NCBI GenBank assembly: GCA_965207445.1
Contig: CBDBLX010000002.1
Location: 2,231,849-2,295,848 of the forward strand
From: Nitrosopumilus sp.
Lineage (GTDB): Archaea; Thermoproteota; Nitrososphaeria; Nitrososphaerales; Nitrosopumilaceae
Reading direction: 5' to 3'
Length of the DNA stretch: 64,000 nucleotides
Made by a program: the position numbers and the translations under genes. The notes beneath the pieces were generated by a model. That model was not told the origin of the DNA, made no database searches, and saw only the letters and a list, made by a program, of their open reading frames with translations. Shown here piece by piece: positions 1 to 64,000 of the stretch (its first letter is position 1; every line of letters begins with the position of its first letter).

Positions 1-480
1 TGCTGCACAATTCTCATTAACTGAACCTGGAGGAAAGTAGACACCGTTTGTGTCACTTAGCTGCAGAGTTGAAACAGTGCTTGCATCACTTGCAGAACAA
101 AACACACCATAGTCTAGTTGTCCGTTCATTGTATCGATATCTGCAAGAGCATCGGCTTGTGCAAAGTATGCACGCCAGTTACCGTCGCCGGTTTGCAACA
201 TTCGCAAATCAGCACCATTTACGGTTACGGTAGGCTCAGCCTCACTCTCACCAGTATCTCCGATTGTACTATCTAAAATTATAATTTCTATAATGTTTCC
301 TTCGGCAAATTGATTGTCAGCGTCTTGACCTTCTGCAGATACATACAGGTTTGCATTAGTTTGGTCCACAGCAGCGTATGCTACGGGTGCAGTACCTGGT
401 ATTGCAAAGGTAAGCCCACCGGCAACCATAATTGCCATTAATGTTAGGCTAGTATATTTTCTGTAATTTTCGTTTTGCAT
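1..480 (-). CDS. S-layer protein, N-terminal part (runs off the left edge of the window)
   Basis: Not in the ORF track because it is truncated. Manual translation from ATG at 480: MQNENYRKYTSLTLMAIMVAGGLTFAIPG...NANLYVSAE...EPTVTVNGADLRMLQTGDGNWRAYFA. This closely resembles the N-terminus of Nitrosopumilus S-layer proteins. A TATA-like CTTATAAG lies about 30 nt upstream. Confidence 0.85.
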   Translation of the reverse strand, partial: MQNENYRKYTSLTLMAIMVAGGLTFAIPGTAPVAYAAVDQTNANLYVSAEGQDADNQFAEGNIIEIIILDSTIGDTGESEAEPTVTVNGADLRMLQTGDGNWRAYFAQADALADIDTMNGQLDYGVFCSASDASTVSTLQLSDTNGVYFPPGSVNENCAA

Positions 481-560
481 GTTATTATTGATTTTTCACG
501 GAAATTTCCTTATAAGCGTGATGAACAATTGAGGATCTTCTGCGTTAATCGTTGGTAACT

Positions 561-2717
561 GTAACGTGTCACCTCCCCCCACCGCATCGTGCCTAAATAA
601 GTTCATACTAACACGAATATCATCTTAGTGAGCATATGTATTATCTGCGGAAAAACACATCTCACAGGAAATGTACCCGTCTACAACACTGTACGCGCAT
701 TATGATGTAACGTAATTTGAGATATTACTAGTACTCTAAGCAAGTGACAAAAGTAAAGTTAACGTGGTTGGGCATTTACGTTTTCATTGTGGTGCATATA
801 CAGGGGGCATTTTTCTGGACATGTGGATAAAGCCAACCTTGTGAGGTTTACATCTTGGTGCAATGACAACAAGTATAGTAGAAACTACAACATGCGAATA
901 AAACCAACCCTGTTAGGTTTACATGTATCATAGATTCATGCTGAAAAGAGTCGCAACAATTCTATATTTGGATCTTTGTCTTGAGCTTTCCATGTCATCA
1001 GAACGCTTGCAATGACACAGTATCTTTTGGCCCCCTCCATCCCCCAAAACCAAAAACTCGAATTCCGTTTGAGTACAAATGGACGTATTCCTCGCTCTGC
1101 TATGTTATTTGTAAGTGACATCTCAGGGTATTGTACTGCAGTAAACAAGTGATCGGAGCAGTTGAATAAATATCTGCCAGATTTAGCTCCACGGTCTAGT
1201 AATTGTTCACCGATAGTTTTCACAAGTTTGATGAGTCCGTTTATTTTAGTTGTGGGTGTGTCTGGTGGCAGTGTTTTTGTGTAGTGATATATGGCCATAA
1301 CTATTCCATACAGGTATGTTGCAGTCGGATCCTTTATCTTTACAGTGTTGTTTTTAATCTTGGTCTTTACATGCGCCCAGCATAATTGATACGTATCAAA
1401 GCAATTGTATGAGGGTGCTGCATCACGTGTCACTTTCAAGTGGGGATACGGATTGGCTTGTTTTACATCATCCATTGAGCGGGATGATAGGGCCTGATAT
1501 TGAATCCATATTTTGTCACCGATTGTAATTCCTAGCCTGCCACTCTTTTTGCCAATCTTTACTGGTGTGTCATCAATATTTCCTGCTGTACTATTTCCGA
1601 TCTCTTTGCCTATACGCTCGTACTCAGAAGCTTTGCAGCTGCTGCCTTTAGTCCTTTTCGTAAAGTATCATGAGCAAATCTTTTGTGATAGTGTATCTCG
1701 ACATCATCAGCAAGTTGGTTCATTGTGTGGACATTAAGTGATGCGCGCGTGAGTTTAACAAGAAAGTGTTGTCCAAATGAAGTATCTGGTATTATAGAAT
1801 CATGCATGCAGTTTATGCTACCACAATTCTCACACCAATATACACGCATGTGACACCATATCTCCTCTAGTTCATTATGGTCGTCGAGTTCATGTAATGT
1901 CTTGTATTCCTCATAAGCTTGCTCTATTTCACAATCACATTCAGGGCATGTGTCTAGTTCAATATCAAATGTTTTGTCTGGATTAAATCGTCTAAATGAT
2001 GGATCGTGTTTTAAAGGTGGTCCCAGTTTGGCAGGTGGTTTGTCTTGCGCTGCTTTTTCTGCACGGTCTTGTTTCTCTTTTTGTATCTGTTTTTGTGTCA
2101 CTGTTTTGTGAGATGTAGGCGTGGCGCCATCGTCATTTGCAGCATCTCTGCGCTCTAAATCTGCAACGCGTCGCTTGGATTCTTCTAGTTGTGCTAATAG
2201 TTCTTGATTTTTGTCTGTAATAATTTTGCATTCATTTCTCATCACGTCTCCATACTGTGCAGTAGATTTTGCCAAATCTTCAAGTATCAGCTCACGTGAT
2301 GTATACCTACCAGTCTGCGCCATAAATGCCAATTTCTGATTTACTAGTATGATGTCAAGTTCTCTTCCACCTAATCTATCAAGTAACTTCCTATTCTCTT
2401 CTTTCAATATATTGGTCTCTTTTTCTTTCTCTTTGAAGTTCTTTTTCAAACTAGCATTTTCATTCAAAACTTGGGACATTGCCTCGTCATAGCTGATCGA
2501 ATCTACATCGACTTTGTTAAATAATTCATCTGTAACTACCTTTTGTTGCTGCATACATTTACTCATTTTTTCTCTATATGAGTAAATGGCAGTATACGTA
2601 TTTAACTACCCGCATACTTTTTTTGCGCCATCTCACAATTTTAGGGATTTATGACGATATCTGTGTGTGTCCATGCCTAGTCCACGTGGTATAAAGAGGG
2701 GGGAGGTGACACGTTAC
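561..2717 (-). mobile_element. IS66-family element
   Basis: Perfect 20-bp TIRs GTAACGTGTCACCTCCCCCC (561-580) and GGGGGGAGGTGACACGTTAC (2698-2717). GTAA termini are typical of IS66. No 8-bp target duplication is visible. Confidence 0.85.
936..2566 (-). pseudogene. IS66 transposase split by a frameshift near 1630
   Basis: ORF 1610-2566 has a coiled coil, PTS...K, GPPLKH and CPEC/CENC zinc ribbons. The shifted frame continues EYERIGKEIGNSTAGNIDDTP into ORF 936-1475, which has QLCWAH and TNNIAERGIRP, the IS66 core motifs. Confidence 0.85.
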
Positions 2718-2802
2718 AAAAAGTTTATTCAACCACGCCATGAGTATACCTACGAAACTTGCCAGATTTCAGTTACCAACGATTAACGCAGAAGACCCAA
2801 TG

Positions 2803-4341
2803 TTAACTGTATAGTGCGATTATGAGATTCACAACTCTATTGATCTCTTCTATGGTGGCATATAGTGTGTCATATGTCTCTTGGAGTGTATTATAATTCT
2901 CTTGGAGTGTATTATACTTCTCTTGGAGTGTATTATACTTCTCTTGGAGTGTATTTAGTGTTGTATTATACTCTGCTTGTAGTATGTCTTGTTGTTGTTT
3001 TAAAGCGGTGTCTACATATGCTTGATCAAATGGCGTTGTGTCTTGTGTGTTTGTATTATTGGTGGGTGGTGTGACTACTGGTGGTGTCGGTGTCTCTGCT
3101 GGTGTTGTGCGGGTTATCTCAACACTGCATGTATCCCATGTGCCTGAATATCTTATGAAATCTTCTTCATAGTATGATAATTGTGGTTGTAAATTAGTCG
3201 TAAGTGAGTTTTTTGATGTGAGTTTGACTCCATTTTGATCATGTAAGAATAATGTGTAGTAGACGGCTCTGTATTCCTGTGAATCTCGGTTTATGAACGT
3301 GGTATTAATGTCAATAGAATCGCCGAATCCTTCTGAACATTTTGTAATAGTTGTGTCTATATTGCCTATTGGTGGTGTCGGTGTCTCTGCTGGTGTTGTG
3401 CGGGTTATCTCAACACTGCATGTATCCCATGTGCCTGAATATCTTATGAAATCTTCTTCATAGTATGATAATTGTGGTTGTAAATTAGTCGTAAGTGAGT
3501 TTTTTGATGTGAGTTTGACTCCATTTTGATCATGTAAGAATAATGTGTAGTAGACGGCTCTGTATTCCTGTGAATCTCGGTTTATGAACGTGGTATTAAT
3601 GTCAATAGAATCGCCGAATCCTTCTGAACATTTTGTAATAGTTGTGTCTATATTGCCTATTGGTGGTGTCGGTGTCTCTGCTGGTGTTGTGCGGGTTATC
3701 TCAACACTGCATGTATCCCATGTGCCTGAATATCTTATGAAATCTTCTTCATAGTATGATAATTGTGGTTGTAAATTAGTCGTAAGTGAGTTTTTTGATG
3801 TGAGTTTGACTCCATTTTGATCATGTAAGAATAATGTGTAGTAGACGGCTCTGTATTCCTGTGAATCTCGGTTTATGAACGTGGTATTAATGTCAATAGA
3901 ATCGCCGAATCCTTCTGAACATTTTGTAATAGTTGTGTCTATATTGCCTATTGGTGGTGTCGGTGTCTCTGCTGGTGTTGTGCGGGTTATCTCAACACTG
4001 CATGTATCCCATGTGCCTGAATATCTTATGAAATCTTCTTCATAGTATGATAATTGTGGTTGTAAATTAGTCGTAAGTGAGTTTTTTGATGTGAGTTTGA
4101 CTCCATTTTGATCATGTAAGAATAATGTGTAGTAGACGGCTCTGTATTCCTGTGAATCTCGGTTTATGAACGTGGTATTAATGTCAATAGAATCGCCGAA
4201 TCCTTCTGAACATTTTGTAATAGTTGTGTCTATATTGCCTATTGGTGGTGTCTGCGCTTGTGCTTGTACCGCGCCTGTGGTCATTAGAGCCACTACAGCA
4301 ATGAGTCCCATTATGGTGGTCATGTACCGTCTTGTGTTCAT
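2803..4341 (-). CDS. Secreted protein with four identical 97-aa Ig-like (FxLYD-like) repeats and a C-terminal coiled coil
   Basis: Signal peptide MNTRRYMTTIMGLIAVVALMTTGAVQA. Each repeat contains TLFLHDQNG (FxLYD-like) and 2 Cys. C-terminal YNTLQEK heptads. Start chosen at ATG 4341, which has a TATA-like motif upstream. Confidence 0.8.
   Translation of the reverse strand: MNTRRYMTTIMGLIAVVALMTTGAVQAQAQTPPIGNIDTTITKCSEGFGDSIDINTTFINRDSQEYRAVYYTLFLHDQNGVKLTSKNSLTTNLQPQLSYYEEDFIRYSGTWDTCSVEITRTTPAETPTPPIGNIDTTITKCSEGFGDSIDINTTFINRDSQEYRAVYYTLFLHDQNGVKLTSKNSLTTNLQPQLSYYEEDFIRYSGTWDTCSVEITRTTPAETPTPPIGNIDTTITKCSEGFGDSIDINTTFINRDSQEYRAVYYTLFLHDQNGVKLTSKNSLTTNLQPQLSYYEEDFIRYSGTWDTCSVEITRTTPAETPTPPIGNIDTTITKCSEGFGDSIDINTTFINRDSQEYRAVYYTLFLHDQNGVKLTSKNSLTTNLQPQLSYYEEDFIRYSGTWDTCSVEITRTTPAETPTPPVVTPPTNNTNTQDTTPFDQAYVDTALKQQQDILQAEYNTTLNTLQEKYNTLQEKYNTLQENYNTLQETYDTLYATIEEINRVVNLIIALYS
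2877..2955. repeat. 21-bp tandem repeat (~4 copies) encoding YNTLQEK heptads
   Basis: TCTCTTGGAGTGTATTATA(CT) repeated. Confidence 0.9.
3080..4252. repeat. Four identical 291-bp tandem repeats
   Basis: Unit starts GGTGGTGTC at 3080, 3371, 3662, 3953 and 4244 (partial). No differences seen by eye. Confidence 0.95.
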
Positions 4342-4560
4342 TGTGTTTAACTTTGTGGGCACATGTATAAGGTTTACTTGAAATGGTTCGTAACAGTTCA
4401 ACCCCTATTTTGTAAGTATGCATACAGATACAGCAACAGCGATCACCGATCATTGTTGTGATCGAATTTACGTAAATCTAAATGATAAACACAATATGTG
4501 AGAAAGTGCCTAAAATGTTGAAAACACGTTTGATTATTTTTTGCACCTAGGCAAAAAATC

Positions 4561-4707
4561 GTGTGAACCAAGCTCATTGGACACAACAATGAAATACATA
4601 CGTGTATTTGGTTATATTCCTGTCTGTATATCGAGCATCATGCATGCGATACATTGACTAGGAGTTATTTTTGAATGATTATATTAGTCATGGAGATTGG
4701 TTCACAC
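4561..4707 (+). mobile_element. MITE family B (~150 bp), copy 1
   Basis: TIR GTGTGAACCAAGCTC ... GAGATTGGTTCACAC. The interior is shared with 7 other copies in the window. Confidence 0.85.
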
Positions 4708-4764
4708 GGAATTTATGTCAATTGTTAACACAATATACATACATACATTATAAAAACATCATAC

Positions 4765-5559
4765 ATGGCAACTAACATCAGAAAAATATTGTTTGGTTTT
4801 TTTGGACTTTATGAGATGTACAGTAAAAGACTTGAACGTGAGATCAAATCAGGTGACATACCAAACCACATGGCATTAATTCTTGATGGAAATCGTAGAT
4901 GGGCAAAACGACATCTTGCAATGACAAGTGTAGGACACGGAAAAGGCGCAGATGCAGTAGAGAACCTACTTGATTGGTGCGAAGAGTTAGATATCAAGAT
5001 AATTACACTCTATGCGCTATCAGCAGAAAATCTTTCAAGAAACGATCAAGAGTTACAAGACTTGTTTGATCTTATAAGAATGAGACTAGAAAAATTACTT
5101 GCAGACCCACGCATACATAAAAGTCACATGAGAGTAAAGGCAATAGGAAGAATTGAGATGCTGCCACATCCAATACAAAAGGTACTCGAAAATCTTGAGA
5201 GTGCAACCAAAGATTACAATGAGCGTTTTTTGAATATTGCACTAGCATACGGGGGCCATTATGAGATAGTCGATGCAATAAAAAAGATCGGTCAAAAGAT
5301 CAAAGATGGTAGACTAAACGTAGAGGATATAGACAGAAATGTTATTGAATCAAACTTGTACACATCACATTTGCCACAGGCAGCACCAGACATGATATTA
5401 CGAACATCAGGTGAGAAGCGATTGAGTGGGTTTTTAATGTGGCAGAGTGCGTATAGTGAGCTTGTATTTATGGACATATTCTGGCCAGAGTTCAGGAAGA
5501 TCGATTTAATGAGGGCAATTCGTACATTTCAAAGTAGAAAGAGGAGGCTTGGCAAGTGA
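4765..5559 (+). CDS. uppS: cis-prenyltransferase (polyprenyl diphosphate synthase)
   Basis: HMALILDGNRRWA, YALSAENL, LAYGG, RTSGEKRLSGFLMWQSAYSEL motifs. Confidence 0.95.
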   Translation: MATNIRKILFGFFGLYEMYSKRLEREIKSGDIPNHMALILDGNRRWAKRHLAMTSVGHGKGADAVENLLDWCEELDIKIITLYALSAENLSRNDQELQDLFDLIRMRLEKLLADPRIHKSHMRVKAIGRIEMLPHPIQKVLENLESATKDYNERFLNIALAYGGHYEIVDAIKKIGQKIKDGRLNVEDIDRNVIESNLYTSHLPQAAPDMILRTSGEKRLSGFLMWQSAYSELVFMDIFWPEFRKIDLMRAIRTFQSRKRRLGK

Positions 5560-5999
5560 TGACTGGAGATGTAATAGAGGAGCGTTCGGCAGGAGTAATA
5601 CTATACAGAACAAACGATAATAGTGGTAAAAATCTATATCTGATACTCAAGTATGCAGGAGGGCATTGGGACTTTGCAAAGGGTAAAAAAGAGAAAGGTG
5701 AGACTGACATCACAACGGCACTCAGAGAAGTCAGAGAAGAAACAGGCATAAAGGATGTTGTCATTCACGAGGGGTTTAAGAGAGAGATGGAGTATGAGTT
5801 TATGGAAGATAAAGGTAAGATGATACACAAGACTGTAATATTTTTTCTTGGATGCACTCAAACAAAAGAGATAACACTATCAGATGAGCATCAAGAGTAT
5901 GCATGGTGCGAATATGATGATGCATCTTTTCGCGTCACGTATCCGTCTGCAAGAGATGTGCTTGCAAGTGCAAATATGATTTTGAATGAAAATGACTAA
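5556..5999 (+). CDS. NUDIX hydrolase (Ap4A hydrolase-like)
   Basis: SAGVILYR, HWDFAKG and Nudix box GETDITTALREVREETG, LSDEH. Confidence 0.9.
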   Translation: MMTGDVIEERSAGVILYRTNDNSGKNLYLILKYAGGHWDFAKGKKEKGETDITTALREVREETGIKDVVIHEGFKREMEYEFMEDKGKMIHKTVIFFLGCTQTKEITLSDEHQEYAWCEYDDASFRVTYPSARDVLASANMILNEND

Positions 6000-6095
6000 T
6001 AAATCATAATATGTATAGTTAAATTGCAAGATTGCATTGTAATTAAAAGAGATCTCAAGTGCACAACGATATTACTAGTGTCATTGTGATTAGAA

Positions 6096-6905
6096 TTAGG
6101 ATAATGAGGATAAACTACGTGAAATATCCTCATGTAATGACAATGTAGCATGGGTAGGATTCTCAGAGTGTATGATTGATCGTCCTGCAATAATATAATC
6201 AGAGCCAGATTGCATAGTGGCAGTAGCATCAGCACCCTGAGCCCCTACACCCGGAGATAAGATATATGGTGCGCAGGACAGACCAGAGTCTTGTATGTGT
6301 GTAGCGCAATCTCGAATTACATCAGGAAAAGTTGCGCCAACTATAATTCCATCTACATTAGAATCAATGGCCCACTGAAGAAACAATTTGTGCATTTTGT
6401 CAGATGTTTGCGACTGACCACAGACACTCAGTTCATATGATGTTGTGGATTCTGGCGCGCTCATATGGCACAACGTGATTACACCTTTTTCTTTTTCATG
6501 TGCAGAATTTACGAGTGTTTTGAGATTATCAAGTCCCATTATAGGATTTATAATAACAGCATCAAATCCCATATCCCATAAAATATTAGTTGTGATATGG
6601 TTTGTATTTCCGATATCATTGAGTTTTATATCAGCAATACACTGTAAGCCAAATTGATGTGCAACTTTTAGTATATGTGATGTCTGTTTCATGCCAAATG
6701 GCAACAACAGATGAAAGTTCAACTTTATTGCACACAAGTAGTGGGAAGTATTTTTGATATCAGATATTATATGATCAGTGGTAGATATTGTGAATTTTGT
6801 ATTGTCGTCTCCAACAGGTACAGTACTTTGAGTGATGTTATAATCGCATGCAAGTATTATACGCTTATCTTGCTTGCTAGACAATCTTTTATGAAAGGAT
6901 ACCAT
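6096..6905 (-). CDS. pyrF: Orotidine 5'-phosphate decarboxylase
   Basis: IILACD, IADIKLNDIGNT, SPGVGAQG, IIAGRSI. Confidence 0.93.
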   Translation of the reverse strand: MVSFHKRLSSKQDKRIILACDYNITQSTVPVGDDNTKFTISTTDHIISDIKNTSHYLCAIKLNFHLLLPFGMKQTSHILKVAHQFGLQCIADIKLNDIGNTNHITTNILWDMGFDAVIINPIMGLDNLKTLVNSAHEKEKGVITLCHMSAPESTTSYELSVCGQSQTSDKMHKLFLQWAIDSNVDGIIVGATFPDVIRDCATHIQDSGLSCAPYILSPGVGAQGADATATMQSGSDYIIAGRSIIHSENPTHATLSLHEDISRSLSSLS

Positions 6906-6974
6906 CTATAAACAAACAAACATTTACCAACTTTATAATATTTTGTGAGGGTAATTAAATCATATTTGTTTAAT

Positions 6975-9067
6975 GGGTCTTCTGCGTTAATCGTTGGTAA
7001 CTGAAATCTGGCAAGTTCCGTAGGTATACTCATGGCGTGGTTGAATAAACTTTTTAAAAATTCACAATTTAAAATCTCACATAATGTATAATTCTAGTGA
7101 ATATTTTCTCAAAATATGGGTGTGTTGACATCGTTTTTGCACATGAACGTTAAATATACACGTCGTGAGATCTCATTGAGATAGAAAAAATGAGACCAAA
7201 GAGTGTACAACAAAAGATTACTGATTATGAATTTAACCCTGATGGTGTTCAAGATTCAAATGATTTGGGACAAAAACGCCCAAAGCTAGATCGTCTTAAA
7301 CGATTTAGAGGATGGTTTACACTAAAACATGACAGGACAGTAAGACTAGCAACATGGATGCAAAAACGTGTCTCATGGAGCAAGGGCGCAGAAAAACGAG
7401 GCCAAAAAGCCATGCGTATACTGGAAAAACCAGAGAATATAACGTGCATTAAATCTGGTCATTATGCAGTCAAATCGCAGTCCCAACCAGGTCTGTGGTA
7501 TGACGTTATCCGGAAATCCACCGGAAGATATGAGTGTAACTGCTTTGATTACGAATACAGAAAAGCTAAATGTAAACACATTTTGGCGGTGACAGCACAT
7601 GTAGTGGACAATGAAGCAGAAAAAATTATGAAAAACGTATCAGAGATAGACAGTAAAGAGACAAACGTTACAAATCGTTGCACTACCATTACAGAATATT
7701 GTACCAAAAAATACGATGGCGGTGATCAATTACCACACACAGAATCAAAGCAAGAAAAAGATACAGACACACAAACAAAATCTGAATTATATGATGATAA
7801 TGGTGGTGATCAATTACCACACACAGAATCAAAGCAAGAAAAAGATACAGACACACAAACAAAATCTGAATTATATGATGATAATGGTGGTGATAATGGT
7901 GGTGATAAATTTACAGATTCTGTTGAGCCTACGCACATCTACCCAATAGATGAAAAACACCCTCCAAAGTGTAAACACTGCAATAATACGCACATAATCA
8001 AATATGGGACACAGGAATGGACTGTAAAAGAAACAGGCCAAAAAAAGAAAGAACAAAGATGGCAGTGTAGTAAAAAAGACGGTTGTGGTGCAGTATTTGT
8101 ATACAGAGCAGGCATGGAACGTATGCGTTGTAGCAAAAAAGACGTAGCAGATATGTTAAATGATTATTTCAAAGGACACTCATCACCCGCAATTTCTGAC
8201 ACACTAAAATCCCAAGGACTAGAAAGACATCACACCAGCATCCTCAGAACAATTGCAAAATACACCAAAATGATCAATACATACACAATGAAACTCCCAT
8301 TACCAAATCTTGGCGATAGATTTCATGTAGATGAAGTATATGTAAAGATAGATAATAAAACGCATTATCTGTTTACTATAATTGACTACAAGACGCGGGT
8401 ATTGCTTGCAATTGAACTGGGAGGTAAAAAGGATGAATTTAATGCAACGAGCCTGTTTACAAATGCCGCAATACGTGCAAATAAGATACCCGTAGAGATT
8501 ATCAGCGACGATCTTGACTCATACAAAGTTGCATTTAGAGTAGTATACGCACAACTTAGCCCACTTGATGATCACTGTGAGCACATTTCAGATCCTGATA
8601 AAATTACACAATTGCAACGACAAAAAAAGACACAATGTATACACAAAGACAAAGCAGGAATAAGCAAAACTCATGACAAGGGAAACAACAATGTCATTGA
8701 AAGTTTTAACAATATACAGCGAATCTGTTACAATCCTCGACGCGGAATCAAAAGCACAAAATCTGCCATAGCCATGGGCTTTAGTGTGTGGTACAACTAT
8801 GTACGTCCACATGGATCATTAGGAGGTACACCCGCAGAAGCAGCAGGAATAACAATACACGGCAATAACAAATGGATTACACTCATCGGCAATGCTGGCG
8901 TGGCAGCCATGGGAGGAGCAGTGGCCTGAGTCTGTACAACCTTGCCATGTGAATCCAAGGGTCTTGAGCCAGTCATGCAACGACGGTGATATTACGGGAC
9001 GCATCAATGTCGCACAAGCGACAATGGTAGCAACGTGCAAGTTACCAACGATTAACGCAGAAGACCC
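6975..9067 (+). mobile_element. Complete IS6/IS1-like insertion sequence
   Basis: 28-bp perfect TIRs GGGTCTTCTGCGTTAATCGTTGGTAACT (6975-7002 and 9040-9067). 9-bp target duplication TTGTTTAAT at 6966-6974 and 9068-9076. Confidence 0.93.
7190..8929 (+). CDS. DDE transposase with SWIM finger, IS1-like zinc ribbon and IS6-like catalytic domain
   Basis: CNC...CKH (SWIM); CKHC..IIKYG..QRWQC..CG; HVDEVYVKI, YLFTIID, IISDD, NNVIESFN, YNYVRPH. Confidence 0.9.
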   Translation: MRPKSVQQKITDYEFNPDGVQDSNDLGQKRPKLDRLKRFRGWFTLKHDRTVRLATWMQKRVSWSKGAEKRGQKAMRILEKPENITCIKSGHYAVKSQSQPGLWYDVIRKSTGRYECNCFDYEYRKAKCKHILAVTAHVVDNEAEKIMKNVSEIDSKETNVTNRCTTITEYCTKKYDGGDQLPHTESKQEKDTDTQTKSELYDDNGGDQLPHTESKQEKDTDTQTKSELYDDNGGDNGGDKFTDSVEPTHIYPIDEKHPPKCKHCNNTHIIKYGTQEWTVKETGQKKKEQRWQCSKKDGCGAVFVYRAGMERMRCSKKDVADMLNDYFKGHSSPAISDTLKSQGLERHHTSILRTIAKYTKMINTYTMKLPLPNLGDRFHVDEVYVKIDNKTHYLFTIIDYKTRVLLAIELGGKKDEFNATSLFTNAAIRANKIPVEIISDDLDSYKVAFRVVYAQLSPLDDHCEHISDPDKITQLQRQKKTQCIHKDKAGISKTHDKGNNNVIESFNNIQRICYNPRRGIKSTKSAIAMGFSVWYNYVRPHGSLGGTPAEAAGITIHGNNKWITLIGNAGVAAMGGAVA

Positions 9068-9360
9068 TTGTTTAATTATATTATCAACAATACATATTGA
9101 GAATAGAAAGAAAGAAAAAGTGTACGAGAATCAGTGCAACTGTAGTGTGTGCATGTCAAAACAGACAATTGCACTACAACGAAGATTCACAGATGTAATA
9201 AAACACACTAAATCCGCAAAAACGTCTGCAGTTATTCTAAAATTAAAAACATAGTCATTGCACCGCTAAAACTAGGAATTTACTCACGATAGTAATAATG
9301 GGCGTAAATAATGGGCGTAAATAATGAGTGCAAATAAGATATATAAATAAATAAAGTTGC

Positions 9361-10362
9361 CTATGAACGTCGATCTATAATATCATCTACATTAGGTCCA
9401 GTTCCGATAATACTTGCAGGTATTCCTAATGCTTCTTCTATATCTTGTATAAATTTTTTAGCATCATCAGGCAGATCATCAAACGATTGTTTGCCAGCAC
9501 ATTTTGGATATCGAACATCAAGTTTTGTCAGTGCAAATTGAGTCGCTCCATTAAGCATTGCAGCACGCGCCGCTAAACTCAGATCAAAGTCTGCAGCGCG
9601 ACGTGGCCTACCTGTGACTGTACCATACTCAGACCAACCACGTTTTTTAGTCTCTTGCTCAGATAGTGTATTTTCAAGTGGGCCTGTGCCGACTCGTGTA
9701 ACAAAAGCCTTGAACACTACCATAACCTCATCTACTTTTGTAGGTCCCAAACCAATGTCTGCACATATTCCAGAGGCGGTCACATCTTTTGATGTCACGT
9801 ATGGATATGTTCCATGCCACAACGACAAAAATGTACCCTGTGTTCCCTCTACAAGCACATTATACCCTGCTGCAAGTGCAGAGTTTATTTGATGAGGTAC
9901 ATCTGTAATCATACCAGACAATGACGGTACATCACGTGCTAGTTTGAGTGTGCGCAATGCTCGATCAGAGTTTGCAGGACCAGTACCAGAACCAGTGCTG
10001 CCAATCTTTTCTTTTAGACGGCCACCAGAGTCACGTTCACGATGACTATTCTCAATTATTCCACAATTTGCATCGATAAACGTCTGTTTTTTTGCATCAA
10101 ATTCCTTGATCTCACGTAAGAGTACATCAGGATCAATCACAACACCAGGTCCGATCATTACCTTTGCATCACGATTTAAAAATCCGCTAGGTAGCATACG
10201 AACTTTGTATGTATTTTTGCCATCTTTGATGGTATGTCCAGCGTTTGGTCCTGCTCCACCACGTACAATGATATTAGGCGAGTCCTTTTTTGCCAGATAA
10301 GATATTACCTTACCTTTACCCTCATCTCCAAAAAATCCACCTACAACTATTGTTAATACCAC
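9361..10362 (-). CDS. purA: Adenylosuccinate synthetase (short archaeal type)
   Basis: GGFFGDEGKGK, GPNAGHT, EGTQG, YPYVTS, EYGTVTGRPRR, LTKLD. GTG start at 10362 preferred. Confidence 0.96.
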   Translation of the reverse strand: MVLTIVVGGFFGDEGKGKVISYLAKKDSPNIIVRGGAGPNAGHTIKDGKNTYKVRMLPSGFLNRDAKVMIGPGVVIDPDVLLREIKEFDAKKQTFIDANCGIIENSHRERDSGGRLKEKIGSTGSGTGPANSDRALRTLKLARDVPSLSGMITDVPHQINSALAAGYNVLVEGTQGTFLSLWHGTYPYVTSKDVTASGICADIGLGPTKVDEVMVVFKAFVTRVGTGPLENTLSEQETKKRGWSEYGTVTGRPRRAADFDLSLAARAAMLNGATQFALTKLDVRYPKCAGKQSFDDLPDDAKKFIQDIEEALGIPASIIGTGPNVDDIIDRRS

Positions 10363-10476
10363 GAGATAGCAATCATATGACATCTTAATTAATGTAATAA
10401 AATTACAAATAGTACCCAACTGATCAAAAACTCAAATACAAGTGTCAAATATTGAATATGTTTTAGTATATGAGAC

Positions 10477-10628
10477 GTGTGAGTCAATCTCTTTGGACGC
10501 AATAATAAAATCACATACTCGTGTGAGATCACATTCCTGTCTGCATATCAAATATCGTGCATGCGATGCATTTGACTAGTAGCAGTTATTTTCAAATGAG
10601 TGTATCAGTCATGGAACTTGGATCACAC
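10477..10628 (+). mobile_element. MITE family B, copy 2
   Basis: GTGTGAGTCAATCTC ... GAACTTGGATCACAC with the shared interior. Confidence 0.8.
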
Positions 10629-10668
10629 TATGAAATCTATAATGAATAGCGCATTGTACACACACATA

Positions 10669-10749
10669 GTAACCGTTCAACCCTTTCCCAAATTTAGGCA
10701 CAAATTCACCGCCTAATGTCTGGTGCAGGTACTGAGGTTGAAAGGTTAC
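10669..10749 (+). mobile_element. MITE family C (~81 bp, IS66-type ends), copy 1
   Basis: GTAACCGTTCAACC ... GGTTGAAAGGTTAC. Confidence 0.85.
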
Positions 10750-10785
10750 ATATGAGTTTATTATACTCAAGAACTCTGTTTAAAT

Positions 10786-11247
10786 ATGACGGGTGAGAAT
10801 TTTGCAGGAAATATAATATCTAATCTAGCAGGTCTACCAGATTTTTTAAGAAAACCTATACTTGCCAAAAGAATGAAGGAATTTTTTGCATTGCCAGAAT
10901 CAGAAAAACAAGAGATTATTGAAAATGCACTCAACGCAGGACCTACAGTAGACTTTGGCAGATTTGAAAAACTTTTCAAGACATGGCTTGAGATACTCGC
11001 CACATTACAATCAGAGCAACGAGCAGAACTGATAAGCGCATATGTGACCAAAGTAGTAAAAGATCCAGAAAAATTGATTAAATTCAATACAGATGCCATA
11101 TTTGGAATATTTCTAACATTGCAACCAGAACAACACAAATTAATCGCCGCATCACTGAGGGATGCAGTGTCAAGATTAGATGAGAGAGAGTCAAAGATAA
11201 TCAAGTTAATAGTACCAGATGTAGCACAACAGTATTTAAGAATATAA
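10786..11247 (+). CDS. Conserved hypothetical protein
   Basis: 153-aa ORF with a TATA-like motif upstream and normal composition. Function not recognised. Confidence 0.75.
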   Translation: MTGENFAGNIISNLAGLPDFLRKPILAKRMKEFFALPESEKQEIIENALNAGPTVDFGRFEKLFKTWLEILATLQSEQRAELISAYVTKVVKDPEKLIKFNTDAIFGIFLTLQPEQHKLIAASLRDAVSRLDERESKIIKLIVPDVAQQYLRI

Positions 11248-11395
11248 AAATAAATGAGTGTCATAAATCGAGATATATCAAAAACTCAAAATTAAAAATA
11301 ATTGAAAAAAAATAGTATGAGGGAAACAATAAAGACAACGACGCAAAGAACATTCAATTGAAAATCATAATAGTGACAATTGACAAATACAATTA

Positions 11396-11608
11396 TTGAA
11401 GATCAAATGTGCAAAGTGTAAAAAAGACGCAATTCTCGCATCAGATTTTTCATCTGTAAAATGCAATACATGTGAATTTGATATGAGTTATGGCAAATAT
11501 GTAAAATATGTAGCACATAACAATCCAATTTACTCAGACATATTGAGTGACTATGCGGGTGCTGCAAGTAAAGGGCTATCATCAGGAAGTCTTGATGAGT
11601 GGGACTAG
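11396..11608 (+). CDS. Small zinc-ribbon protein
   Basis: CAKC...CNTC pairs. Confidence 0.7.
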   Translation: MKIKCAKCKKDAILASDFSSVKCNTCEFDMSYGKYVKYVAHNNPIYSDILSDYAGAASKGLSSGSLDEWD

Positions 11609-11650
11609 CAAACCAATACCTTATCATACTAGATGCACATATTACATATA

Positions 11651-11938
11651 ATGAAAGAGTACAGAACACACGTACAGATAATAGGTGAGATCCTCTCAAC
11701 TGCAAGAGATGATGTAGAAGATGAATACGGCTCTACAGTCACATATTTAATGAAAAAGACCAATGTGCCACATGACAGACTTACAAAGATGCTAAACATG
11801 TTAACAAAACGTGGTTTGATAGATAAAGATCAGTCAAGACCAACAAACAGATACAAGATAAATGATAATGGGAGAGAGTTTTTGCAAGCATATGTGTCAT
11901 TTACAGAATTAGCAAAAGATTATGGATTAAGTATGTAA
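11651..11938 (+). CDS. Winged-helix DNA-binding protein
   Basis: YRTHVQIIGEIL...TYLMKKTNVPHDRL...YKINDNGREFL. Paralogue of 18006-18284. Confidence 0.85.
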   Translation: MKEYRTHVQIIGEILSTARDDVEDEYGSTVTYLMKKTNVPHDRLTKMLNMLTKRGLIDKDQSRPTNRYKINDNGREFLQAYVSFTELAKDYGLSM

Positions 11939-12128
11939 TCGTATATTGCAAACTCAAAAGATCCTAAAATCTGTACATGGTATTAATGATCGATTTTAAA
12001 AAAAGGTTCGCGATTACCTTTGGCCAATTTTAAATACAGTACAGTAAATTCAGACGAATCATCAAATACAAAACATCCATACCACAAAGATACACAGAAT
12101 ATAATAGAGCAAACACATATGATACACA

Positions 12129-12734
12129 ATGAATAAAATTGTGTGCAATTATAATGGAATTCAAATAGCATCGCGTATGCTCAAAGACGGCAAAGTCATC
12201 ATATTCCCAACAGATACAGTATACGGAATAGGGTGCGATCCATACAATACAAAAGCAATCAAAAAGATTTATGAGATAAAATCACGAGACATATCAAAAC
12301 CACTTCCAATACTAGTAAATTCTATTGACACGGCACAATCAATATCTGATATGAATGACATATCGACAAGTATAGCAAAAAAATTTTGGCCAGGTCCACT
12401 TACAATAATTGCGAGTATGACAGATTCAAAATTGGCAAAATCAATGAACATACAGATGCAAGGAGGTGTTGCGCTCCGAGTTCCCAATCACAAGTGTATA
12501 CTAGAGTTGTTAAATGTATGTAAGATGATTACAGGTACAAGCGCCAATATCTCAAATATTCAATCAACTGGCAATCCAGATGAATGTGCAAGATCAATGA
12601 CGATGTATGATATGATTTTAGATGGAGGGATCATAGTAAATCCTACAGAATCTACAATTGTTGATACTCGAGATGGAAATATTACCATAGTAAGAAAAGG
12701 CAAAATAACGATGCAAGATTTGCAAAAGGTGTGA
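12129..12734 (+). CDS. tsaC: Threonylcarbamoyl-AMP synthase (TsaC/Sua5 YrdC domain)
   Basis: FPTDTVYGIG, KxR...KPL, WPGPLT, TSANIS, STIVD. Confidence 0.93.
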   Translation: MNKIVCNYNGIQIASRMLKDGKVIIFPTDTVYGIGCDPYNTKAIKKIYEIKSRDISKPLPILVNSIDTAQSISDMNDISTSIAKKFWPGPLTIIASMTDSKLAKSMNIQMQGGVALRVPNHKCILELLNVCKMITGTSANISNIQSTGNPDECARSMTMYDMILDGGIIVNPTESTIVDTRDGNITIVRKGKITMQDLQKV

Positions 12735-13264
12735 TTATGAATTTAATTGTAACTTCTCAAAGACATATGGAGCAAGAGGCAGCAGATGAAATTCAAAGAA
12801 TTTTGAGTGTGATGGGTGATGATACACCAAACATTACAATTACAGACATGTCAGGAATATTAACAGTCGATACGACACTTGACCCGATACTAGTATCAAA
12901 AGAGATAAAAAATATTCTCATAGACGAGCCATGGGCTGTTCGATATTGTATGAGAATCATACCCATACAAGCTACAGTTAGTGCAAATACAGATGCAATT
13001 GCACAAACAGCAGTTAAAATGGCACTACACATGATACCAAAAAATGCAACATATAGAATCACTATTGAAAAGCGCAACTCAAGTCTTACAAGTAGTGATA
13101 TCATAACTGCCATAGCTGACCATATAAAAAACAAGGTATCACTTGATCATGCAAATATGACAATATTAGTAGAGATAATTGGTAATGAAATAGCAGGTGT
13201 ATCAGTATTACATGATACGGACATATTTAGTGCAGAAAAGACTCGTCGGGATATGAATCAATGA
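12731..13264 (+). CDS. THUMP-domain RNA-binding protein
   Basis: LIVT..RHME, RIIPI, YRITIEKR, VSLDHA..ILVEIIG. Confidence 0.85.
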   Translation: MIMNLIVTSQRHMEQEAADEIQRILSVMGDDTPNITITDMSGILTVDTTLDPILVSKEIKNILIDEPWAVRYCMRIIPIQATVSANTDAIAQTAVKMALHMIPKNATYRITIEKRNSSLTSSDIITAIADHIKNKVSLDHANMTILVEIIGNEIAGVSVLHDTDIFSAEKTRRDMNQ

Positions 13265-14125
13265 TTATGCAACATCAGAGCTTAGAACAGCAGCCCGTTC
13301 TGCTAAAATGTCCTCAAGGGGAGTGTTAGATATAGTCGAGTTTATTGCCCTTTGCGTGATCTTGAATCGTTTTTTTAAAAACATAGTATAGTCTGATGTA
13401 AACAGTACAGATAAAACAGAATTATCAAGTGAATTGTACAAAGAGTCAAGATATCGAGGGGCGCCAGTTGATACGAGTACAAAAGAGTGACGTGACGACT
13501 GTGATATACCAGCATCTTTAATTGCAATGGATATTTGGGTTGTAATGGCAAAGCGCATTAAAATGTCAGTCTCGATCTTTTTTGCAAGCATTATGTTACG
13601 TTTTTGAGACTCAGATGACAAGAAAAGTATCTTTCTTGCGTGTGTTTCATTTAACACATACTTTGCAGATATGATTTGAATTGTTGTCTTTGGATGAGAT
13701 GTCCTCAGTTTGTCAAGAAATAGTACACTGGTATTGCCGCGTATTCCGATAATATCAAAGCGTCGTGTTTTTAATTTTATAGTGATTCTTGTTGAAGAGG
13801 TCAGGGTTGTGGTTGGTGACGAACTGATATTATTATTACTACTACTATTATTACTATTATTACTACCACTACCACCATGCACTATAGGTATTATACTAAC
13901 AACATCATTATCACGTACCATAGACGATGTGCCACCAATAGCAGAAGTATCTGCACCATTGATTGCAACAAGTGTGTTTCTCAAGTCAAGTTTAGGAGAG
14001 TTTTCAACTTGCATGTTTTGTAGAATACGAACCAATTCATCAAGTGATACATCTGATCGATTAATGTTAATCACACTCTGCGCAAAGAGTTTCTTTGCAC
14101 CACCAACAAGTTCTACGCGGATCAT
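13265..14125 (-). CDS. cgi121: MoaD/ThiS ubiquitin-like domain fused to KEOPS subunit Cgi121
   Basis: N-terminal beta-grasp ending IIPIVHGG, then a Ser/Asn linker, then ETDILMRFAITTQISIAIKDAGI...LAERAA (Cgi121). Confidence 0.85.
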   Translation of the reverse strand: MIRVELVGGAKKLFAQSVININRSDVSLDELVRILQNMQVENSPKLDLRNTLVAINGADTSAIGGTSSMVRDNDVVSIIPIVHGGSGSNNSNNSSSNNNISSSPTTTLTSSTRITIKLKTRRFDIIGIRGNTSVLFLDKLRTSHPKTTIQIISAKYVLNETHARKILFLSSESQKRNIMLAKKIETDILMRFAITTQISIAIKDAGISQSSRHSFVLVSTGAPRYLDSLYNSLDNSVLSVLFTSDYTMFLKKRFKITQRAINSTISNTPLEDILAERAAVLSSDVA

Positions 14126-14160
14126 ATTTGTGACTTTTGTTATTCTGCTATATAACGTAC

Positions 14161-14688
14161 TCAAAAAGAGGCAGGTTTGTCATCAGTATTGTCGTTATTA
14201 TGATTAGTTGTGTTTTGGGCATGAGAGTCTAATGGTTGTTTGCCACCATCATTATCATTATTGTCTAGTTTATCACCAACAGACTTTTGAGTATTTTCAT
14301 CACCAACAGTATCAAGTGCAACAGAGCTGTCATTTACAGCAAGACCAGTATCTTTGTTATATTCACCATCACGAGTCACAACAACATCTGAATTCTCATC
14401 GTAGTTGTTTACAACAGAATTCTCAGATCTAGCCATTCTATGTGCATTTGCTTGTCGCTCTTTCTCTTCTTCTCTAGCTTGTGCTTGTTCTTGTTCTTCT
14501 TGTGCCTTGAGTGAGCGTATCTCATTTTTGACCATTTTTGTAATATAGCCTGCAATCTTATTTTTTAGTCCCTTTGAGCGTATAATTGAAAGATCATTGA
14601 GTATTTGTTTGTTACCTGCAAAATCCTCGCCAAACTCTGACTTGTGTTTTTCAAGTATCTCAAATGACAGTTTTCTGACTCTGTCCAT
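14161..14688 (-). CDS. rps17e: 30S ribosomal protein eS17 with long acidic C-terminal tail
   Basis: MDRVRKLSFEILEKHKSEFGEDFAGNKQIL...SKGLKNKIAGYIT. Confidence 0.9.
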   Translation of the reverse strand: MDRVRKLSFEILEKHKSEFGEDFAGNKQILNDLSIIRSKGLKNKIAGYITKMVKNEIRSLKAQEEQEQAQAREEEKERQANAHRMARSENSVVNNYDENSDVVVTRDGEYNKDTGLAVNDSSVALDTVGDENTQKSVGDKLDNNDNDGGKQPLDSHAQNTTNHNNDNTDDKPASF

Positions 14689-14817
14689 AAGGCATACAAA
14701 AAGGATGGGTATATTATACCTAGTCACGCTCAAATCAAGACAAAAATTTCACTAGTATAATCACAAGTGAAGAATTACATTTTATGTACAATAGTTCAAT
14801 TAACGTACTTTACAATA

Positions 14818-14900
14818 GTAACCGTTCAACCCCCGTGTACCTGCGCCAGACACTAGGCGGTGAATTTGTGCCTAAATTTTGGAAGGGGTTGAACGGTTAC
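14818..14900 (-). mobile_element. MITE family C, copy 2
   Basis: GTAACCGTTCAACCCC ... GGGGTTGAACGGTTAC. Confidence 0.88.
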
Positions 14901-14939
14901 ATAATAAAAGACCATTTTATTTTTTAGTCTGTTGTATGG

Positions 14940-15020
14940 ATAATCGTTCAATCCTTTCTCAAGTTTAAGCACAGATTCATCGCCTAACTTTTTGTGTATG
15001 TGCCAAAGTTGAACGGTTAC
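14940..15020 (+). mobile_element. MITE family C, copy 3 (degenerate)
   Basis: ATAATCGTTCAATCC ... AGTTGAACGGTTAC. Confidence 0.75.
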
Positions 15021-15071
15021 GATTTATCCAGTTGTGTAGTTATTATATTCACAAAAGGTTAATTTATATAA

Positions 15072-15872
15072 TCATTTGCATATGGTGTTAAATGATTCCA
15101 GTCCAAGGTATTTTACAGAATTTTTTACAATCTGATCTGCCATACGATCATACTCCATATGATGTAAATTAGACATGACATAAAGCACACTTGCAACAAA
15201 ACAAGATTGTCCTGACTTTTGCTCAAAGCATCTAGAAAACTTTACAGGACCATCAGTCTCAACTAAAATCTGATTCACATCAGAAATAGAGATCAATTGC
15301 TGTTTGTCATTTGCATAAACAGAGACAGGTCCATATGATATGTAAAATCCCATATCATGTGCACGTGCAAGTTGACGTTTGTTACCATCAAACCAATGCA
15401 AAGATGCACATGATGCATCAAAAGATGTCATGACATCAAATACATCATCAAGACTCTTTCGAGAATGAATCGATACAGGTTTTTTCAATTTGGATGCTAG
15501 TTCTAGCATACTCACAAATGCATGCATCTGTTGAGACGATATCACACCATCAGATAAAGTCGGGTCTAGTCCGATCTCACCAATACCCATTATTTGTGAT
15601 GTGTTTTGTTCTGCTAACAATGTTAAATTATACAGCATATCATCAACACCAATTGCACAAACACATTCAGGATGCAAGCCCACAAAAGCAAACACAGAAT
15701 CACTCATGTTTGCAATGTGTAATGTACGTACTGAATCATTATAGTTCATAGATACTGCACATGCTGCAATATGTAGACGCTCAAGATGACATAACACGTA
15801 ATTCAGATCATCAGCATATGCCACATCTGACAAATGTATGTGAGTATCAACATATTTTGGCACCATTCTCAT
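15072..15872 (-). CDS. TatD-family nuclease
   Basis: DTHIH, GLHP, GIGEIGLD, SIHSR, LHWF, ILVETDGP. Confidence 0.93.
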   Translation of the reverse strand: MRMVPKYVDTHIHLSDVAYADDLNYVLCHLERLHIAACAVSMNYNDSVRTLHIANMSDSVFAFVGLHPECVCAIGVDDMLYNLTLLAEQNTSQIMGIGEIGLDPTLSDGVISSQQMHAFVSMLELASKLKKPVSIHSRKSLDDVFDVMTSFDASCASLHWFDGNKRQLARAHDMGFYISYGPVSVYANDKQQLISISDVNQILVETDGPVKFSRCFEQKSGQSCFVASVLYVMSNLHHMEYDRMADQIVKNSVKYLGLESFNTICK

Positions 15873-15965
15873 AGAAATTACGCATAATTGGTTTGTATAA
15901 ATCGATTTAATGGCCTAATTTTTTTGATCTATATCCTTTTGTTCATAATTTACGAAATACAAATA

Positions 15966-16184
15966 ATGGTAAAAACAGAATTTGGTACAACAGCCATGTA
16001 CAGAATACTCAAAAATGCAGGGGCAACAAGAATCAGCGATGAATCAGTAGAAGAGTTCAGGAGAACAATGCAAGAGATAGCAGATGCGCTAGCCAAAGAT
16101 GCAGTTGAGATGGCAAATCATGCAAAGCGTCGTACTATCCAAGGTCAAGACATCAAGATGGCTATGCGGCACTATCGGATATAG
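15966..16184 (+). CDS. Archaeal histone (HMf-type fold)
   Basis: MYRILKNAGATRISDES...AVEMANHAKRRTIQGQDIKMA. Confidence 0.92.
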   Translation: MVKTEFGTTAMYRILKNAGATRISDESVEEFRRTMQEIADALAKDAVEMANHAKRRTIQGQDIKMAMRHYRI

Positions 16185-16221
16185 TAACAAGGATTAATTG
16201 TCTGTAGCATGAACACAGGCC

Positions 16222-16293
16222 GGTAAGATGGCAGAACGGTTATGCGTGGGCCTGCAAAGCCTATACAAGGGGGTTCGACTCCCTCTCTTACCT
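16222..16293 (+). tRNA. tRNA-Cys(GCA)
   Basis: Acceptor stem GGTAAGA/TCTTACC, anticodon arm TGGGC-CTGCAAA-GCCTA, T arm GGGGG-TTCGACT-CCCTC. Confidence 0.95.
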
Positions 16294-16842
16294 CTCATAA
16301 ACTGATATTGTACCTTCCATCCATGGATGTAGTGTGCAATAGTATTGATATGTGCCAGGTACAATAAATAATAGAGTGTACGAGTCATACGGATCCATAA
16401 ATCCACTATCAAACATATCCATAGGTGCATCAAAAGTGCCAGATGTGACACTGTGAAATGCAGAGTCGTTGTTTGTCCATGTTATTGGCTCGCCTACAGA
16501 TACATCATATGTGGAGGGTAGATAACAAGAGTCAGTGACTTCACATCCAGGCCGTGACACCTTTGTTGGCATTACAATGTCAGTCTTACGGTTCAGAGGA
16601 TCAAGTACGCGAACCAAATCATTAGAAAAGTGATCAGGGTTTGATTTGCCAATAGTGTTATTTTCAGATGTGATAAATGAGGTGTTAGAGTCAGGCGTCA
16701 TCTCATCAGTTGCAATCATGGCCACTACTACAACTACACCAACTGTTAAAATGGATGCTATAATGGTCACTATAACTAGTAATAATTTTTTGTCGTCTTT
16801 GTGTGATGTGGCATTATCAGAGCTATGATCCACATCGACCAT
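16288..16842 (-). CDS. Membrane-anchored blue-copper (plastocyanin-like) protein
   Basis: TM helix, then WTNNDSAFHSVTSG...FDSG...YYCTLHPWMEG (H-C-H-M ligands). Start at 16842 is inferred. Confidence 0.9.
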   Translation of the reverse strand: MVDVDHSSDNATSHKDDKKLLLVIVTIIASILTVGVVVVVAMIATDEMTPDSNTSFITSENNTIGKSNPDHFSNDLVRVLDPLNRKTDIVMPTKVSRPGCEVTDSCYLPSTYDVSVGEPITWTNNDSAFHSVTSGTFDAPMDMFDSGFMDPYDSYTLLFIVPGTYQYYCTLHPWMEGTISVYER

Positions 16843-17095
16843 ACATATGCATAACTTTGGGGTGCTAAATAGTTGAGTCTTTTTCTTTAAGATCGTTTTT
16901 ATACAGATGTAAGAGATTTTGGTCATTGGCAAAAAGCAAAAAATGCACAATGTGTTATGAAACAACAACACGAGAATTTTATCCAATGAAAGAGTGGAAT
17001 GTAAAAGGTCCACTATGTGGCAAGTGTTACTCTAAGATGTTACACGAGCATTACCCAGGCGAGCACATCAGAGTCAATAAAAGCACCACAACAGA

Positions 17096-17713
17096 CTAAA
17101 AAGGTGATTGTTTAGAATACTTGTGTGTATAAAGGCAGTTCCACACAAGTGGGTCGTTGCGTATTGCCTTTTCATCAGACTCGGATATGAACTTGATATC
17201 AGTTATGGTCTTTTTTCTGCGAGACATTGTAACTTGAAACGAGACAAATGATTCACAGTCACACACATGATAAAGGCAAGAGTCATTGTCATTCTCATCA
17301 TGATCCCTTGCTTCATGGCCACATCTGCTACACAATGCACTCTTTTTTACATCCTCAAGGGTTGTCTTTTCATAGACACCCAATCTCAGATATGCCTCAC
17401 CATCATGACCATTCTTAAAGCGTGCATAGTTATCAGAGATTGCAATATTTTTGTAAAATGACAAGTTCTGTGAAGGTTTCTTAGTCTGTGCGCCCATGAT
17501 AAACCAATAGGTATCATCACTAGATTCGACAAATCTAATCTTTATTGTATAATCAAGCCACCAATATATGACATCACGCCACAATTCTGCAGATTCTTTT
17601 TGATCATGGACCAAGGGTACAATAGTCATACGTAGATCATAATATCTATATGCAATACCAGATATGCCATCAAACCAGGGTATTGGAGATAATGGTCCTC
17701 GAGACTCTGACAT
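17096..17713 (-). CDS. Hypothetical protein with Cys/His cluster
   Basis: 205-aa ORF with C..CGH...H....CLY..CDC. Confidence 0.75.
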   Translation of the reverse strand: MSESRGPLSPIPWFDGISGIAYRYYDLRMTIVPLVHDQKESAELWRDVIYWWLDYTIKIRFVESSDDTYWFIMGAQTKKPSQNLSFYKNIAISDNYARFKNGHDGEAYLRLGVYEKTTLEDVKKSALCSRCGHEARDHDENDNDSCLYHVCDCESFVSFQVTMSRRKKTITDIKFISESDEKAIRNDPLVWNCLYTHKYSKQSPF

Positions 17714-17880
17714 TGTATGAGATCGCTCTGTGGCGTATTTATCTGATCGCGATCACTCAAATTTGTCAAGCACAAAAGGATTTCAGTTCATGGATTGTAC
17801 GGTGGTGTATTTATCTGATTATAATCATAGTAATCAACACGACGACGATGATAACAGCAGCAACAACAACAGCAAAAAAG

Positions 17881-17961
17881 GTAACCATTCAACCCCTTCC
17901 CAAATTTAGACACATATTCACCGTCTAACTTCTGGCGCAGGTACAAGAGTTGAACGGTTAC
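17881..17961 (+). mobile_element. MITE family C, copy 4
   Basis: GTAACCATTCAACC ... AGTTGAACGGTTAC. Confidence 0.85.
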
Positions 17962-18005
17962 GTCTAATGCCTTAAGCTTATATTTTAGTAATAAAACTAC
18001 ATAAC

Positions 18006-18284
18006 ATGGTATATAGAACAAGCATGCAGATTGTAGCGGATCTATTGACTGCAACACAAGATTCAGGACAAGAAGGTATCAAGACTACATCTCTACTAAC
18101 AAAGGCGAATCTTTCGCACTCGCGCTTATCAAAATTCATGAAAAACCTTACAGGTGCCGGACTAATAAACCGCATAGACTATGACGGCAAGAACACGTTT
18201 GTAATCACCCCAAAAGGTAGACAATATTTAGAGTCATACGCAAAATTCTCTAGCATAGCAGAGTCATTTGGACTAGACCTCTGA
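18006..18284 (+). CDS. Winged-helix DNA-binding protein
   Basis: YRTSMQIVADLL...LLTKANLSHSRL...FVITPKGRQYLE. Confidence 0.9.
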   Translation: MVYRTSMQIVADLLTATQDSGQEGIKTTSLLTKANLSHSRLSKFMKNLTGAGLINRIDYDGKNTFVITPKGRQYLESYAKFSSIAESFGLDL

Positions 18285-18387
18285 TCATAGAGGCTTTCCT
18301 CTCTCTTTCTTTTTGAATTACAACATATACATAGCAAATGACAGATAAATTCATACAGCGTACTAGAACAATATAATTATACAAGAG

Positions 18388-18606
18388 TTATCGTTTTTTA
18401 TTTCGTTTGCGTTTATCGTATGTGTTCTGTCGTTGTTTTCTTGTCTTATAAGCATCATACAAAAATATAGCAACTACACCCCCAATCGATACCCAAAACA
18501 ACACATAAAATGGAGGGTTTCGTATCTCACCAGTACTCGGACTTACAAATGCAATTGGTATTCCTACAAACATGAATATTAAAATAATTGTAAGATACTT
18601 GTCCAT
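18388..18606 (-). CDS. Small two-TM membrane protein
   Basis: Two hydrophobic segments and a basic tail. Confidence 0.65.
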   Translation of the reverse strand: MDKYLTIILIFMFVGIPIAFVSPSTGEIRNPPFYVLFWVSIGGVVAIFLYDAYKTRKQRQNTYDKRKRNKKR

Positions 18607-18657
18607 ACCATGCTTTAACTGCAAAACCATATATCTTTTTGAGTTATCCATAGTATA

Positions 18658-18855
18658 ATGAAAAAAGGACTCGAGTTGATAGGATTTGTCTTAATTGGAA
18701 TAATGGTACTTGCATTTGTAGGTGCGCTTCGCCCTGCAATAGAGGCAGGAACTTCAATGGTATTTTGGGGATGTGCCGCAGGCGCGCTTGGAATAATAAT
18801 ATACAGAAAAATGATCAAAAAAAGAGAGGTAGAGGACACAGACAACCTACAATAA
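18658..18855 (+). CDS. Small two-TM membrane protein
   Basis: 65 aa with two hydrophobic segments. Confidence 0.55.
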   Translation: MKKGLELIGFVLIGIMVLAFVGALRPAIEAGTSMVFWGCAAGALGIIIYRKMIKKREVEDTDNLQ

Positions 18856-18860
18856 CACGT

Positions 18861-19539
18861 CAATAGTCTGCAACCTGTTTTATATGATTTTATTTGAATA
18901 ACTTACAATGTCGTTGAACATCGATGATCATATTTTATCAGATCAAATACAAAGTATTATATGGAAATATTGTAGTACCTCAGAACACATATGAAAATCA
19001 GGTACTAGAACATTGATATGAATTAGGGCGGGTAAATTGTAAGGTTTTACGAAAACGATTCGTCGATCTTGGATCAAAGATATCAACCAGACATAGCAAG
19101 GTGTAGATGATTATCTTGGTTTACTTACCTTGTAGTCTGTATGTGGTGTAGTCCAGTTTTGATCAAGTAATGGTGTAGATGATTATCTTGGTTTACTTAC
19201 TACCATGTCACTCAACAACATGTGTGTAAATGCAACAACACACAAAAGAAAACACAATGAATCTAACTATTTTAGAAAAAACGAGCGTATACGCATATAC
19301 CATCTAAAAGTACTGTGCTCAGATGTCTAAAGAGCGCAGAACTAGAGCACATGAAAGTCGAGGTGACAAGAACGTCAGACGTTCCACAATGCCAAAAAAC
19401 ACAACATGCTCAAAAAAGATAAGCACCATTGCAATTGATGAGCAGGTGGGAATTAAAACATGGCAGTTATTGCCAGTAAATGTACTGCACTGTACAATTA
19501 AAATAAGATCATTAAAATTAGGCACATTGCGGATTACTA
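18861..19539 (+). mobile_element. Internally deleted, decayed copy of the ISH3 element at 58904-60294
   Basis: Aligns by eye to the reverse complement of 60294-59795 and then jumps to the last ~105 bp of that element. Degenerate TIRs CAATAGTCTGCAACCTG and CACATTGCGGATTACTA. Confidence 0.88.
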
Positions 19540-19622
19540 ATGTGTGTAATCAAAGAATATAATAAAATATGATATAATTAAACAAAATAAAATAGTACTA
19601 TATTTATTTTTCAGTGTCAAAA

Positions 19623-20371
19623 CTATTTCAAGTTAGGGTTTGGTTTTGGATATCTTGATGGGTTTAAAATTTGATTTGTCTTATAACGTATACGATATAT
19701 TAAACTAGGTCTAGGCTCAGGCTCAGAACGTGCTAGCTGTGATTCCATTTCATTATATTTATTATGATACTTTATAGAATACATAGTATGTTTCTCTGGA
19801 CGTTGAGAATCATCATGTATTATCGTGATGTGGGGTATGACAAACATAGGCCATAATACTTTTCCATTATTTGTGATATACAATCCATGATATTTTTTAT
19901 GAACAGAAGTATTAAATGGATTGAGTAATCTATATAAGTAATTATATTCATTGTTGTATGATTTATTTCTTTGCCATATCTTGTAATAATGTTTCAACCC
20001 CACTACACCATTCCAAGGGGATCTTTTCTTACACTCTTCTTTAAATTTTAAAGTATCTCCAATTACATAACAATCCGAGTCCATGTACCAACTAACATCA
20101 ACTGAATTCTTGAATTGTTTAAAACCAAAGCTAACCTTGTCGTTGACATTTGTATGTGGACGATCCAATAAAATTACATTGTCATAAGATTTGCAAATCT
20201 CACGTGAGTCATCATTTGAAAGACCATTTGTTTTTTTTTTGCTTCATGTTCGTCACCATATCCCACAAATTTCCCATCAATTGCATATACGCGATCACAC
20301 CATTTCAGACTGTCTAAACAACGGGGCAGTGTTTCAGATTCGTTATAAAATAAAACCACTGGACAAATCAT
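19623..20371 (-). pseudogene. GT2-like glycosyltransferase, frameshifted at an A10 tract
   Basis: FYNESETLPRCLDSL...YAIDG, then after the T10 run at 20231-20240 the shifted frame reads NGLSNDDSREICKSY..., continuous with ORF 19623-20168 (WYMDSD, DxD motif). Confidence 0.75.
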
Positions 20372-20451
20372 TAAATTGCCGTAGAATTTCACATATAAAA
20401 TCGTAAAAAATCAGAGTAAATGACTAAACATAACCTAATGTCTACACGCAT

Positions 20452-20557
20452 CTGATATGATTAAAGATCCGATATTTTGATTGATATTCATCTCGAAGTT
20501 GAACACATATTATAAATACAAAATATTAGAAAACTATCGGATCTTTAATGAAACTAT
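20452..20557. mobile_element. MITE family D (~106 bp, IS630-type ends), intact copy
   Basis: ATTAAAGATCCGATA ... TATCGGATCTTTAAT inverted ends, matching the TIRs of the IS630 at 22099-26590. Confidence 0.85.
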
Positions 20558-20601
20558 TACGCATACAGTAACACAAAAAGATGTATGTAAAACTGCTGAA
20601 A

Positions 20602-21516
20602 TCATTCAATAGAGCCATGAATGAGTTTTGACAATCCATCCTCCAGATTTATAGAGTGTTGCCAAGGTATATCGCGCGCAGCAATTTGAGTGTCGGCCAT
20701 ACTATGAGGTACATCACCTTGCAACGGTTCAGAATACTCTGCGGATACATCTAGTTCATAAACACGTGTCATGATATCGGCTAGCTTGTTTATTGTCACG
20801 CTATTTCCTGTTCCAATGTTAAAAAAACCGTCATGTCGAGTGCTTGTCATGGCCCCGAGGTTAGCCTCTGCCACATCCATCACATTTACAAAATCACGTG
20901 TCTGTAACCCATCACCATTAATTATTGGTCCAAGTCCTGACTTTAGCCGTCTCATAAACTGTGTTATAACCCCTGCATATGCTCCTGTCTGTCCTCTGCC
21001 ATAAACATTAAAGTAACGCAGTCCCATAACTCCTGCGCCATCGTCACCCATGTGTGTTTGAGATATAACTTCACAGTCGGATTTTGTTTTACCATATGGA
21101 TTTTCTGGTGCGTGTGGGGCATCCTCACGTATGGGTACAGATTGAGGAGTGCCATACACGCTAGAGCTACTTGCATAAACCACCCGTATACCATACTCTC
21201 GGGCTATCTCAAGTATGTTTTTTGTACCTGTGACGTTTACATCATGATATTCTTGTTGCATTAAATATGATTCTTGAACCGCTACAAGAGCTGCCTGATG
21301 AAACACACCATCACATGCACGCATGGCGATCTTAAGATCATCTCGATTTTTGATATCCCCCATGATAAATTCTATACTATCCATAGTGTCTTTCAATCTA
21401 TCCATGCTTCCTGTGCTAAGGTTGTCAAGCACACATACAGAATGGCCACGCTCAAGTAAGTATTTTGACAAGTGACTGCCAATAAACCCGGCTCCCCCTG
21501 TCACCAAATATTTCAT
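20602..21516 (-). CDS. NAD-dependent nucleotide-sugar epimerase/dehydratase
   Basis: TGGAGFIG, ASSSSVYG, YGKTK, LRYFNVYG, QTRDFVNV. Confidence 0.93.
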   Translation of the reverse strand: MKYLVTGGAGFIGSHLSKYLLERGHSVCVLDNLSTGSMDRLKDTMDSIEFIMGDIKNRDDLKIAMRACDGVFHQAALVAVQESYLMQQEYHDVNVTGTKNILEIAREYGIRVVYASSSSVYGTPQSVPIREDAPHAPENPYGKTKSDCEVISQTHMGDDGAGVMGLRYFNVYGRGQTGAYAGVITQFMRRLKSGLGPIINGDGLQTRDFVNVMDVAEANLGAMTSTRHDGFFNIGTGNSVTINKLADIMTRVYELDVSAEYSEPLQGDVPHSMADTQIAARDIPWQHSINLEDGLSKLIHGSIE

Positions 21517-21662
21517 GTGTTTGTGTTTGTTGTAATAGATTTTAGCGTTTCTGAATAAATGTGACTGTACATATTTTGACCATATGTCGTCTGTTCAATT
21601 TTGTATGTTATTATATTATATAAAAAATATAATTGGGTACACATTGACAGTTTACAAAATTT

Positions 21663-21811
21663 CTCCGAGTCAAGATCCATGACTTGTATAATCATTCAAA
21701 AATAACTATTGCCCAAATGCATCGCATGCACGATACGCGATATACTAAAATGGATATGACCAAATACAAGTATGTAATTTTATTATTATATCCAAAGAGA
21801 TCAGTTCACAC
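21663..21811 (-). mobile_element. MITE family B, copy 3
   Basis: Reverse complement of the family-B interior, ending CAGTTCACAC. Confidence 0.78.
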
Positions 21812-22467
21812 CAAAATTTTACTAGTTAAGACATTGGACTGCTGCGCAGACATAATCCAACTTGCAGATCATCCACGCAAACGCCAAGATCGTGGGTATA
21901 TTCTCAAGTCAACTGGTGTCTGGCGTCGTGGCACCTGAAAGCCGCTGCCGATAAAATCAATTACAATAATGTCACCGCCACCGCAGAGGCCGTATATGCT
22001 ATCGCCGCAGAATGCATCACGACATCATCTGAACTTCATACAGGCACATCATCTCACCTGCACACCAAGGTTCAAAATGTCAAGATCGCTACCGCATAGT
22101 GATTTCATTAAAGATCCGATGGTTTTTACAGGCGATTTCAGCTAGGCAGTTGTGTACGGAGTGGAAAAATAGACGTAATTGGCACTATGTGTAGCAGATA
22201 CCGTGTGGTGGCCAGAAGAGCGACGAGGAATTGGGTGTGTATGTCAGTGGCAGGTATTGGGTAATTTTTGATCATTTGGTTGAATTAATTTGACCTCGAG
22301 TGTCAAAAGGTGATGTGGCCATTAGTGTTTGTTGAAAGACAAAAAATGGTACATCGACTAGTATTCGCCGATGCCATATTTAATGACTCTGCAGGCAGAT
22401 CGTCTTGCGGCACCGACGAGGCGCATATTTTTTGAAGACAGCCTATGTGGGAAGAGGGGGCGGGTTC

Positions 22468-23115
22468 ATGCCCGACGTGTCCCTGGAAGATCTAAAAGCC
22501 GCCTACCGCAAAGAGCCTCCGGGCAAGTCCCGGGACAGACTGCAGACAGCAGTTGGGCGAAAAAAAGGGCAAGAGTGAGTCTGCAATAGCCGCCCAACTC
22601 GGACGCAGCCAGAGCGTCATATCTGAGTGGCTCAACAGGCTACAGTCAAAGGGATTGGGGGGCAGATATGACCGCAAGAGCCCCCGGCAGGCCGTACAGA
22701 CTCACAAAAAACAACAAGAACAGGCAAAGGCCAATTTGAGTAGTGAACCGATGCAGAGCGGCTTTGAGCGTGGGACATGGACTGCCGCCTTGTTTGCATT
22801 GCATCTGGCAAACATTTTTGACGTCCAGTACACGTGGACCGGGGCCCTGGCGCTAGCTCACAAGATGGGCTTTTCAATAAGAATACCCACAGGACAATTC
22901 ACCACAAGTCTGCCAGTCCATTAGAAGAACTGCATTATGTACACGACACAATACACGCCATCATGGCGCACGCCCGCGCCGGCTATGAGGTGTTCTGTAT
23001 GGACGCCTCTGCAATCACAAACTCGCCGTATGTCGCGCGCGGACTACATCTCCGAGGAGGCTCTGAGACTGTAAATGTCAACTTTTCAAAAACAAGTATA
23101 AAGATGCTGGGTGCA
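22468..23115 (+). pseudogene. IS630 transposase, N-terminal part with several frameshifts
   Basis: RDRL...IAAQLGRSQSVISEWL...KSPGRP...GTWT...HKMGFS...VFCMDAS...RG...KMLGA across frames. Confidence 0.82.
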
Positions 23116-23365
23116 TAATAGTTTCATTAAAGATCCGATAGTTTTCTAATATTTTGTATTCATAATATGTGCTCAACTTCGAGATGAATATCAATCAAAA
23201 TATCGTATGAACCAAGCTCTTTGGACACAATAATAAAATCACATATCTGTATTTAGTCACATCCCTGCTTGTATAATCCTGCATCTGCGTGACGCTTGAC
23301 TTGGTGCTATTTTTAATGACCCTATCAGTCATAGAGCTTGGTTCACACAGATAACTCTGCATTAT

Positions 23366-23458
23366 TACATATAAAGAACCATTCAGTAGATGTGATCAAC
23401 TACATATAAAGAACCATTCAGTATTAGTGAACACTCACATATAAAAAACATCACAGCA
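23366..23458 (+). repeat. Three 35-bp units, each with a TATAAA box, upstream of the ATPase
   Basis: TACATATAAAGAACCATTCAGTA at 23366 and 23401; degenerate copy at 23436. Confidence 0.8.
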
Positions 23459-23482
23459 ATATTAAAACAATATATAATATAA

Positions 23483-25014
23483 TTGTCAATAGAACCTATG
23501 ATTCATGAAAGCATACTACGAGAATCAAATCCATGGTGGGAGAATCCAGCTAACATTCAAAATGATCAAAAACTACAAGAGTGGGAACAATCTGAGATCA
23601 GATATATTCCACGTATTATGCATGAGATCAAATATAACTTTGAGCCATCAAACACTGTAGTATACTCTCTTCGTGGACCACGGCAGGTGGGCAAGACAAC
23701 ACTAGTCAAGATGCAGATAAAGGAGTTTCTAAACAATGGTATTTCAGCATGGAATATTCTGTACTATTCTGCTGATCTGCTAGACACACCACAAGATGTA
23801 GTAGATATCACAAGGACATATCTGAACATTAGCTCCCTGTGGCGCAAAGGAGACCGTTATTACATATTTCTCGATGAGATCTCATCTGTACCACAATGGC
23901 AAAAAGGTATAAAGTGGCTGGTGGACATGAATATATTAAAAAACGCTACTGTCATGGTTACGGGCTCTCATTCTATAGATATAATGAGATCTTCTGAGCG
24001 GCTTCCTGGTCGTAGGGGTGTTGTAAATGGCAGTCATGACAAAATGCTACTTTCTATGAGGTTTTCAGAATATGTAACGGTTACAAACAACACCATAAGG
24101 AAAATAATGGTAAAAAATGATATGTTTTCTATCAGTACTAGAAGAGGCATATTTGCAAAGCTATTAAACAATGAGATAGATGAGAGGCTATACTTGTTTG
24201 AGCAGTATCAAGACGAGTTGGACTATATTTTGCAAAGTTATCTGATAACAGGCGGTATTCCAAAAATAGTTGATGAAAAGATAAAGACCGGAAACATAAG
24301 TGAATCCACAAAAAATGCATATTTTGAGAGTTTAATGGGGCAGTGGGGTAGTTTTCAAAAAAACAAAACATTTCTGAAACAATTTTGTATGGCAATAATC
24401 AAAGGCATGGGTACACACATGTCGTGGAATGGACTCTTCAAAGAGGCTGATCTTGGTAGCCCAAACACCGCATCAGATTATGCACATACCCTAAAGGAAA
24501 TGTTTGTACTTTTAATAATTCACATGTACGGAACAGACAAAAAGATCCCATTGATCAAAAAAACAGAAAGTTCTACTTTCAGGATCCCTTTTTCCTGCAC
24601 ATGCTCAATACAGTGGCAGGTCTTGACACCACCTTTAACACTAAGATAATAAACTACACTGCCCAAGAAGAGAATCAAGGTAAGATTCTTGAGGGAGTTG
24701 TTGCAGACCACCTCATAAGATGGGCATTTGATCTGAGTGGCCAAAGACAATCTTTTGACTATTTTGATCATGTGTTTTATTGGAAAGATGAAAAAGGACG
24801 AGAGGTAGACTTTATTTTACGTGCAGGTGGATTTGCAGAAGTTCCGATCGAGTTAAAATACAGAAATAAAATAAAGTTCAGAGAACTTTCTGGACTGTGT
24901 AGTTTTCTTGGCAAGACGGGCACAGAGAGTGGCATTGTAATCTCAAAGTCAGATATGCAGTCCAGATCAGAGTATGCAGTGGTGCCAGCATGTATCTTTT
25001 TGTTGTTATTGTAA
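23483..25014 (+). pseudogene. AAA_14/DUF4143-type ATPase with C-terminal PD-(D/E)xK-like domain, frameshifted at A7 (24557-24563)
   Basis: NPWW, GPRQVGKTT, IFLDEI, VTGS, YLITGGIP. After the shift: RKFYFQDP...EGVVADHL...FYWKDEKGREVDFI...PIELK. Confidence 0.88.
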
Positions 25015-25544
25015 TGTCTATAATGGTGGTGGTGAGGATTTGTATACGTGCCCAAAGTTTCTATTTGTGCTTTGGTGGTACCGAGACACAGTAAAAATTA
25101 ATATATTTTTTATGTTGTGTATTGGTGCGAGCCTAGTTAACAATCCCTTGATTGAAGATCATTTTTACACAGCCAGTGGGTGGGCATGTAATGCAAAAAT
25201 TACTAGTCAGTAAATCCACCAACACACAGGTTATTCATATATACCTGTCATAGTGCCAGTCACAATACCAGTCACAATACCAGTCACAATGCCAGTCATA
25301 TGTACTTGCAAAGATACAAATCAAACATTCCATGTGACCTGAGATTTTTGGATGCAATAATAAAATTAGATACTTGTGTTTGATCACATTTTTGTCGGTA
25401 TATTGAATATTGTGCATGCAATGCATTTGGCTAGGAGTTATTTTCAAATGAGTGCATCTGTCATGGAGCTTGGTTCACACAAAATATCAGATCTTTAATC
25501 ATATCAGTAAGCATTAATGACTATCCATAACCCTGTTTTTTATC

Positions 25545-26126
25545 ATGTTTAAAAAATCATCTGTGCTACTGTTCTCAGGGACATTCCTGCTGTGCCTGTT
25601 TTCATTTTTTTCTGCATTCCCACAAAACCCCGGAGAGGTAAACTCGGTCTTTTTGTTCACGTACCACTGTATGTTAGATACCGGAGAATACGGGCCATAC
25701 ACAAGCATGAGGGAGTCGTCAGATAACTGCTACTATAACCTGTGGCTGTCGCTACTGGTGGCAGGATACGGGGGTGCAGGGATGTTCCTGACAGTGCATT
25801 CACTGAAATCAATAAGGAAAAAATCACCTGAAATGTTCAAAAAAATGGCTGTACAGCTGTTCTCAGGGATATTCCTGCTGTGCCTGTTTTCGGTCTTTTC
25901 TTCGATTCCGCAACTCCAGGGGGACGTAAACACGGTCCACTTGGTCACGTACCACTGCATGCTGGAGACCGTGGGGAATTCACAGTCGTTGGCAGATAGC
26001 GTCGTGGAGGCAGCAGAAGAATGCTACTTTGACCCGAGGCTGTCGCTGCTAGTCATTGGATATGGAGCAACAGGGATTTTTTTAATTGTATATTCGGTAC
26101 GAAGAATAAAAAAATCGATCAAGTAG
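25545..26126 (+). CDS. Membrane protein made of two ~96-aa repeats (4 TM helices)
   Basis: MFKK..LFSG.FLLCLFS.FS..PQ..G.VN.V.L.TYHCML.T occurs twice, 288 bp apart. Confidence 0.8.
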   Translation: MFKKSSVLLFSGTFLLCLFSFFSAFPQNPGEVNSVFLFTYHCMLDTGEYGPYTSMRESSDNCYYNLWLSLLVAGYGGAGMFLTVHSLKSIRKKSPEMFKKMAVQLFSGIFLLCLFSVFSSIPQLQGDVNTVHLVTYHCMLETVGNSQSLADSVVEAAEECYFDPRLSLLVIGYGATGIFLIVYSVRRIKKSIK

Positions 26127-26164
26127 CCTCCCATCAAAATACTGTGCGGGCATCATGTGTATAG

Positions 26165-26356
26165 ATCCAATGGCGCGAGATAAAGCGCGCACTGGCAGGC
26201 AGATACTACAAGGGCAGTTTTCCAGAGATTCAAAAGTCCATACTACACATGATGGAAAAAGGCGAGGTGGGAACAGTCAGGCTGCTAGAGTACATGCGCA
26301 ATGCCATACAAGACGCAAAGAACAACGCGCTCATATCCGAACTCCGGGCTGCATGA
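26165..26356 (+). pseudogene. IS630 transposase C-terminal fragment
   Basis: Manual translation IQWREIKRALAGRYYKGSFPEIQKSI..., the segment that follows the IS630 LNPIE motif. Confidence 0.7.
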
Positions 26357-26971
26357 ACTGCATATTACGCAAACTAGGTGGGGTCCGGGTGAGGCTGTGC
26401 GACGCACAGATCGCACTATAATCAGGACGGCTGCGCACATACTTTTTGCCACGCCCAAATACACGGCTGGTATGGACATGTCCATGGAAAAATCATGGAT
26501 CCGGTGTGGATTACCTCACAGGTCCTGCCTGATTTCCCAATATATGATTACAAGAATGTCTAAAAACTATCGGATCTTTAATGAAACCACTACACATGAC
26601 TTTTTAATATAGTCATATTACTAAAAAACTCACCACACGTTATACTATTTTTACACCATACACATCCACTCCACCATGTTGTACTATTCGCCCATCTGAC
26701 ACAATACACAAACTACTCTTAATATCATGAGTCAATCAGATGATTTTACCTCTCACACAGTGACGTGACGTGACATAGTATGCCACATGCATACATACAC
26801 ATACATACATACACATACACACACCGGTGACTCTGCCACATGCCATAACGGCTGTTTGATGCACACCTAAGCGGCAGAATGAGCGTGGATAGCAGTTGGT
26901 ATGTGGAAATGAACGCTTGTATTATCATATTTTCAATTAATATATATCTGCCGCGCTTTGTGCGCTAGTAT

Positions 26972-28411
26972 ATGAATATGAGTGTGCCTGATGAACCAGA
27001 TTGCCCACTTCTTTATGCTACTGATCCAAAAACTCGAATTAATGCAGGACATGTCAAAGTATGTGTTATTGGAATAGGAAGGATAGGACATGTTATTGGA
27101 ATAGGAAGGATAGGACTTCCAACTGCGCTCTCTTTTGCACATGCAGGTTTTACGGTAACTGGATTGGACATAAACGAATCTCTTGTCTCAAAGATACGCT
27201 CAGGGGTGTTTCCACTAGATGACGAACCTGGGTACGAGGAGATATTTCAAACTGTAATAAATACAGGTAAATTTTCTGCCACCACTAATGCGACAAATGC
27301 AATACCAAATTCTGATATAATAATAATTTCACTACCAACCCCGATGGACGCTTCAGGCATTCCATACTATACGGCTCTAGAATCCATGGCAACACAGCTA
27401 AATTGTTTACTGACGCTTGGTTCCATTGTAGTTGTGGAGAGTACAGTAGAGCCCAACTTTGTAGAATCAATAATGTCTCCGTTGATAGAAGGTGACCGTA
27501 TGCGCTTAAAAACTTCTGAGAACTTTGGACTTGGAGTATGTCCGGAGACTGCCAATCCAGGTGAGATCCTCAAAAACTTTCAGAGTTTGCCACGTCTTGT
27601 GGGTGCCATGGATACACGTACTGCAGATATAATATCAAAGGTATATGGACATGTGTTTAATGTTGAACTAGTCATGATGCCTGACTGTCGCACAGCCAAT
27701 GCAGTAAAACTTACAACAAATGTATTTCGGGATATTAACATTGCATTTGTAAACGAGCTTGCAATACTCTTTGAAAGACTCGGTATCAACACGCACACCG
27801 TATTAGAGGCGGCAAAGAAAAAGTACAATTTTGAGCCTCATTACCCGGGAGCAGGAGTCGGTGGACCGTGTCTACCTGTCAACTCGTATCAGCTACTTAA
27901 CACCGCATCACATCTACCGGGAGGTGATTCGATGCTCAGAATCATTCGCACAGGACGACGTGTCAACGAATCTATGCCATCACATGTAGTAGATATGATA
28001 TATGACGGACTTGCCGAGATAAACGTGACTCCAGACTCTTCAACTGTTGCAATACTTGGCCTCTCCTACAAACCAAATGTTCGAGACGTACAGCTTGCAC
28101 CATCAGAGCAGATTATAGATATGCTAAGAACTCGAGGAAGTAGTGTTCGTGCATATGACCCCCACTATACAGATGAGAACATATTTGAGGTACATGTCGA
28201 AAAATCTGTTACGGACGCACTCCGAGGCGCAAATGCGGCAGTGTTGGTCACTGATCATGACGAGTTGTGTGCGTTGGATGCATCTACAATTAGAGATGCA
28301 GGGTGCAGAGTGTTTGTAGATTGTAAAGGTGTAACAAATCCAGATGCAGTAGAATCAGTAGGTCTGGTGTATCGGAGTGTGGGTCAACGCGGCACACGTA
28401 AAGCATGCTAA
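26972..28411 (+). CDS. UDP-N-acetylhexosamine 6-dehydrogenase (WecC/WbpA family)
   Basis: GIGRIG, ESTV, CPE..NPG, KLTTNVFRDINIAFVNE, PGAGVGGPCLP, LGLSYK. Confidence 0.92.
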   Translation: MNMSVPDEPDCPLLYATDPKTRINAGHVKVCVIGIGRIGHVIGIGRIGLPTALSFAHAGFTVTGLDINESLVSKIRSGVFPLDDEPGYEEIFQTVINTGKFSATTNATNAIPNSDIIIISLPTPMDASGIPYYTALESMATQLNCLLTLGSIVVVESTVEPNFVESIMSPLIEGDRMRLKTSENFGLGVCPETANPGEILKNFQSLPRLVGAMDTRTADIISKVYGHVFNVELVMMPDCRTANAVKLTTNVFRDINIAFVNELAILFERLGINTHTVLEAAKKKYNFEPHYPGAGVGGPCLPVNSYQLLNTASHLPGGDSMLRIIRTGRRVNESMPSHVVDMIYDGLAEINVTPDSSTVAILGLSYKPNVRDVQLAPSEQIIDMLRTRGSSVRAYDPHYTDENIFEVHVEKSVTDALRGANAAVLVTDHDELCALDASTIRDAGCRVFVDCKGVTNPDAVESVGLVYRSVGQRGTRKAC

Positions 28412-28423
28412 TAGTGATGCTAG

Positions 28424-29674
28424 TTGAACCACAAACTCCCAAATACTGCAGCCTATGATCCATCCTCGACTCTATATTATTTGACATTACGTTACAACCC
28501 ATTACTAGCACCCACACTACCGCGCATACACTCATCAGATATGCGGCCACTACATACTACACCACCGTCATTGAGCGTATTGCAAGACATGATTGTCAAA
28601 TCTATGAGATTGTCACTTTGTGGTGTTAATTCAGATGTGAAAGTTGCACTGGCTCTAAGTGGTGGTGTCGACTCTACACTAATGCTGGCACTCTTACGAA
28701 GATACTTTCCAAACCTAGACGTACTTGCCATAACTATAAGATTTGATGGTGCATATGATGAATCTGCACATGCAGCACGTACCGCAGAGGCGCTTGGCGC
28801 CGATCATATTATAGTAGATGTTGATAACCCCTTGCAGGATCTTCCAGCTGCAATACATACAGTATCATTACCAATGTGGGATCTACACGTGTACAATGTT
28901 GTCAAAGAGGCATCTGCACAATCTGCAGATATACTTGTGTCTGGTGATGGCGGTGATGAATTGTTTGGAGGATACACATTCAGGTATAAAAATTTTTTAA
29001 ATGTAATTACTAGTTATGATGTAGATACAATTACGCCTGATCAGAAAATACACGCATACTTGAACAATCATATACGTGATTTTGTAGATGAACAAAACGA
29101 TCTGTTTGATTCACGAATGAACTTTTCTTGGAAGAACATATATGATATCCTCTATCCATATTTTGACAATAAGTTGGAGTCACTTGAACAGGTCTTTTTG
29201 GCAGACTATAATGGTAAGATGTTATACAACTTTTCTCAGATTGTGAAACCTCTGTCGTCTCACTTTGGGGTCAAGATTGTGGCGCCGCTCTTATCTCCAC
29301 AGATAATTAAATACGCCATGAAAATCAAACCAGAACAAAAATATGACAATGTAAATGAGATAGGAAAGTTACCACTTCGAAGTATACTTGGCATACTTGA
29401 TGCAGAGCATCTAACCTCAGATGAAAAGGCGGGATTTTCACCCAATACAGTGTCATATTGGCACAAGTATGGATATGACATCTGCTCCACATATCTTAGT
29501 ACTGCTAAAATCATACGCGATGGCTGGATTAGTAAGAGATGGGTTGAATCCCATCTACGTCGCGACCTAACAGACGTCAGGTACATAAACAAATTTTTGG
29601 GGTTGTTGGCATTTGAAATATGGTATAAAATATTCATAACAAAAGAGATAGAGCCAAATATACAGCTTACCTAA
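28424..29674 (+). CDS. Asparagine-synthetase-like ATP pyrophosphatase (no N-terminal glutaminase domain)
   Basis: LSGGVDS, SGDGGDELFGGY, GKLPLR, KAGF. Confidence 0.85.
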   Translation: MNHKLPNTAAYDPSSTLYYLTLRYNPLLAPTLPRIHSSDMRPLHTTPPSLSVLQDMIVKSMRLSLCGVNSDVKVALALSGGVDSTLMLALLRRYFPNLDVLAITIRFDGAYDESAHAARTAEALGADHIIVDVDNPLQDLPAAIHTVSLPMWDLHVYNVVKEASAQSADILVSGDGGDELFGGYTFRYKNFLNVITSYDVDTITPDQKIHAYLNNHIRDFVDEQNDLFDSRMNFSWKNIYDILYPYFDNKLESLEQVFLADYNGKMLYNFSQIVKPLSSHFGVKIVAPLLSPQIIKYAMKIKPEQKYDNVNEIGKLPLRSILGILDAEHLTSDEKAGFSPNTVSYWHKYGYDICSTYLSTAKIIRDGWISKRWVESHLRRDLTDVRYINKFLGLLAFEIWYKIFITKEIEPNIQLT

Positions 29675-30762
29675 TTCATCACAGACTTTGAAATATCTAA
29701 AAAGTCAACTGCGATCTTGTTCCAGTTAAAGTTTTTAGATACAAATTTGCGACCAGCTTTGCCCATCTCCTTTGCGCTTTTTTCATCATTTATAAGTGTA
29801 CATATACCTTTAACTATTTTATCAGGGTTTTGAGCATCAACTAGGATTCCAGATGTACCATCTTGCATGATCTCTGGTATGCCCCCTACCCTTGTCGCCA
29901 AGACTGGTTTTTCCATAAGTTGAGCTTCTTGTAATGTCAGAGGTGACATATCTATTCCACTGATCAGTGCATATATGTCAATCTCTGCAAGATATTGCTT
30001 TACTTGGTGTGGGTACTCTAATGCACCAAGCCATTTAAAATTATCATATTTAGAAAGTGTCGAAAGTATTTCGTTTCTGTATGGTCCATCACCTGCCCAA
30101 TAAAACATAATTTCAGGCAGTTCTTTGATCACCTTTGACAATATGAGCATCTCACGTGCCTTGCCCCATATGTTAGCACTTTGTAACAATCCAACACATG
30201 GATGAGATATATTCATCTCGCATAATTTGTGTTCGGTGTTAGAAGTGTTACCAGGATCCCATTTATCGGGATTTATTCCTTGGTATAAAGTAAACGACTT
30301 TTTTTTAGGATAACGTTTTTTCACGATATTATCAAGATAATTACATATAGGTAAAATGGCAGAGGTATCTTGAAATAATTTTTCTTCCATTCGAGATTTG
30401 ATATACCGTCCTATCCTTTTGATTGGGGTACGGCCCAGAGTCTCTTTATACCACTGCATTTCTGACCAATAGTCACCGCGCAGGTGTGTTAACAAAGGCA
30501 ATCTAGCATCAACCACTGCCTTTGCAAAATGTCCATGTCGGTCAACAAAGACTAGATCAGGATTAAACTCTTTAAAAAGTCTGTTTGCATGTTTTGCAGT
30601 TTGAAACCATGAAGATATTTTACGGTTTGGGAATGTATCATAAATATCAGAGTCTATAACTACTTTGCACTCTATTTTGTTTTTTGATAAAATGTTTGCA
30701 AATTCATTTACATGTGAAAGTTTTGAAGTATCAACTCCAAAAAGAATTCTCAATTGTGTCAT
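29671..30762 (-). CDS. GT4 glycosyltransferase
   Basis: DMSPLTLQEAQLMEKPVLATRVGGIPE, MGKAGR..V...FNW. Confidence 0.9.
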   Translation of the reverse strand: MTQLRILFGVDTSKLSHVNEFANILSKNKIECKVVIDSDIYDTFPNRKISSWFQTAKHANRLFKEFNPDLVFVDRHGHFAKAVVDARLPLLTHLRGDYWSEMQWYKETLGRTPIKRIGRYIKSRMEEKLFQDTSAILPICNYLDNIVKKRYPKKKSFTLYQGINPDKWDPGNTSNTEHKLCEMNISHPCVGLLQSANIWGKAREMLILSKVIKELPEIMFYWAGDGPYRNEILSTLSKYDNFKWLGALEYPHQVKQYLAEIDIYALISGIDMSPLTLQEAQLMEKPVLATRVGGIPEIMQDGTSGILVDAQNPDKIVKGICTLINDEKSAKEMGKAGRKFVSKNFNWNKIAVDFLDISKSVMN

Positions 30763-30950
30763 AATATAATCACTCTCTCCACGTATCAATTATATCTTAT
30801 AAAGTTTTGATTTCCTTGACTAGTCCCAAAAGTAGGTCATATCTATCGGAGTAGTTTGTGAGTATGAGATGCGTTATTATCACCACGCTGTATTAAGATA
30901 CTATATATGAATTTTTATGCACACATACAAGTTGAATCATAATTTTCCAT

Positions 30951-31029
30951 GTAACCGTTCAACTCCTTTCCAAATTTAGACACAGATTCATCGCCTAACG
31001 TTTGGCACAGGTATGAGTTGAACGCTTAC
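30951..31029 (+). mobile_element. MITE family C, copy 5
   Basis: GTAACCGTTCAACT ... AGTTGAACGCTTAC. Confidence 0.85.
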
Positions 31030-31079
31030 TCGTCGCAATTGGGATCAAGTTTTAAGTGAGGTGTAGGGATGGATTGCAA

Positions 31080-32018
31080 ATGGTACGCGTCGTACAGATA
31101 GGCATGGGCGGGTGGGGCAGGAACCACGCACGTGTACTCTCACATCTCGGGGCCCTTTGCGCCGTGTGTGACATAAATGCAGAGCGCTGCAAGCAGTTCT
31201 CACAACAGTATTCGGTACCGGGTTATGATTCGGTAGATAATCTGCTGGACGGAGAGGAGTTTGATGCGGCGCTCGTCTGTACACCCACAAAGACGCACAC
31301 AGACATAGCCATAAAACTACTGAACCACAAAAAACACACATTTGTCGAAAAACCGATGACATACAACTCTAGGGATGGTGAGAGCCTGCGTGAACTGGCC
31401 GATAGAAACGGTGTCATACTAACGTGCGGGTACATAGAGCGGTTCAATCCCGCTGTGGATATAGTAAAAGATTTTGTAAGCTCAAAAAAGTACGGCGATC
31501 TTATGATGTTGGAGTTTCACAGGGAGAACCAAATGCCCCTCCACATAAAGGATGTGGGAATCATCTATGATACCGCAGTACACGACATTGACACAGCCAT
31601 GTGGTTGTTTAACAGCACGCCCAACGTGGTGTTCGCAAGCGCAGGCCAGATAAGGCACAAGCATGAGGATTTTTCCTCTATAATGCTGGGATTTGACGAC
31701 AACAAGGTTGCAATGATACTCTCCAACTGGCTGACACCTGTAAGAGTGCGTAGGTTTGATGCCATCTGCACCGAGGCAGTAATCTCCTCAAACTTTATTA
31801 CGCAAGAGATCAAGGTGGAAAAAGATGATGGCATGCAGATAGTGGAGAACGAAAAGCAAGAGCCACTACTGCTGGAAATACAGAACTTTATAGGTGCAGT
31901 AAATGGACATGCGGAACTTCGGGTAAAGCCACGACACGCAATCAACGTGACAAAGATAGCAGAATCTGCACTCTTGTCTGCCAAGAGAGGAGTCCCAGTC
32001 TATCTGGATCTAAAGTAA
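31080..32018 (+). CDS. Gfo/Idh/MocA oxidoreductase (WbpB-like)
   Basis: GMGGWG, TPT..H, VEKP, ERFNPA, DTAVHDID. Confidence 0.9.
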   Translation: MVRVVQIGMGGWGRNHARVLSHLGALCAVCDINAERCKQFSQQYSVPGYDSVDNLLDGEEFDAALVCTPTKTHTDIAIKLLNHKKHTFVEKPMTYNSRDGESLRELADRNGVILTCGYIERFNPAVDIVKDFVSSKKYGDLMMLEFHRENQMPLHIKDVGIIYDTAVHDIDTAMWLFNSTPNVVFASAGQIRHKHEDFSSIMLGFDDNKVAMILSNWLTPVRVRRFDAICTEAVISSNFITQEIKVEKDDGMQIVENEKQEPLLLEIQNFIGAVNGHAELRVKPRHAINVTKIAESALLSAKRGVPVYLDLK

Positions 32019-32147
32019 GAGTGGTGGTTGAGGATATTAAAGCATCCAGATTGTCTAGTCTGGGTCCCGGTCCATCTGGATCTAAAGTAAGAGTAGCAGG
32101 GCACACTCCACCACGCATCGTACGTGACTGTGAGTGTCCATCCACCA

Positions 32148-32819
32148 CCAGTAGATTGCAAGTATCGACGTTAACATGCAGCTTCGTTCCCTTGTGCCCG
32201 ATGTGAACGTGGCTCCATTTGTAGACCTTTCAAGTCCAATAGATTGCATGTATCGACGTTAACATGCAGCTTCGTTCCCCTGTGCCTGGTCCCTTTACGC
32301 GCAAACGAATCTTATGGCGTGATGTTATTGGTGGTGTGGGCAATACTAACTGGTGGTGCCTCCAATATTCTCTGATATGATTTCTAACATTTTGTTACAA
32401 GCATTCAATGTGTCAGTATAAGACGAGTCGCCAACCACTTAGTAGTGTTGCACATGCTGGAACTTTTGTCGGATCAGATATATTGTCTTTGCATGATCAG
32501 AATATGTCTTTGTGACTTGTGTACGGTTGGCACACATCATTAGCAGATAACAAACAATGTCTTTTGCAGCATACCTTGCATTAAATTTAGCATAAAACGA
32601 TGAGGGGATTGTCGTGAGTAATTCCAAACTGAGTAATTCGGAACTGATGTGATTAAATACAGTTTTTAGAATATCAATATGCAGTGTATATTTAGATCGA
32701 CGTGGTGTATCCACAATATCTTTACACGCGTTTATTTTTATGATGTGTTTTGGACAAATTTACATAACAAGATCAGTTTTTTGAGATATGGGACTTTTAG
32801 GTCACATTTTGAACTACTG
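32148..32819 (-). pseudogene. Decayed transposase mosaic (ISH3-like left end and N-terminus, IS5-like GTKLHVNVD motif)
   Basis: CACATTTTGAACTACTG at about 32803-32819 resembles the ISH3 TIR. ORF 32439-32714 loosely resembles the ISH3 N-terminus. GTKLHVNVDT is encoded twice at 32148-32286. Confidence 0.55.
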
Positions 32820-33076
32820 ATGTATTGGAACGTGGATGTATAAGGACCGCGACTAGTATAGATCTTGTAAAATATATCTAACCATTTTCCTTTTCATTTT
32901 ATTTTTTGTTTAATCAACATGTTTTCATACTCTATCTCTCTCACACACACATACCTACCTATGGTATTTATCTGAATATTTAAATATTGGCAAAAACCAT
33001 TTCTTTATCCATAGTTTATACCCATTATCAGTCCTTATTCTAAAAATTAGACGTCGTCTTAACAGTTACTTATAAT

Positions 33077-34180
33077 ATGATGGCGCCCCCACCAGATCCG
33101 TTGAAGATCTGGTTTGATATACTGACCCCAAAGGAGATATTGTTTTTTACACCCATGGCAAGAAAGCTGGCCAAAACACATTCAGTGATTTGCACCGGAC
33201 GCAGATACAGGGAACTAGAAAACCTTGCTAAAATATACAACATCGATCTCAAGATTATCGGACGACATGGTGGGGGCGACAAGGCCGAAAAACTGCGGGC
33301 CAGTGCCTCGCGCGTGGCGCGCCTGCAACGCTTTGTTGAAGCAGAGTGTAAAGGAGATATAGACATTGCAATAAGCTTCTGCTCCCCAGAGGCCGCACGC
33401 GTCTCATATGGTCTTGGCATAAACCACGTCGCATTCTTTGACTCACCACACATCATTCCACAGATGCGGCTTGCAGTTCCGCTCGTACAACGGCTGATCA
33501 TACCCTCGTACATACCAAAGTCTGCATTTGTCAGATACGGGATCGAGGCAGACGCCATAATGACATACAGAGCCATTGATGCGGCCTACATCATATCACA
33601 ACATGCATCCACCGTTCAGCCCGGCGCGGCGCCGTTCTCCCGTTACAACAAGGACGATGGCAAAGGAGACGGCTCACATAAGATCATTTTGTTTAGGATG
33701 GCTGAAGAGCAGTCGGCGTATGTAGATAAGGACGGCAACAACATGCGTCAAATACTCAGGGCTCTTGCAGATCGACTGGACAATACCAGGATCGTGGTGC
33801 TTGCAAGATATACAGATCAGATAAGAGGCCTACAAAAAATGTTCGGGGACAGGGTGACAGTCCTTACTAGGTCGTACGACGGTCGCGTCCTGCTGGAGGG
33901 CGTCGACCTGTTCGTGGGCTCAGGTGGCACCATGACGTCTGAATCGGCGTTGATGGGAGTGCCCACCATATCGACCAATGCTGTGCCCAATTGGGGTGAG
34001 CAGTTATTGGTGCGCAAGGGAGTATTGCATCGTGCACCGGATCCTGACACGGCTGTGAAACTTGCAAAAAAAATGCTCGATGCACCTCGAAGCGCGTATG
34101 CCACAAAGGCCGCTAAACTGATACGATCGATGGAAGATCCATACCATGTGCTGGAAAAGGCCATTACATCTTTGGTATGA
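33077..34180 (+). CDS. DUF354-family GT-B fold protein
   Basis: IWFDILTPK...IGRHGG...SPEAARVSYGLG...GSGGTMTSESALMGVPTI. Confidence 0.85.
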   Translation: MMAPPPDPLKIWFDILTPKEILFFTPMARKLAKTHSVICTGRRYRELENLAKIYNIDLKIIGRHGGGDKAEKLRASASRVARLQRFVEAECKGDIDIAISFCSPEAARVSYGLGINHVAFFDSPHIIPQMRLAVPLVQRLIIPSYIPKSAFVRYGIEADAIMTYRAIDAAYIISQHASTVQPGAAPFSRYNKDDGKGDGSHKIILFRMAEEQSAYVDKDGNNMRQILRALADRLDNTRIVVLARYTDQIRGLQKMFGDRVTVLTRSYDGRVLLEGVDLFVGSGGTMTSESALMGVPTISTNAVPNWGEQLLVRKGVLHRAPDPDTAVKLAKKMLDAPRSAYATKAAKLIRSMEDPYHVLEKAITSLV

Positions 34181-34467
34181 GTCAACCTCTTCACATTTAA
34201 CACGTATTGTGATATTGTTTATGTGCATGTATAGCATCGCGCTGACGTCTATTGGACTCTACATGGTGCCACCAATGCATAGTACCGGACACCGGTGGAG
34301 ACTAGTGCCTATGATTGCATATTTTGCATCCAAGTACACCATACGTATAAGTTCATATTCCTTAAGACCGTACTCCAATTTTGTTCTTATGGGATTCAGG
34401 TAGGGCAAATGGACTCACATCATTATGCAGTCATAATGTTTATGTACGGTCCAGGAAATTTCCAGTT

Positions 34468-35034
34468 ATGATCCATGCCGACAAACCGATGAATTTTGCC
34501 GAGTGTTTTGAGGACAGCGAACGGGGTATAATGATCGGCAAGGGCACAAAGATAGAACCGGGGGCCGTTATATACGACGGCTGTGTCATCGGTGAAGGTT
34601 GTATTATAGGCACGTCAGCGGTTCTTAAGCAGGGCACCAAAATTGGTGACCACAGTGTGTTTGGCACGCTATCGGCCACTGAGGGTGGCACCAAAATTGG
34701 ATCATGGACTACCATATTCAGTCAATGTCATTTGGCAGCAGACATGGAAGTAGGCGACCGCGTGTTCGTCGGTCCACTCTTCTATTGCGCAAACACACCA
34801 CAGATCAGTAAAGGACGATTTGGGTACCCGAACAGCACACATGATACACGTATGACACCGGCAATACGAGACGGGGCACGACTCGGAGCCCACGTGGGAT
34901 TAGCGCCAGGAGTAATCATTGGTGAAAACGCCATGATCGACATGGGTTGCTTGGTCACAAAGGACGTTCCGGCTGGCACACATGTCAGGGCCGGCAGTGA
35001 GATCACGGGCCGTGTAATGGGCGTTGCTGATTAA
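34468..35034 (+). CDS. Hexapeptide-repeat N-acetyltransferase (WbpD-like)
   Basis: IGKGTKI/IGEGCII/IGDHSV repeats, VFVGP, GCLVTKDVP. Start is inferred. Confidence 0.85.
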   Translation: MIHADKPMNFAECFEDSERGIMIGKGTKIEPGAVIYDGCVIGEGCIIGTSAVLKQGTKIGDHSVFGTLSATEGGTKIGSWTTIFSQCHLAADMEVGDRVFVGPLFYCANTPQISKGRFGYPNSTHDTRMTPAIRDGARLGAHVGLAPGVIIGENAMIDMGCLVTKDVPAGTHVRAGSEITGRVMGVAD

Positions 35035-35597
35035 TCTGTTGCTTCGCGGGTTTTGTTCTGTGAAGCTGACCAGCTCAAAATTTTCTGTCTCATGTTTGTG
35101 TATATTTTAATTGGTTCTGATACGTAAAAGTGCCAAAAAATCGGTTGGTTTGAGAACACAGTACAATGAGACAGACACGGCAAGAAAAAGGAGAAAAGAC
35201 AGTCATGTAGATGCGCGTGTCAAGTCAAGGCGTATATGAAAGAGTGACACCGGCTACAGATCAAGCAGTGGCACGACTGCAAGGTGTACGAAAAGCGGCG
35301 TCACAATTGCATCATGTATGGACGGCACTCTGGTGGATGTTGTCGATCATTTCAGAGTAAAACCTGACATCGCACGTACTATTCAGAGAAAAATCAGATC
35401 CTGGGGGATGTTGTCGATCATTTCAGAGTAAAACACTACAGCATTCTGACACGCATACGCCGATCTTGTGACTCCCGGACCCAGTCTAAAAGCCACATAT
35501 GTGTTTATAGTGCATATATTGTTTGAGTAAGATCATGTTGTGTTGGACAGCGCCCAATCAATCGTTTGACTTTTAAGATCTGCATCTACCAAGTAAC

Positions 35598-36689
35598 ATG
35601 AACATTCCAATTAACATGCCAGTTCTGGGCAGAGAGGAGATGCGTGAGGTGAGTAAGGTATTGAGAGCAGGTGCGCTAACGAACGCTTCAATGGAGGGCG
35701 GTCACAACGTACAAGAATTTGAGGAGGCCGCAAGGCAGTTTCTGGGATCATCGTATGCAGTAGCAGTAAACTCCGGGACGGCTGCCATTCAGGCCGCATT
35801 ACATGCACTTGGTATCGGAAAGGGAGACGAGGTTATGGTTCCATCGTTTACGTTTGTGGCCACCGCAAACGCGGTGGTAGCTACAGGTGCAAAGCCCGTG
35901 TTTGTCGACATTGACACGAGACATACCATGGATCCGGAGGATCTAGAGAAGAAGATAAGCAGAAAGACAAAGGCGGTGATTCCGGTACACCTTTACGGAA
36001 ACGTGGCAAGAGTCGAGGAGATCTGTAAGATCGCAGACGAACGCGGGCTGAGTGTGATCGAGGACGCGGCGCAGTCCATGGGGTCCACATATAGAAAGAG
36101 GCAGTCTGGCACGTTCGGAGATATGGGATGCTTTAGCTTGTATCCTGCCAAGGTGGTCACCGCGGGGGAAGGAGGATTGGTGGTGACAAATAGCAAGGAT
36201 TTGTACGATGAACTACGGCTGGTGCGCAACCACGGAATGATGCACGGATATGACTCTCAAATCTTTGGCCTGAATCTGAGGATGCCGGAAATCAATGCAG
36301 CGATAGCAAAGGTGCAAATGAACAGGTTGCCGTCGTTTCTTGACAAGAGAAGGGCAAACGCAAAGATTCTGTCTGAATTGCTAAAGGGAATGAACATCAT
36401 CATTCCAAAGCAACGGCCGCACGAAGAGGTCAACTGGTACCTGTATACGGTATTAACTGAGAAGCAGAGTGAACTCAAAAAAACACTCAATGCATCTGGG
36501 TTTGGAGCAAACGTGTACTATCCCATACCAGTGCACAAGATACCATTCTATGCAATTATGAAAGGTAGCCGCAGAAAGCTACCCGTCACGGAGCGTGCTG
36601 CAGGGCGCGTACTGTCGTTGCCCGTCCATCCCGGCGTGAGACAAAAACACCTAAAGAAAATGGTCAAGATTGCAGAAAAGATTGTGTAA
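35598..36689 (+). CDS. DegT/DnrJ/EryC1/StrS aminotransferase (WbpE-like)
   Basis: NSGTAA, FTFVATA, PVHLYG, EDAAQS, SLYPAKVVTAGEGG, LSLP. Confidence 0.94.
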   Translation: MNIPINMPVLGREEMREVSKVLRAGALTNASMEGGHNVQEFEEAARQFLGSSYAVAVNSGTAAIQAALHALGIGKGDEVMVPSFTFVATANAVVATGAKPVFVDIDTRHTMDPEDLEKKISRKTKAVIPVHLYGNVARVEEICKIADERGLSVIEDAAQSMGSTYRKRQSGTFGDMGCFSLYPAKVVTAGEGGLVVTNSKDLYDELRLVRNHGMMHGYDSQIFGLNLRMPEINAAIAKVQMNRLPSFLDKRRANAKILSELLKGMNIIIPKQRPHEEVNWYLYTVLTEKQSELKKTLNASGFGANVYYPIPVHKIPFYAIMKGSRRKLPVTERAAGRVLSLPVHPGVRQKHLKKMVKIAEKIV

Positions 36690-36746
36690 GGATCCAATCG
36701 TTCTGCTCCGCAGGGGTGTTGTGAGTATGACGCGGCTCCATCGTAT

Positions 36747-36895
36747 GCGTGAACCAAGTTCTTTGATAGCAACAATGAAATCACATATTTATATTTGGTC
36801 ACATCCCTGCCCGTATATTGAGTAATATGTATGCGATGCATTTGACTAGGAGTTATTTTTGAATGATCATATCAGTCATGGAGCTTGATGCATAC
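36747..36895 (+). mobile_element. MITE family B, copy 6
   Basis: GCGTGAACCAAGTTC ... GAGCTTGATGCATAC. Confidence 0.8.
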
Positions 36896-37038
36896 ATTGA
36901 TTCTAATCATGATGTGAGACCCGTATGTCTTCCAAGCGCATGATTTTCTTCCTAGTGACACAGCTACGATCAGGATAAATGTCCCACTAGCAGTTACAGT
37001 CCATATCATACACACACTAAACTGAGTTTGTAGAATAT

Positions 37039-38016
37039 CTAGTTGGTCTGGTCAGTTTCGTGCCCTCTTGCGAGTAATTCTTTGTACATTCTCTCGTATC
37101 GTGGCATGACTGCATCCCACGTCATGTGCCGCATCACGTAGTTGTGGGCTGCTTCCACCACCTCTTGTGTTGGTATGGAGCCGTCTAGTATGCCGTTTAC
37201 GACTTCTGTCATGCGCCTAGCATTGCCCGGCTCTATTAAGAATCCCGTTTTGCCATCATCTATGAGCTCAGGAACGCCACCAACTGACATGGCGACCACT
37301 GGTACCTTCAAGTAGAATGCTTCCTTTACGACTGTGGGTAGGCTCTCTGCTCTTGAAGGCAACACCATTATGGACGCCCCTGCCAAGACAGACATGGCAT
37401 CACGCCACTTCATGCTGGTGCAGTATCGAACGGTGGCTCGTATATCTGGCTCGATTCCGCGCAATATGTCTATCCCCTTCTCGTAACTGTCGCGTCCTAC
37501 ATACACCACCATCTTGTCTGTACGCTCTCCAGCGCGTACAATCCCATCGAACATGGTAGGATCTATCGCAGACGGCAGATGCACAAGATCATACCCGAGA
37601 TCCCTGTACACAGACGCCGTCTTCTTGGAATCGGTGGTGAGTGCGTCTGACCATCCAAAAGCCGTGGACTCTGCAACGGTGGCGAGCCGCGCTGCGGCCC
37701 GCGAGTGGATCATGCCGATCTGTTCCCAGTAGACTCCGTGAACCGCGAGCACTCGCTTCGTAGCTCTGGTACATATCATCGGGAGCGCCGACGGCACATT
37801 GAATGCATGAACTATGTCGTACCGTTGCCACCGTGTCACTAGAGCGCGGAACGCGGCCAGTACTGCAAAGCTTGGGTTTTTTAGATTCTTGACTGGTACG
37901 TGTGGGACGCGTAGCAAGTCAACACTGTGTCCGCGCTTTTGAAGCTGAGTCGCCAGCATGGCCGCGTGTCCACCTATACCATCGTCATATCTGGATGATA
38001 TGAAGAGTAGGCGCAT
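37039..38016 (-). CDS. GT4 glycosyltransferase
   Basis: VGR...KG, LPSRAESLPTVVKEA...PVVAMSVGGVPE. Confidence 0.9.
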   Translation of the reverse strand: MRLLFISSRYDDGIGGHAAMLATQLQKRGHSVDLLRVPHVPVKNLKNPSFAVLAAFRALVTRWQRYDIVHAFNVPSALPMICTRATKRVLAVHGVYWEQIGMIHSRAAARLATVAESTAFGWSDALTTDSKKTASVYRDLGYDLVHLPSAIDPTMFDGIVRAGERTDKMVVYVGRDSYEKGIDILRGIEPDIRATVRYCTSMKWRDAMSVLAGASIMVLPSRAESLPTVVKEAFYLKVPVVAMSVGGVPELIDDGKTGFLIEPGNARRMTEVVNGILDGSIPTQEVVEAAHNYVMRHMTWDAVMPRYERMYKELLARGHETDQTN

Positions 38017-38063
38017 GGAATTATTCTCAAAACTGAGTTAAAAAACTATCCTAACGTGATATA

Positions 38064-38146
38064 GTAACCGTTCAACCACCCCGTACCTGCGCCAGACGTT
38101 AGGCGATGAATCTGTGTCTAAATTTGAGAAGGGGTTGAACGGTTAC
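38064..38146 (-). mobile_element. MITE family C, copy 6
   Basis: GTAACCGTTCAACC ... GGTTGAACGGTTAC. Confidence 0.88.
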
Positions 38147-38258
38147 GTATTTTTTATCACTCTGTATCCTGTTTCAATTATACAACGTTTATGATATATC
38201 TGAAATTGTTGCAATGAGTTTTTTGTAAACCAAATATGGTTACTGATATAAACACACA

Positions 38259-39224
38259 CTAACTGCGTTTTTTAGAGGATCTCCAAGCAGAATATGAAAA
38301 TGCGATGCGGATATAAAATTGGGCAAGCCACGGTGAGATCGGTCCTGGAAACATATATGATATTATATTAAATACCCGCATATACTTCCTTATCTTCTGA
38401 CCTAGTATTGTGCTCTGTGTCATATTACGAGCATACCATACGCGCTTTCTCCAGGGTAGCACTGACAGCGCCGCCCGGGTTATCTTGATCTTGTCCATAG
38501 GACGGTTGCGTTGTTGTGAGAGAGAGTTATTGTGCCTACGTACTGAAAAAATACGTGTGTTTACACACCATACAGGAGAACCATCCAGTATGCAACGCAT
38601 GAGCAAATCATAATCTTCCCAGTTAGTCAACTTTTCTGTAAATTGTCGTCCACCCAGGGCGTCGCGGTGGCATACGAATGACCCTATCGGTACGTAACCA
38701 GCCACAATAGCTAGGATTTTTTGTTGATGTGAGAATGAGTTGAACTCGTGCATTATAGGAGGATATTCTATGACATCCCCACTGACAGATATAATACGAT
38801 GGGCACATAGCAATAGACAAACAGAATTTGGATTCTTTTCTCCTTTCTCCACCCCCTTCCCCCCCCCCTCGCTCGCATCGATTGCACATGCCTGAGACAT
38901 TATCTTTGCAATAGCGTCACAGTCAAGTATATCATCTGACCCATGAAATTTGAACCACTGGCCCGTCGCATGCTCCATGCCAACATTCAGAGCATGTGAC
39001 ACGCCTGAATTGTACCCTAAATAGACCGTCCGAATCCTATCTCCATAACCTTCCATAATTTCGTGGGTATCGTCTTGAGATCCATCATCAACTACCACCA
39101 CCTCAATGTTTGTGTACGTCTGGTTCAGAGCAGAATCGACGGATTCTCTAAGCAATGCAGCTCTATTGTATGTGGGTATAATTATGGATACAAGGCTTTG
39201 ATTGTCCACATGTTCATCAGACAC
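38259..39224 (-). CDS. GT2 glycosyltransferase
   Basis: VSIIIPTYNR, VVDDGSQD, GVSHALN, GSDD, WEDYD. Confidence 0.9.
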   Translation of the reverse strand: MSDEHVDNQSLVSIIIPTYNRAALLRESVDSALNQTYTNIEVVVVDDGSQDDTHEIMEGYGDRIRTVYLGYNSGVSHALNVGMEHATGQWFKFHGSDDILDCDAIAKIMSQACAIDASEGGGKGVEKGEKNPNSVCLLLCAHRIISVSGDVIEYPPIMHEFNSFSHQQKILAIVAGYVPIGSFVCHRDALGGRQFTEKLTNWEDYDLLMRCILDGSPVWCVNTRIFSVRRHNNSLSQQRNRPMDKIKITRAALSVLPWRKRVWYARNMTQSTILGQKIRKYMRVFNIISYMFPGPISPWLAQFYIRIAFSYSAWRSSKKRS

Positions 39225-39608
39225 ATATGTAGTTTGTATGACATTATTTTATAGGTATAGTACGTGATCATGGTATAGTGTGTTGTATAATTCGCAAATT
39301 TATACTCCTCCGGAATCGTGTCCATGTGATGAGCCGCACAACCTATAGTTGTAATGCGATTCGAGTCACTCAACTACTCTACAAACTAAACAGGGAGACG
39401 GTCTACATCAGCAGTTCAAATTTGGACAAATATTAAAAAATAATCAATATGGATAATCAATATGTAAAAACTATAGAAAAAGGTAATTGCAGTTTTTTAT
39501 AATCATATTTTTAGCGGTATTTAAACAAAAACCCACAGGATTTGAAGACAGTTGGTTAACTGATTTACTAAAAACTATTAAATTTTACACAACAATAATC
39601 ACAATAGA

Positions 39609-39729
39609 GGAGGAGTAATCTAGCCTGGCCAAAGCAAGCAACAGCTTTTGGAAATGCAGGACTTAAGATCAAACATGGGTGATCCTGTCTCTCAGGAGTT
39701 CGTGGGTTCGAATCCCACCTCCTCCACCA
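39609..39729 (+). tRNA. tRNA-Leu(UAA) with two introns (39635-39653 and 39668-39681) and encoded CCA
   Basis: Acceptor stem GGAGGAG/CTCCTCC. Removing both introns restores D-stem ATCT/AGAT and anticodon arm CAGGA-CTTAAGA-TCCTG. Long variable arm; T arm GTGGG-TTCGAAT-CCCAC. Confidence 0.9.
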
Positions 39730-39779
39730 AATATACATATAACAATTTTAACTTATACAGGTATACAAACAAAAATTTC

Positions 39780-39860
39780 GTAACTGTTCAACTCTTGTGC
39801 CTGCGCCAGACGTTAGGCGATGAATCTGTGTCTAAATTTGAGAAGGGGTTGAACGGTTAC
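39780..39860 (-). mobile_element. MITE family C, copy 7, with 8-bp target duplication
   Basis: Flanked by AAAATTTC at 39772-39779 and 39861-39868. Confidence 0.9.
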
Positions 39861-39927
39861 AAAATTTCCACATTAAAACAAAATGAGATTATTAGTTGTA
39901 AACCATATCGTGCACACAAAATAACAG

Positions 39928-40076
39928 GTGTAAATCAAGATTCATGGCTGTTATAATCATTCAAAAATAATTTCTAGCCAAATGTAGCGCATGTGTAATA
40001 CTCAATATACAGACAGGGATGTGACTAAATATAAATATATGATTTCATTATTATACACAAAAAATGTGATACATAC
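39928..40076 (-). mobile_element. MITE family B, copy 7 (degenerate ends)
   Basis: Reverse complement of the family-B interior. Confidence 0.72.
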
Positions 40077-40121
40077 AATAACAGAATAGAGTTATAAAGA
40101 TTTTACATCATTTGAGATTAT

Positions 40122-40195
40122 GCTTCGATAGCTCAGCCTGGTAGAGCGTTACCTTGGTAAGGTAAAGGTCGCGGGTTCAGATCCCGTTCGGAGCT
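40122..40195 (+). tRNA. tRNA-Thr(GGU)
   Basis: Acceptor GCTTCGA/TCGGAGC; anticodon arm TTACC-TTGGTAA-GGTAA. Confidence 0.95.
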
Positions 40196-40899
40196 TTATA
40201 ATTTTTAATCAATCATTTACAATGTCCCCATCACTTGTGTAAATCAGAATCCATACAACGAGTCACATCAATTGTTCAACTGTCCAGTAATGTGTAGAAA
40301 AATAACAGATACAGCATCAGAATCAGAATTTGACAACAACGCATGGTCAACTCTTTTTATCCAATTGTATGTATAGTTCAGCCAATCTCTTTTAATCATT
40401 AATATCAAAGTCATCTCCAGAGTACGTGGTAAAACTAGTAGTTACTAACTGATAGGTACGGTGGATCAAAGTGCACAAAGTCACACTTTTGTACATTGTC
40501 AATTATTTTGTCAAAGTCACTATTTGATATGCATGGCAATTAAAACAACGATCAAAAAGTTTTTGATCTTTTATTCCCATTTATTGTTCCTGATCCATCA
40601 ATGTTTGTCTATGAAATTTTCAATTCTTTATTTGAAACACTGCGCATCATGTGTATTCAACATATCATTGACGCGACATACATTCTATGTTTCTACTATA
40701 GTGGAATTTACATATCTGTCAATTGTAACATTAAATTTACCCCCGTGTACAAAATCGTGGTCGGGTACAAGTTGAGTCTGCTCTTTCACACATTACATGA
40801 TTTGACTTTTAATGAATATGATGAAAATGAACATTTTATAATAAAAATATACACAATATCAAAAACAATATAGAAAATGAAAATAGGGTGGGGAGTTGT

Positions 40900-41550
40900 C
40901 TAGTCCCACTTTGACCAAGCAGCCATCCATCTATACGTCCACGTATTGAGTTTACAACCCAACGCTGCAAACGTACACGCCAGCACCGCGCCAGCACCAG
41001 CGCCCAAGGCAACTGGACTATTGTAGAACTTGCCTACCTGCGGTTCTATCGGAGTCATATATGGAGGTAATGTCGGTCTCGGGTATTTGAACGCCGTCTC
41101 TAGCGGATCTGCCACTGTAATCAAGTTTACCATATTGAATAATGGCAGTGACATTCCTACCAGTACACCGCCAAACAGTATCAGCGAGTGTTTATTCTTC
41201 TTTGTCGCCCAGTATACCAAATCAAGCAACATTGCCGATGGTAACCAAACAGGGGTGACAATAAAGTCATATGGATATCCAAGTGCAAACCATGCACCTT
41301 TGGCGACCCATGTATAGACGGTCATGATCAACGCGTAATACGTCGCAGTACCTGGAACACCTGTAAATGTAAGATAGTATGTAGCACCTACTACAAGCAT
41401 CAACGTTTGCGATATAGAGAATACCGTATACGATGTCCAAGCCCAGTCAGTATAGAAGATGTAATCTCCTGCATTAATCGTCAGCAGTGTAGAATTAACT
41501 GCAACTACTACTATGAACAAGTAGTGTGTACATCGTCTTAACCAGACCAT
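40900..41550 (-). CDS. amoA: Ammonia monooxygenase subunit A
   Basis: MVWLRRCTHY...AGDYIFYTDWAWTSYTVFSISQTLML...WTYRWMAAWSKWD, 216 aa, Nitrosopumilus-type. Confidence 0.99.
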   Translation of the reverse strand: MVWLRRCTHYLFIVVVAVNSTLLTINAGDYIFYTDWAWTSYTVFSISQTLMLVVGATYYLTFTGVPGTATYYALIMTVYTWVAKGAWFALGYPYDFIVTPVWLPSAMLLDLVYWATKKNKHSLILFGGVLVGMSLPLFNMVNLITVADPLETAFKYPRPTLPPYMTPIEPQVGKFYNSPVALGAGAGAVLACTFAALGCKLNTWTYRWMAAWSKWD

Positions 41551-41659
41551 TAAATCTAGAGGCTAATTATAGGTATATAAAATTTTAGAATTGATAAAAC
41601 AGATTTAGATGATCATAAATAATTGAAATGAAAAAGGTGGAAGGTTTCCCTTCAGTAGG

Positions 41660-42025
41660 TTATCCGCCCTCAACAAACAGAGATATTGCAACCGTTCCTG
41701 CTGCTACAGCGGCAATACTACCTGCCACAATACCATTACTGTTCTTGTTTGAGCCTTCTTCCATGACCTTTACACAAAAGATGTAACCTATTGCTTCGAT
41801 GATTGTAAGTACGATGAATGCAAAATGGCCGCTCGGGGTTGGATATGCCCATGGATAATAGTAATATCCTGCTGCCGTACCACCAAATGTTGCCAACCAT
41901 GCTGCCCAGAATGAGATTGTAATCAGACCAGTCATGTTTTCAACGCGTTTCCCAATCATTCGTTCTACATCGGCGCTAGATGAACCACCTGCGCCGCCAG
42001 AACCGAATCCCTTTGGAAGAGTCAT
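41660..42025 (-). CDS. amoX: Ammonia monooxygenase subunit X
   Basis: MTLPKGFG...YYYPWAYPTPSGHFAFIVLTIIEAIGY, immediately upstream of amoA. Confidence 0.92.
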   Translation of the reverse strand: MTLPKGFGSGGAGGSSSADVERMIGKRVENMTGLITISFWAAWLATFGGTAAGYYYYPWAYPTPSGHFAFIVLTIIEAIGYIFCVKVMEEGSNKNSNGIVAGSIAAVAAGTVAISLFVEGG

Positions 42026-42889
42026 TAATTGTGGCTATCTTACAATGTTTTTAAGTCTTTCTTAGAACGATTTTATCTAAAAATTCCCCGCATACAAAGC
42101 AGACATAATAAACAAAAGCTGTCATGTGTGTATAGCTAGTACAACTACTGCAAAGTACATTATGCAAACATGTGTGATTTCAAAATAGTTATGAAAAATG
42201 AATCATGATAATTAAATATTCAAAATACAATCTGTCTGTCAATTCTCATGCAAATGCAATAACATGTAGTCCACGATTTGCGCATGTTTAAAACGCATAT
42301 GAAAAATTACCTCAAATGTAACAATCTCTATAAACGATTCAAAATACGTGACTAGAAAATATGAGCGTTTTAAAAAGTAAAACTTTAGGTGTCATAGTAT
42401 TGGCAATTACTGTGTGTACAGCCATTCCCACCACATGAGAATATAAAACACGGCACAAATAGAGGCCGATAAAATTGCATTGATGATAATGGCAAGTATG
42501 GTGAACAAAGAGACAGATGGCATGTATAGTATTTTACAATGTATAATTAGAATGTCCACTAATATACAAAACAATCATCACATGTGTACCGTTAGATTCG
42601 TAAGATATTTTCTAATCACAATACATAGAATGAAGTATGTTATAAAATGCATACACACAGATACAACAAAACAATAATGCGCGGGATCTTGACAATTGCG
42701 TATTCTACAGTTGTTTTCATATTTATCATCATACACCCATTCATGATCTAAAAACAAGAATCAAACACTTTAAAAATTAACTGACATATTTGTATTACAA
42801 TTTATCAATTGTAATATTAAATATGATCAAATATATGATACATCATGTGTAACAAAAGCAATATTAAAACACTTTAGGGCGATTGTATT

Positions 42890-45499
42890 GTGAGCTTCAA
42901 CACCAAACTTGTATCAGTAGGTGGACACACCCTCAGGTATAGACACCTGTTAGTTATTGCTATACTTGCCGCATCTGTTGCAATTGCGTTTTTAATACGT
43001 GCCCAACCGGTCCAGTATGGCTTTGAGCTCAACGAGTTTGATCCATTTTTTAATTATAGAGCAACGCTCTACATGGTAGAAAACGGCATACCAGCATATT
43101 ATGAGTGGCATGATACCATGAGTTGGTATCCAAATGGTAGGGATATATCGGCCACATCACAGGTGGCACTGCACATAACAGCAGCAATTACGTATAGTAT
43201 GTTTGAGGGGATAATGTCTGTTTATGATTATACTATAATATTTCCCGCCATATTTGGAGCATTTACAGCAGTGGTGCTATTTGCACTAGTTCGAGTCATA
43301 GGCGGCACAACAGCAGGATTGTTTGCAGCAATGTTATATTCAATATCATTGCCAATTTTGGTCAGATCGCCTATTGGTTGGTTCAAATCAGAACCATTTG
43401 GCCTGTTTTTGAGTATACTTGCCGCGTATTTGTTTGTAAGCGGGCTGTATTCTGCAAACAAAAGTGTGGCAGCAGCTAGATTAATAGCAGCAGGACTGTT
43501 CGTATCGACTTCTGTATCTGCATGGGGTGGAAACATATTCTTTGTCATACCCATAGGCATACTATTCTTAGCATTACCATTTTTGCGTAAAGATCACAAT
43601 TTTTTGATATGGGCAATACCTCTCTTTGCAACATCTACACTTGTAACATCATTTTTGTTTGAGAGAGGTCTTGCATCAACGCCGTTGGCAGGAATTGCAC
43701 TAGTTATGGCAGCTTGTGTTTTAGTTGCATGTTTACTAGTACAAAAAAAGAGTACTCGGCACAAAACAAGAAATGGATTGATATTCATAGGTGCGGCGAT
43801 GGTCGTGTTATCTACAGGTGCCATTGTATCTGTTGAGAGTGGGATTATAGGCATTCCAGAATATAGATATCTCAATGCGTTGAATCCATTTTTGACTACA
43901 GAGATACCACTTGTAGAGTCTGTATCTGAGCATGCAACCACTACATTACCACAATCATTTTTATTCCATTCAGTATTGATGATATTTGCAGGAATTGGGA
44001 TATGGTTAGTTGCAAGAAAACTGACAGAGGATCGAAAACAGATTAAAGATTATATTCGACTTGACATGCTTGCATTTGCGCTTATTGTGAGCATGACGGG
44101 CGTATACATTAGCTCATCATATGTTCGTCTTGAAGTATTTGCTGCCATATCTGTTATTACAATGGCATCATTAGGATTGTCCATGTTATCAAAAGAGTTC
44201 TTTGCACAAAGTAAATCAAACTTGTATGGAAATGGTGTTGTGGCAGACCATGCACAAGATGAAAAAGAACCCATGGTAAAAGATGATGTGTCGTACAATA
44301 GTGGTGGTGGGAGTAATAGTGGTAATAATAGTAATAATAGTAATAATAATAATGATCATAATAATAACCGTTCATTGCCATCAAAAACTGCACGTGCCAA
44401 AGTATCTTCTCGTCGGGGGCATCACTATTCTACAACACATGTAAACACATCAAACATGAAAAGAGTAGTCTCCGGCAAACTTAGTATTTCATTTATGGTA
44501 GGAATCGTCGCTTTATTGTTGCTACCTTTGACATATTCTGTAGTCGGATCAGCAGATGTATTTTCAATAACAGATACACCACCCACCATACTTACTGGTG
44601 GCGCATCATTTGCACACCCTACAAATGATTGGCTTGATGCACTGTCGTGGATTAAAAATAGTACACCACCTGATTCAATCATTGCGTCTTGGTGGGACTA
44701 TGGATACTGGATTAGCACAGTAGGTGAGCGTGCATCGCTTGCAGACAATGGTACACTGGATAGTGATCGTATAGAGAAACTGGCCGACATGTTCATAAGA
44801 TCACCTGATGAAGCATGGCAAATACTACAAGAACTGCAAGCTGATTATATATTGGTGTTTGTAGCAGGGCAACTACTCCCAAGTGACTCTCCCACACCAT
44901 TGTATACACTTCAAAACGGAGGTGACGAATCCAAGAAACAATGGTTTATGAGAATAGGTGGTCATGATGTTGAGTTATATCTACACATGGATGGAATAAG
45001 TGGTACTGAATACTTTTGGGAAAATACCGCAGTGGCTCATCTATTCCCATTTAGTGTCACGACATATGTGAATCCAAACAACCCTGCACAACAGTTCCCA
45101 ACATACGTTCCTGGGTCAGTTCCAATATATCAAAAAGACATCAAATATCCTGCTGATGGAAATGGGCCGTTTAGATTAGCATACTCTTCACCATCATTTA
45201 ATACAGAAGTGCCAGGTCCGATGATTGGCATATTCATATATGAAGTAAATGGAGAATACGATCCTGATGCAGGAGTTACAGCAGAAGATACAATGATTGA
45301 CTTTGATATGATAATGCAGCAACAGCAGCAGCAACAGCAGCAATCAACCAATACACAAGAAGATAATTCTCTTGATGACAATACTGCACAGGACAACATC
45401 ACTAGTAATATCACATCTGAGGGTACAACATCTGAGGGTACTACATCTGACAACACACAACAAAATACCACAAGTGCACCACCATCACCGACCCCATAA
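42890..45499 (+). CDS. aglB: Oligosaccharyltransferase STT3/AglB
   Basis: EFDPFFNYR, SWYPNGR, SVSEH, SWWDYGYWI, ADNGT; multi-TM N-terminal half. Confidence 0.95.
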   Translation: MSFNTKLVSVGGHTLRYRHLLVIAILAASVAIAFLIRAQPVQYGFELNEFDPFFNYRATLYMVENGIPAYYEWHDTMSWYPNGRDISATSQVALHITAAITYSMFEGIMSVYDYTIIFPAIFGAFTAVVLFALVRVIGGTTAGLFAAMLYSISLPILVRSPIGWFKSEPFGLFLSILAAYLFVSGLYSANKSVAAARLIAAGLFVSTSVSAWGGNIFFVIPIGILFLALPFLRKDHNFLIWAIPLFATSTLVTSFLFERGLASTPLAGIALVMAACVLVACLLVQKKSTRHKTRNGLIFIGAAMVVLSTGAIVSVESGIIGIPEYRYLNALNPFLTTEIPLVESVSEHATTTLPQSFLFHSVLMIFAGIGIWLVARKLTEDRKQIKDYIRLDMLAFALIVSMTGVYISSSYVRLEVFAAISVITMASLGLSMLSKEFFAQSKSNLYGNGVVADHAQDEKEPMVKDDVSYNSGGGSNSGNNSNNSNNNNDHNNNRSLPSKTARAKVSSRRGHHYSTTHVNTSNMKRVVSGKLSISFMVGIVALLLLPLTYSVVGSADVFSITDTPPTILTGGASFAHPTNDWLDALSWIKNSTPPDSIIASWWDYGYWISTVGERASLADNGTLDSDRIEKLADMFIRSPDEAWQILQELQADYILVFVAGQLLPSDSPTPLYTLQNGGDESKKQWFMRIGGHDVELYLHMDGISGTEYFWENTAVAHLFPFSVTTYVNPNNPAQQFPTYVPGSVPIYQKDIKYPADGNGPFRLAYSSPSFNTEVPGPMIGIFIYEVNGEYDPDAGVTAEDTMIDFDMIMQQQQQQQQQSTNTQEDNSLDDNTAQDNITSNITSEGTTSEGTTSDNTQQNTTSAPPSPTP

Positions 45500-45600
45500 C
45501 GCTACACTACTAACAACTTGGATTAATTTGAAATATAACTTTAAAAACTCAGATCATAAAATTATCATATACACTAAGCAAATAGAGCACATTATTATTA

Positions 45601-46362
45601 TCATAAAAAACAAGAGTTGTAAAATTGCACCAGTGTATTTTTAAACATTTGATTCAACTCTACTAGCCGCTGTTTGTTAATTGCCAAGGTATCACTATCA
45701 AACCACTCTTTTTTCAGATACATGTTTCTATTCATCTCAATTTGTATCCATGGAACCGGATTATTGCCATATGTTTTTGTAATGTATCCACCTTTAAATG
45801 GTTCATTTATGAAGATTGACTCTCTGTCTAGTGAAAATGACTCTGATATTGCATCTGCCAATTTGTGAATCATCTCATCAGATGAAGTCTTGCCATTTTG
45901 GTTTGAGAGGCAAAATGCAGGTCGCTCTTTATTGCGTGAGTCAGGTGCAATATCTGGTGCAAATGATGCCATTGAATGACAATCAAAACAGACATGTACA
46001 TCGGACTCTGTAATAGCGCTTTGAATCTTTTTATGATATGGCATATAGTACAATTGAATTAACTGTTTAATTATATGCTCATCTAGTTCTTTGTTGTAAA
46101 TCTGTTTTTTATAACATGTTGCACTCTTGATTACACCATCTAAATTTTTTGGCGGCACATCACACAATGACCTATTCAGATCAACAAAGGGCCTTGCAAT
46201 ATCTGTCTTGATTACTTTTAAAACCACATCTGTATCATATATCTCATTTACATACGGATCAAAATCATCGAATTGATCTCTTTTTGTAATACACACATAT
46301 CCATCTAGTTCTTTTGGGACTAATGTTCCACCATGTGGAATAGACAAAACTATAGGTAGCAA
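45601..46362 (-). CDS. N-formylglutamate amidohydrolase-family protein
   Basis: SIPHGG, RPFVDLNR, YYMPYH, DCHSM, NEPFKGGYIT, IQIEMNR. Confidence 0.9.
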   Translation of the reverse strand: MLPIVLSIPHGGTLVPKELDGYVCITKRDQFDDFDPYVNEIYDTDVVLKVIKTDIARPFVDLNRSLCDVPPKNLDGVIKSATCYKKQIYNKELDEHIIKQLIQLYYMPYHKKIQSAITESDVHVCFDCHSMASFAPDIAPDSRNKERPAFCLSNQNGKTSSDEMIHKLADAISESFSLDRESIFINEPFKGGYITKTYGNNPVPWIQIEMNRNMYLKKEWFDSDTLAINKQRLVELNQMFKNTLVQFYNSCFL

Positions 46363-46367
46363 TGTTT

Positions 46368-47996
46368 TCAGTTCAGTCCCTCTGATATACCATCACGTCT
46401 AATCTCAGAGACGCCTTGAAATCCATCCCTAGTTTGCATTTTCATTACCGCATGAATCGCACCTAGATAAAATGAGAAACGCTCTCTACGATCTATTGTA
46501 TAACCCATCTCTTTGAGATATTTTGTATGTTTCACCCAAACATCATCACACTCAATACTAATTTTTCCATCCAATGAACAGTGCATTCTGGGCGCCATCA
46601 TCGCATCACCCATAGAATTCCCCCCATCAATTATTCTACTAATAAAATGACTAATGACTGAAAATATCCTTGCACTTCCAGGACTACCCACGACAATCCA
46701 CGGTACATGATTATAAAATATTATCGACGGGGCAACTGATGTCCAAGGACTTGCATTAGGTCTTAGGTAAAATGGATGATTTGGATTTTCAAACTCAAAT
46801 GCTGACATGTAATTATTGTACAAAAACCCCAACCCATCAGCTGCTACCTTTGAGCCATACACAAGCTCAATTGACTGTGTTATACCTACAGCATTCCCAT
46901 CTTTGTCCATAACTGAGAGATGTGTTGTATCTTCTACATCTGGTACATCATGCAGCGGCAAACTCGGATCAATGACATTTTTAATCGACTCTGTTAATGA
47001 TTTTGCAAATCGTGTACTCAGATGTATCTTGTCATCTACTTGATGATATGTAATTGGATCAAATCGTCTCTGTGTACGGTATAGTAATGCCTTGCGAAAT
47101 GTCTCTGCTAGAAAATGATAAGAAACAAAACTCTGGCTTGTGACAAGTGACGGTTTTAGATTTTTTAGCATCATCAATACAAGTAGCATTGTGTCGCCTG
47201 CTGCAGGTGGCGGCATTGTGTATACTTTAACACCTCGATACCGTTTACTTAATGGTAATCTTTCTACAGGTATTGGTATAAGCATTAAATCCTCTTTTCT
47301 CAAGAGCCCATTGTTTAGTCTCATATCCTTGTCAATTATAGTAGATATCATACCATGGTAAAACGACCTATATCCATGTGTGGCCAACATATCTAGTGTG
47401 TTTGCTAAATCTTCTTGTACAAATAACTCACCAGGCTCATAGGGTACTAGTCCATCTTTTAAAAAGTATCTAGCACCTGACCTCGGCTTAACTTTGAGAA
47501 ACTTGTGTAGATTCTCATGTTGCAGACGACTTTGTAGATCAGTTATACGGTACCCATTTTTGGCAATACGAATTGACGGTTGTACTATATCGGACCAATT
47601 TAAAACTCCATACTTTTCATTCATGTATCCTAGTGTTGATATCGTACTAGGAACAGTAGTTGCTTTGTATCCTATTAGTCTCTTTGAGCGTTTGTCAAAA
47701 AGCGACATGTGTGCAAGAGATGGTGCACGACTAGAGCCATCAATTGATATGGTCTTGCCATTTATGTGAATAATGGCAAGTGATTGGCCCCCTATTCCTG
47801 ATGCTTGAGGTTCACATACACCAAGAGCCAATGCAGTAGCACATGCAGCATCTATTGCATTTCCACCTTTTTTAAGCATTTCAAGCCCTGCTCGAGTAGC
47901 GTTTGGAAATGCACTAGACACCATACCGTTTTTTGCAATGGTACATTTTTTGTCGACGGTTTGCTTGAATGAATTCTCTATTTTGGATATGTCCAA
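46368..47996 (-). CDS. ggt: Gamma-glutamyltransferase-family Ntn hydrolase
   Basis: GGNAIDAA, EPQASGIGG, DTTHLSVMDKDGNAV (Thr nucleophile), GSPGS, APRMH, RRDG. Confidence 0.92.
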   Translation of the reverse strand: MDISKIENSFKQTVDKKCTIAKNGMVSSAFPNATRAGLEMLKKGGNAIDAACATALALGVCEPQASGIGGQSLAIIHINGKTISIDGSSRAPSLAHMSLFDKRSKRLIGYKATTVPSTISTLGYMNEKYGVLNWSDIVQPSIRIAKNGYRITDLQSRLQHENLHKFLKVKPRSGARYFLKDGLVPYEPGELFVQEDLANTLDMLATHGYRSFYHGMISTIIDKDMRLNNGLLRKEDLMLIPIPVERLPLSKRYRGVKVYTMPPPAAGDTMLLVLMMLKNLKPSLVTSQSFVSYHFLAETFRKALLYRTQRRFDPITYHQVDDKIHLSTRFAKSLTESIKNVIDPSLPLHDVPDVEDTTHLSVMDKDGNAVGITQSIELVYGSKVAADGLGFLYNNYMSAFEFENPNHPFYLRPNASPWTSVAPSIIFYNHVPWIVVGSPGSARIFSVISHFISRIIDGGNSMGDAMMAPRMHCSLDGKISIECDDVWVKHTKYLKEMGYTIDRRERFSFYLGAIHAVMKMQTRDGFQGVSEIRRDGISEGLN

Positions 47997-48002
47997 CTTT
48001 TT

Positions 48003-50183
48003 TTACGCCTCATACTTTTCTGATAGTCTATTTAGTACGAGTGCCAATAGTGTGGACTTGTCTATCATACTGTTAGTATAAATATGCTCATTTGGGGTTC
48101 TAACATCTATTCCTACAGGCCCCATACTTCCGATCATCGGTACACATGGATCTATATCCCCTAGACTAGAGGATGCATACCGGTGCTTTGATGATATTTT
48201 TATATCCGCTTTATTTGCAATATCATATATGATGTCATAAAATTGCATTGTCTCTTTTGATACTTCTACAGGATTTCGGGTCACTTGTTTTGTAATGTGT
48301 ATGTCTAACTTTGTCTGGTCACTCTTTTTTGCAATTTTGTGTAGTTCTTTGTCAAATTCATCTCCCTGCGATTTTGTAATGTATCGGGATGTCAGAGATA
48401 TTGTTCCATAGTCCGGTGACTGCCCAAATGATGTGTTTGCCTTGAAGCTTGATATTGAGATTCTAGCATTGTTGTGTTTATTTGATATTTTTTTCCACGC
48501 AGATACCTTTTTGCACATCTCAGGTATCACATCTTTATTAGTCTCATTTGCTCTTCTGATGTGAGTCATGTCAATGTGATATTTTGTAATGCCAGAACAT
48601 GATGTAGCAAGTCCATTTTCCTCTAATCCAGATTTCATGTCAAGTACATATCTTGATATCTTTGCAGTATCATGTACCAATTTTTTACTAAATCGTCCAC
48701 CTAAACTATCATCGCTGATGAGTAGTATCCCACATTTGATCGTTCGTAGTTTTCGTGCATAACGAAGAGCTTGAAGAGCAGACAACATCACTATCAAGCC
48801 GCCCTTACTCTCTGCCACACCAGAGCCGTATATCTTGTTTCCAATCTTGTGATAGGGGGCAAAATCCTGATTAGAGTACCATGTGTCCAGATGACTCACA
48901 ATCAGTATATCATTTTCACTAGAGTTATGATTTGTACAATATATCATAGACCCTACATCAAATTCAGAATACTGTTGTATGTGAAATCCCATATGCTTTA
49001 GCCGCTTTGATACTAGCACACCTAACTTGTTTACATCCTCTAAATTATACACACTAGAGTTAATATTTACAAAATGCTCTAGTAACTTTTCATTTGATGT
49101 TTGATGTGTTCTCAAATAGCTTCGTATAATAGAACGTAGGGGGTGTGACTTTATCTTGTCGGAGTTGTCGTGTTCTGGATGTAGATACGACTCTCCAAAA
49201 TATCGGATAGCGGCAGTATCAAATATCTTGTTGATTAGTGAATCATACGTGTATCCAGCAGATTTGGCAGAAGTGTAAAATGAACCGGTTTGACCAAGAC
49301 TTGCCAGTGAGTTTAGCTCCAAGATGTACGCGATTCCTTCTTTGCTCATTCTCAAATCTACACGAGTAAAGTCATTGATTCCAAGCTTTTTAAATGCTAG
49401 AATACATATATTTTGTAAATATTCGGTTTGTTCTTTTGACAAGTTAGCAGGACAAATTTTATCAACAGGGGTCTTTTTTTTATCAGTTATAGTTTGTATT
49501 TTATTTGGATCCCCTAAATTCATCTCAACTATTGGCAATACCTCAATATTTGTTCCATTTCCCAACAAACCTATTGCAAATTCTCTGCCTGCAATAAACT
49601 GCTCTACTAGTATCTCTTGAGAGTATTTTTCCATCTGTTTTTTGACTGCAGTACGTAAATCTGTCCAATTATATACTACTTCCATACCCATTGATGTTGA
49701 TTCCATCTTTGGCTTTACAATAACAGGAAAAGTTAGATCATCAAACGTGTCTTGAGAAGATGAAAAGACCCAAAAGCCTGGTGTAGGTATATTATTTTTT
49801 TGCAATATTAGTTTTGTCATTACCTTGTCTTGAACCACTGCATGTGCCTCTGGTCCAGACCCGACATATGGAATACCAAGCATCTCTAACATTGCAGGTA
49901 CATGTGTGTATCTATTTTGGCCTTGTATACCATATGCCATGTTAAACACCATACCAGGACGCTCCCCTGCCACAACTCGAGGCATGAAATCTTTCATATC
50001 CTCAATAAAGTTCATACCACCTTCGATGATTTTTACACTGTGTCCCCCTTTTTCAAGTGATTTGGCAACTTTTTCTACTGTCTTGAAGCTATAATGCTCT
50101 TTTGTTACCATTCCAAATATGTTAATGACATCACTCTCATCGATTTGTTTTTTGTTATACACGATTGCGACTTTCATGTACAT
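48003..50183 (-). CDS. Ddl-like ATP-grasp ligase fused to an M20 peptidase-like domain
   Basis: VFNMAYG, LEMLGIPYVGS, DKVMTK, FPVIVKP, VEQFIAGRE, RVDLR, LELNS; then SHLDT, IYGSGVAESKGG, TPNE. Confidence 0.88.
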   Translation of the reverse strand: MYMKVAIVYNKKQIDESDVINIFGMVTKEHYSFKTVEKVAKSLEKGGHSVKIIEGGMNFIEDMKDFMPRVVAGERPGMVFNMAYGIQGQNRYTHVPAMLEMLGIPYVGSGPEAHAVVQDKVMTKLILQKNNIPTPGFWVFSSSQDTFDDLTFPVIVKPKMESTSMGMEVVYNWTDLRTAVKKQMEKYSQEILVEQFIAGREFAIGLLGNGTNIEVLPIVEMNLGDPNKIQTITDKKKTPVDKICPANLSKEQTEYLQNICILAFKKLGINDFTRVDLRMSKEGIAYILELNSLASLGQTGSFYTSAKSAGYTYDSLINKIFDTAAIRYFGESYLHPEHDNSDKIKSHPLRSIIRSYLRTHQTSNEKLLEHFVNINSSVYNLEDVNKLGVLVSKRLKHMGFHIQQYSEFDVGSMIYCTNHNSSENDILIVSHLDTWYSNQDFAPYHKIGNKIYGSGVAESKGGLIVMLSALQALRYARKLRTIKCGILLISDDSLGGRFSKKLVHDTAKISRYVLDMKSGLEENGLATSCSGITKYHIDMTHIRRANETNKDVIPEMCKKVSAWKKISNKHNNARISISSFKANTSFGQSPDYGTISLTSRYITKSQGDEFDKELHKIAKKSDQTKLDIHITKQVTRNPVEVSKETMQFYDIIYDIANKADIKISSKHRYASSSLGDIDPCVPMIGSMGPVGIDVRTPNEHIYTNSMIDKSTLLALVLNRLSEKYEA

Positions 50184-50270
50184 TGTACAGTTTACGCATA
50201 TTTACAATTTTAGTGAGGGCTCATCTAGAGTGAGACCGATCAAAACCAAATGCTCAAGGACAAAAGAGGC

Positions 50271-50333
50271 GGCAAGTGTGAGTAAATACAAGCATATAAT
50301 TATATTATTATGTATAAAGATCTTGGTTCATAC
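50271..50333 (-). mobile_element. MITE family B, partial copy 8
   Basis: ...AAAGATCTTGGTTCATAC end plus ~50 bp of interior. Confidence 0.6.
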
Positions 50334-50690
50334 GGAAAATTTAATGTTTACTTTAAAATGTGCATATATTTTATGATCAACAGAAATGTAATACAAATCT
50401 ACTTTTAAATTGTAAAAAATGAACAGAAGTGTTGAATTATTATAAATTAACATGTATGTCTATAAATATTAAAAATTCTAGTTTAACGACAGATCTATAA
50501 GGCGCAACTGCAATTAGTTTTTTAGGTATGGATAAAATGGATGAAAACCAGTGGTGGATTGGCTTGGGAGAAGAGCTTCAAGTGGATATCGAGTCATACG
50601 CTGAATAATTTCTAGTAAATTTTCATCTAAAAATTATACTTGTGAGTATTTTATGGGATAATTTGTAATATAGATAAATTTACAAAAAAA

Positions 50691-50764
50691 AGCCCCGGAC
50701 GGGATCTGAACCCGCGACCTAACGCTTACGAGGCGTTCGCTCTACCGAGCTGAGCTACCGAGGC
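50691..50764 (-). tRNA. tRNA-Thr(CGU)
   Basis: Reverse complement GCCTCGG...AACGC-CTCGTAA-GCGTT...CCGGGGC-T. Confidence 0.95.
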
Positions 50765-50817
50765 ATGTCTCATGAGCATCATCAGAGTTAATAAAAAGTA
50801 TCGACAAATCCCATAGG

Positions 50818-52104
50818 ATGAAAAAGACGATATCAGGTATACGCGGAATTATAGGCGATGATCTCAGACTAGCAGATGTAATGCAGTTTTGTGATAATTT
50901 TTCAGATATGGTAAATGGGAAATGCGTGACTGGGATGGATACTAGGCCCACAAGTGACATGATCTCGCATATGGTACATGCAACATTAATGAAAAATGGC
51001 ATTGATGTGTACGATCTTAGTATGGCTCCAACACCTGTATTGTTTTACGAGGCAAGAAAGATGGGCGCAGGTATAATGATAACATCATCTCATAATCCAC
51101 TTGATTGGAACGGACTAAAGTTTGTCTTACACGGCAGGGGCATAAATGAATCTGAATTACCGCAGATAACACATGGCAAACAACACAAAAAGAGAAATTA
51201 TGATAATATAAAACCAGGCACACAGACATCACATCACTCATCATATATCAAACAAGCCTCCAAAATTATAGGAAGTGTAAACGAAACCCCTACAGTTATA
51301 GTTGATGTAGGTGGAGGAGCCGCGCTCAATGTCGCCTCCCAACTATACACAAAAATTGGTTGTAATGTCAAGACAATAAACCATACATTATACTCTAGGG
51401 GGCCTGATCCTACTACAGACAACTTGCAACATTTGGTTGATTCAAAGGCAAGTATCGGTTTTGCATTTGATCTTGATGGTGATAGACTAGTAATTGTTCT
51501 TGATGGTGTGAAACAGACGCCTGATGTCACACTAGGTTTAGGTGTGATGGGTGCACTGGAGCGAGGGTGTAAAAAATTTGTACTCAGTGTAGATACTAGT
51601 TTAGGCGTAGAGAATCTAATTACCATGTATGGTGGTGTTTGTGTGAGGGCAAAGGTTGGAGAAGCTAATGTAGTAGATGAGATGATAAAAAGACAAGCTC
51701 AGGTAGGCGGTGAGGGGAGTAGTGGTGGATTTATCTTTTCAGAGTTTAATCATTGCAGAGACGGTATATTAGCAGGAGGTATGATAATGACAGGATTTTC
51801 AAATGCACAGAATCATTTACAAGATGTGTTATCGACATTGAACAAATATACCATACTGCGTACAAAAGTCACGGCACAAAGTGCACAACATGAGTATATG
51901 ATGAATCGAGCATCACAATGGCTCAAAGCCAAGTCTTCTGAGATAATTGAACTTGATGGAATAAAAGGTATTTTAGATGATGAGAATTGGATATTGATTC
52001 GACCCTCAAATACAGAGGATGCAATCAGAGTGTCTGTTGAATCATCAAATGCTGAAAAATGTCGCATACTTGTTGACAAGTTGACTAGTGTCATGAGGGA
52101 CTGA
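50818..52104 (+). CDS. Phosphohexomutase (PMM/PGM/GlmM family)
   Basis: SGIRG, DTR, ITSSHNP, FDLDGDR, GGEGS, IRPSNTE. Confidence 0.92.
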   Translation: MKKTISGIRGIIGDDLRLADVMQFCDNFSDMVNGKCVTGMDTRPTSDMISHMVHATLMKNGIDVYDLSMAPTPVLFYEARKMGAGIMITSSHNPLDWNGLKFVLHGRGINESELPQITHGKQHKKRNYDNIKPGTQTSHHSSYIKQASKIIGSVNETPTVIVDVGGGAALNVASQLYTKIGCNVKTINHTLYSRGPDPTTDNLQHLVDSKASIGFAFDLDGDRLVIVLDGVKQTPDVTLGLGVMGALERGCKKFVLSVDTSLGVENLITMYGGVCVRAKVGEANVVDEMIKRQAQVGGEGSSGGFIFSEFNHCRDGILAGGMIMTGFSNAQNHLQDVLSTLNKYTILRTKVTAQSAQHEYMMNRASQWLKAKSSEIIELDGIKGILDDENWILIRPSNTEDAIRVSVESSNAEKCRILVDKLTSVMRD

Positions 52105-52105
52105 A

Positions 52106-53293
52106 ATGAAAAATGCAGATACAACAGCTGTGAATGGAGATCATATCATTTCGTCCAAAAGAGATAGTGCAACATTAAATGAACAAGAGATAATTTCAAT
52201 CATCAAAGAAACGCTTGTAAATTCTCAACTCGCACAAAGTCATTTTCCAAATGATGATGTGGGATACGGTACATTGCACACACGATCAATTGTTGTTAAT
52301 ACTGATACTCTAGTACAGAGCACAGATATGCCACCTCACATGACCCTCAGACAAGCTTCCAAGAAGAGTGTTGTATCATGTATTAGTGATTTTGTAGCAA
52401 AGGGTGTACAACCAAAATTTGCAACTATATCTGTTAATATGCCAAAATATATCACTCGGCAAGATGTGCAAAATGTAGCGCAGGGGTTTGCAGATGCCAC
52501 TTTTGAGTATGGTATTCAAATTATAGCAGGTGATACGAATGCAGGAAAAGAATTTGTCTTTAATGTATGTTTGATAGGCAGTCATAAAGATGTGATACGG
52601 CGCGGAGGTGCCAATGTCGGAGACAAGATATTTGTCACTGGTCCTTTTGGATATACAGCGCTAGGATTAGAGATGCTCTTGACAGATGGTACCAAAAGAG
52701 TAGATGAACAAAGCAGAAACAGTCCAAATAATCATAATAATCATAATAATCATAATAATAATAATCATCATCATAATGACCATAATAACAAAACGATAGT
52801 TGCACAGGATAAAGACGATAACTCTACAATCAAAAATTATGCCATAAAATCGGTATTGGAACCAAGTGTTCATTTGAAATTTATGACATCATGTATTTCG
52901 TATGTAACATCATCGATGGATTCTAGTGATGGATTGGCAGCTACTTTGAATGAAATGTCACGACAAAGTGAATGTGTGTTTGAGATACATACTATACCCA
53001 CAACACAGCAACTTTTAGAGTATGTGTATCAATGCAAAAAAGACCTACGAAAACTTGTATTTTATGGTGGTGAAGAGTATGAGACTGTATTTACTATACA
53101 TCCACATAATGTAAATGATGTTATCAAACTTGCACATAAACTAAACACACCGATAATTGAGATTGGGCAAGTCGTCAAAAAAGTACATCCTCAAAATATC
53201 GAAACCACAAACAAAGTATACATAATAGATGACACTGGCTGTAAAAGCGTAATTAAGAATTATGGGTGGGATCATTTCAATCCTACATGTTGA
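52106..53293 (+). CDS. thiL: Thiamine-monophosphate kinase
   Basis: NDD, TDTLV, ISD.VAKG, AGDTN, GDKIFVTG, MDSSDGL, GGEEYE, GWDHF. Confidence 0.92.
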   Translation: MKNADTTAVNGDHIISSKRDSATLNEQEIISIIKETLVNSQLAQSHFPNDDVGYGTLHTRSIVVNTDTLVQSTDMPPHMTLRQASKKSVVSCISDFVAKGVQPKFATISVNMPKYITRQDVQNVAQGFADATFEYGIQIIAGDTNAGKEFVFNVCLIGSHKDVIRRGGANVGDKIFVTGPFGYTALGLEMLLTDGTKRVDEQSRNSPNNHNNHNNHNNNNHHHNDHNNKTIVAQDKDDNSTIKNYAIKSVLEPSVHLKFMTSCISYVTSSMDSSDGLAATLNEMSRQSECVFEIHTIPTTQQLLEYVYQCKKDLRKLVFYGGEEYETVFTIHPHNVNDVIKLAHKLNTPIIEIGQVVKKVHPQNIETTNKVYIIDDTGCKSVIKNYGWDHFNPTC

Positions 53294-53294
53294 T

Positions 53295-53654
53295 TCACTC
53301 ACCAAATGTAGGTGGTCCACGTGACACTTTGTCTGCAATATCAACAATTACATTTGGAGGAAGTTTTGCGACACATTCGTTCATCCACATATCATCGAGT
53401 TTGAGCATCTTCCTTACATCATCTACTGGCAGCTCATCAATAGTTAAATCTGGATATGTAGTGTGAATTGCATGGCCTTGTCGTGCAATATCAGTGCATT
53501 TTTGCTCAAGGGGAGTTATAATACCATCTCCTACCGGAGCCAGTGACTGAAGTGCAACAGAGCCAAATATGGCAGCAGCCACTAGCGTGCCTATGGCGGC
53601 AAATATGATTCCAGATGTCATGTGTTGCGTAGGTGGTAATTGTATTTGAATCAT
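53295..53654 (-). CDS. Hypothetical membrane-anchored protein
   Basis: N-terminal hydrophobic helix and two Cys. Confidence 0.65.
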   Translation of the reverse strand: MIQIQLPPTQHMTSGIIFAAIGTLVAAAIFGSVALQSLAPVGDGIITPLEQKCTDIARQGHAIHTTYPDLTIDELPVDDVRKMLKLDDMWMNECVAKLPPNVIVDIADKVSRGPPTFGE

Positions 53655-53769
53655 CTATGTAATTGGTTCATTGTCAAATATTTCAATAAACTGTGAATGA
53701 ATGATCATCTATACTGTGATCTGCGTTATAATACATAAAATGCCCTTGAGTGTAATTGAAAATGGTTCG

Positions 53770-53847
53770 GTAACCGTCCAACCCTCGTATCTGCGCCAGA
53801 TATTAGTCGATGAATCTATGCCTAAATTTTGAAAAGTAAACAGTTAC
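53770..53847 (-). mobile_element. MITE family C, copy 8 (degenerate)
   Basis: GTAACCGTCCAACC ... AAACAGTTAC with the shared interior. Confidence 0.78.
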
Positions 53848-53929
53848 ATCAAAAGTCACCAAAGTCAACGTCATTCACACAAATCAGACACATAATCACA
53901 ATCTGATGCTACAATGCATCCAATTATAG

Positions 53930-54500
53930 GCCTTGACGTGCTTTAGCCAGCATCAGCGATATGTGCGTTTCATTGACTGTCAAATTGTAGAATCCTGCAG
54001 GGTCATTTTGTAGATGTCCTGTAACTTCGCATTCAACTGGTTTTTTGCCATTCTGCTTCAAGCGCGAACACACCAGCATCCATTAAATTCCACATTTTAG
54101 AAATGCCTTTTTGCTGCATGATTGCGGCGACATCCCAAGCAACAATAGTCATGTTTTGTTGCAGTGTCTCATATGTTGTCTACATATGCCTTGAGCCGCG
54201 GTGACTTTAGGAATGCATTACATTGTTCCCTTTATCGAATGTCGACTTCCTGTCAAGTTTGACGATCAGTCCTTGTGTATATAGGCGAAATATTGATCTT
54301 GTGAATCGCATCGTACCAACATTCATCAAAGCAGTCATGTCTTCGGGGCGCATCATTTCAAGCACAGTAAAGTCCCACGGTTCCAGCATATCTGTTCTTG
54401 TCTGATGGAGCATATCCTTTCATCGTTTAGCATCACTGGTTAATCTTACAGCATCGCCATCTAGTGGTTCTACCAGTCTGGAGAAAAACGGCGTTGGCAT
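53930..54500 (-). pseudogene. Probable decayed gene of unknown function
   Basis: GC-richer, coding-like stretch interrupted by stops; includes ORF 54207-54413. Confidence 0.3.
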
Positions 54501-54977
54501 ACGTGCAAACAAGAATATCATTTTGTATTCATTTAAGGCAAAACGGGTGCAAAGATATGTAAACGTTCATCTTCTACTCACCTTCGGCCACACACATCAC
54601 CACACACATCACCACACACTCATTCACTATTTACCGTTACCGCATTACCAAACTTTAAATACGTATTTGTATATATTTTATACATGTCTGATGATGATTA
54701 TGAAGCAGAAAAAATAATTAATGATGTACATGCTACTGCAAACAACATTTTGGCCGCGCAGCCATCAGACGCAAATAATCTTGAGGCAGTTGATGAGTGG
54801 CGACGTGACACCATTGCCAAGTTACGCGCATTACAAAACCGTGTACAATAATGGGCCGTAAAGAAGAGTTACAAACTCGCATCTGTAAACTTGTAACAGA
54901 AATTATTGCTTAATTAGATAGAGTTACTATTAATCCTGAAACTCTTTTTATAATCATAGATTTAATCACACAATTGT

Positions 54978-55388
54978 TTGGGGTTGGATGATATGAAATT
55001 AGTAAGAATTCTCGATACATGTGCTCTTGCACTCTGCATTGTAGTCCTCGTTGCAATCATCTTATATGACACACAGTCGATGGAGGACGGGTCTCTATCT
55101 GTAAACATTGCCATACTTGCATCAATAATGTGGACTGCAAACATACTCTGGTACTGGTTCTTAAATGGTGTAACATCACTCACACCATCAAAAGTAATGT
55201 TTTCTCTGTCATGTATAGATGTACTAGTTTGGGGCATATTTTTTGTAGGTTTGATACTATTAAAACAATATGACATACCTACTGTAATGGCATTATTAAT
55301 GTCAGTGCGTATCTTGTATCAGGCCGTATTACACTGCAATGTAGATTGGCAGAAGATTAGGCAGCAAGCCTCTCACATCGATATGTAA
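54978..55388 (+). CDS. Four-TM membrane protein
   Basis: Four hydrophobic segments. Confidence 0.6.
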   Translation: MGLDDMKLVRILDTCALALCIVVLVAIILYDTQSMEDGSLSVNIAILASIMWTANILWYWFLNGVTSLTPSKVMFSLSCIDVLVWGIFFVGLILLKQYDIPTVMALLMSVRILYQAVLHCNVDWQKIRQQASHIDM

Positions 55389-55652
55389 TATGTACTAATA
55401 TTATAACCATTTCGAATTTTAAAGTTTGTATACAGACATATGTCACGACCCATGCCTAGATAGAATAGAGGACGAACACTTGCATGGCAATAAAATTCAT
55501 ATCTGGTTTACAAGGTAATTGAACTTGCAGCAAACTGATGTCAATACATCACACTATGGTTTTAAATGAATATTTATTTGATATAACACCCTAAAAAAAA
55601 TTTCACACGGTCATACGTAGTGTATTTTAAACCCTTTTGAATGGGTTAGGTA

Positions 55653-56420
55653 TTGTCAGATTCAGAAACAAGCATACCCAAAGAGGAAAATGATACAGAC
55701 ACATCTGTAGAACAAGGCCCAGCCAAATCTATAGACAATGAAATTTCACAAGGGCAACAAGTAGCAACAGATAGTGAACAAAATGACACGGATTCTACAG
55801 GTGAGACCATATCTGATGATGATAATAATAATAATGAAGATAATGTGCAAAAAACAATAACAGCCACAGTATCAGATTCCCAATCACAGCAACAGTTAGC
55901 AGAACTGCGTACTGCCGCACAGACACGTGCAGAGGCCATAAAGGCAGGTGCAGAAGTAGATAGCATGGTAGAAGCCGTGAAATCAAATACTGCATCTAAA
56001 ACATTACAAGCCCAGCCAGAGATAAAAAAACAAGAAAACGAAAAGTGGGGAATTGCACACATCTTTAGTAGTTACAACAATACCATAATACACATGACGG
56101 ATTTAACAGGAGCCGAAACGGTTGCAATAAGCTCTGGTGGAATACATGTTAATGCTGACCGATACGAATCATCCCCATTTGCGGCAATGAAGGCGGCAAA
56201 TGCAGTTGTAGAATCTGCGCGTGCAAAAGGATTTGTCGGATTTCACATTCGAGTTCGTGCCGTCGGAGGAGTTGGTTCTAGAGTGCCAGGGCCAGGTGCA
56301 CAGTCTGCGATCAGAGCCTTGGCAAGAGGAGGATTCAAGATAGGTAGAATTGATGATGTCACACCCATACCTCATGATACAACAAGAAAAAAGGGTGGCA
56401 AACGCGGCAGAAGAGTCTAA
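55653..56420 (+). CDS. rps11: 30S ribosomal protein uS11 with long acidic N-terminal extension
   Basis: [25 protein letters not shown]...[16 protein letters not shown]...DVTPIPHD...GKRGRRV. Confidence 0.95.
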
Positions 56421-56752
56421 GATACAACTTTGATCTTTACATTGCATTTTCTAGAATTAAAATAGTCAGATAAAAACAGAGCAAATTTTTTTGTACGATC
56501 TCGCTCCTTTGTATACTTGGCAAACATATCTGCAAATTCGGATTCTATACTTGTCTGAAAGTCGGGTTTTATTGACAAGATAAAAAACACCCATCCAAAG
56601 CGCTCAGATGGTGGCCCTATTGTATAGCCATTATATGTCCTTACCAAGCTCTCCATGTGAGACAGTGCCATTTTGATTGAGAGTTTGGCACTTGTGTAAT
56701 CATGTCCTGCAACTTCAAATGTAGTGCCTGCCATATTTGATGAGCTCATCAT
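56417..56752 (-). CDS. Hypothetical protein
   Basis: 111-aa ORF converging on rps11 with overlapping stops. Confidence 0.65.
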
Positions 56753-56799
56753 ATGTTACGCTTCGTTTTTTTATATGTAAAGATTACTATGTCAGACTC

Positions 56800-56970
56800 T
56801 TCAGAAAAATGGTTTGAATATTGGACAAGGCCCCATGGCATTTGTCTAAGAACGTAGAAAAGTTTTTCAAAACCCGCGATATTGTCTTGCTCTGGGATCC
56901 CACGGTATATCCATACCTCAATTCAGTTGAAGAGGTTTGGAATGTACTAAAAAAGTCAATTGATTCTTCT
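56800..56970 (+). pseudogene. IS630 transposase catalytic fragment
   Basis: Manual translation ILDKAPWHLSKNVEKFF...PYLNSVEEVWNVLKK, matching the LDNA.WH...P.LNPIE.VW pattern. Confidence 0.75.
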
Positions 56971-56971
56971 T

Positions 56972-57825
56972 GTAACATATGAATACTTATTTTGGTGAGT
57001 AGTGGCAGCCACGAGTCCATTTGCGCAACGCGATAAATTTTTTGTTCAACGCGTTATACAGATTGATAGCAGATTCAAGTTCACTATGATTTGAAATAGT
57101 TTCACTCTTCTGCACAATGTGTTGTGTGCAACGCTGTTTTATGTGATTTGGGAATACAGTATCATATCTGCGGCATCCATCTCGACTTATTGCACCAATA
57201 CAGTTTTTGTCCTGTGCTGAGCTCTACTGCACCATAATTCTGAGCGTGCATGTACACTACGGTGCCATCGTTTCTAACTGCCATTATCCATCTTTTGGGC
57301 TCACCTTTGTATTCGGCCTCATCCATGATTACTGATCGTGATTTTTCTAATTCTGCCATGAAACCGTCTCTTGTGTGTTTTAGTATTGTAGTTTGACGAT
57401 CACGCATATTACAAATTGCCGTATCAGAAACGTCTAGTTTGTACAGATTCTTAAAATCTTGTGAAATCATTTTAGGAGTCTTTCTGTGCGAGAGTTGATA
57501 TGCCACATAGCGAATTACAGAGTAATCGAACTACAGTTTGGTGGAAGGTTATTTTTAGCTTGAAATTTTGCACCACAGTCAAAACAATTGTACTGGACAG
57601 TTTTGTGTAGTGTTACAGTGTGAGGAACAAATTCAGGTATCGAAACTATTGTCCGTTTTTTATCCTTGTGTATGTCTTGTATGTTGTTTTTACCCTTCAC
57701 ATTCTGGACAGGCATGTAGCAACATGTCTCTTTTTTTCTGTTGTTTTGAATATACGAGTACCACCATTATGCCCTAAAACACCACTTTGTTTGTTGGGTT
57801 TAGCCTTGTCAGTCTTTGCACCCTA
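56972..57825 (-). pseudogene. Decayed IS66 transposase
   Basis: GVLGHNG, KRTIVSIP...QYNCFDCG, VSDTAICNM, VIMDEA, KQRCTQH across frames; GTAAC-type end at 56972. Confidence 0.78.
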
Positions 57826-57872
57826 CTAGTGATGACAAACCACTTTTACAATACCACATTTAACAAATATTC

Positions 57873-58784
57873 ATGACTCGGGGTTATGTCATACCAGAGA
57901 TACGAAGACAACTAATCAGCATATTACGTGACTCAGATACAGGTATGTCAGGGGTAGAGTTATCCAAAAAACTGAACATAAGTCGTACCACCATAACAAA
58001 ATATCTCAACATGTTTGCAACAGATGGCACGCTGCAACAAAGAGACATAGGCAACGTCATACTGTGGTCTTTAAAGTCAAAACAAGAATCATTCACATTT
58101 CCAGATGATTATTTCAAAGTATCTGAAGAATACATACAATGTATCAACGATGCATCAGAAGAACGTGCACTTGCGCTCATACAGAACTGTACAAAATCAG
58201 GAGCTATACCTGTACGAATTATATTAGATGTGATCATACCTGCATATAACACCATATCTCAAATGTATACAGCAGGCAAGATTGGAGCAGCAGAACAAAA
58301 TCTACTATACAGTATAGTGTCACGTTCAATCTTTGCATTAAACAACAGCATACAACAGACAAATTCAAAGAAGAAAAACGTCATTGTGATTGCAGCTGAT
58401 AAACACAACGAACCCATATCACATGCAGTGTCTGCAGCATATCGCTCAAAAAAGTGGTCAGTCTTTGAGTTAGGTGACATGTCTGCTACAGCAGGTGTGC
58501 TGTTTGATCTAGACTTTGAAAAACTTGTAGACAGAATATGGAATACAAAACAAGGTATTTTGATAACGATAGTATTCTCAAGTACTAGAGAAAGCTTGAA
58601 CTTTTTTGCAGATAGTCTGTATCCAATTGTTAAAAAAACAAAGCGGATGTATTTACTGTTATGTGGACGTGGACTTGAAGAGTCATTGTCAAATCTCAAG
58701 TCTTGTGACTATTTTGTAAGTGATGATATATCTAAAGTATTGCAATGGTCAGATACAACATACTCATCATATTTGTCTTTATAG
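57873..58784 (+). CDS. HTH regulator with B12-binding-like C-terminal domain
   Basis: MSGVELSKKLNISRTTITKYL HTH; IILDVIIPA....MYTAGKIGAAEQ cap-like region; Rossmann-like tail. Confidence 0.78.
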   Translation: MTRGYVIPEIRRQLISILRDSDTGMSGVELSKKLNISRTTITKYLNMFATDGTLQQRDIGNVILWSLKSKQESFTFPDDYFKVSEEYIQCINDASEERALALIQNCTKSGAIPVRIILDVIIPAYNTISQMYTAGKIGAAEQNLLYSIVSRSIFALNNSIQQTNSKKKNVIVIAADKHNEPISHAVSAAYRSKKWSVFELGDMSATAGVLFDLDFEKLVDRIWNTKQGILITIVFSSTRESLNFFADSLYPIVKKTKRMYLLLCGRGLEESLSNLKSCDYFVSDDISKVLQWSDTTYSSYLSL

Positions 58785-58903
58785 TATGTGTGTTTTATCC
58801 AATGCTCACTAATTGTGTTTTTTGTTGTTTGTAAAAGTTGCGTTGCATCATAAATTAACGATAAAGTTTGTTCACCACGATACACGAGGATGTCTATCCA
58901 TAT

Positions 58904-60294
58904 CAGTAGTTCGCAATGTGCTCAATTTTTAATGATCTTATTTCTAATTATGCAGTGCGACAGATTTACAATGGTAAGGAACCACCGTGCTCCAATTCCC
59001 ACCGAAGCAGTCTTCTGATTGAACCGGCAATTGAATCTACAAACGCATCCATTGTGAATAATTTTTCATCTACAAGTCCGCCGTAATTTTCGTACCTTGC
59101 CATTACCCATAAACCATATAATAACATTCCAAAAAATATCAACAGTAATCGAAGCTGCAAGGCGTTGCTAGTTGTCTTTGGAGTCGTGTTTTTTATCACT
59201 CTGTATCCCGTCTCTATTATCCAGCGCTTGCGATAAGTCTCTGGGATGGTTTTGATGAGTTTGCTTTTGCTAGTGATTTTCATATTTGTGGCAAATGCCA
59301 CATACTGATCGACCGTTTTATCAGTTTCTTTGGCATTATTTTTTTTGACGATAAGTAATGTGAACTTTACTGCTTTTTTGTTTTTATCACGCATCTCAAT
59401 GACTGATGCAGTTTTTCTCTTTTTGTTGTGAACTTCTAAAATATATTTTTGTATGCGCTTATTTTTAATTGCCGGCATTATGAAAGACAGGCGCAAGCGC
59501 AAAAGTTCATCTATGCATGCAACATTGTAAAAACCCCGATCAAAGAGGCCAAGTTCCGGACGTGCATTTTCTCGAATTAATTTTTCAATGATTTTACGCA
59601 TGACTGTGACCATTTTATCCTTACTGGTCACACGATGTGCAAACAAAGGTATGTTACCTGCTTGATTTACCATTTGTGCCGTCATAAATGAATGAAATCT
59701 CGCAGTACCATTTTTGGGCTTTGTTTTTAGCATCTCAGGTTTGAGTGCCTTGCCATAATATTCCCATCCGGTCATATCAATTGCAATAGTACCGCCTTTT
59801 TTGACCATGTTATGTTTTTTGGCATTCTTGAGCATTGCTTTGACATTCTCGTCACCCCATTGTTTTACTTTCTCTAGATCTGCACTCTTTAGGCATTTGA
59901 GCACAGTATTTTCAGATGGTATGTTTATGCGCTCGCCTTTTTTAAAATAGTTAGCCTCATTGCGTTTTCTTTTGTGTGTTGCTGCATTTACGCACATGTT
60001 GTTGAGTGACATGGTGACAAGTGTACCAAGATAATCATCCACCTCATACGTGTGGTTATATCTGGTTGATATGTCTAGTCCGAGATCGTTGAATCGTTTT
60101 CGTAAAACTTTATAATTTACTTGTCCTAATTCATATTGATGTTCTAGTACCTCATTTTTCATATAACGTCAGAGGTACTAGAATGTTCCCATATATTACA
60201 CTTTCTATTTGATCTGATCAAATATGATCATCAACGTTCAACGACATTACGGATTATTCAAATAAAATCATATAAAACACATTGCGAACTACTG
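58904..60294 (-). mobile_element. Complete ISH3-family (IS4-like) element
   Basis: 17-bp perfect TIRs CAGTAGTTCGCAATGTG (58904-58920 and 60278-60294), flanked by ATAT on both sides. ATAT is palindromic, so the exact boundary is ambiguous. Confidence 0.9.
58966..60162 (-). CDS. ISH3-family DDE transposase
   Basis: IAIDMT..EYYG, FDRGFY, FATN, YRKRWIIETGYR (YREK-like motif). Confidence 0.92.
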   Translation of the reverse strand: MKNEVLEHQYELGQVNYKVLRKRFNDLGLDISTRYNHTYEVDDYLGTLVTMSLNNMCVNAATHKRKRNEANYFKKGERINIPSENTVLKCLKSADLEKVKQWGDENVKAMLKNAKKHNMVKKGGTIAIDMTGWEYYGKALKPEMLKTKPKNGTARFHSFMTAQMVNQAGNIPLFAHRVTSKDKMVTVMRKIIEKLIRENARPELGLFDRGFYNVACIDELLRLRLSFIMPAIKNKRIQKYILEVHNKKRKTASVIEMRDKNKKAVKFTLLIVKKNNAKETDKTVDQYVAFATNMKITSKSKLIKTIPETYRKRWIIETGYRVIKNTTPKTTSNALQLRLLLIFFGMLLYGLWVMARYENYGGLVDEKLFTMDAFVDSIAGSIRRLLRWELEHGGSLPL

Positions 60295-60366
60295 ATATGT
60301 AAATGGAGGCATTATACATAATTTGAGCATGTAATAGTATAAATATAAAAATCTAAAATAACGCAT

Positions 60367-63300
60367 ATGGGCAATCTACCCCCATCTGTAATAATATTAA
60401 ATGTAAAGAGAGTCGTAAAGCCCGTATCTTTCTTGCATGTCACAATTGCCATGTTGATCTTAATTATGCCTACTAGCGTCGCATTTGCATTGTTTGAGGA
60501 TTTTGAATCTGATGATGCGTTGATACCACCTCTTGAAGCTTGTATAGATGCACTCACTACTGATAAAGTGACATCTTATTACGAGTACCGTGACTCAAAT
60601 GCTCCTGATACATCCTACACCCTATTATCAGGAGTGGGAGTTGAAGGTAATCTGCATGCAAATGACCGTTGTGTCGGATCCATCACTCCAAGAATAGTTG
60701 GTGATTTACCTACAGTTGAGATCCCCACTACCACAACAACCACTGCACAGGTAAACACTCAAGTCACACTCACTGCAACTGCAACTGATACTGAGGATGG
60801 TGACTTGAATGCAAAAATTTCATGGAGTTCTAGTCCCACAGGTGTGACTGGGACTGGTAATACCATAATGTGGACACCGCAAAGTGCAGTTAATTATATG
60901 ATTACAGCAACTATAACTGACAGTGATGGTAATATCGCGTATGCCACCCATACGATATCAGTGAACAGTGGCGATCCACCTATCATAAACATCGATGCCA
61001 CCATACCCACCACCATACAAGTAAACACTCAAGTCACACTCACCGCTACTGCAACTGATACTGAGGATGGTGACTCTGCTGCTAATATAGTGTGGAGTTC
61101 CAATCCTGTAGGACTTGATGCCACAGGCCACACAGTAGTATGGACACCACAAAATCATGGCAAATATACAATCACTGCAACAATAACTGACAGTGACGGT
61201 AATACCGCATATGGCACACATGTCATAACAGTAGACCAAGGCAATGCACCCACAATCAATTTTACATCAAACACACCTACCTTATCCCAGATCAATGTAC
61301 CTGTAACGTTTGCTGCAACTGCATCTGATGTTGAAGACGACGCAAACAATATCGACTCAGATTCCAAGATTCAATGGAGCTCTAGCCCTGTAAGTGTAAC
61401 AGGGACAGGTTCCTCTGTAACATGGACACCCACTCAGAGTGGCACCTATGTGATTACTGCAACTATAACTGATAGTGACGGTAATGTCACATATATCACT
61501 CATGAGATTACAATTGAGAGGGACAATTTACCCATAGTTGACATTACATCTGATGTATTTACCACAACTCGAATCAACACCCCAGTGACACTGACTGCTA
61601 CTGTATCAGATGTAGAAGATGACAATGCAGGGCTTGCAAATAATATAGTATGGACATCCAGCCCAGGAGGTCAAATTGGCACAGGTGATACCGTAACATG
61701 GACCCCCACTCAGAGTGGCACCTATGTGATTACTGCAACTATAACGGATAGTGCAGGTAATACTCAGAGTGATACTCATGAGATTACTGCAAATAGTGGA
61801 GATCCACCTACAATTTCGATTCCAGCATATACACCTATCAAAGCCCTAGTGGGATCACAAATAACATTCAATGCAACAATAACTGATACTGAGGATGATA
61901 ATGAAGAGCTTGCAAATAAGATAGTATGGACATCAAACCCAGCAAGTGTGTCTCATACAGGACCCTCTGTAACATGGACCCCCACTCAGAGTGGCACCTA
62001 TGTGATTACTGCAACTATAACGGATAGTGACGGCAACATAGTACAAGATACCCATACCATTACAGTTGACCGTGGAACCCCTCCCACACTAGAAATCAAC
62101 TCAGGCGCCCCTACCACAACTCGAATCAACACACAAGTGACACTGACTGCTACTGTATCGGATGTAGAAGATGACAATGCAGGGCTTGCAAATAATATAG
62201 TATGGAGTTCTAATCCTGCAGGTGTAACAGGGACAGGTTCCTCTGTAACATGGACGCCCACTCAGAGTGGCACCTATGTGATTACTGCAACTATAACTGA
62301 TAGTGATGATCATATCTCTTTTGACACTCATACGCTAATAGTAAACCGTGGGGCTCCACCTACGATCAGCATTTTATCAGCGCCCAATACTGCTAGTGTA
62401 AAATCACCAGTGACACTGACTGCTACTGTATCGGATGTAGAAGATGACAATGCAGGGCTTGCAAATAATATAGTATGGAGTTCTAATCCTGCAGGTGTAA
62501 CAGGGACAGGTTCCTCTGTAACATGGACACCCACTCAGAGTGGCACCTATGTGATTACTGCAACTATAACGGATAGTGATGGTAATATGAATAATTACGA
62601 GCATGAAATTGCCATAGACCGAGGAAATCCACCCACAATTGGCATTACATCAGAATCCAACACGGCACTAGTCAACTCACAAATAACATTAACAGCGACT
62701 GTATCGGATGTAGAAGATGACAATGCAGGGCTTGCAAATAATATAGTATGGAGTTCTAATCCTGCAGGTGTAACAGGGACAGGTTCCTCTGTAACATGGA
62801 CGCCCACTCAGAGTGGCACCTATGTGATTACTGCAACTATAACTGATAGTAATGGTAATATTGTCAGTGATACATACACCATTACAACAAACCGCGGCAG
62901 TCCACCCTCACTTGAAATTAGAAATAATGTACCGGATAGTACTCGCATCAATTCGCCCATAACAATCACTGCCACTGTATCAGATGTAGAAGATGACAAT
63001 GCAGGGCTTGCAAATAATATAGTATGGAGTTCTAATCCTGCAGGTGTAACAGGGACAGGTTCCTCTGTAACATGGACGCCCAATCAGACGGGCACTTATG
63101 TAATTACTGCAACCGTAACTGACAGTACGGGTTATCTTGTACGAGACACGCACACACTCACAGTTGACCGTGGTACCCCACCCACACTAGAAATCAACTC
63201 AGGCGTATCTGCTGAAACCCGAATCAACACACAAGTGACATTGACTGCCACTGTATCAGATGTAGAAGATGACAATGCAGGGCTTGCAAATAATATAGTA

Positions 63301-64000
63301 TGGAGTTCTAATCCTGCAGGTGTAACAGGGACAGGTTCCTCTGTAACATGGACGCCCAATCAGACGGGCACTTATGTAATTACTGCAACTATAACGGATA
63401 GTGATGAGAACACCGTTAGTGACACTCATCTAATTATAGTAAATCCTTCACAAATCAGTACTGTAAAAAATGCCCAATATCAACAACCACCAATACCAAC
63501 TCAATCCTATGCCACAAAGATGATTTTAGGACATCCAAATCCAATCACACCAACCTCAGACTTTAGTACCATTGTACACAAATCCATAACTAATGCAACT
63601 GGACTGTGGACGGAATTATACCCAAACATATTGGACTTTGAGGTACTAGCAAAACCACTCGCAGATGAAGATAATTACGAGTTTAACACGCAACCGATCT
63701 CAGTCATACATTTGAATTTTGTCGATGAGGTAAATGGTCCATCTACTGTTGGACTCTACGAGGCTTATTTCTTAGATGATCAAAGCACCAGGACGTTTAT
63801 CAATCACACAATAACAGTGCAAATGGGACGAAATGACTGCAAAGACACGTATCAGCAGTTTAATGAACATACACTCTCAAGTATTGTCGCACACGAGATT
63901 GGCCACTATCTACAAATAGGACATACATCAGATGAAGGAAATCTCATGTGGGCACCTGATGGAATTGATGATGGTACGTTCAACTCTTTAGGATGGACTA
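60367..64000 (+). CDS. Large secreted protein: 10 PKD/Ig-like repeats plus metzincin-like protease domain (runs off the right edge)
   Basis: Frame appears open from ATG 60367 to the window end, so it is absent from the ORF track. Signal-like AMLILIMPTSVAFA. Ten ~90-aa repeats (LTATVSDVEDD...IVWSS...VTWTP..SGTYVITATITDS). HEIGHYLQIGH...NLMW at 63892-63951. Confidence 0.88.
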   Translation, partial: MGNLPPSVIILNVKRVVKPVSFLHVTIAMLILIMPTSVAFALFEDFESDDALIPPLEACIDALTTDKVTSYYEYRDSNAPDTSYTLLSGVGVEGNLHANDRCVGSITPRIVGDLPTVEIPTTTTTTAQVNTQVTLTATATDTEDGDLNAKISWSSSPTGVTGTGNTIMWTPQSAVNYMITATITDSDGNIAYATHTISVNSGDPPIINIDATIPTTIQVNTQVTLTATATDTEDGDSAANIVWSSNPVGLDATGHTVVWTPQNHGKYTITATITDSDGNTAYGTHVITVDQGNAPTINFTSNTPTLSQINVPVTFAATASDVEDDANNIDSDSKIQWSSSPVSVTGTGSSVTWTPTQSGTYVITATITDSDGNVTYITHEITIERDNLPIVDITSDVFTTTRINTPVTLTATVSDVEDDNAGLANNIVWTSSPGGQIGTGDTVTWTPTQSGTYVITATITDSAGNTQSDTHEITANSGDPPTISIPAYTPIKALVGSQITFNATITDTEDDNEELANKIVWTSNPASVSHTGPSVTWTPTQSGTYVITATITDSDGNIVQDTHTITVDRGTPPTLEINSGAPTTTRINTQVTLTATVSDVEDDNAGLANNIVWSSNPAGVTGTGSSVTWTPTQSGTYVITATITDSDDHISFDTHTLIVNRGAPPTISILSAPNTASVKSPVTLTATVSDVEDDNAGLANNIVWSSNPAGVTGTGSSVTWTPTQSGTYVITATITDSDGNMNNYEHEIAIDRGNPPTIGITSESNTALVNSQITLTATVSDVEDDNAGLANNIVWSSNPAGVTGTGSSVTWTPTQSGTYVITATITDSNGNIVSDTYTITTNRGSPPSLEIRNNVPDSTRINSPITITATVSDVEDDNAGLANNIVWSSNPAGVTGTGSSVTWTPNQTGTYVITATVTDSTGYLVRDTHTLTVDRGTPPTLEINSGVSAETRINTQVTLTATVSDVEDDNAGLANNIVWSSNPAGVTGTGSSVTWTPNQTGTYVITATITDSDENTVSDTHLIIVNPSQISTVKNAQYQQPPIPTQSYATKMILGHPNPITPTSDFSTIVHKSITNATGLWTELYPNILDFEVLAKPLADEDNYEFNTQPISVIHLNFVDEVNGPSTVGLYEAYFLDDQSTRTFINHTITVQMGRNDCKDTYQQFNEHTLSSIVAHEIGHYLQIGHTSDEGNLMWAPDGIDDGTFNSLGWT

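Follow-up and report, generated by a model that had tools for sequence, protein, structure and literature searches.

Spacer-sized insertions with repeat-length target duplications recur across a Nitrosopumilus genome and very probably stem from its type I-G Cas4/Cas1–Cas2

The genome of a Nitrosopumilus sp. carries what seem to be about fifty off-target insertions, each a unique insert of ~35–37 nt between two copies of a ~36-nt target. Paralogous or strain-variant DNA has the target only once, the dimensions are those of the host CRISPR array (36-nt repeat plus 35–39-nt spacers), and some inserts are copies of remote regions of the same chromosome. We attribute these scars, with high confidence, to the host's type I-G Cas4/Cas1 fusion and Cas2, which would have integrated spacer-sized DNA off the array; the link to this integrase is drawn from geometry and from co-occurrence in three non-independent genomes, all of one genus.

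Results

Duplication-plus-insert units in the window

The window, that is, the whole 64,000-nt stretch analysed, holds five units of direct repeat plus unique insert at period 71–72, starting at 819, 17721 (weak), 19100, 31992 and 35330, and one further unit at period 88, starting at 32148. The original prediction had listed five of these six, all of which are present; the weak pair at 17721 is an addition. Positions below are those of the window, and features carry no strand unless one is given.

819–853: scar 1, duplication copy 1, 35 nt
854–889: scar 1, insert, 36 nt, spacer-sized
890–924: scar 1, duplication copy 2, 35 nt, aligned to copy 1 (30/35 identical, period 71)
17721–17819: probable old scar, weak pair of 27-nt copies (17721–17747 and 17793–17819, 22/27 identical) around a 45-nt gap, period 72
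19096–19128: scar 3, duplication copy 1, with a perfect 29-nt core at 19100–19128; outer edge ~4 nt short
19129–19163: scar 3, insert, 35 nt, given the true edge of copy 2
19164–19200: scar 3, duplication copy 2, 37 nt, CAAGTAAT plus the 29-nt core (19172–19200, period 72)
31992–32022: scar 4, duplication copy 1, 31 nt recognisable
32023–32063: scar 4, insert, 41 nt as delimited, original edges uncertain
32064–32094: scar 4, duplication copy 2, 31 nt (2 mismatches, period 72)
32148–32286: atypical unit, 51-nt copies (32148–32198 and 32236–32286, 3 mismatches) around a spacer-sized 37-nt insert (32199–32235), period 88
35330–35363: scar 5, duplication copy 1, 34 nt (1 mismatch)
35364–35400: scar 5, insert, 37 nt
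35401–35434: scar 5, duplication copy 2, 34 nt (period 71)
59920–60163, minus strand: paralogous ISH3-like IS copy with the empty site for scar 3 (site core 60026–60040)

For the unit at 19100, the original prediction had proposed an insertion with a long target duplication and had placed the ancestral single copy in an intact IS near 60020–60045. This was correct: the site core occurs once, at 60026–60040 on the minus strand, inside a transposase ORF (58966–60162), and genome-wide the junction is empty in 27 ISH3-like paralogs and filled in none. The transposase matches Pfam DDE_Tnp_1. Its best NCBIfam match is indeed the family named earlier, NF033541 ISH3, but at 160 bits it falls under the curated cut-off of 225, and 'ISH3-like' is the accurate label. 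Alignment with 11 paralogous IS copies gives the ancestral ...GCAAGTATGGTG..., where copy 1 of the scar reads GCAA|GGTG; the 8 nt preceding the core in copy 2 agree with the paralogs at the same place. After this alignment, the apparent 29 + 43 geometry becomes 37 + 35. The 29-mer has only two occurrences in the window at ≤3 mismatches, against 0 expected, and no second copy of the insert was found in the genome.

The target of scar 1 is single and insert-free in two paralogs (C2:1891856 and C2:1540424), and its insert recurs in three further copies of an IS66-associated element (C2:479466, C2:1094704 and C2:1511841). Because the insert is shared by four element copies and missing from two, the sequences point to a single event that was afterwards copied along with the element. 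The occurrence of scar 1 in four copies, together with the repeat–spacer–repeat form of the units, could suggest that the units are themselves functional, as orphan mini-CRISPR arrays, small RNA genes or a tiny mobile-element family with long target duplications. We regard this as extremely unlikely: the four copies belong to a repeated IS-associated element of which scar-free copies occur as well, the 'repeat' differs from unit to unit and is local sequence found just once in paralogs, and the inserts have no sequence in common, same-event copies aside. The scars were likewise rejected as a functional CRISPR array: in each unit a local sequence of its own is present twice, and no repeat is shared between units.

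Copy 1 of scar 4 holds the last eight codons and the stop of a GFO/IDH/MocA oxidoreductase gene (31056–32018), whose reading frame ends normally within it, and scar 5 is intergenic (between 34381–35034 and 35598–36689). Neither insert has a match elsewhere in the genome. Copy 2 is unchanged in contigs from four runs of one sample for scar 4 and in contigs of four runs for scar 5. A match of the type at 17721 is expected by chance ~0.002 times in 64 kb at periods 70–74, by our own estimate; neither a paralog nor a protospacer of this unit was found in the genome. As no paralog is available for the units at 31992 (31 nt) and 17721 (27 nt), their original duplication lengths cannot be checked. 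In the atypical unit at 32148, the insert is 30/37 identical to C2:570989–571025, and one contig in each of four runs omits exactly 88 nt (joining 32151 to 32240) at a depth below that of the main form. The 51-nt duplication of this unit is unexplained by the 36-bp ruler proposed below.

A genome-wide peak at the period of the host array

We scanned the whole 2.61-Mb genome for isolated pairs, defined as direct repeats of at least 22 nt with a gap of at least 15 nt and a period of 25–200, leaving out the CRISPR array, tandem arrays and low-complexity repeats. Among the 143 isolated pairs, 59 have a period of 69–75 and 45 one of 71–73 (14 at 71, 24 at 72 and 7 at 73); the remaining 84 are spread over ~169 period bins, ~0.5 per bin, with multiples of 3 predominating. 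Such clustering greatly exceeds what chance would give. As a test, the original prediction had named a sharp peak across the genome at the repeat-plus-spacer length of the host, and this is what the scan returned, with scars at 71–73 versus array units at 71–75. The host array comprises 122 repeats of 36 nt with spacers of 35–39 nt, its units having periods of 71 (10), 72 (36), 73 (52), 74 (19) and 75 (3). Calculated from the period counts in the host genome (G000), the mean period is 71.75 for scars and 72.74 for array units.

Duplication lengths peak at 36–37 nt (19 of the 73 pairs of period 69–75, counted before removal of tandem-like and short pairs), and inserts are mostly 33–38 nt with a peak at 35–37 nt. 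In the window, duplications of 37 nt (scar 3) and 35 nt (scar 1) match the 36-nt host repeat; the inserts of 36 nt (scar 1), 35 nt (scar 3) and 37 nt (scar 5) match the 35–39-nt array spacers. Outside the duplication edges, identity drops to the random level of 25–30%, and no third copy of the duplication was found within 400 nt at any of 56 scars. Scar sites are somewhat GC-richer, at 46% versus 37–39%.

A Cas1 gene, which the original prediction had proposed to look for, lies beside the array. The only Cas1 hit in the genome is a 565-aa Cas4g/Cas1g fusion, encoded together with Cas2 at C2:79808–81797 directly adjoining the array; it scores 731.5 bits with NCBIfam cas4g_cas1g (cut-off 560). 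Cas2, Cas3g, Csb1/Cas7g and Csb2 are positioned around the array, with NCBIfam scores of 735 bits for cas3_GSU0051 (cut-off 400), 275 for Csb2 (cut-off 45), 76 for Csb1 (cut-off 38) and 131 for the Cas3-extension family (cut-off 65). By gene content and family matches, the host system is classified as type I-G CRISPR-Cas.

Empty sites and the origin of the inserts

At 17 of 56 filtered scars, paralogs span the junction with one copy of the target and no insert. The scar at C2:111042 is empty on contig C1, a strain variant that is 98–99% identical and lacks the entire CRISPR-Cas locus. Across the 56 scars, inserts are mutually unrelated except for copies of the same event. Six inserts have a counterpart in unique sequence at another place in the genome (35/35, 35/36, 32/33, 33/35, 34/38 and 28/32 identical); each match covers the insert only, the flanks being unrelated. 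Of the 121 canonical spacers, none matches the genome outside the array at full length, the best matches being 17–22 nt. An origin of the inserts in viromes gained no support from the three of six window inserts that were compared with viral contigs (scars 3, 4 and 5), exact 26-mers giving 0 hits.

No motif is evident in the 3 nt upstream of 10 self-protospacers (gaa, aac, taa, atc, cat, caa, aaa, cac, aac and tca), and the TTN/GAA arrangement given for type I-G in the source used here (PMC10504553) is likewise not seen. The host's own PAM cannot be derived, because its canonical spacers are without matches.

These data also bear on whether inserts were copied and patched from their own flanks by templated repair or replication slippage, an alternative raised originally on account of 7–8-nt flank pieces in three inserts. 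The longest word that an insert shares with its own context is on average slightly longer than in mismatched pairings (6.38 versus 6.02, sd 0.12), in part because of one 14-nt outlier. However, words of at least 7 nt are shared in 25% of mismatched insert/context pairs, and the flank pieces are thus at chance level; identity beyond the duplications is random, and the six remote matches are full-length copies of unique loci. Nor would slippage be expected to keep the period constant from one unrelated sequence to the next. Copying from the flanks is thus unsupported, and we consider it exceedingly improbable.

The period peak in relatives

The peak is seen in all three sampled genomes with a type I-G system, counting the host. 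G009, whose Cas4/Cas1 is homologous to that of the host and whose repeat is 36–37 nt, has 21 isolated pairs at periods 70–75 in 1.2 Mb sampled, nearly all perfect and with duplications of 36–40 nt; one of the 21 is actually a 36-nt tandem repeat. This genome has a second array with a 30-nt repeat and a period of 66–67, yet no isolated pair was found at 66–67. In G051 (1.2 Mb), 8 pairs fall at periods 71–74, of which 3 are a 72-nt tandem coding repeat, leaving ~5. G002, which has no Cas1 hit, has 0 isolated pairs at periods 69–75, a control that covers 0.4 Mb of one genome with a differing GC content (52%). Cas1 frames of 410–440 aa, casposase-like in size, also occur in the genus.

A different, undescribed process of short-DNA integration, by another integrase or repair pathway, would make the CRISPR-like geometry coincidental. 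In its favour are the lack of a visible PAM beside the self-protospacers, a mean scar period 1 nt under that of the array, the casposase-like frames in the genus and a Cas1 link of geometry and co-occurrence. Against these points, duplication length, insert length and period all fit the array of the same genome, the single Cas1 hit of G000 is the Cas4g/Cas1g fusion, and the peak in G009 lies at the type I-G period and not at that of its second array. Such a process, one of the possibilities in the original prediction, is not needed, and we judge it very unlikely.

Casposons are multi-kilobase transposons of Cas1-family casposases, with terminal inverted repeats and short target-site duplications of ~14–15 bp. 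The scars are like them in that a Cas1-family integrase would make target-site duplications. The short duplications and many kilobases of casposons are nevertheless unlike the scar units, whose inserts are 35–37 nt and without inverted repeats. Casposon or IS/MITE insertion was rejected as a source of the scars, since inserts of 35–37 nt are mutually unrelated and neither a further Cas1 nor a casposase is present in G000.

Discussion

Taken together, the period peak, the Cas1 gene, the geometry, the empty sites, the inserts copied from remote loci and the relatives support ectopic spacer integration by Cas1–Cas2, as the original prediction had suggested. In such events, a captured fragment would be joined by the integrase through both its 3′ ends, one to each strand of the target, at points ~36 bp apart; this spacing would represent the enzyme's ruler for the repeat, and filling of the two single-stranded gaps would duplicate the 36-bp target. 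Later point changes, small indels at the edges and chance identity between spacer ends and flanks may have blurred the duplication to 28–41 nt, with the period still at 71–73 despite the blurred edges.

Canonical adaptation by type I-G Cas4/1–Cas2 has been described for Geobacter sulfurreducens and Methanosarcina barkeri (PMC10504553) and shares with the present system the Cas4/Cas1 fusion protein. According to that source, the optimal prespacer is a 22-bp duplex with 7-nt overhangs, and its 36 nt match the size of the scar inserts. The canonical reaction targets the leader–repeat junction and selects a PAM, with GAA on the PAM strand (PMC10504553), whereas the scar sites are arbitrary and somewhat GC-richer, with no PAM seen. 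In vitro, spacer-side site fidelity is given as 60–70%, with smears that suggest non-specific integration; the account of type I-G adaptation drawn on here reports no genomic scars (PMC10504553).

Off-target integration by Cas1–Cas2 is established in E. coli (Nivala et al. 2018; via PMC7054753, bioRxiv 10.1101/148544), where off-target spacers of the type I-E system form neo-CRISPR units (Nivala, Shipman and Church 2018, Nat Microbiol; also PMC9456107). As in those units, the scars combine a spacer-sized off-array insert and a repeat-length duplication in a cell that has Cas1–Cas2. The E. coli events were found under over-production of Cas1–Cas2, and natural evidence has been described as circumstantial, in two other species (10.1101/148544). 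By contrast, the scars described here are natural and number about fifty per genome, and their host is an archaeon whose Cas4/Cas1 fusion is of type I-G; they also recur in two congeners, include self-derived inserts and are polymorphic in the population.

Guide RNAs are probably not made from the units, since their new 'repeats' are whatever sequence lay at the target; in that case, inserts derived from the genome itself would do no harm and could persist. With off-target integration already known from experiments in E. coli, the scars would add a natural and abundant case from an archaeal type I-G system.

Insertion-like units in the window

The original prediction listed five units in the window, each with two copies of a target duplication around a spacer-sized insert (a scar), and all five were found in the window sequence. 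A repeat search added a sixth, weaker pair. Copy positions and copy-to-copy distances (periods) are as follows.

819-853 / 890-924: scar 1 duplication pair, period 71, 30/35 identical
17721-17747 / 17793-17819: sixth, weaker pair, period 72, 22/27 identical
19100-19128 / 19172-19200: scar 3 duplication pair, period 72, 29/29 identical
31992-32022 / 32064-32094: scar 4 duplication pair, period 72, 29/31 identical
32148-32198 / 32236-32286: 88-nt unit, period 88, 48/51 identical, 37-nt insert
35330-35363 / 35401-35434: scar 5 duplication pair, period 71, 33/34 identical

These units are intergenic, lying between long ORFs, save for copy 1 of the 31992 pair, inside which an oxidoreductase gene comes to its normal end; this copy takes in the gene's final eight codons and its stop. 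Scar 4 ends 54 nt before the 88-nt unit begins. The 19100 unit is carried by an ISH3-like insertion sequence that has decayed, and the 819 unit lies in an element adjoining an IS66-family transposase fragment. Separately, large ORFs of the window contain in-frame tandem repeats at 3075-4252 (291 bp x 4 at 99% identity), 61374-63404 (276 bp x 7.4 at 76%) and 7716-7894 (84 bp x 2.1).

A genome-wide period peak at the CRISPR repeat length plus spacer length

Across the whole source genome (G000; 2.61 Mb in two contigs, C1 and C2, 39.6% GC), we located direct repeats with a spacing of 25-200 nt from 11-nt seeds by ungapped X-drop extension; the CRISPR array, repeats of low complexity and pairs in tandem arrays were then set aside. 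Among the 143 isolated pairs left, 14 have period 71, 24 have period 72 and 7 have period 73; periods 69-75 account for 59, and the remaining 84 are scattered across ~169 period bins, where most fall on multiples of three, the expectation for coding repeats. The genome-wide scan proposed in the original prediction thus yields a sharp peak at 71-73, within the host repeat-plus-spacer range. Spacer-length inserts with other duplication lengths are not enriched among G000 pairs outside period 69-75, where eight pairs carry inserts of 33-39 nt. Eleven pairs that were short or tandem-like were dropped, as were those with two or more neighbouring pairs, and 56 candidate scars were retained; one of these, C2:55916, lies within a ~40-copy element, has a 22-nt gap and is doubtful.

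The host possesses a single CRISPR array (C2:68640-79634). It comprises 122 repeats, each 36 nt long, has an IS66-family insertion within it, and shows unit periods of 71 (10 units), 72 (36), 73 (52), 74 (19) and 75 (3). One flank of the array encodes Csb1/Cas7g, Csb2, Cas3g and a Cas3-extension protein, the other Cas2 and a 565-aa Cas4g/Cas1g fusion; the cas proteins on both flanks exceed the NCBIfam cut-offs for type I-G. The Cas1 gene sought in the prediction is therefore present, and this fusion is the sole Cas1 match in G000, which excludes a casposase as the maker of the scars in this genome. Neighbours of the array include eIF2-gamma and the small and large primase subunits, and hence the organism is archaeal. 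A search of genome contigs with the Cas4/Cas1 protein matched one relative, in a Dehalococcoidia MAG, at 57% identity. The second contig, C1 (121 kb), is a variant that corresponds to C2:1-119,500 at 98-99% identity but has no counterpart of C2:61087-81864, the segment holding the entire type I-G cas locus and array; C1 appears to represent a co-occurring strain devoid of CRISPR-Cas.

Duplication and insert lengths

For the 73 G000 pairs at period 69-75, duplication length has its maximum at 36-37 nt (19 pairs) and inserts are mostly 33-38 nt long, values that equal those of the array's repeats and spacers. Perfect pairs of 29+43 and 30+42 nt had suggested a special ruler, with a fixed period and with duplication and insert compensating each other, but this idea dissolved on closer alignment. 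At 19100, alignment to paralogs shows that the 8 nt preceding copy 2 (CAAGTAAT) are ancestral insertion-sequence DNA; copy 2 therefore spans 19164-19200 (37 nt) and the insert 19129-19163 (35 nt), and the apparent 29+43 geometry reflects a 37-nt duplication whose outer edge is damaged, ~4 nt being missing from that edge of copy 1. Several of the short 30-nt cases likewise proved to be duplications of 36 nt whose identity is interrupted by a 1-nt indel or by a pair of neighbouring mismatches. Where a duplication exceeds 36 nt by a few bases and its insert is shorter by as much, the excess fits chance identity between spacer ends and flanks, by our own arithmetic against a geometric expectation. 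Past the duplication edges identity drops to 25-30%, the random level; a lenient gapped alignment was set aside as it ran on into random flanks. The mean scar period computed from the counts, 71.75, is 1 nt lower than that of the array (72.74), a difference that is unexplained.

An alternative, that the units are functional mini-arrays, is unlikely: what is duplicated in each unit is arbitrary local sequence, and a third copy nearby was seen in 0 of the 56 scars.

Empty sites establish the direction of change

Paralogs elsewhere in the genome preserve the empty site for 17 of the 56 scars. For the 19100 site, 27 other genome copies span the junction with a single site and no insert, among them the ISH3-like copy at window 59920-60163 (site core 60026-60040), which bears out the empty single-copy site claimed for that element. 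The element hosting the 819 unit occurs in four filled copies (window 819, C2:479466, C2:1094704 and C2:1511841), with a 36-nt insert between 35-nt duplications, and in two empty copies (C2:1891856 and C2:1540424) in which the 35-nt site is found once. Because the four filled copies share the same insert and two copies are empty, they point to one event that was then multiplied with the element. As for the two contigs, C1 has the empty site where C2:111042 has a perfect scar, and the scar at C2:27186 is found in both.

Four runs of one sample, stored as contigs, contain the window region. Scars 4 and 5 appear in these contigs without change, and in each of the four runs one contig skips exactly 88 nt at the 88-nt unit, from 32151 to 32240, with a depth of 4.3-14.3 versus 16-35 for the main form. 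An assembly-graph artefact is unlikely here, as the two 51-nt copies have no 31-mer in common; the single-copy form either is the ancestral allele, still empty, or arose from collapse by recombination. The runs may derive from the source sample of the assembly and so do not constitute independent support for it. At a perfect 27-bp tandem duplication (window 27064-27116), one copy is missing from all four runs' contigs at full depth, so that sample and assembly differ at this position. Within window 20500-31000, same-sample contigs join, among others, 20565 to 23113, 25514 to 30951 and 21791 to 30951; these joins look like structural variants in a sugar-modifying/glycosyltransferase cluster, as are often found among co-occurring strains.

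Origin of the inserts

For six of the 56 inserts, a unique stretch elsewhere on the same chromosome gives a match (35/35, 35/36, 32/33, 33/35, 34/38 and 28/32 identical) that is confined to the insert, the flanks being unrelated. By comparison, the 121 canonical spacers gave nothing beyond 17-22-nt matches to G000 outside the array. Such a contrast would be expected if self-spacers are lethal in a working array and harmless at an ectopic site whose 'repeats' are unprocessable. No common flank that could represent a PAM was found beside the self-protospacers. Among the window units, the inserts of the five with period 71 or 72 have no second genomic copy besides same-event copies, and a repeated coding region (C2:570989-571025) agrees with the 37-nt insert of the 88-nt unit at 30 of 37 positions. 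Exact 26-mers from three of the six window inserts had no matches in viral contigs, a very strict test that says little.

Two further explanations bear on the inserts. In templated repair, put forward as an alternative in the original prediction on the strength of 7-8-nt flank pieces within inserts, the inserts would be built from their own flanks; words of at least 7 nt are, however, common to inserts and 25% of unrelated contexts, which places these pieces at chance level. A mobile-element family is excluded in that the inserts are unrelated to each other.

Target choice and selection

Open frames of 200 aa or more span only 11 of the 56 scars, compared with 60% of random 108-nt windows, and 10 of these 11 have period 72 and are thus in frame. 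The comparison is circular in part, since an insertion that breaks a frame also removes the frame by which it would be counted. Targets are somewhat richer in GC (46%) than the genome (37-39%), and the first duplicated base shows a weak preference for purine (71% of 66 half-sites). Targets form hairpins that are only slightly more stable (p 0.04 and 0.11), probably owing to their GC content. Two pairs among the 56 scars lie <200 nt apart, which together with the 88-nt unit beside scar 4 hints at local hot spots. A short multi-copy element sharing ...CACAAATTCACCGCCTAACGTCTGGCG... is present at C2:55916 and ~40 other places, and the scars at C2:55916, C2:1463861, C2:1135897 and C2:27186 lie in or beside sequences bearing the TAACGTCT motif; the motif may be a preferred target or may simply reflect the abundance of the element.

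Scars in other Nitrosopumilus genomes

The nearest genomes available for comparison are other species with DNA identity of 65-77%, and at that distance orthologous empty sites are unreadable and intergenic sites unalignable. We ran the same scan on parts of three congeners. G009 contains a homologous frame of Cas4/Cas1 size and an array of 36-37-nt repeats with period 72-75; 1.2 Mb of it yielded 21 isolated pairs at periods 70-75, nearly all of them perfect; the duplications measure 36-40 nt and the inserts 32-38 nt. One pair of this set, at 820343, is a 36-nt tandem repeat and was rejected. A second system in G009 has 30-nt repeats with period 66-67, and no isolated pairs were found at that period in the 1.2 Mb scanned. 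G051, with the same system as G000, gave 8 pairs at periods 71-74 in 1.2 Mb, of which three (526592, 890924 and 892456) were rejected as a 72-nt tandem coding repeat, so that ~5 scars remain. G002, in which there is no Cas1 match, had no isolated pair at period 69-75 in 0.4 Mb.

A multi-copy gene family with tandem 72-nt coding repeats is found in G051 at C1 ~1406773-1406949, 1838707-1838955 and elsewhere; its period imitates scars and calls for caution in any automatic scan. Three G009 inserts match that genome's own DNA, one of them its array: the 36-nt ectopic insert at G009:C1:1872101 is identical to an array stretch at ~G009:C1:1995547 with a 2-nt offset, such that the last two repeat bases are included and the last five spacer bases are missing. 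It was captured either from array DNA or from an overlapping protospacer. Six further genomes of the genus (G044, G067, G006, G060, G070 and G014) encode Cas1-domain frames of 410-440 aa with no adjoining array in the loci examined (L020, L021); these may be casposases.

Discussion

The geometry of the units, the polarity of insertion, the remote source of some inserts and the co-occurrence with type I-G systems support the main reading of the original prediction, and the units are very probably scars of ectopic spacer integration. We infer the identity of the enzyme, the host's own type I-G Cas4/Cas1-Cas2, and a mechanism of staggered cuts.

To our knowledge, off-target spacer integration is documented mainly in engineered E. 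coli. Repeat-length duplications made through off-target integration by Cas1-Cas2 are described for E. coli cells in which the integrase was over-produced (Nivala et al. 2018, via PMC7054753, PMC9456107 and bioRxiv 10.1101/148544), and the natural evidence, in two other species, is circumstantial (bioRxiv 10.1101/148544). For type I-G, one study gives an optimal prespacer of 22 bp with 7-nt overhangs, equal to 36 nt, reports GAA on the PAM strand and finds that site fidelity in vitro is imperfect (PMC10504553). Among titles and abstract openings on off-target or non-canonical integration and on type I-G, none describes natural genomes rich in such scars.

For annotation, lone repeat-spacer-repeat units at the host CRISPR period should not be labelled mini-arrays or new elements; scar units account for some frameshifts and some 24-codon gene insertions. 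With ~fifty datable scars in one genome, integrase fidelity, target preference and spacer choice could be measured in the wild, and the fresher scars of congeners and the co-occurring strain devoid of CRISPR-Cas add to such a measurement. Self-derived inserts, 6 of 56 in scars versus 0 of 121 in the array, offer a direct view of the autoimmunity filter.

There is an even chance, in our judgement, that misses of the array by type I-G Cas4/Cas1-Cas2 are a real mutational force across the genus, the surviving scars being an unselected fossil record of captures and possible raw material of new arrays. If so, each genome would carry dozens of 72-bp insertions, locally clustered, with genes broken or lengthened by 24 codons; the record would include pieces of chromosomal self DNA with no evident PAM, spacers of a type that selection purges from real arrays, and the units could seed new CRISPR arrays.
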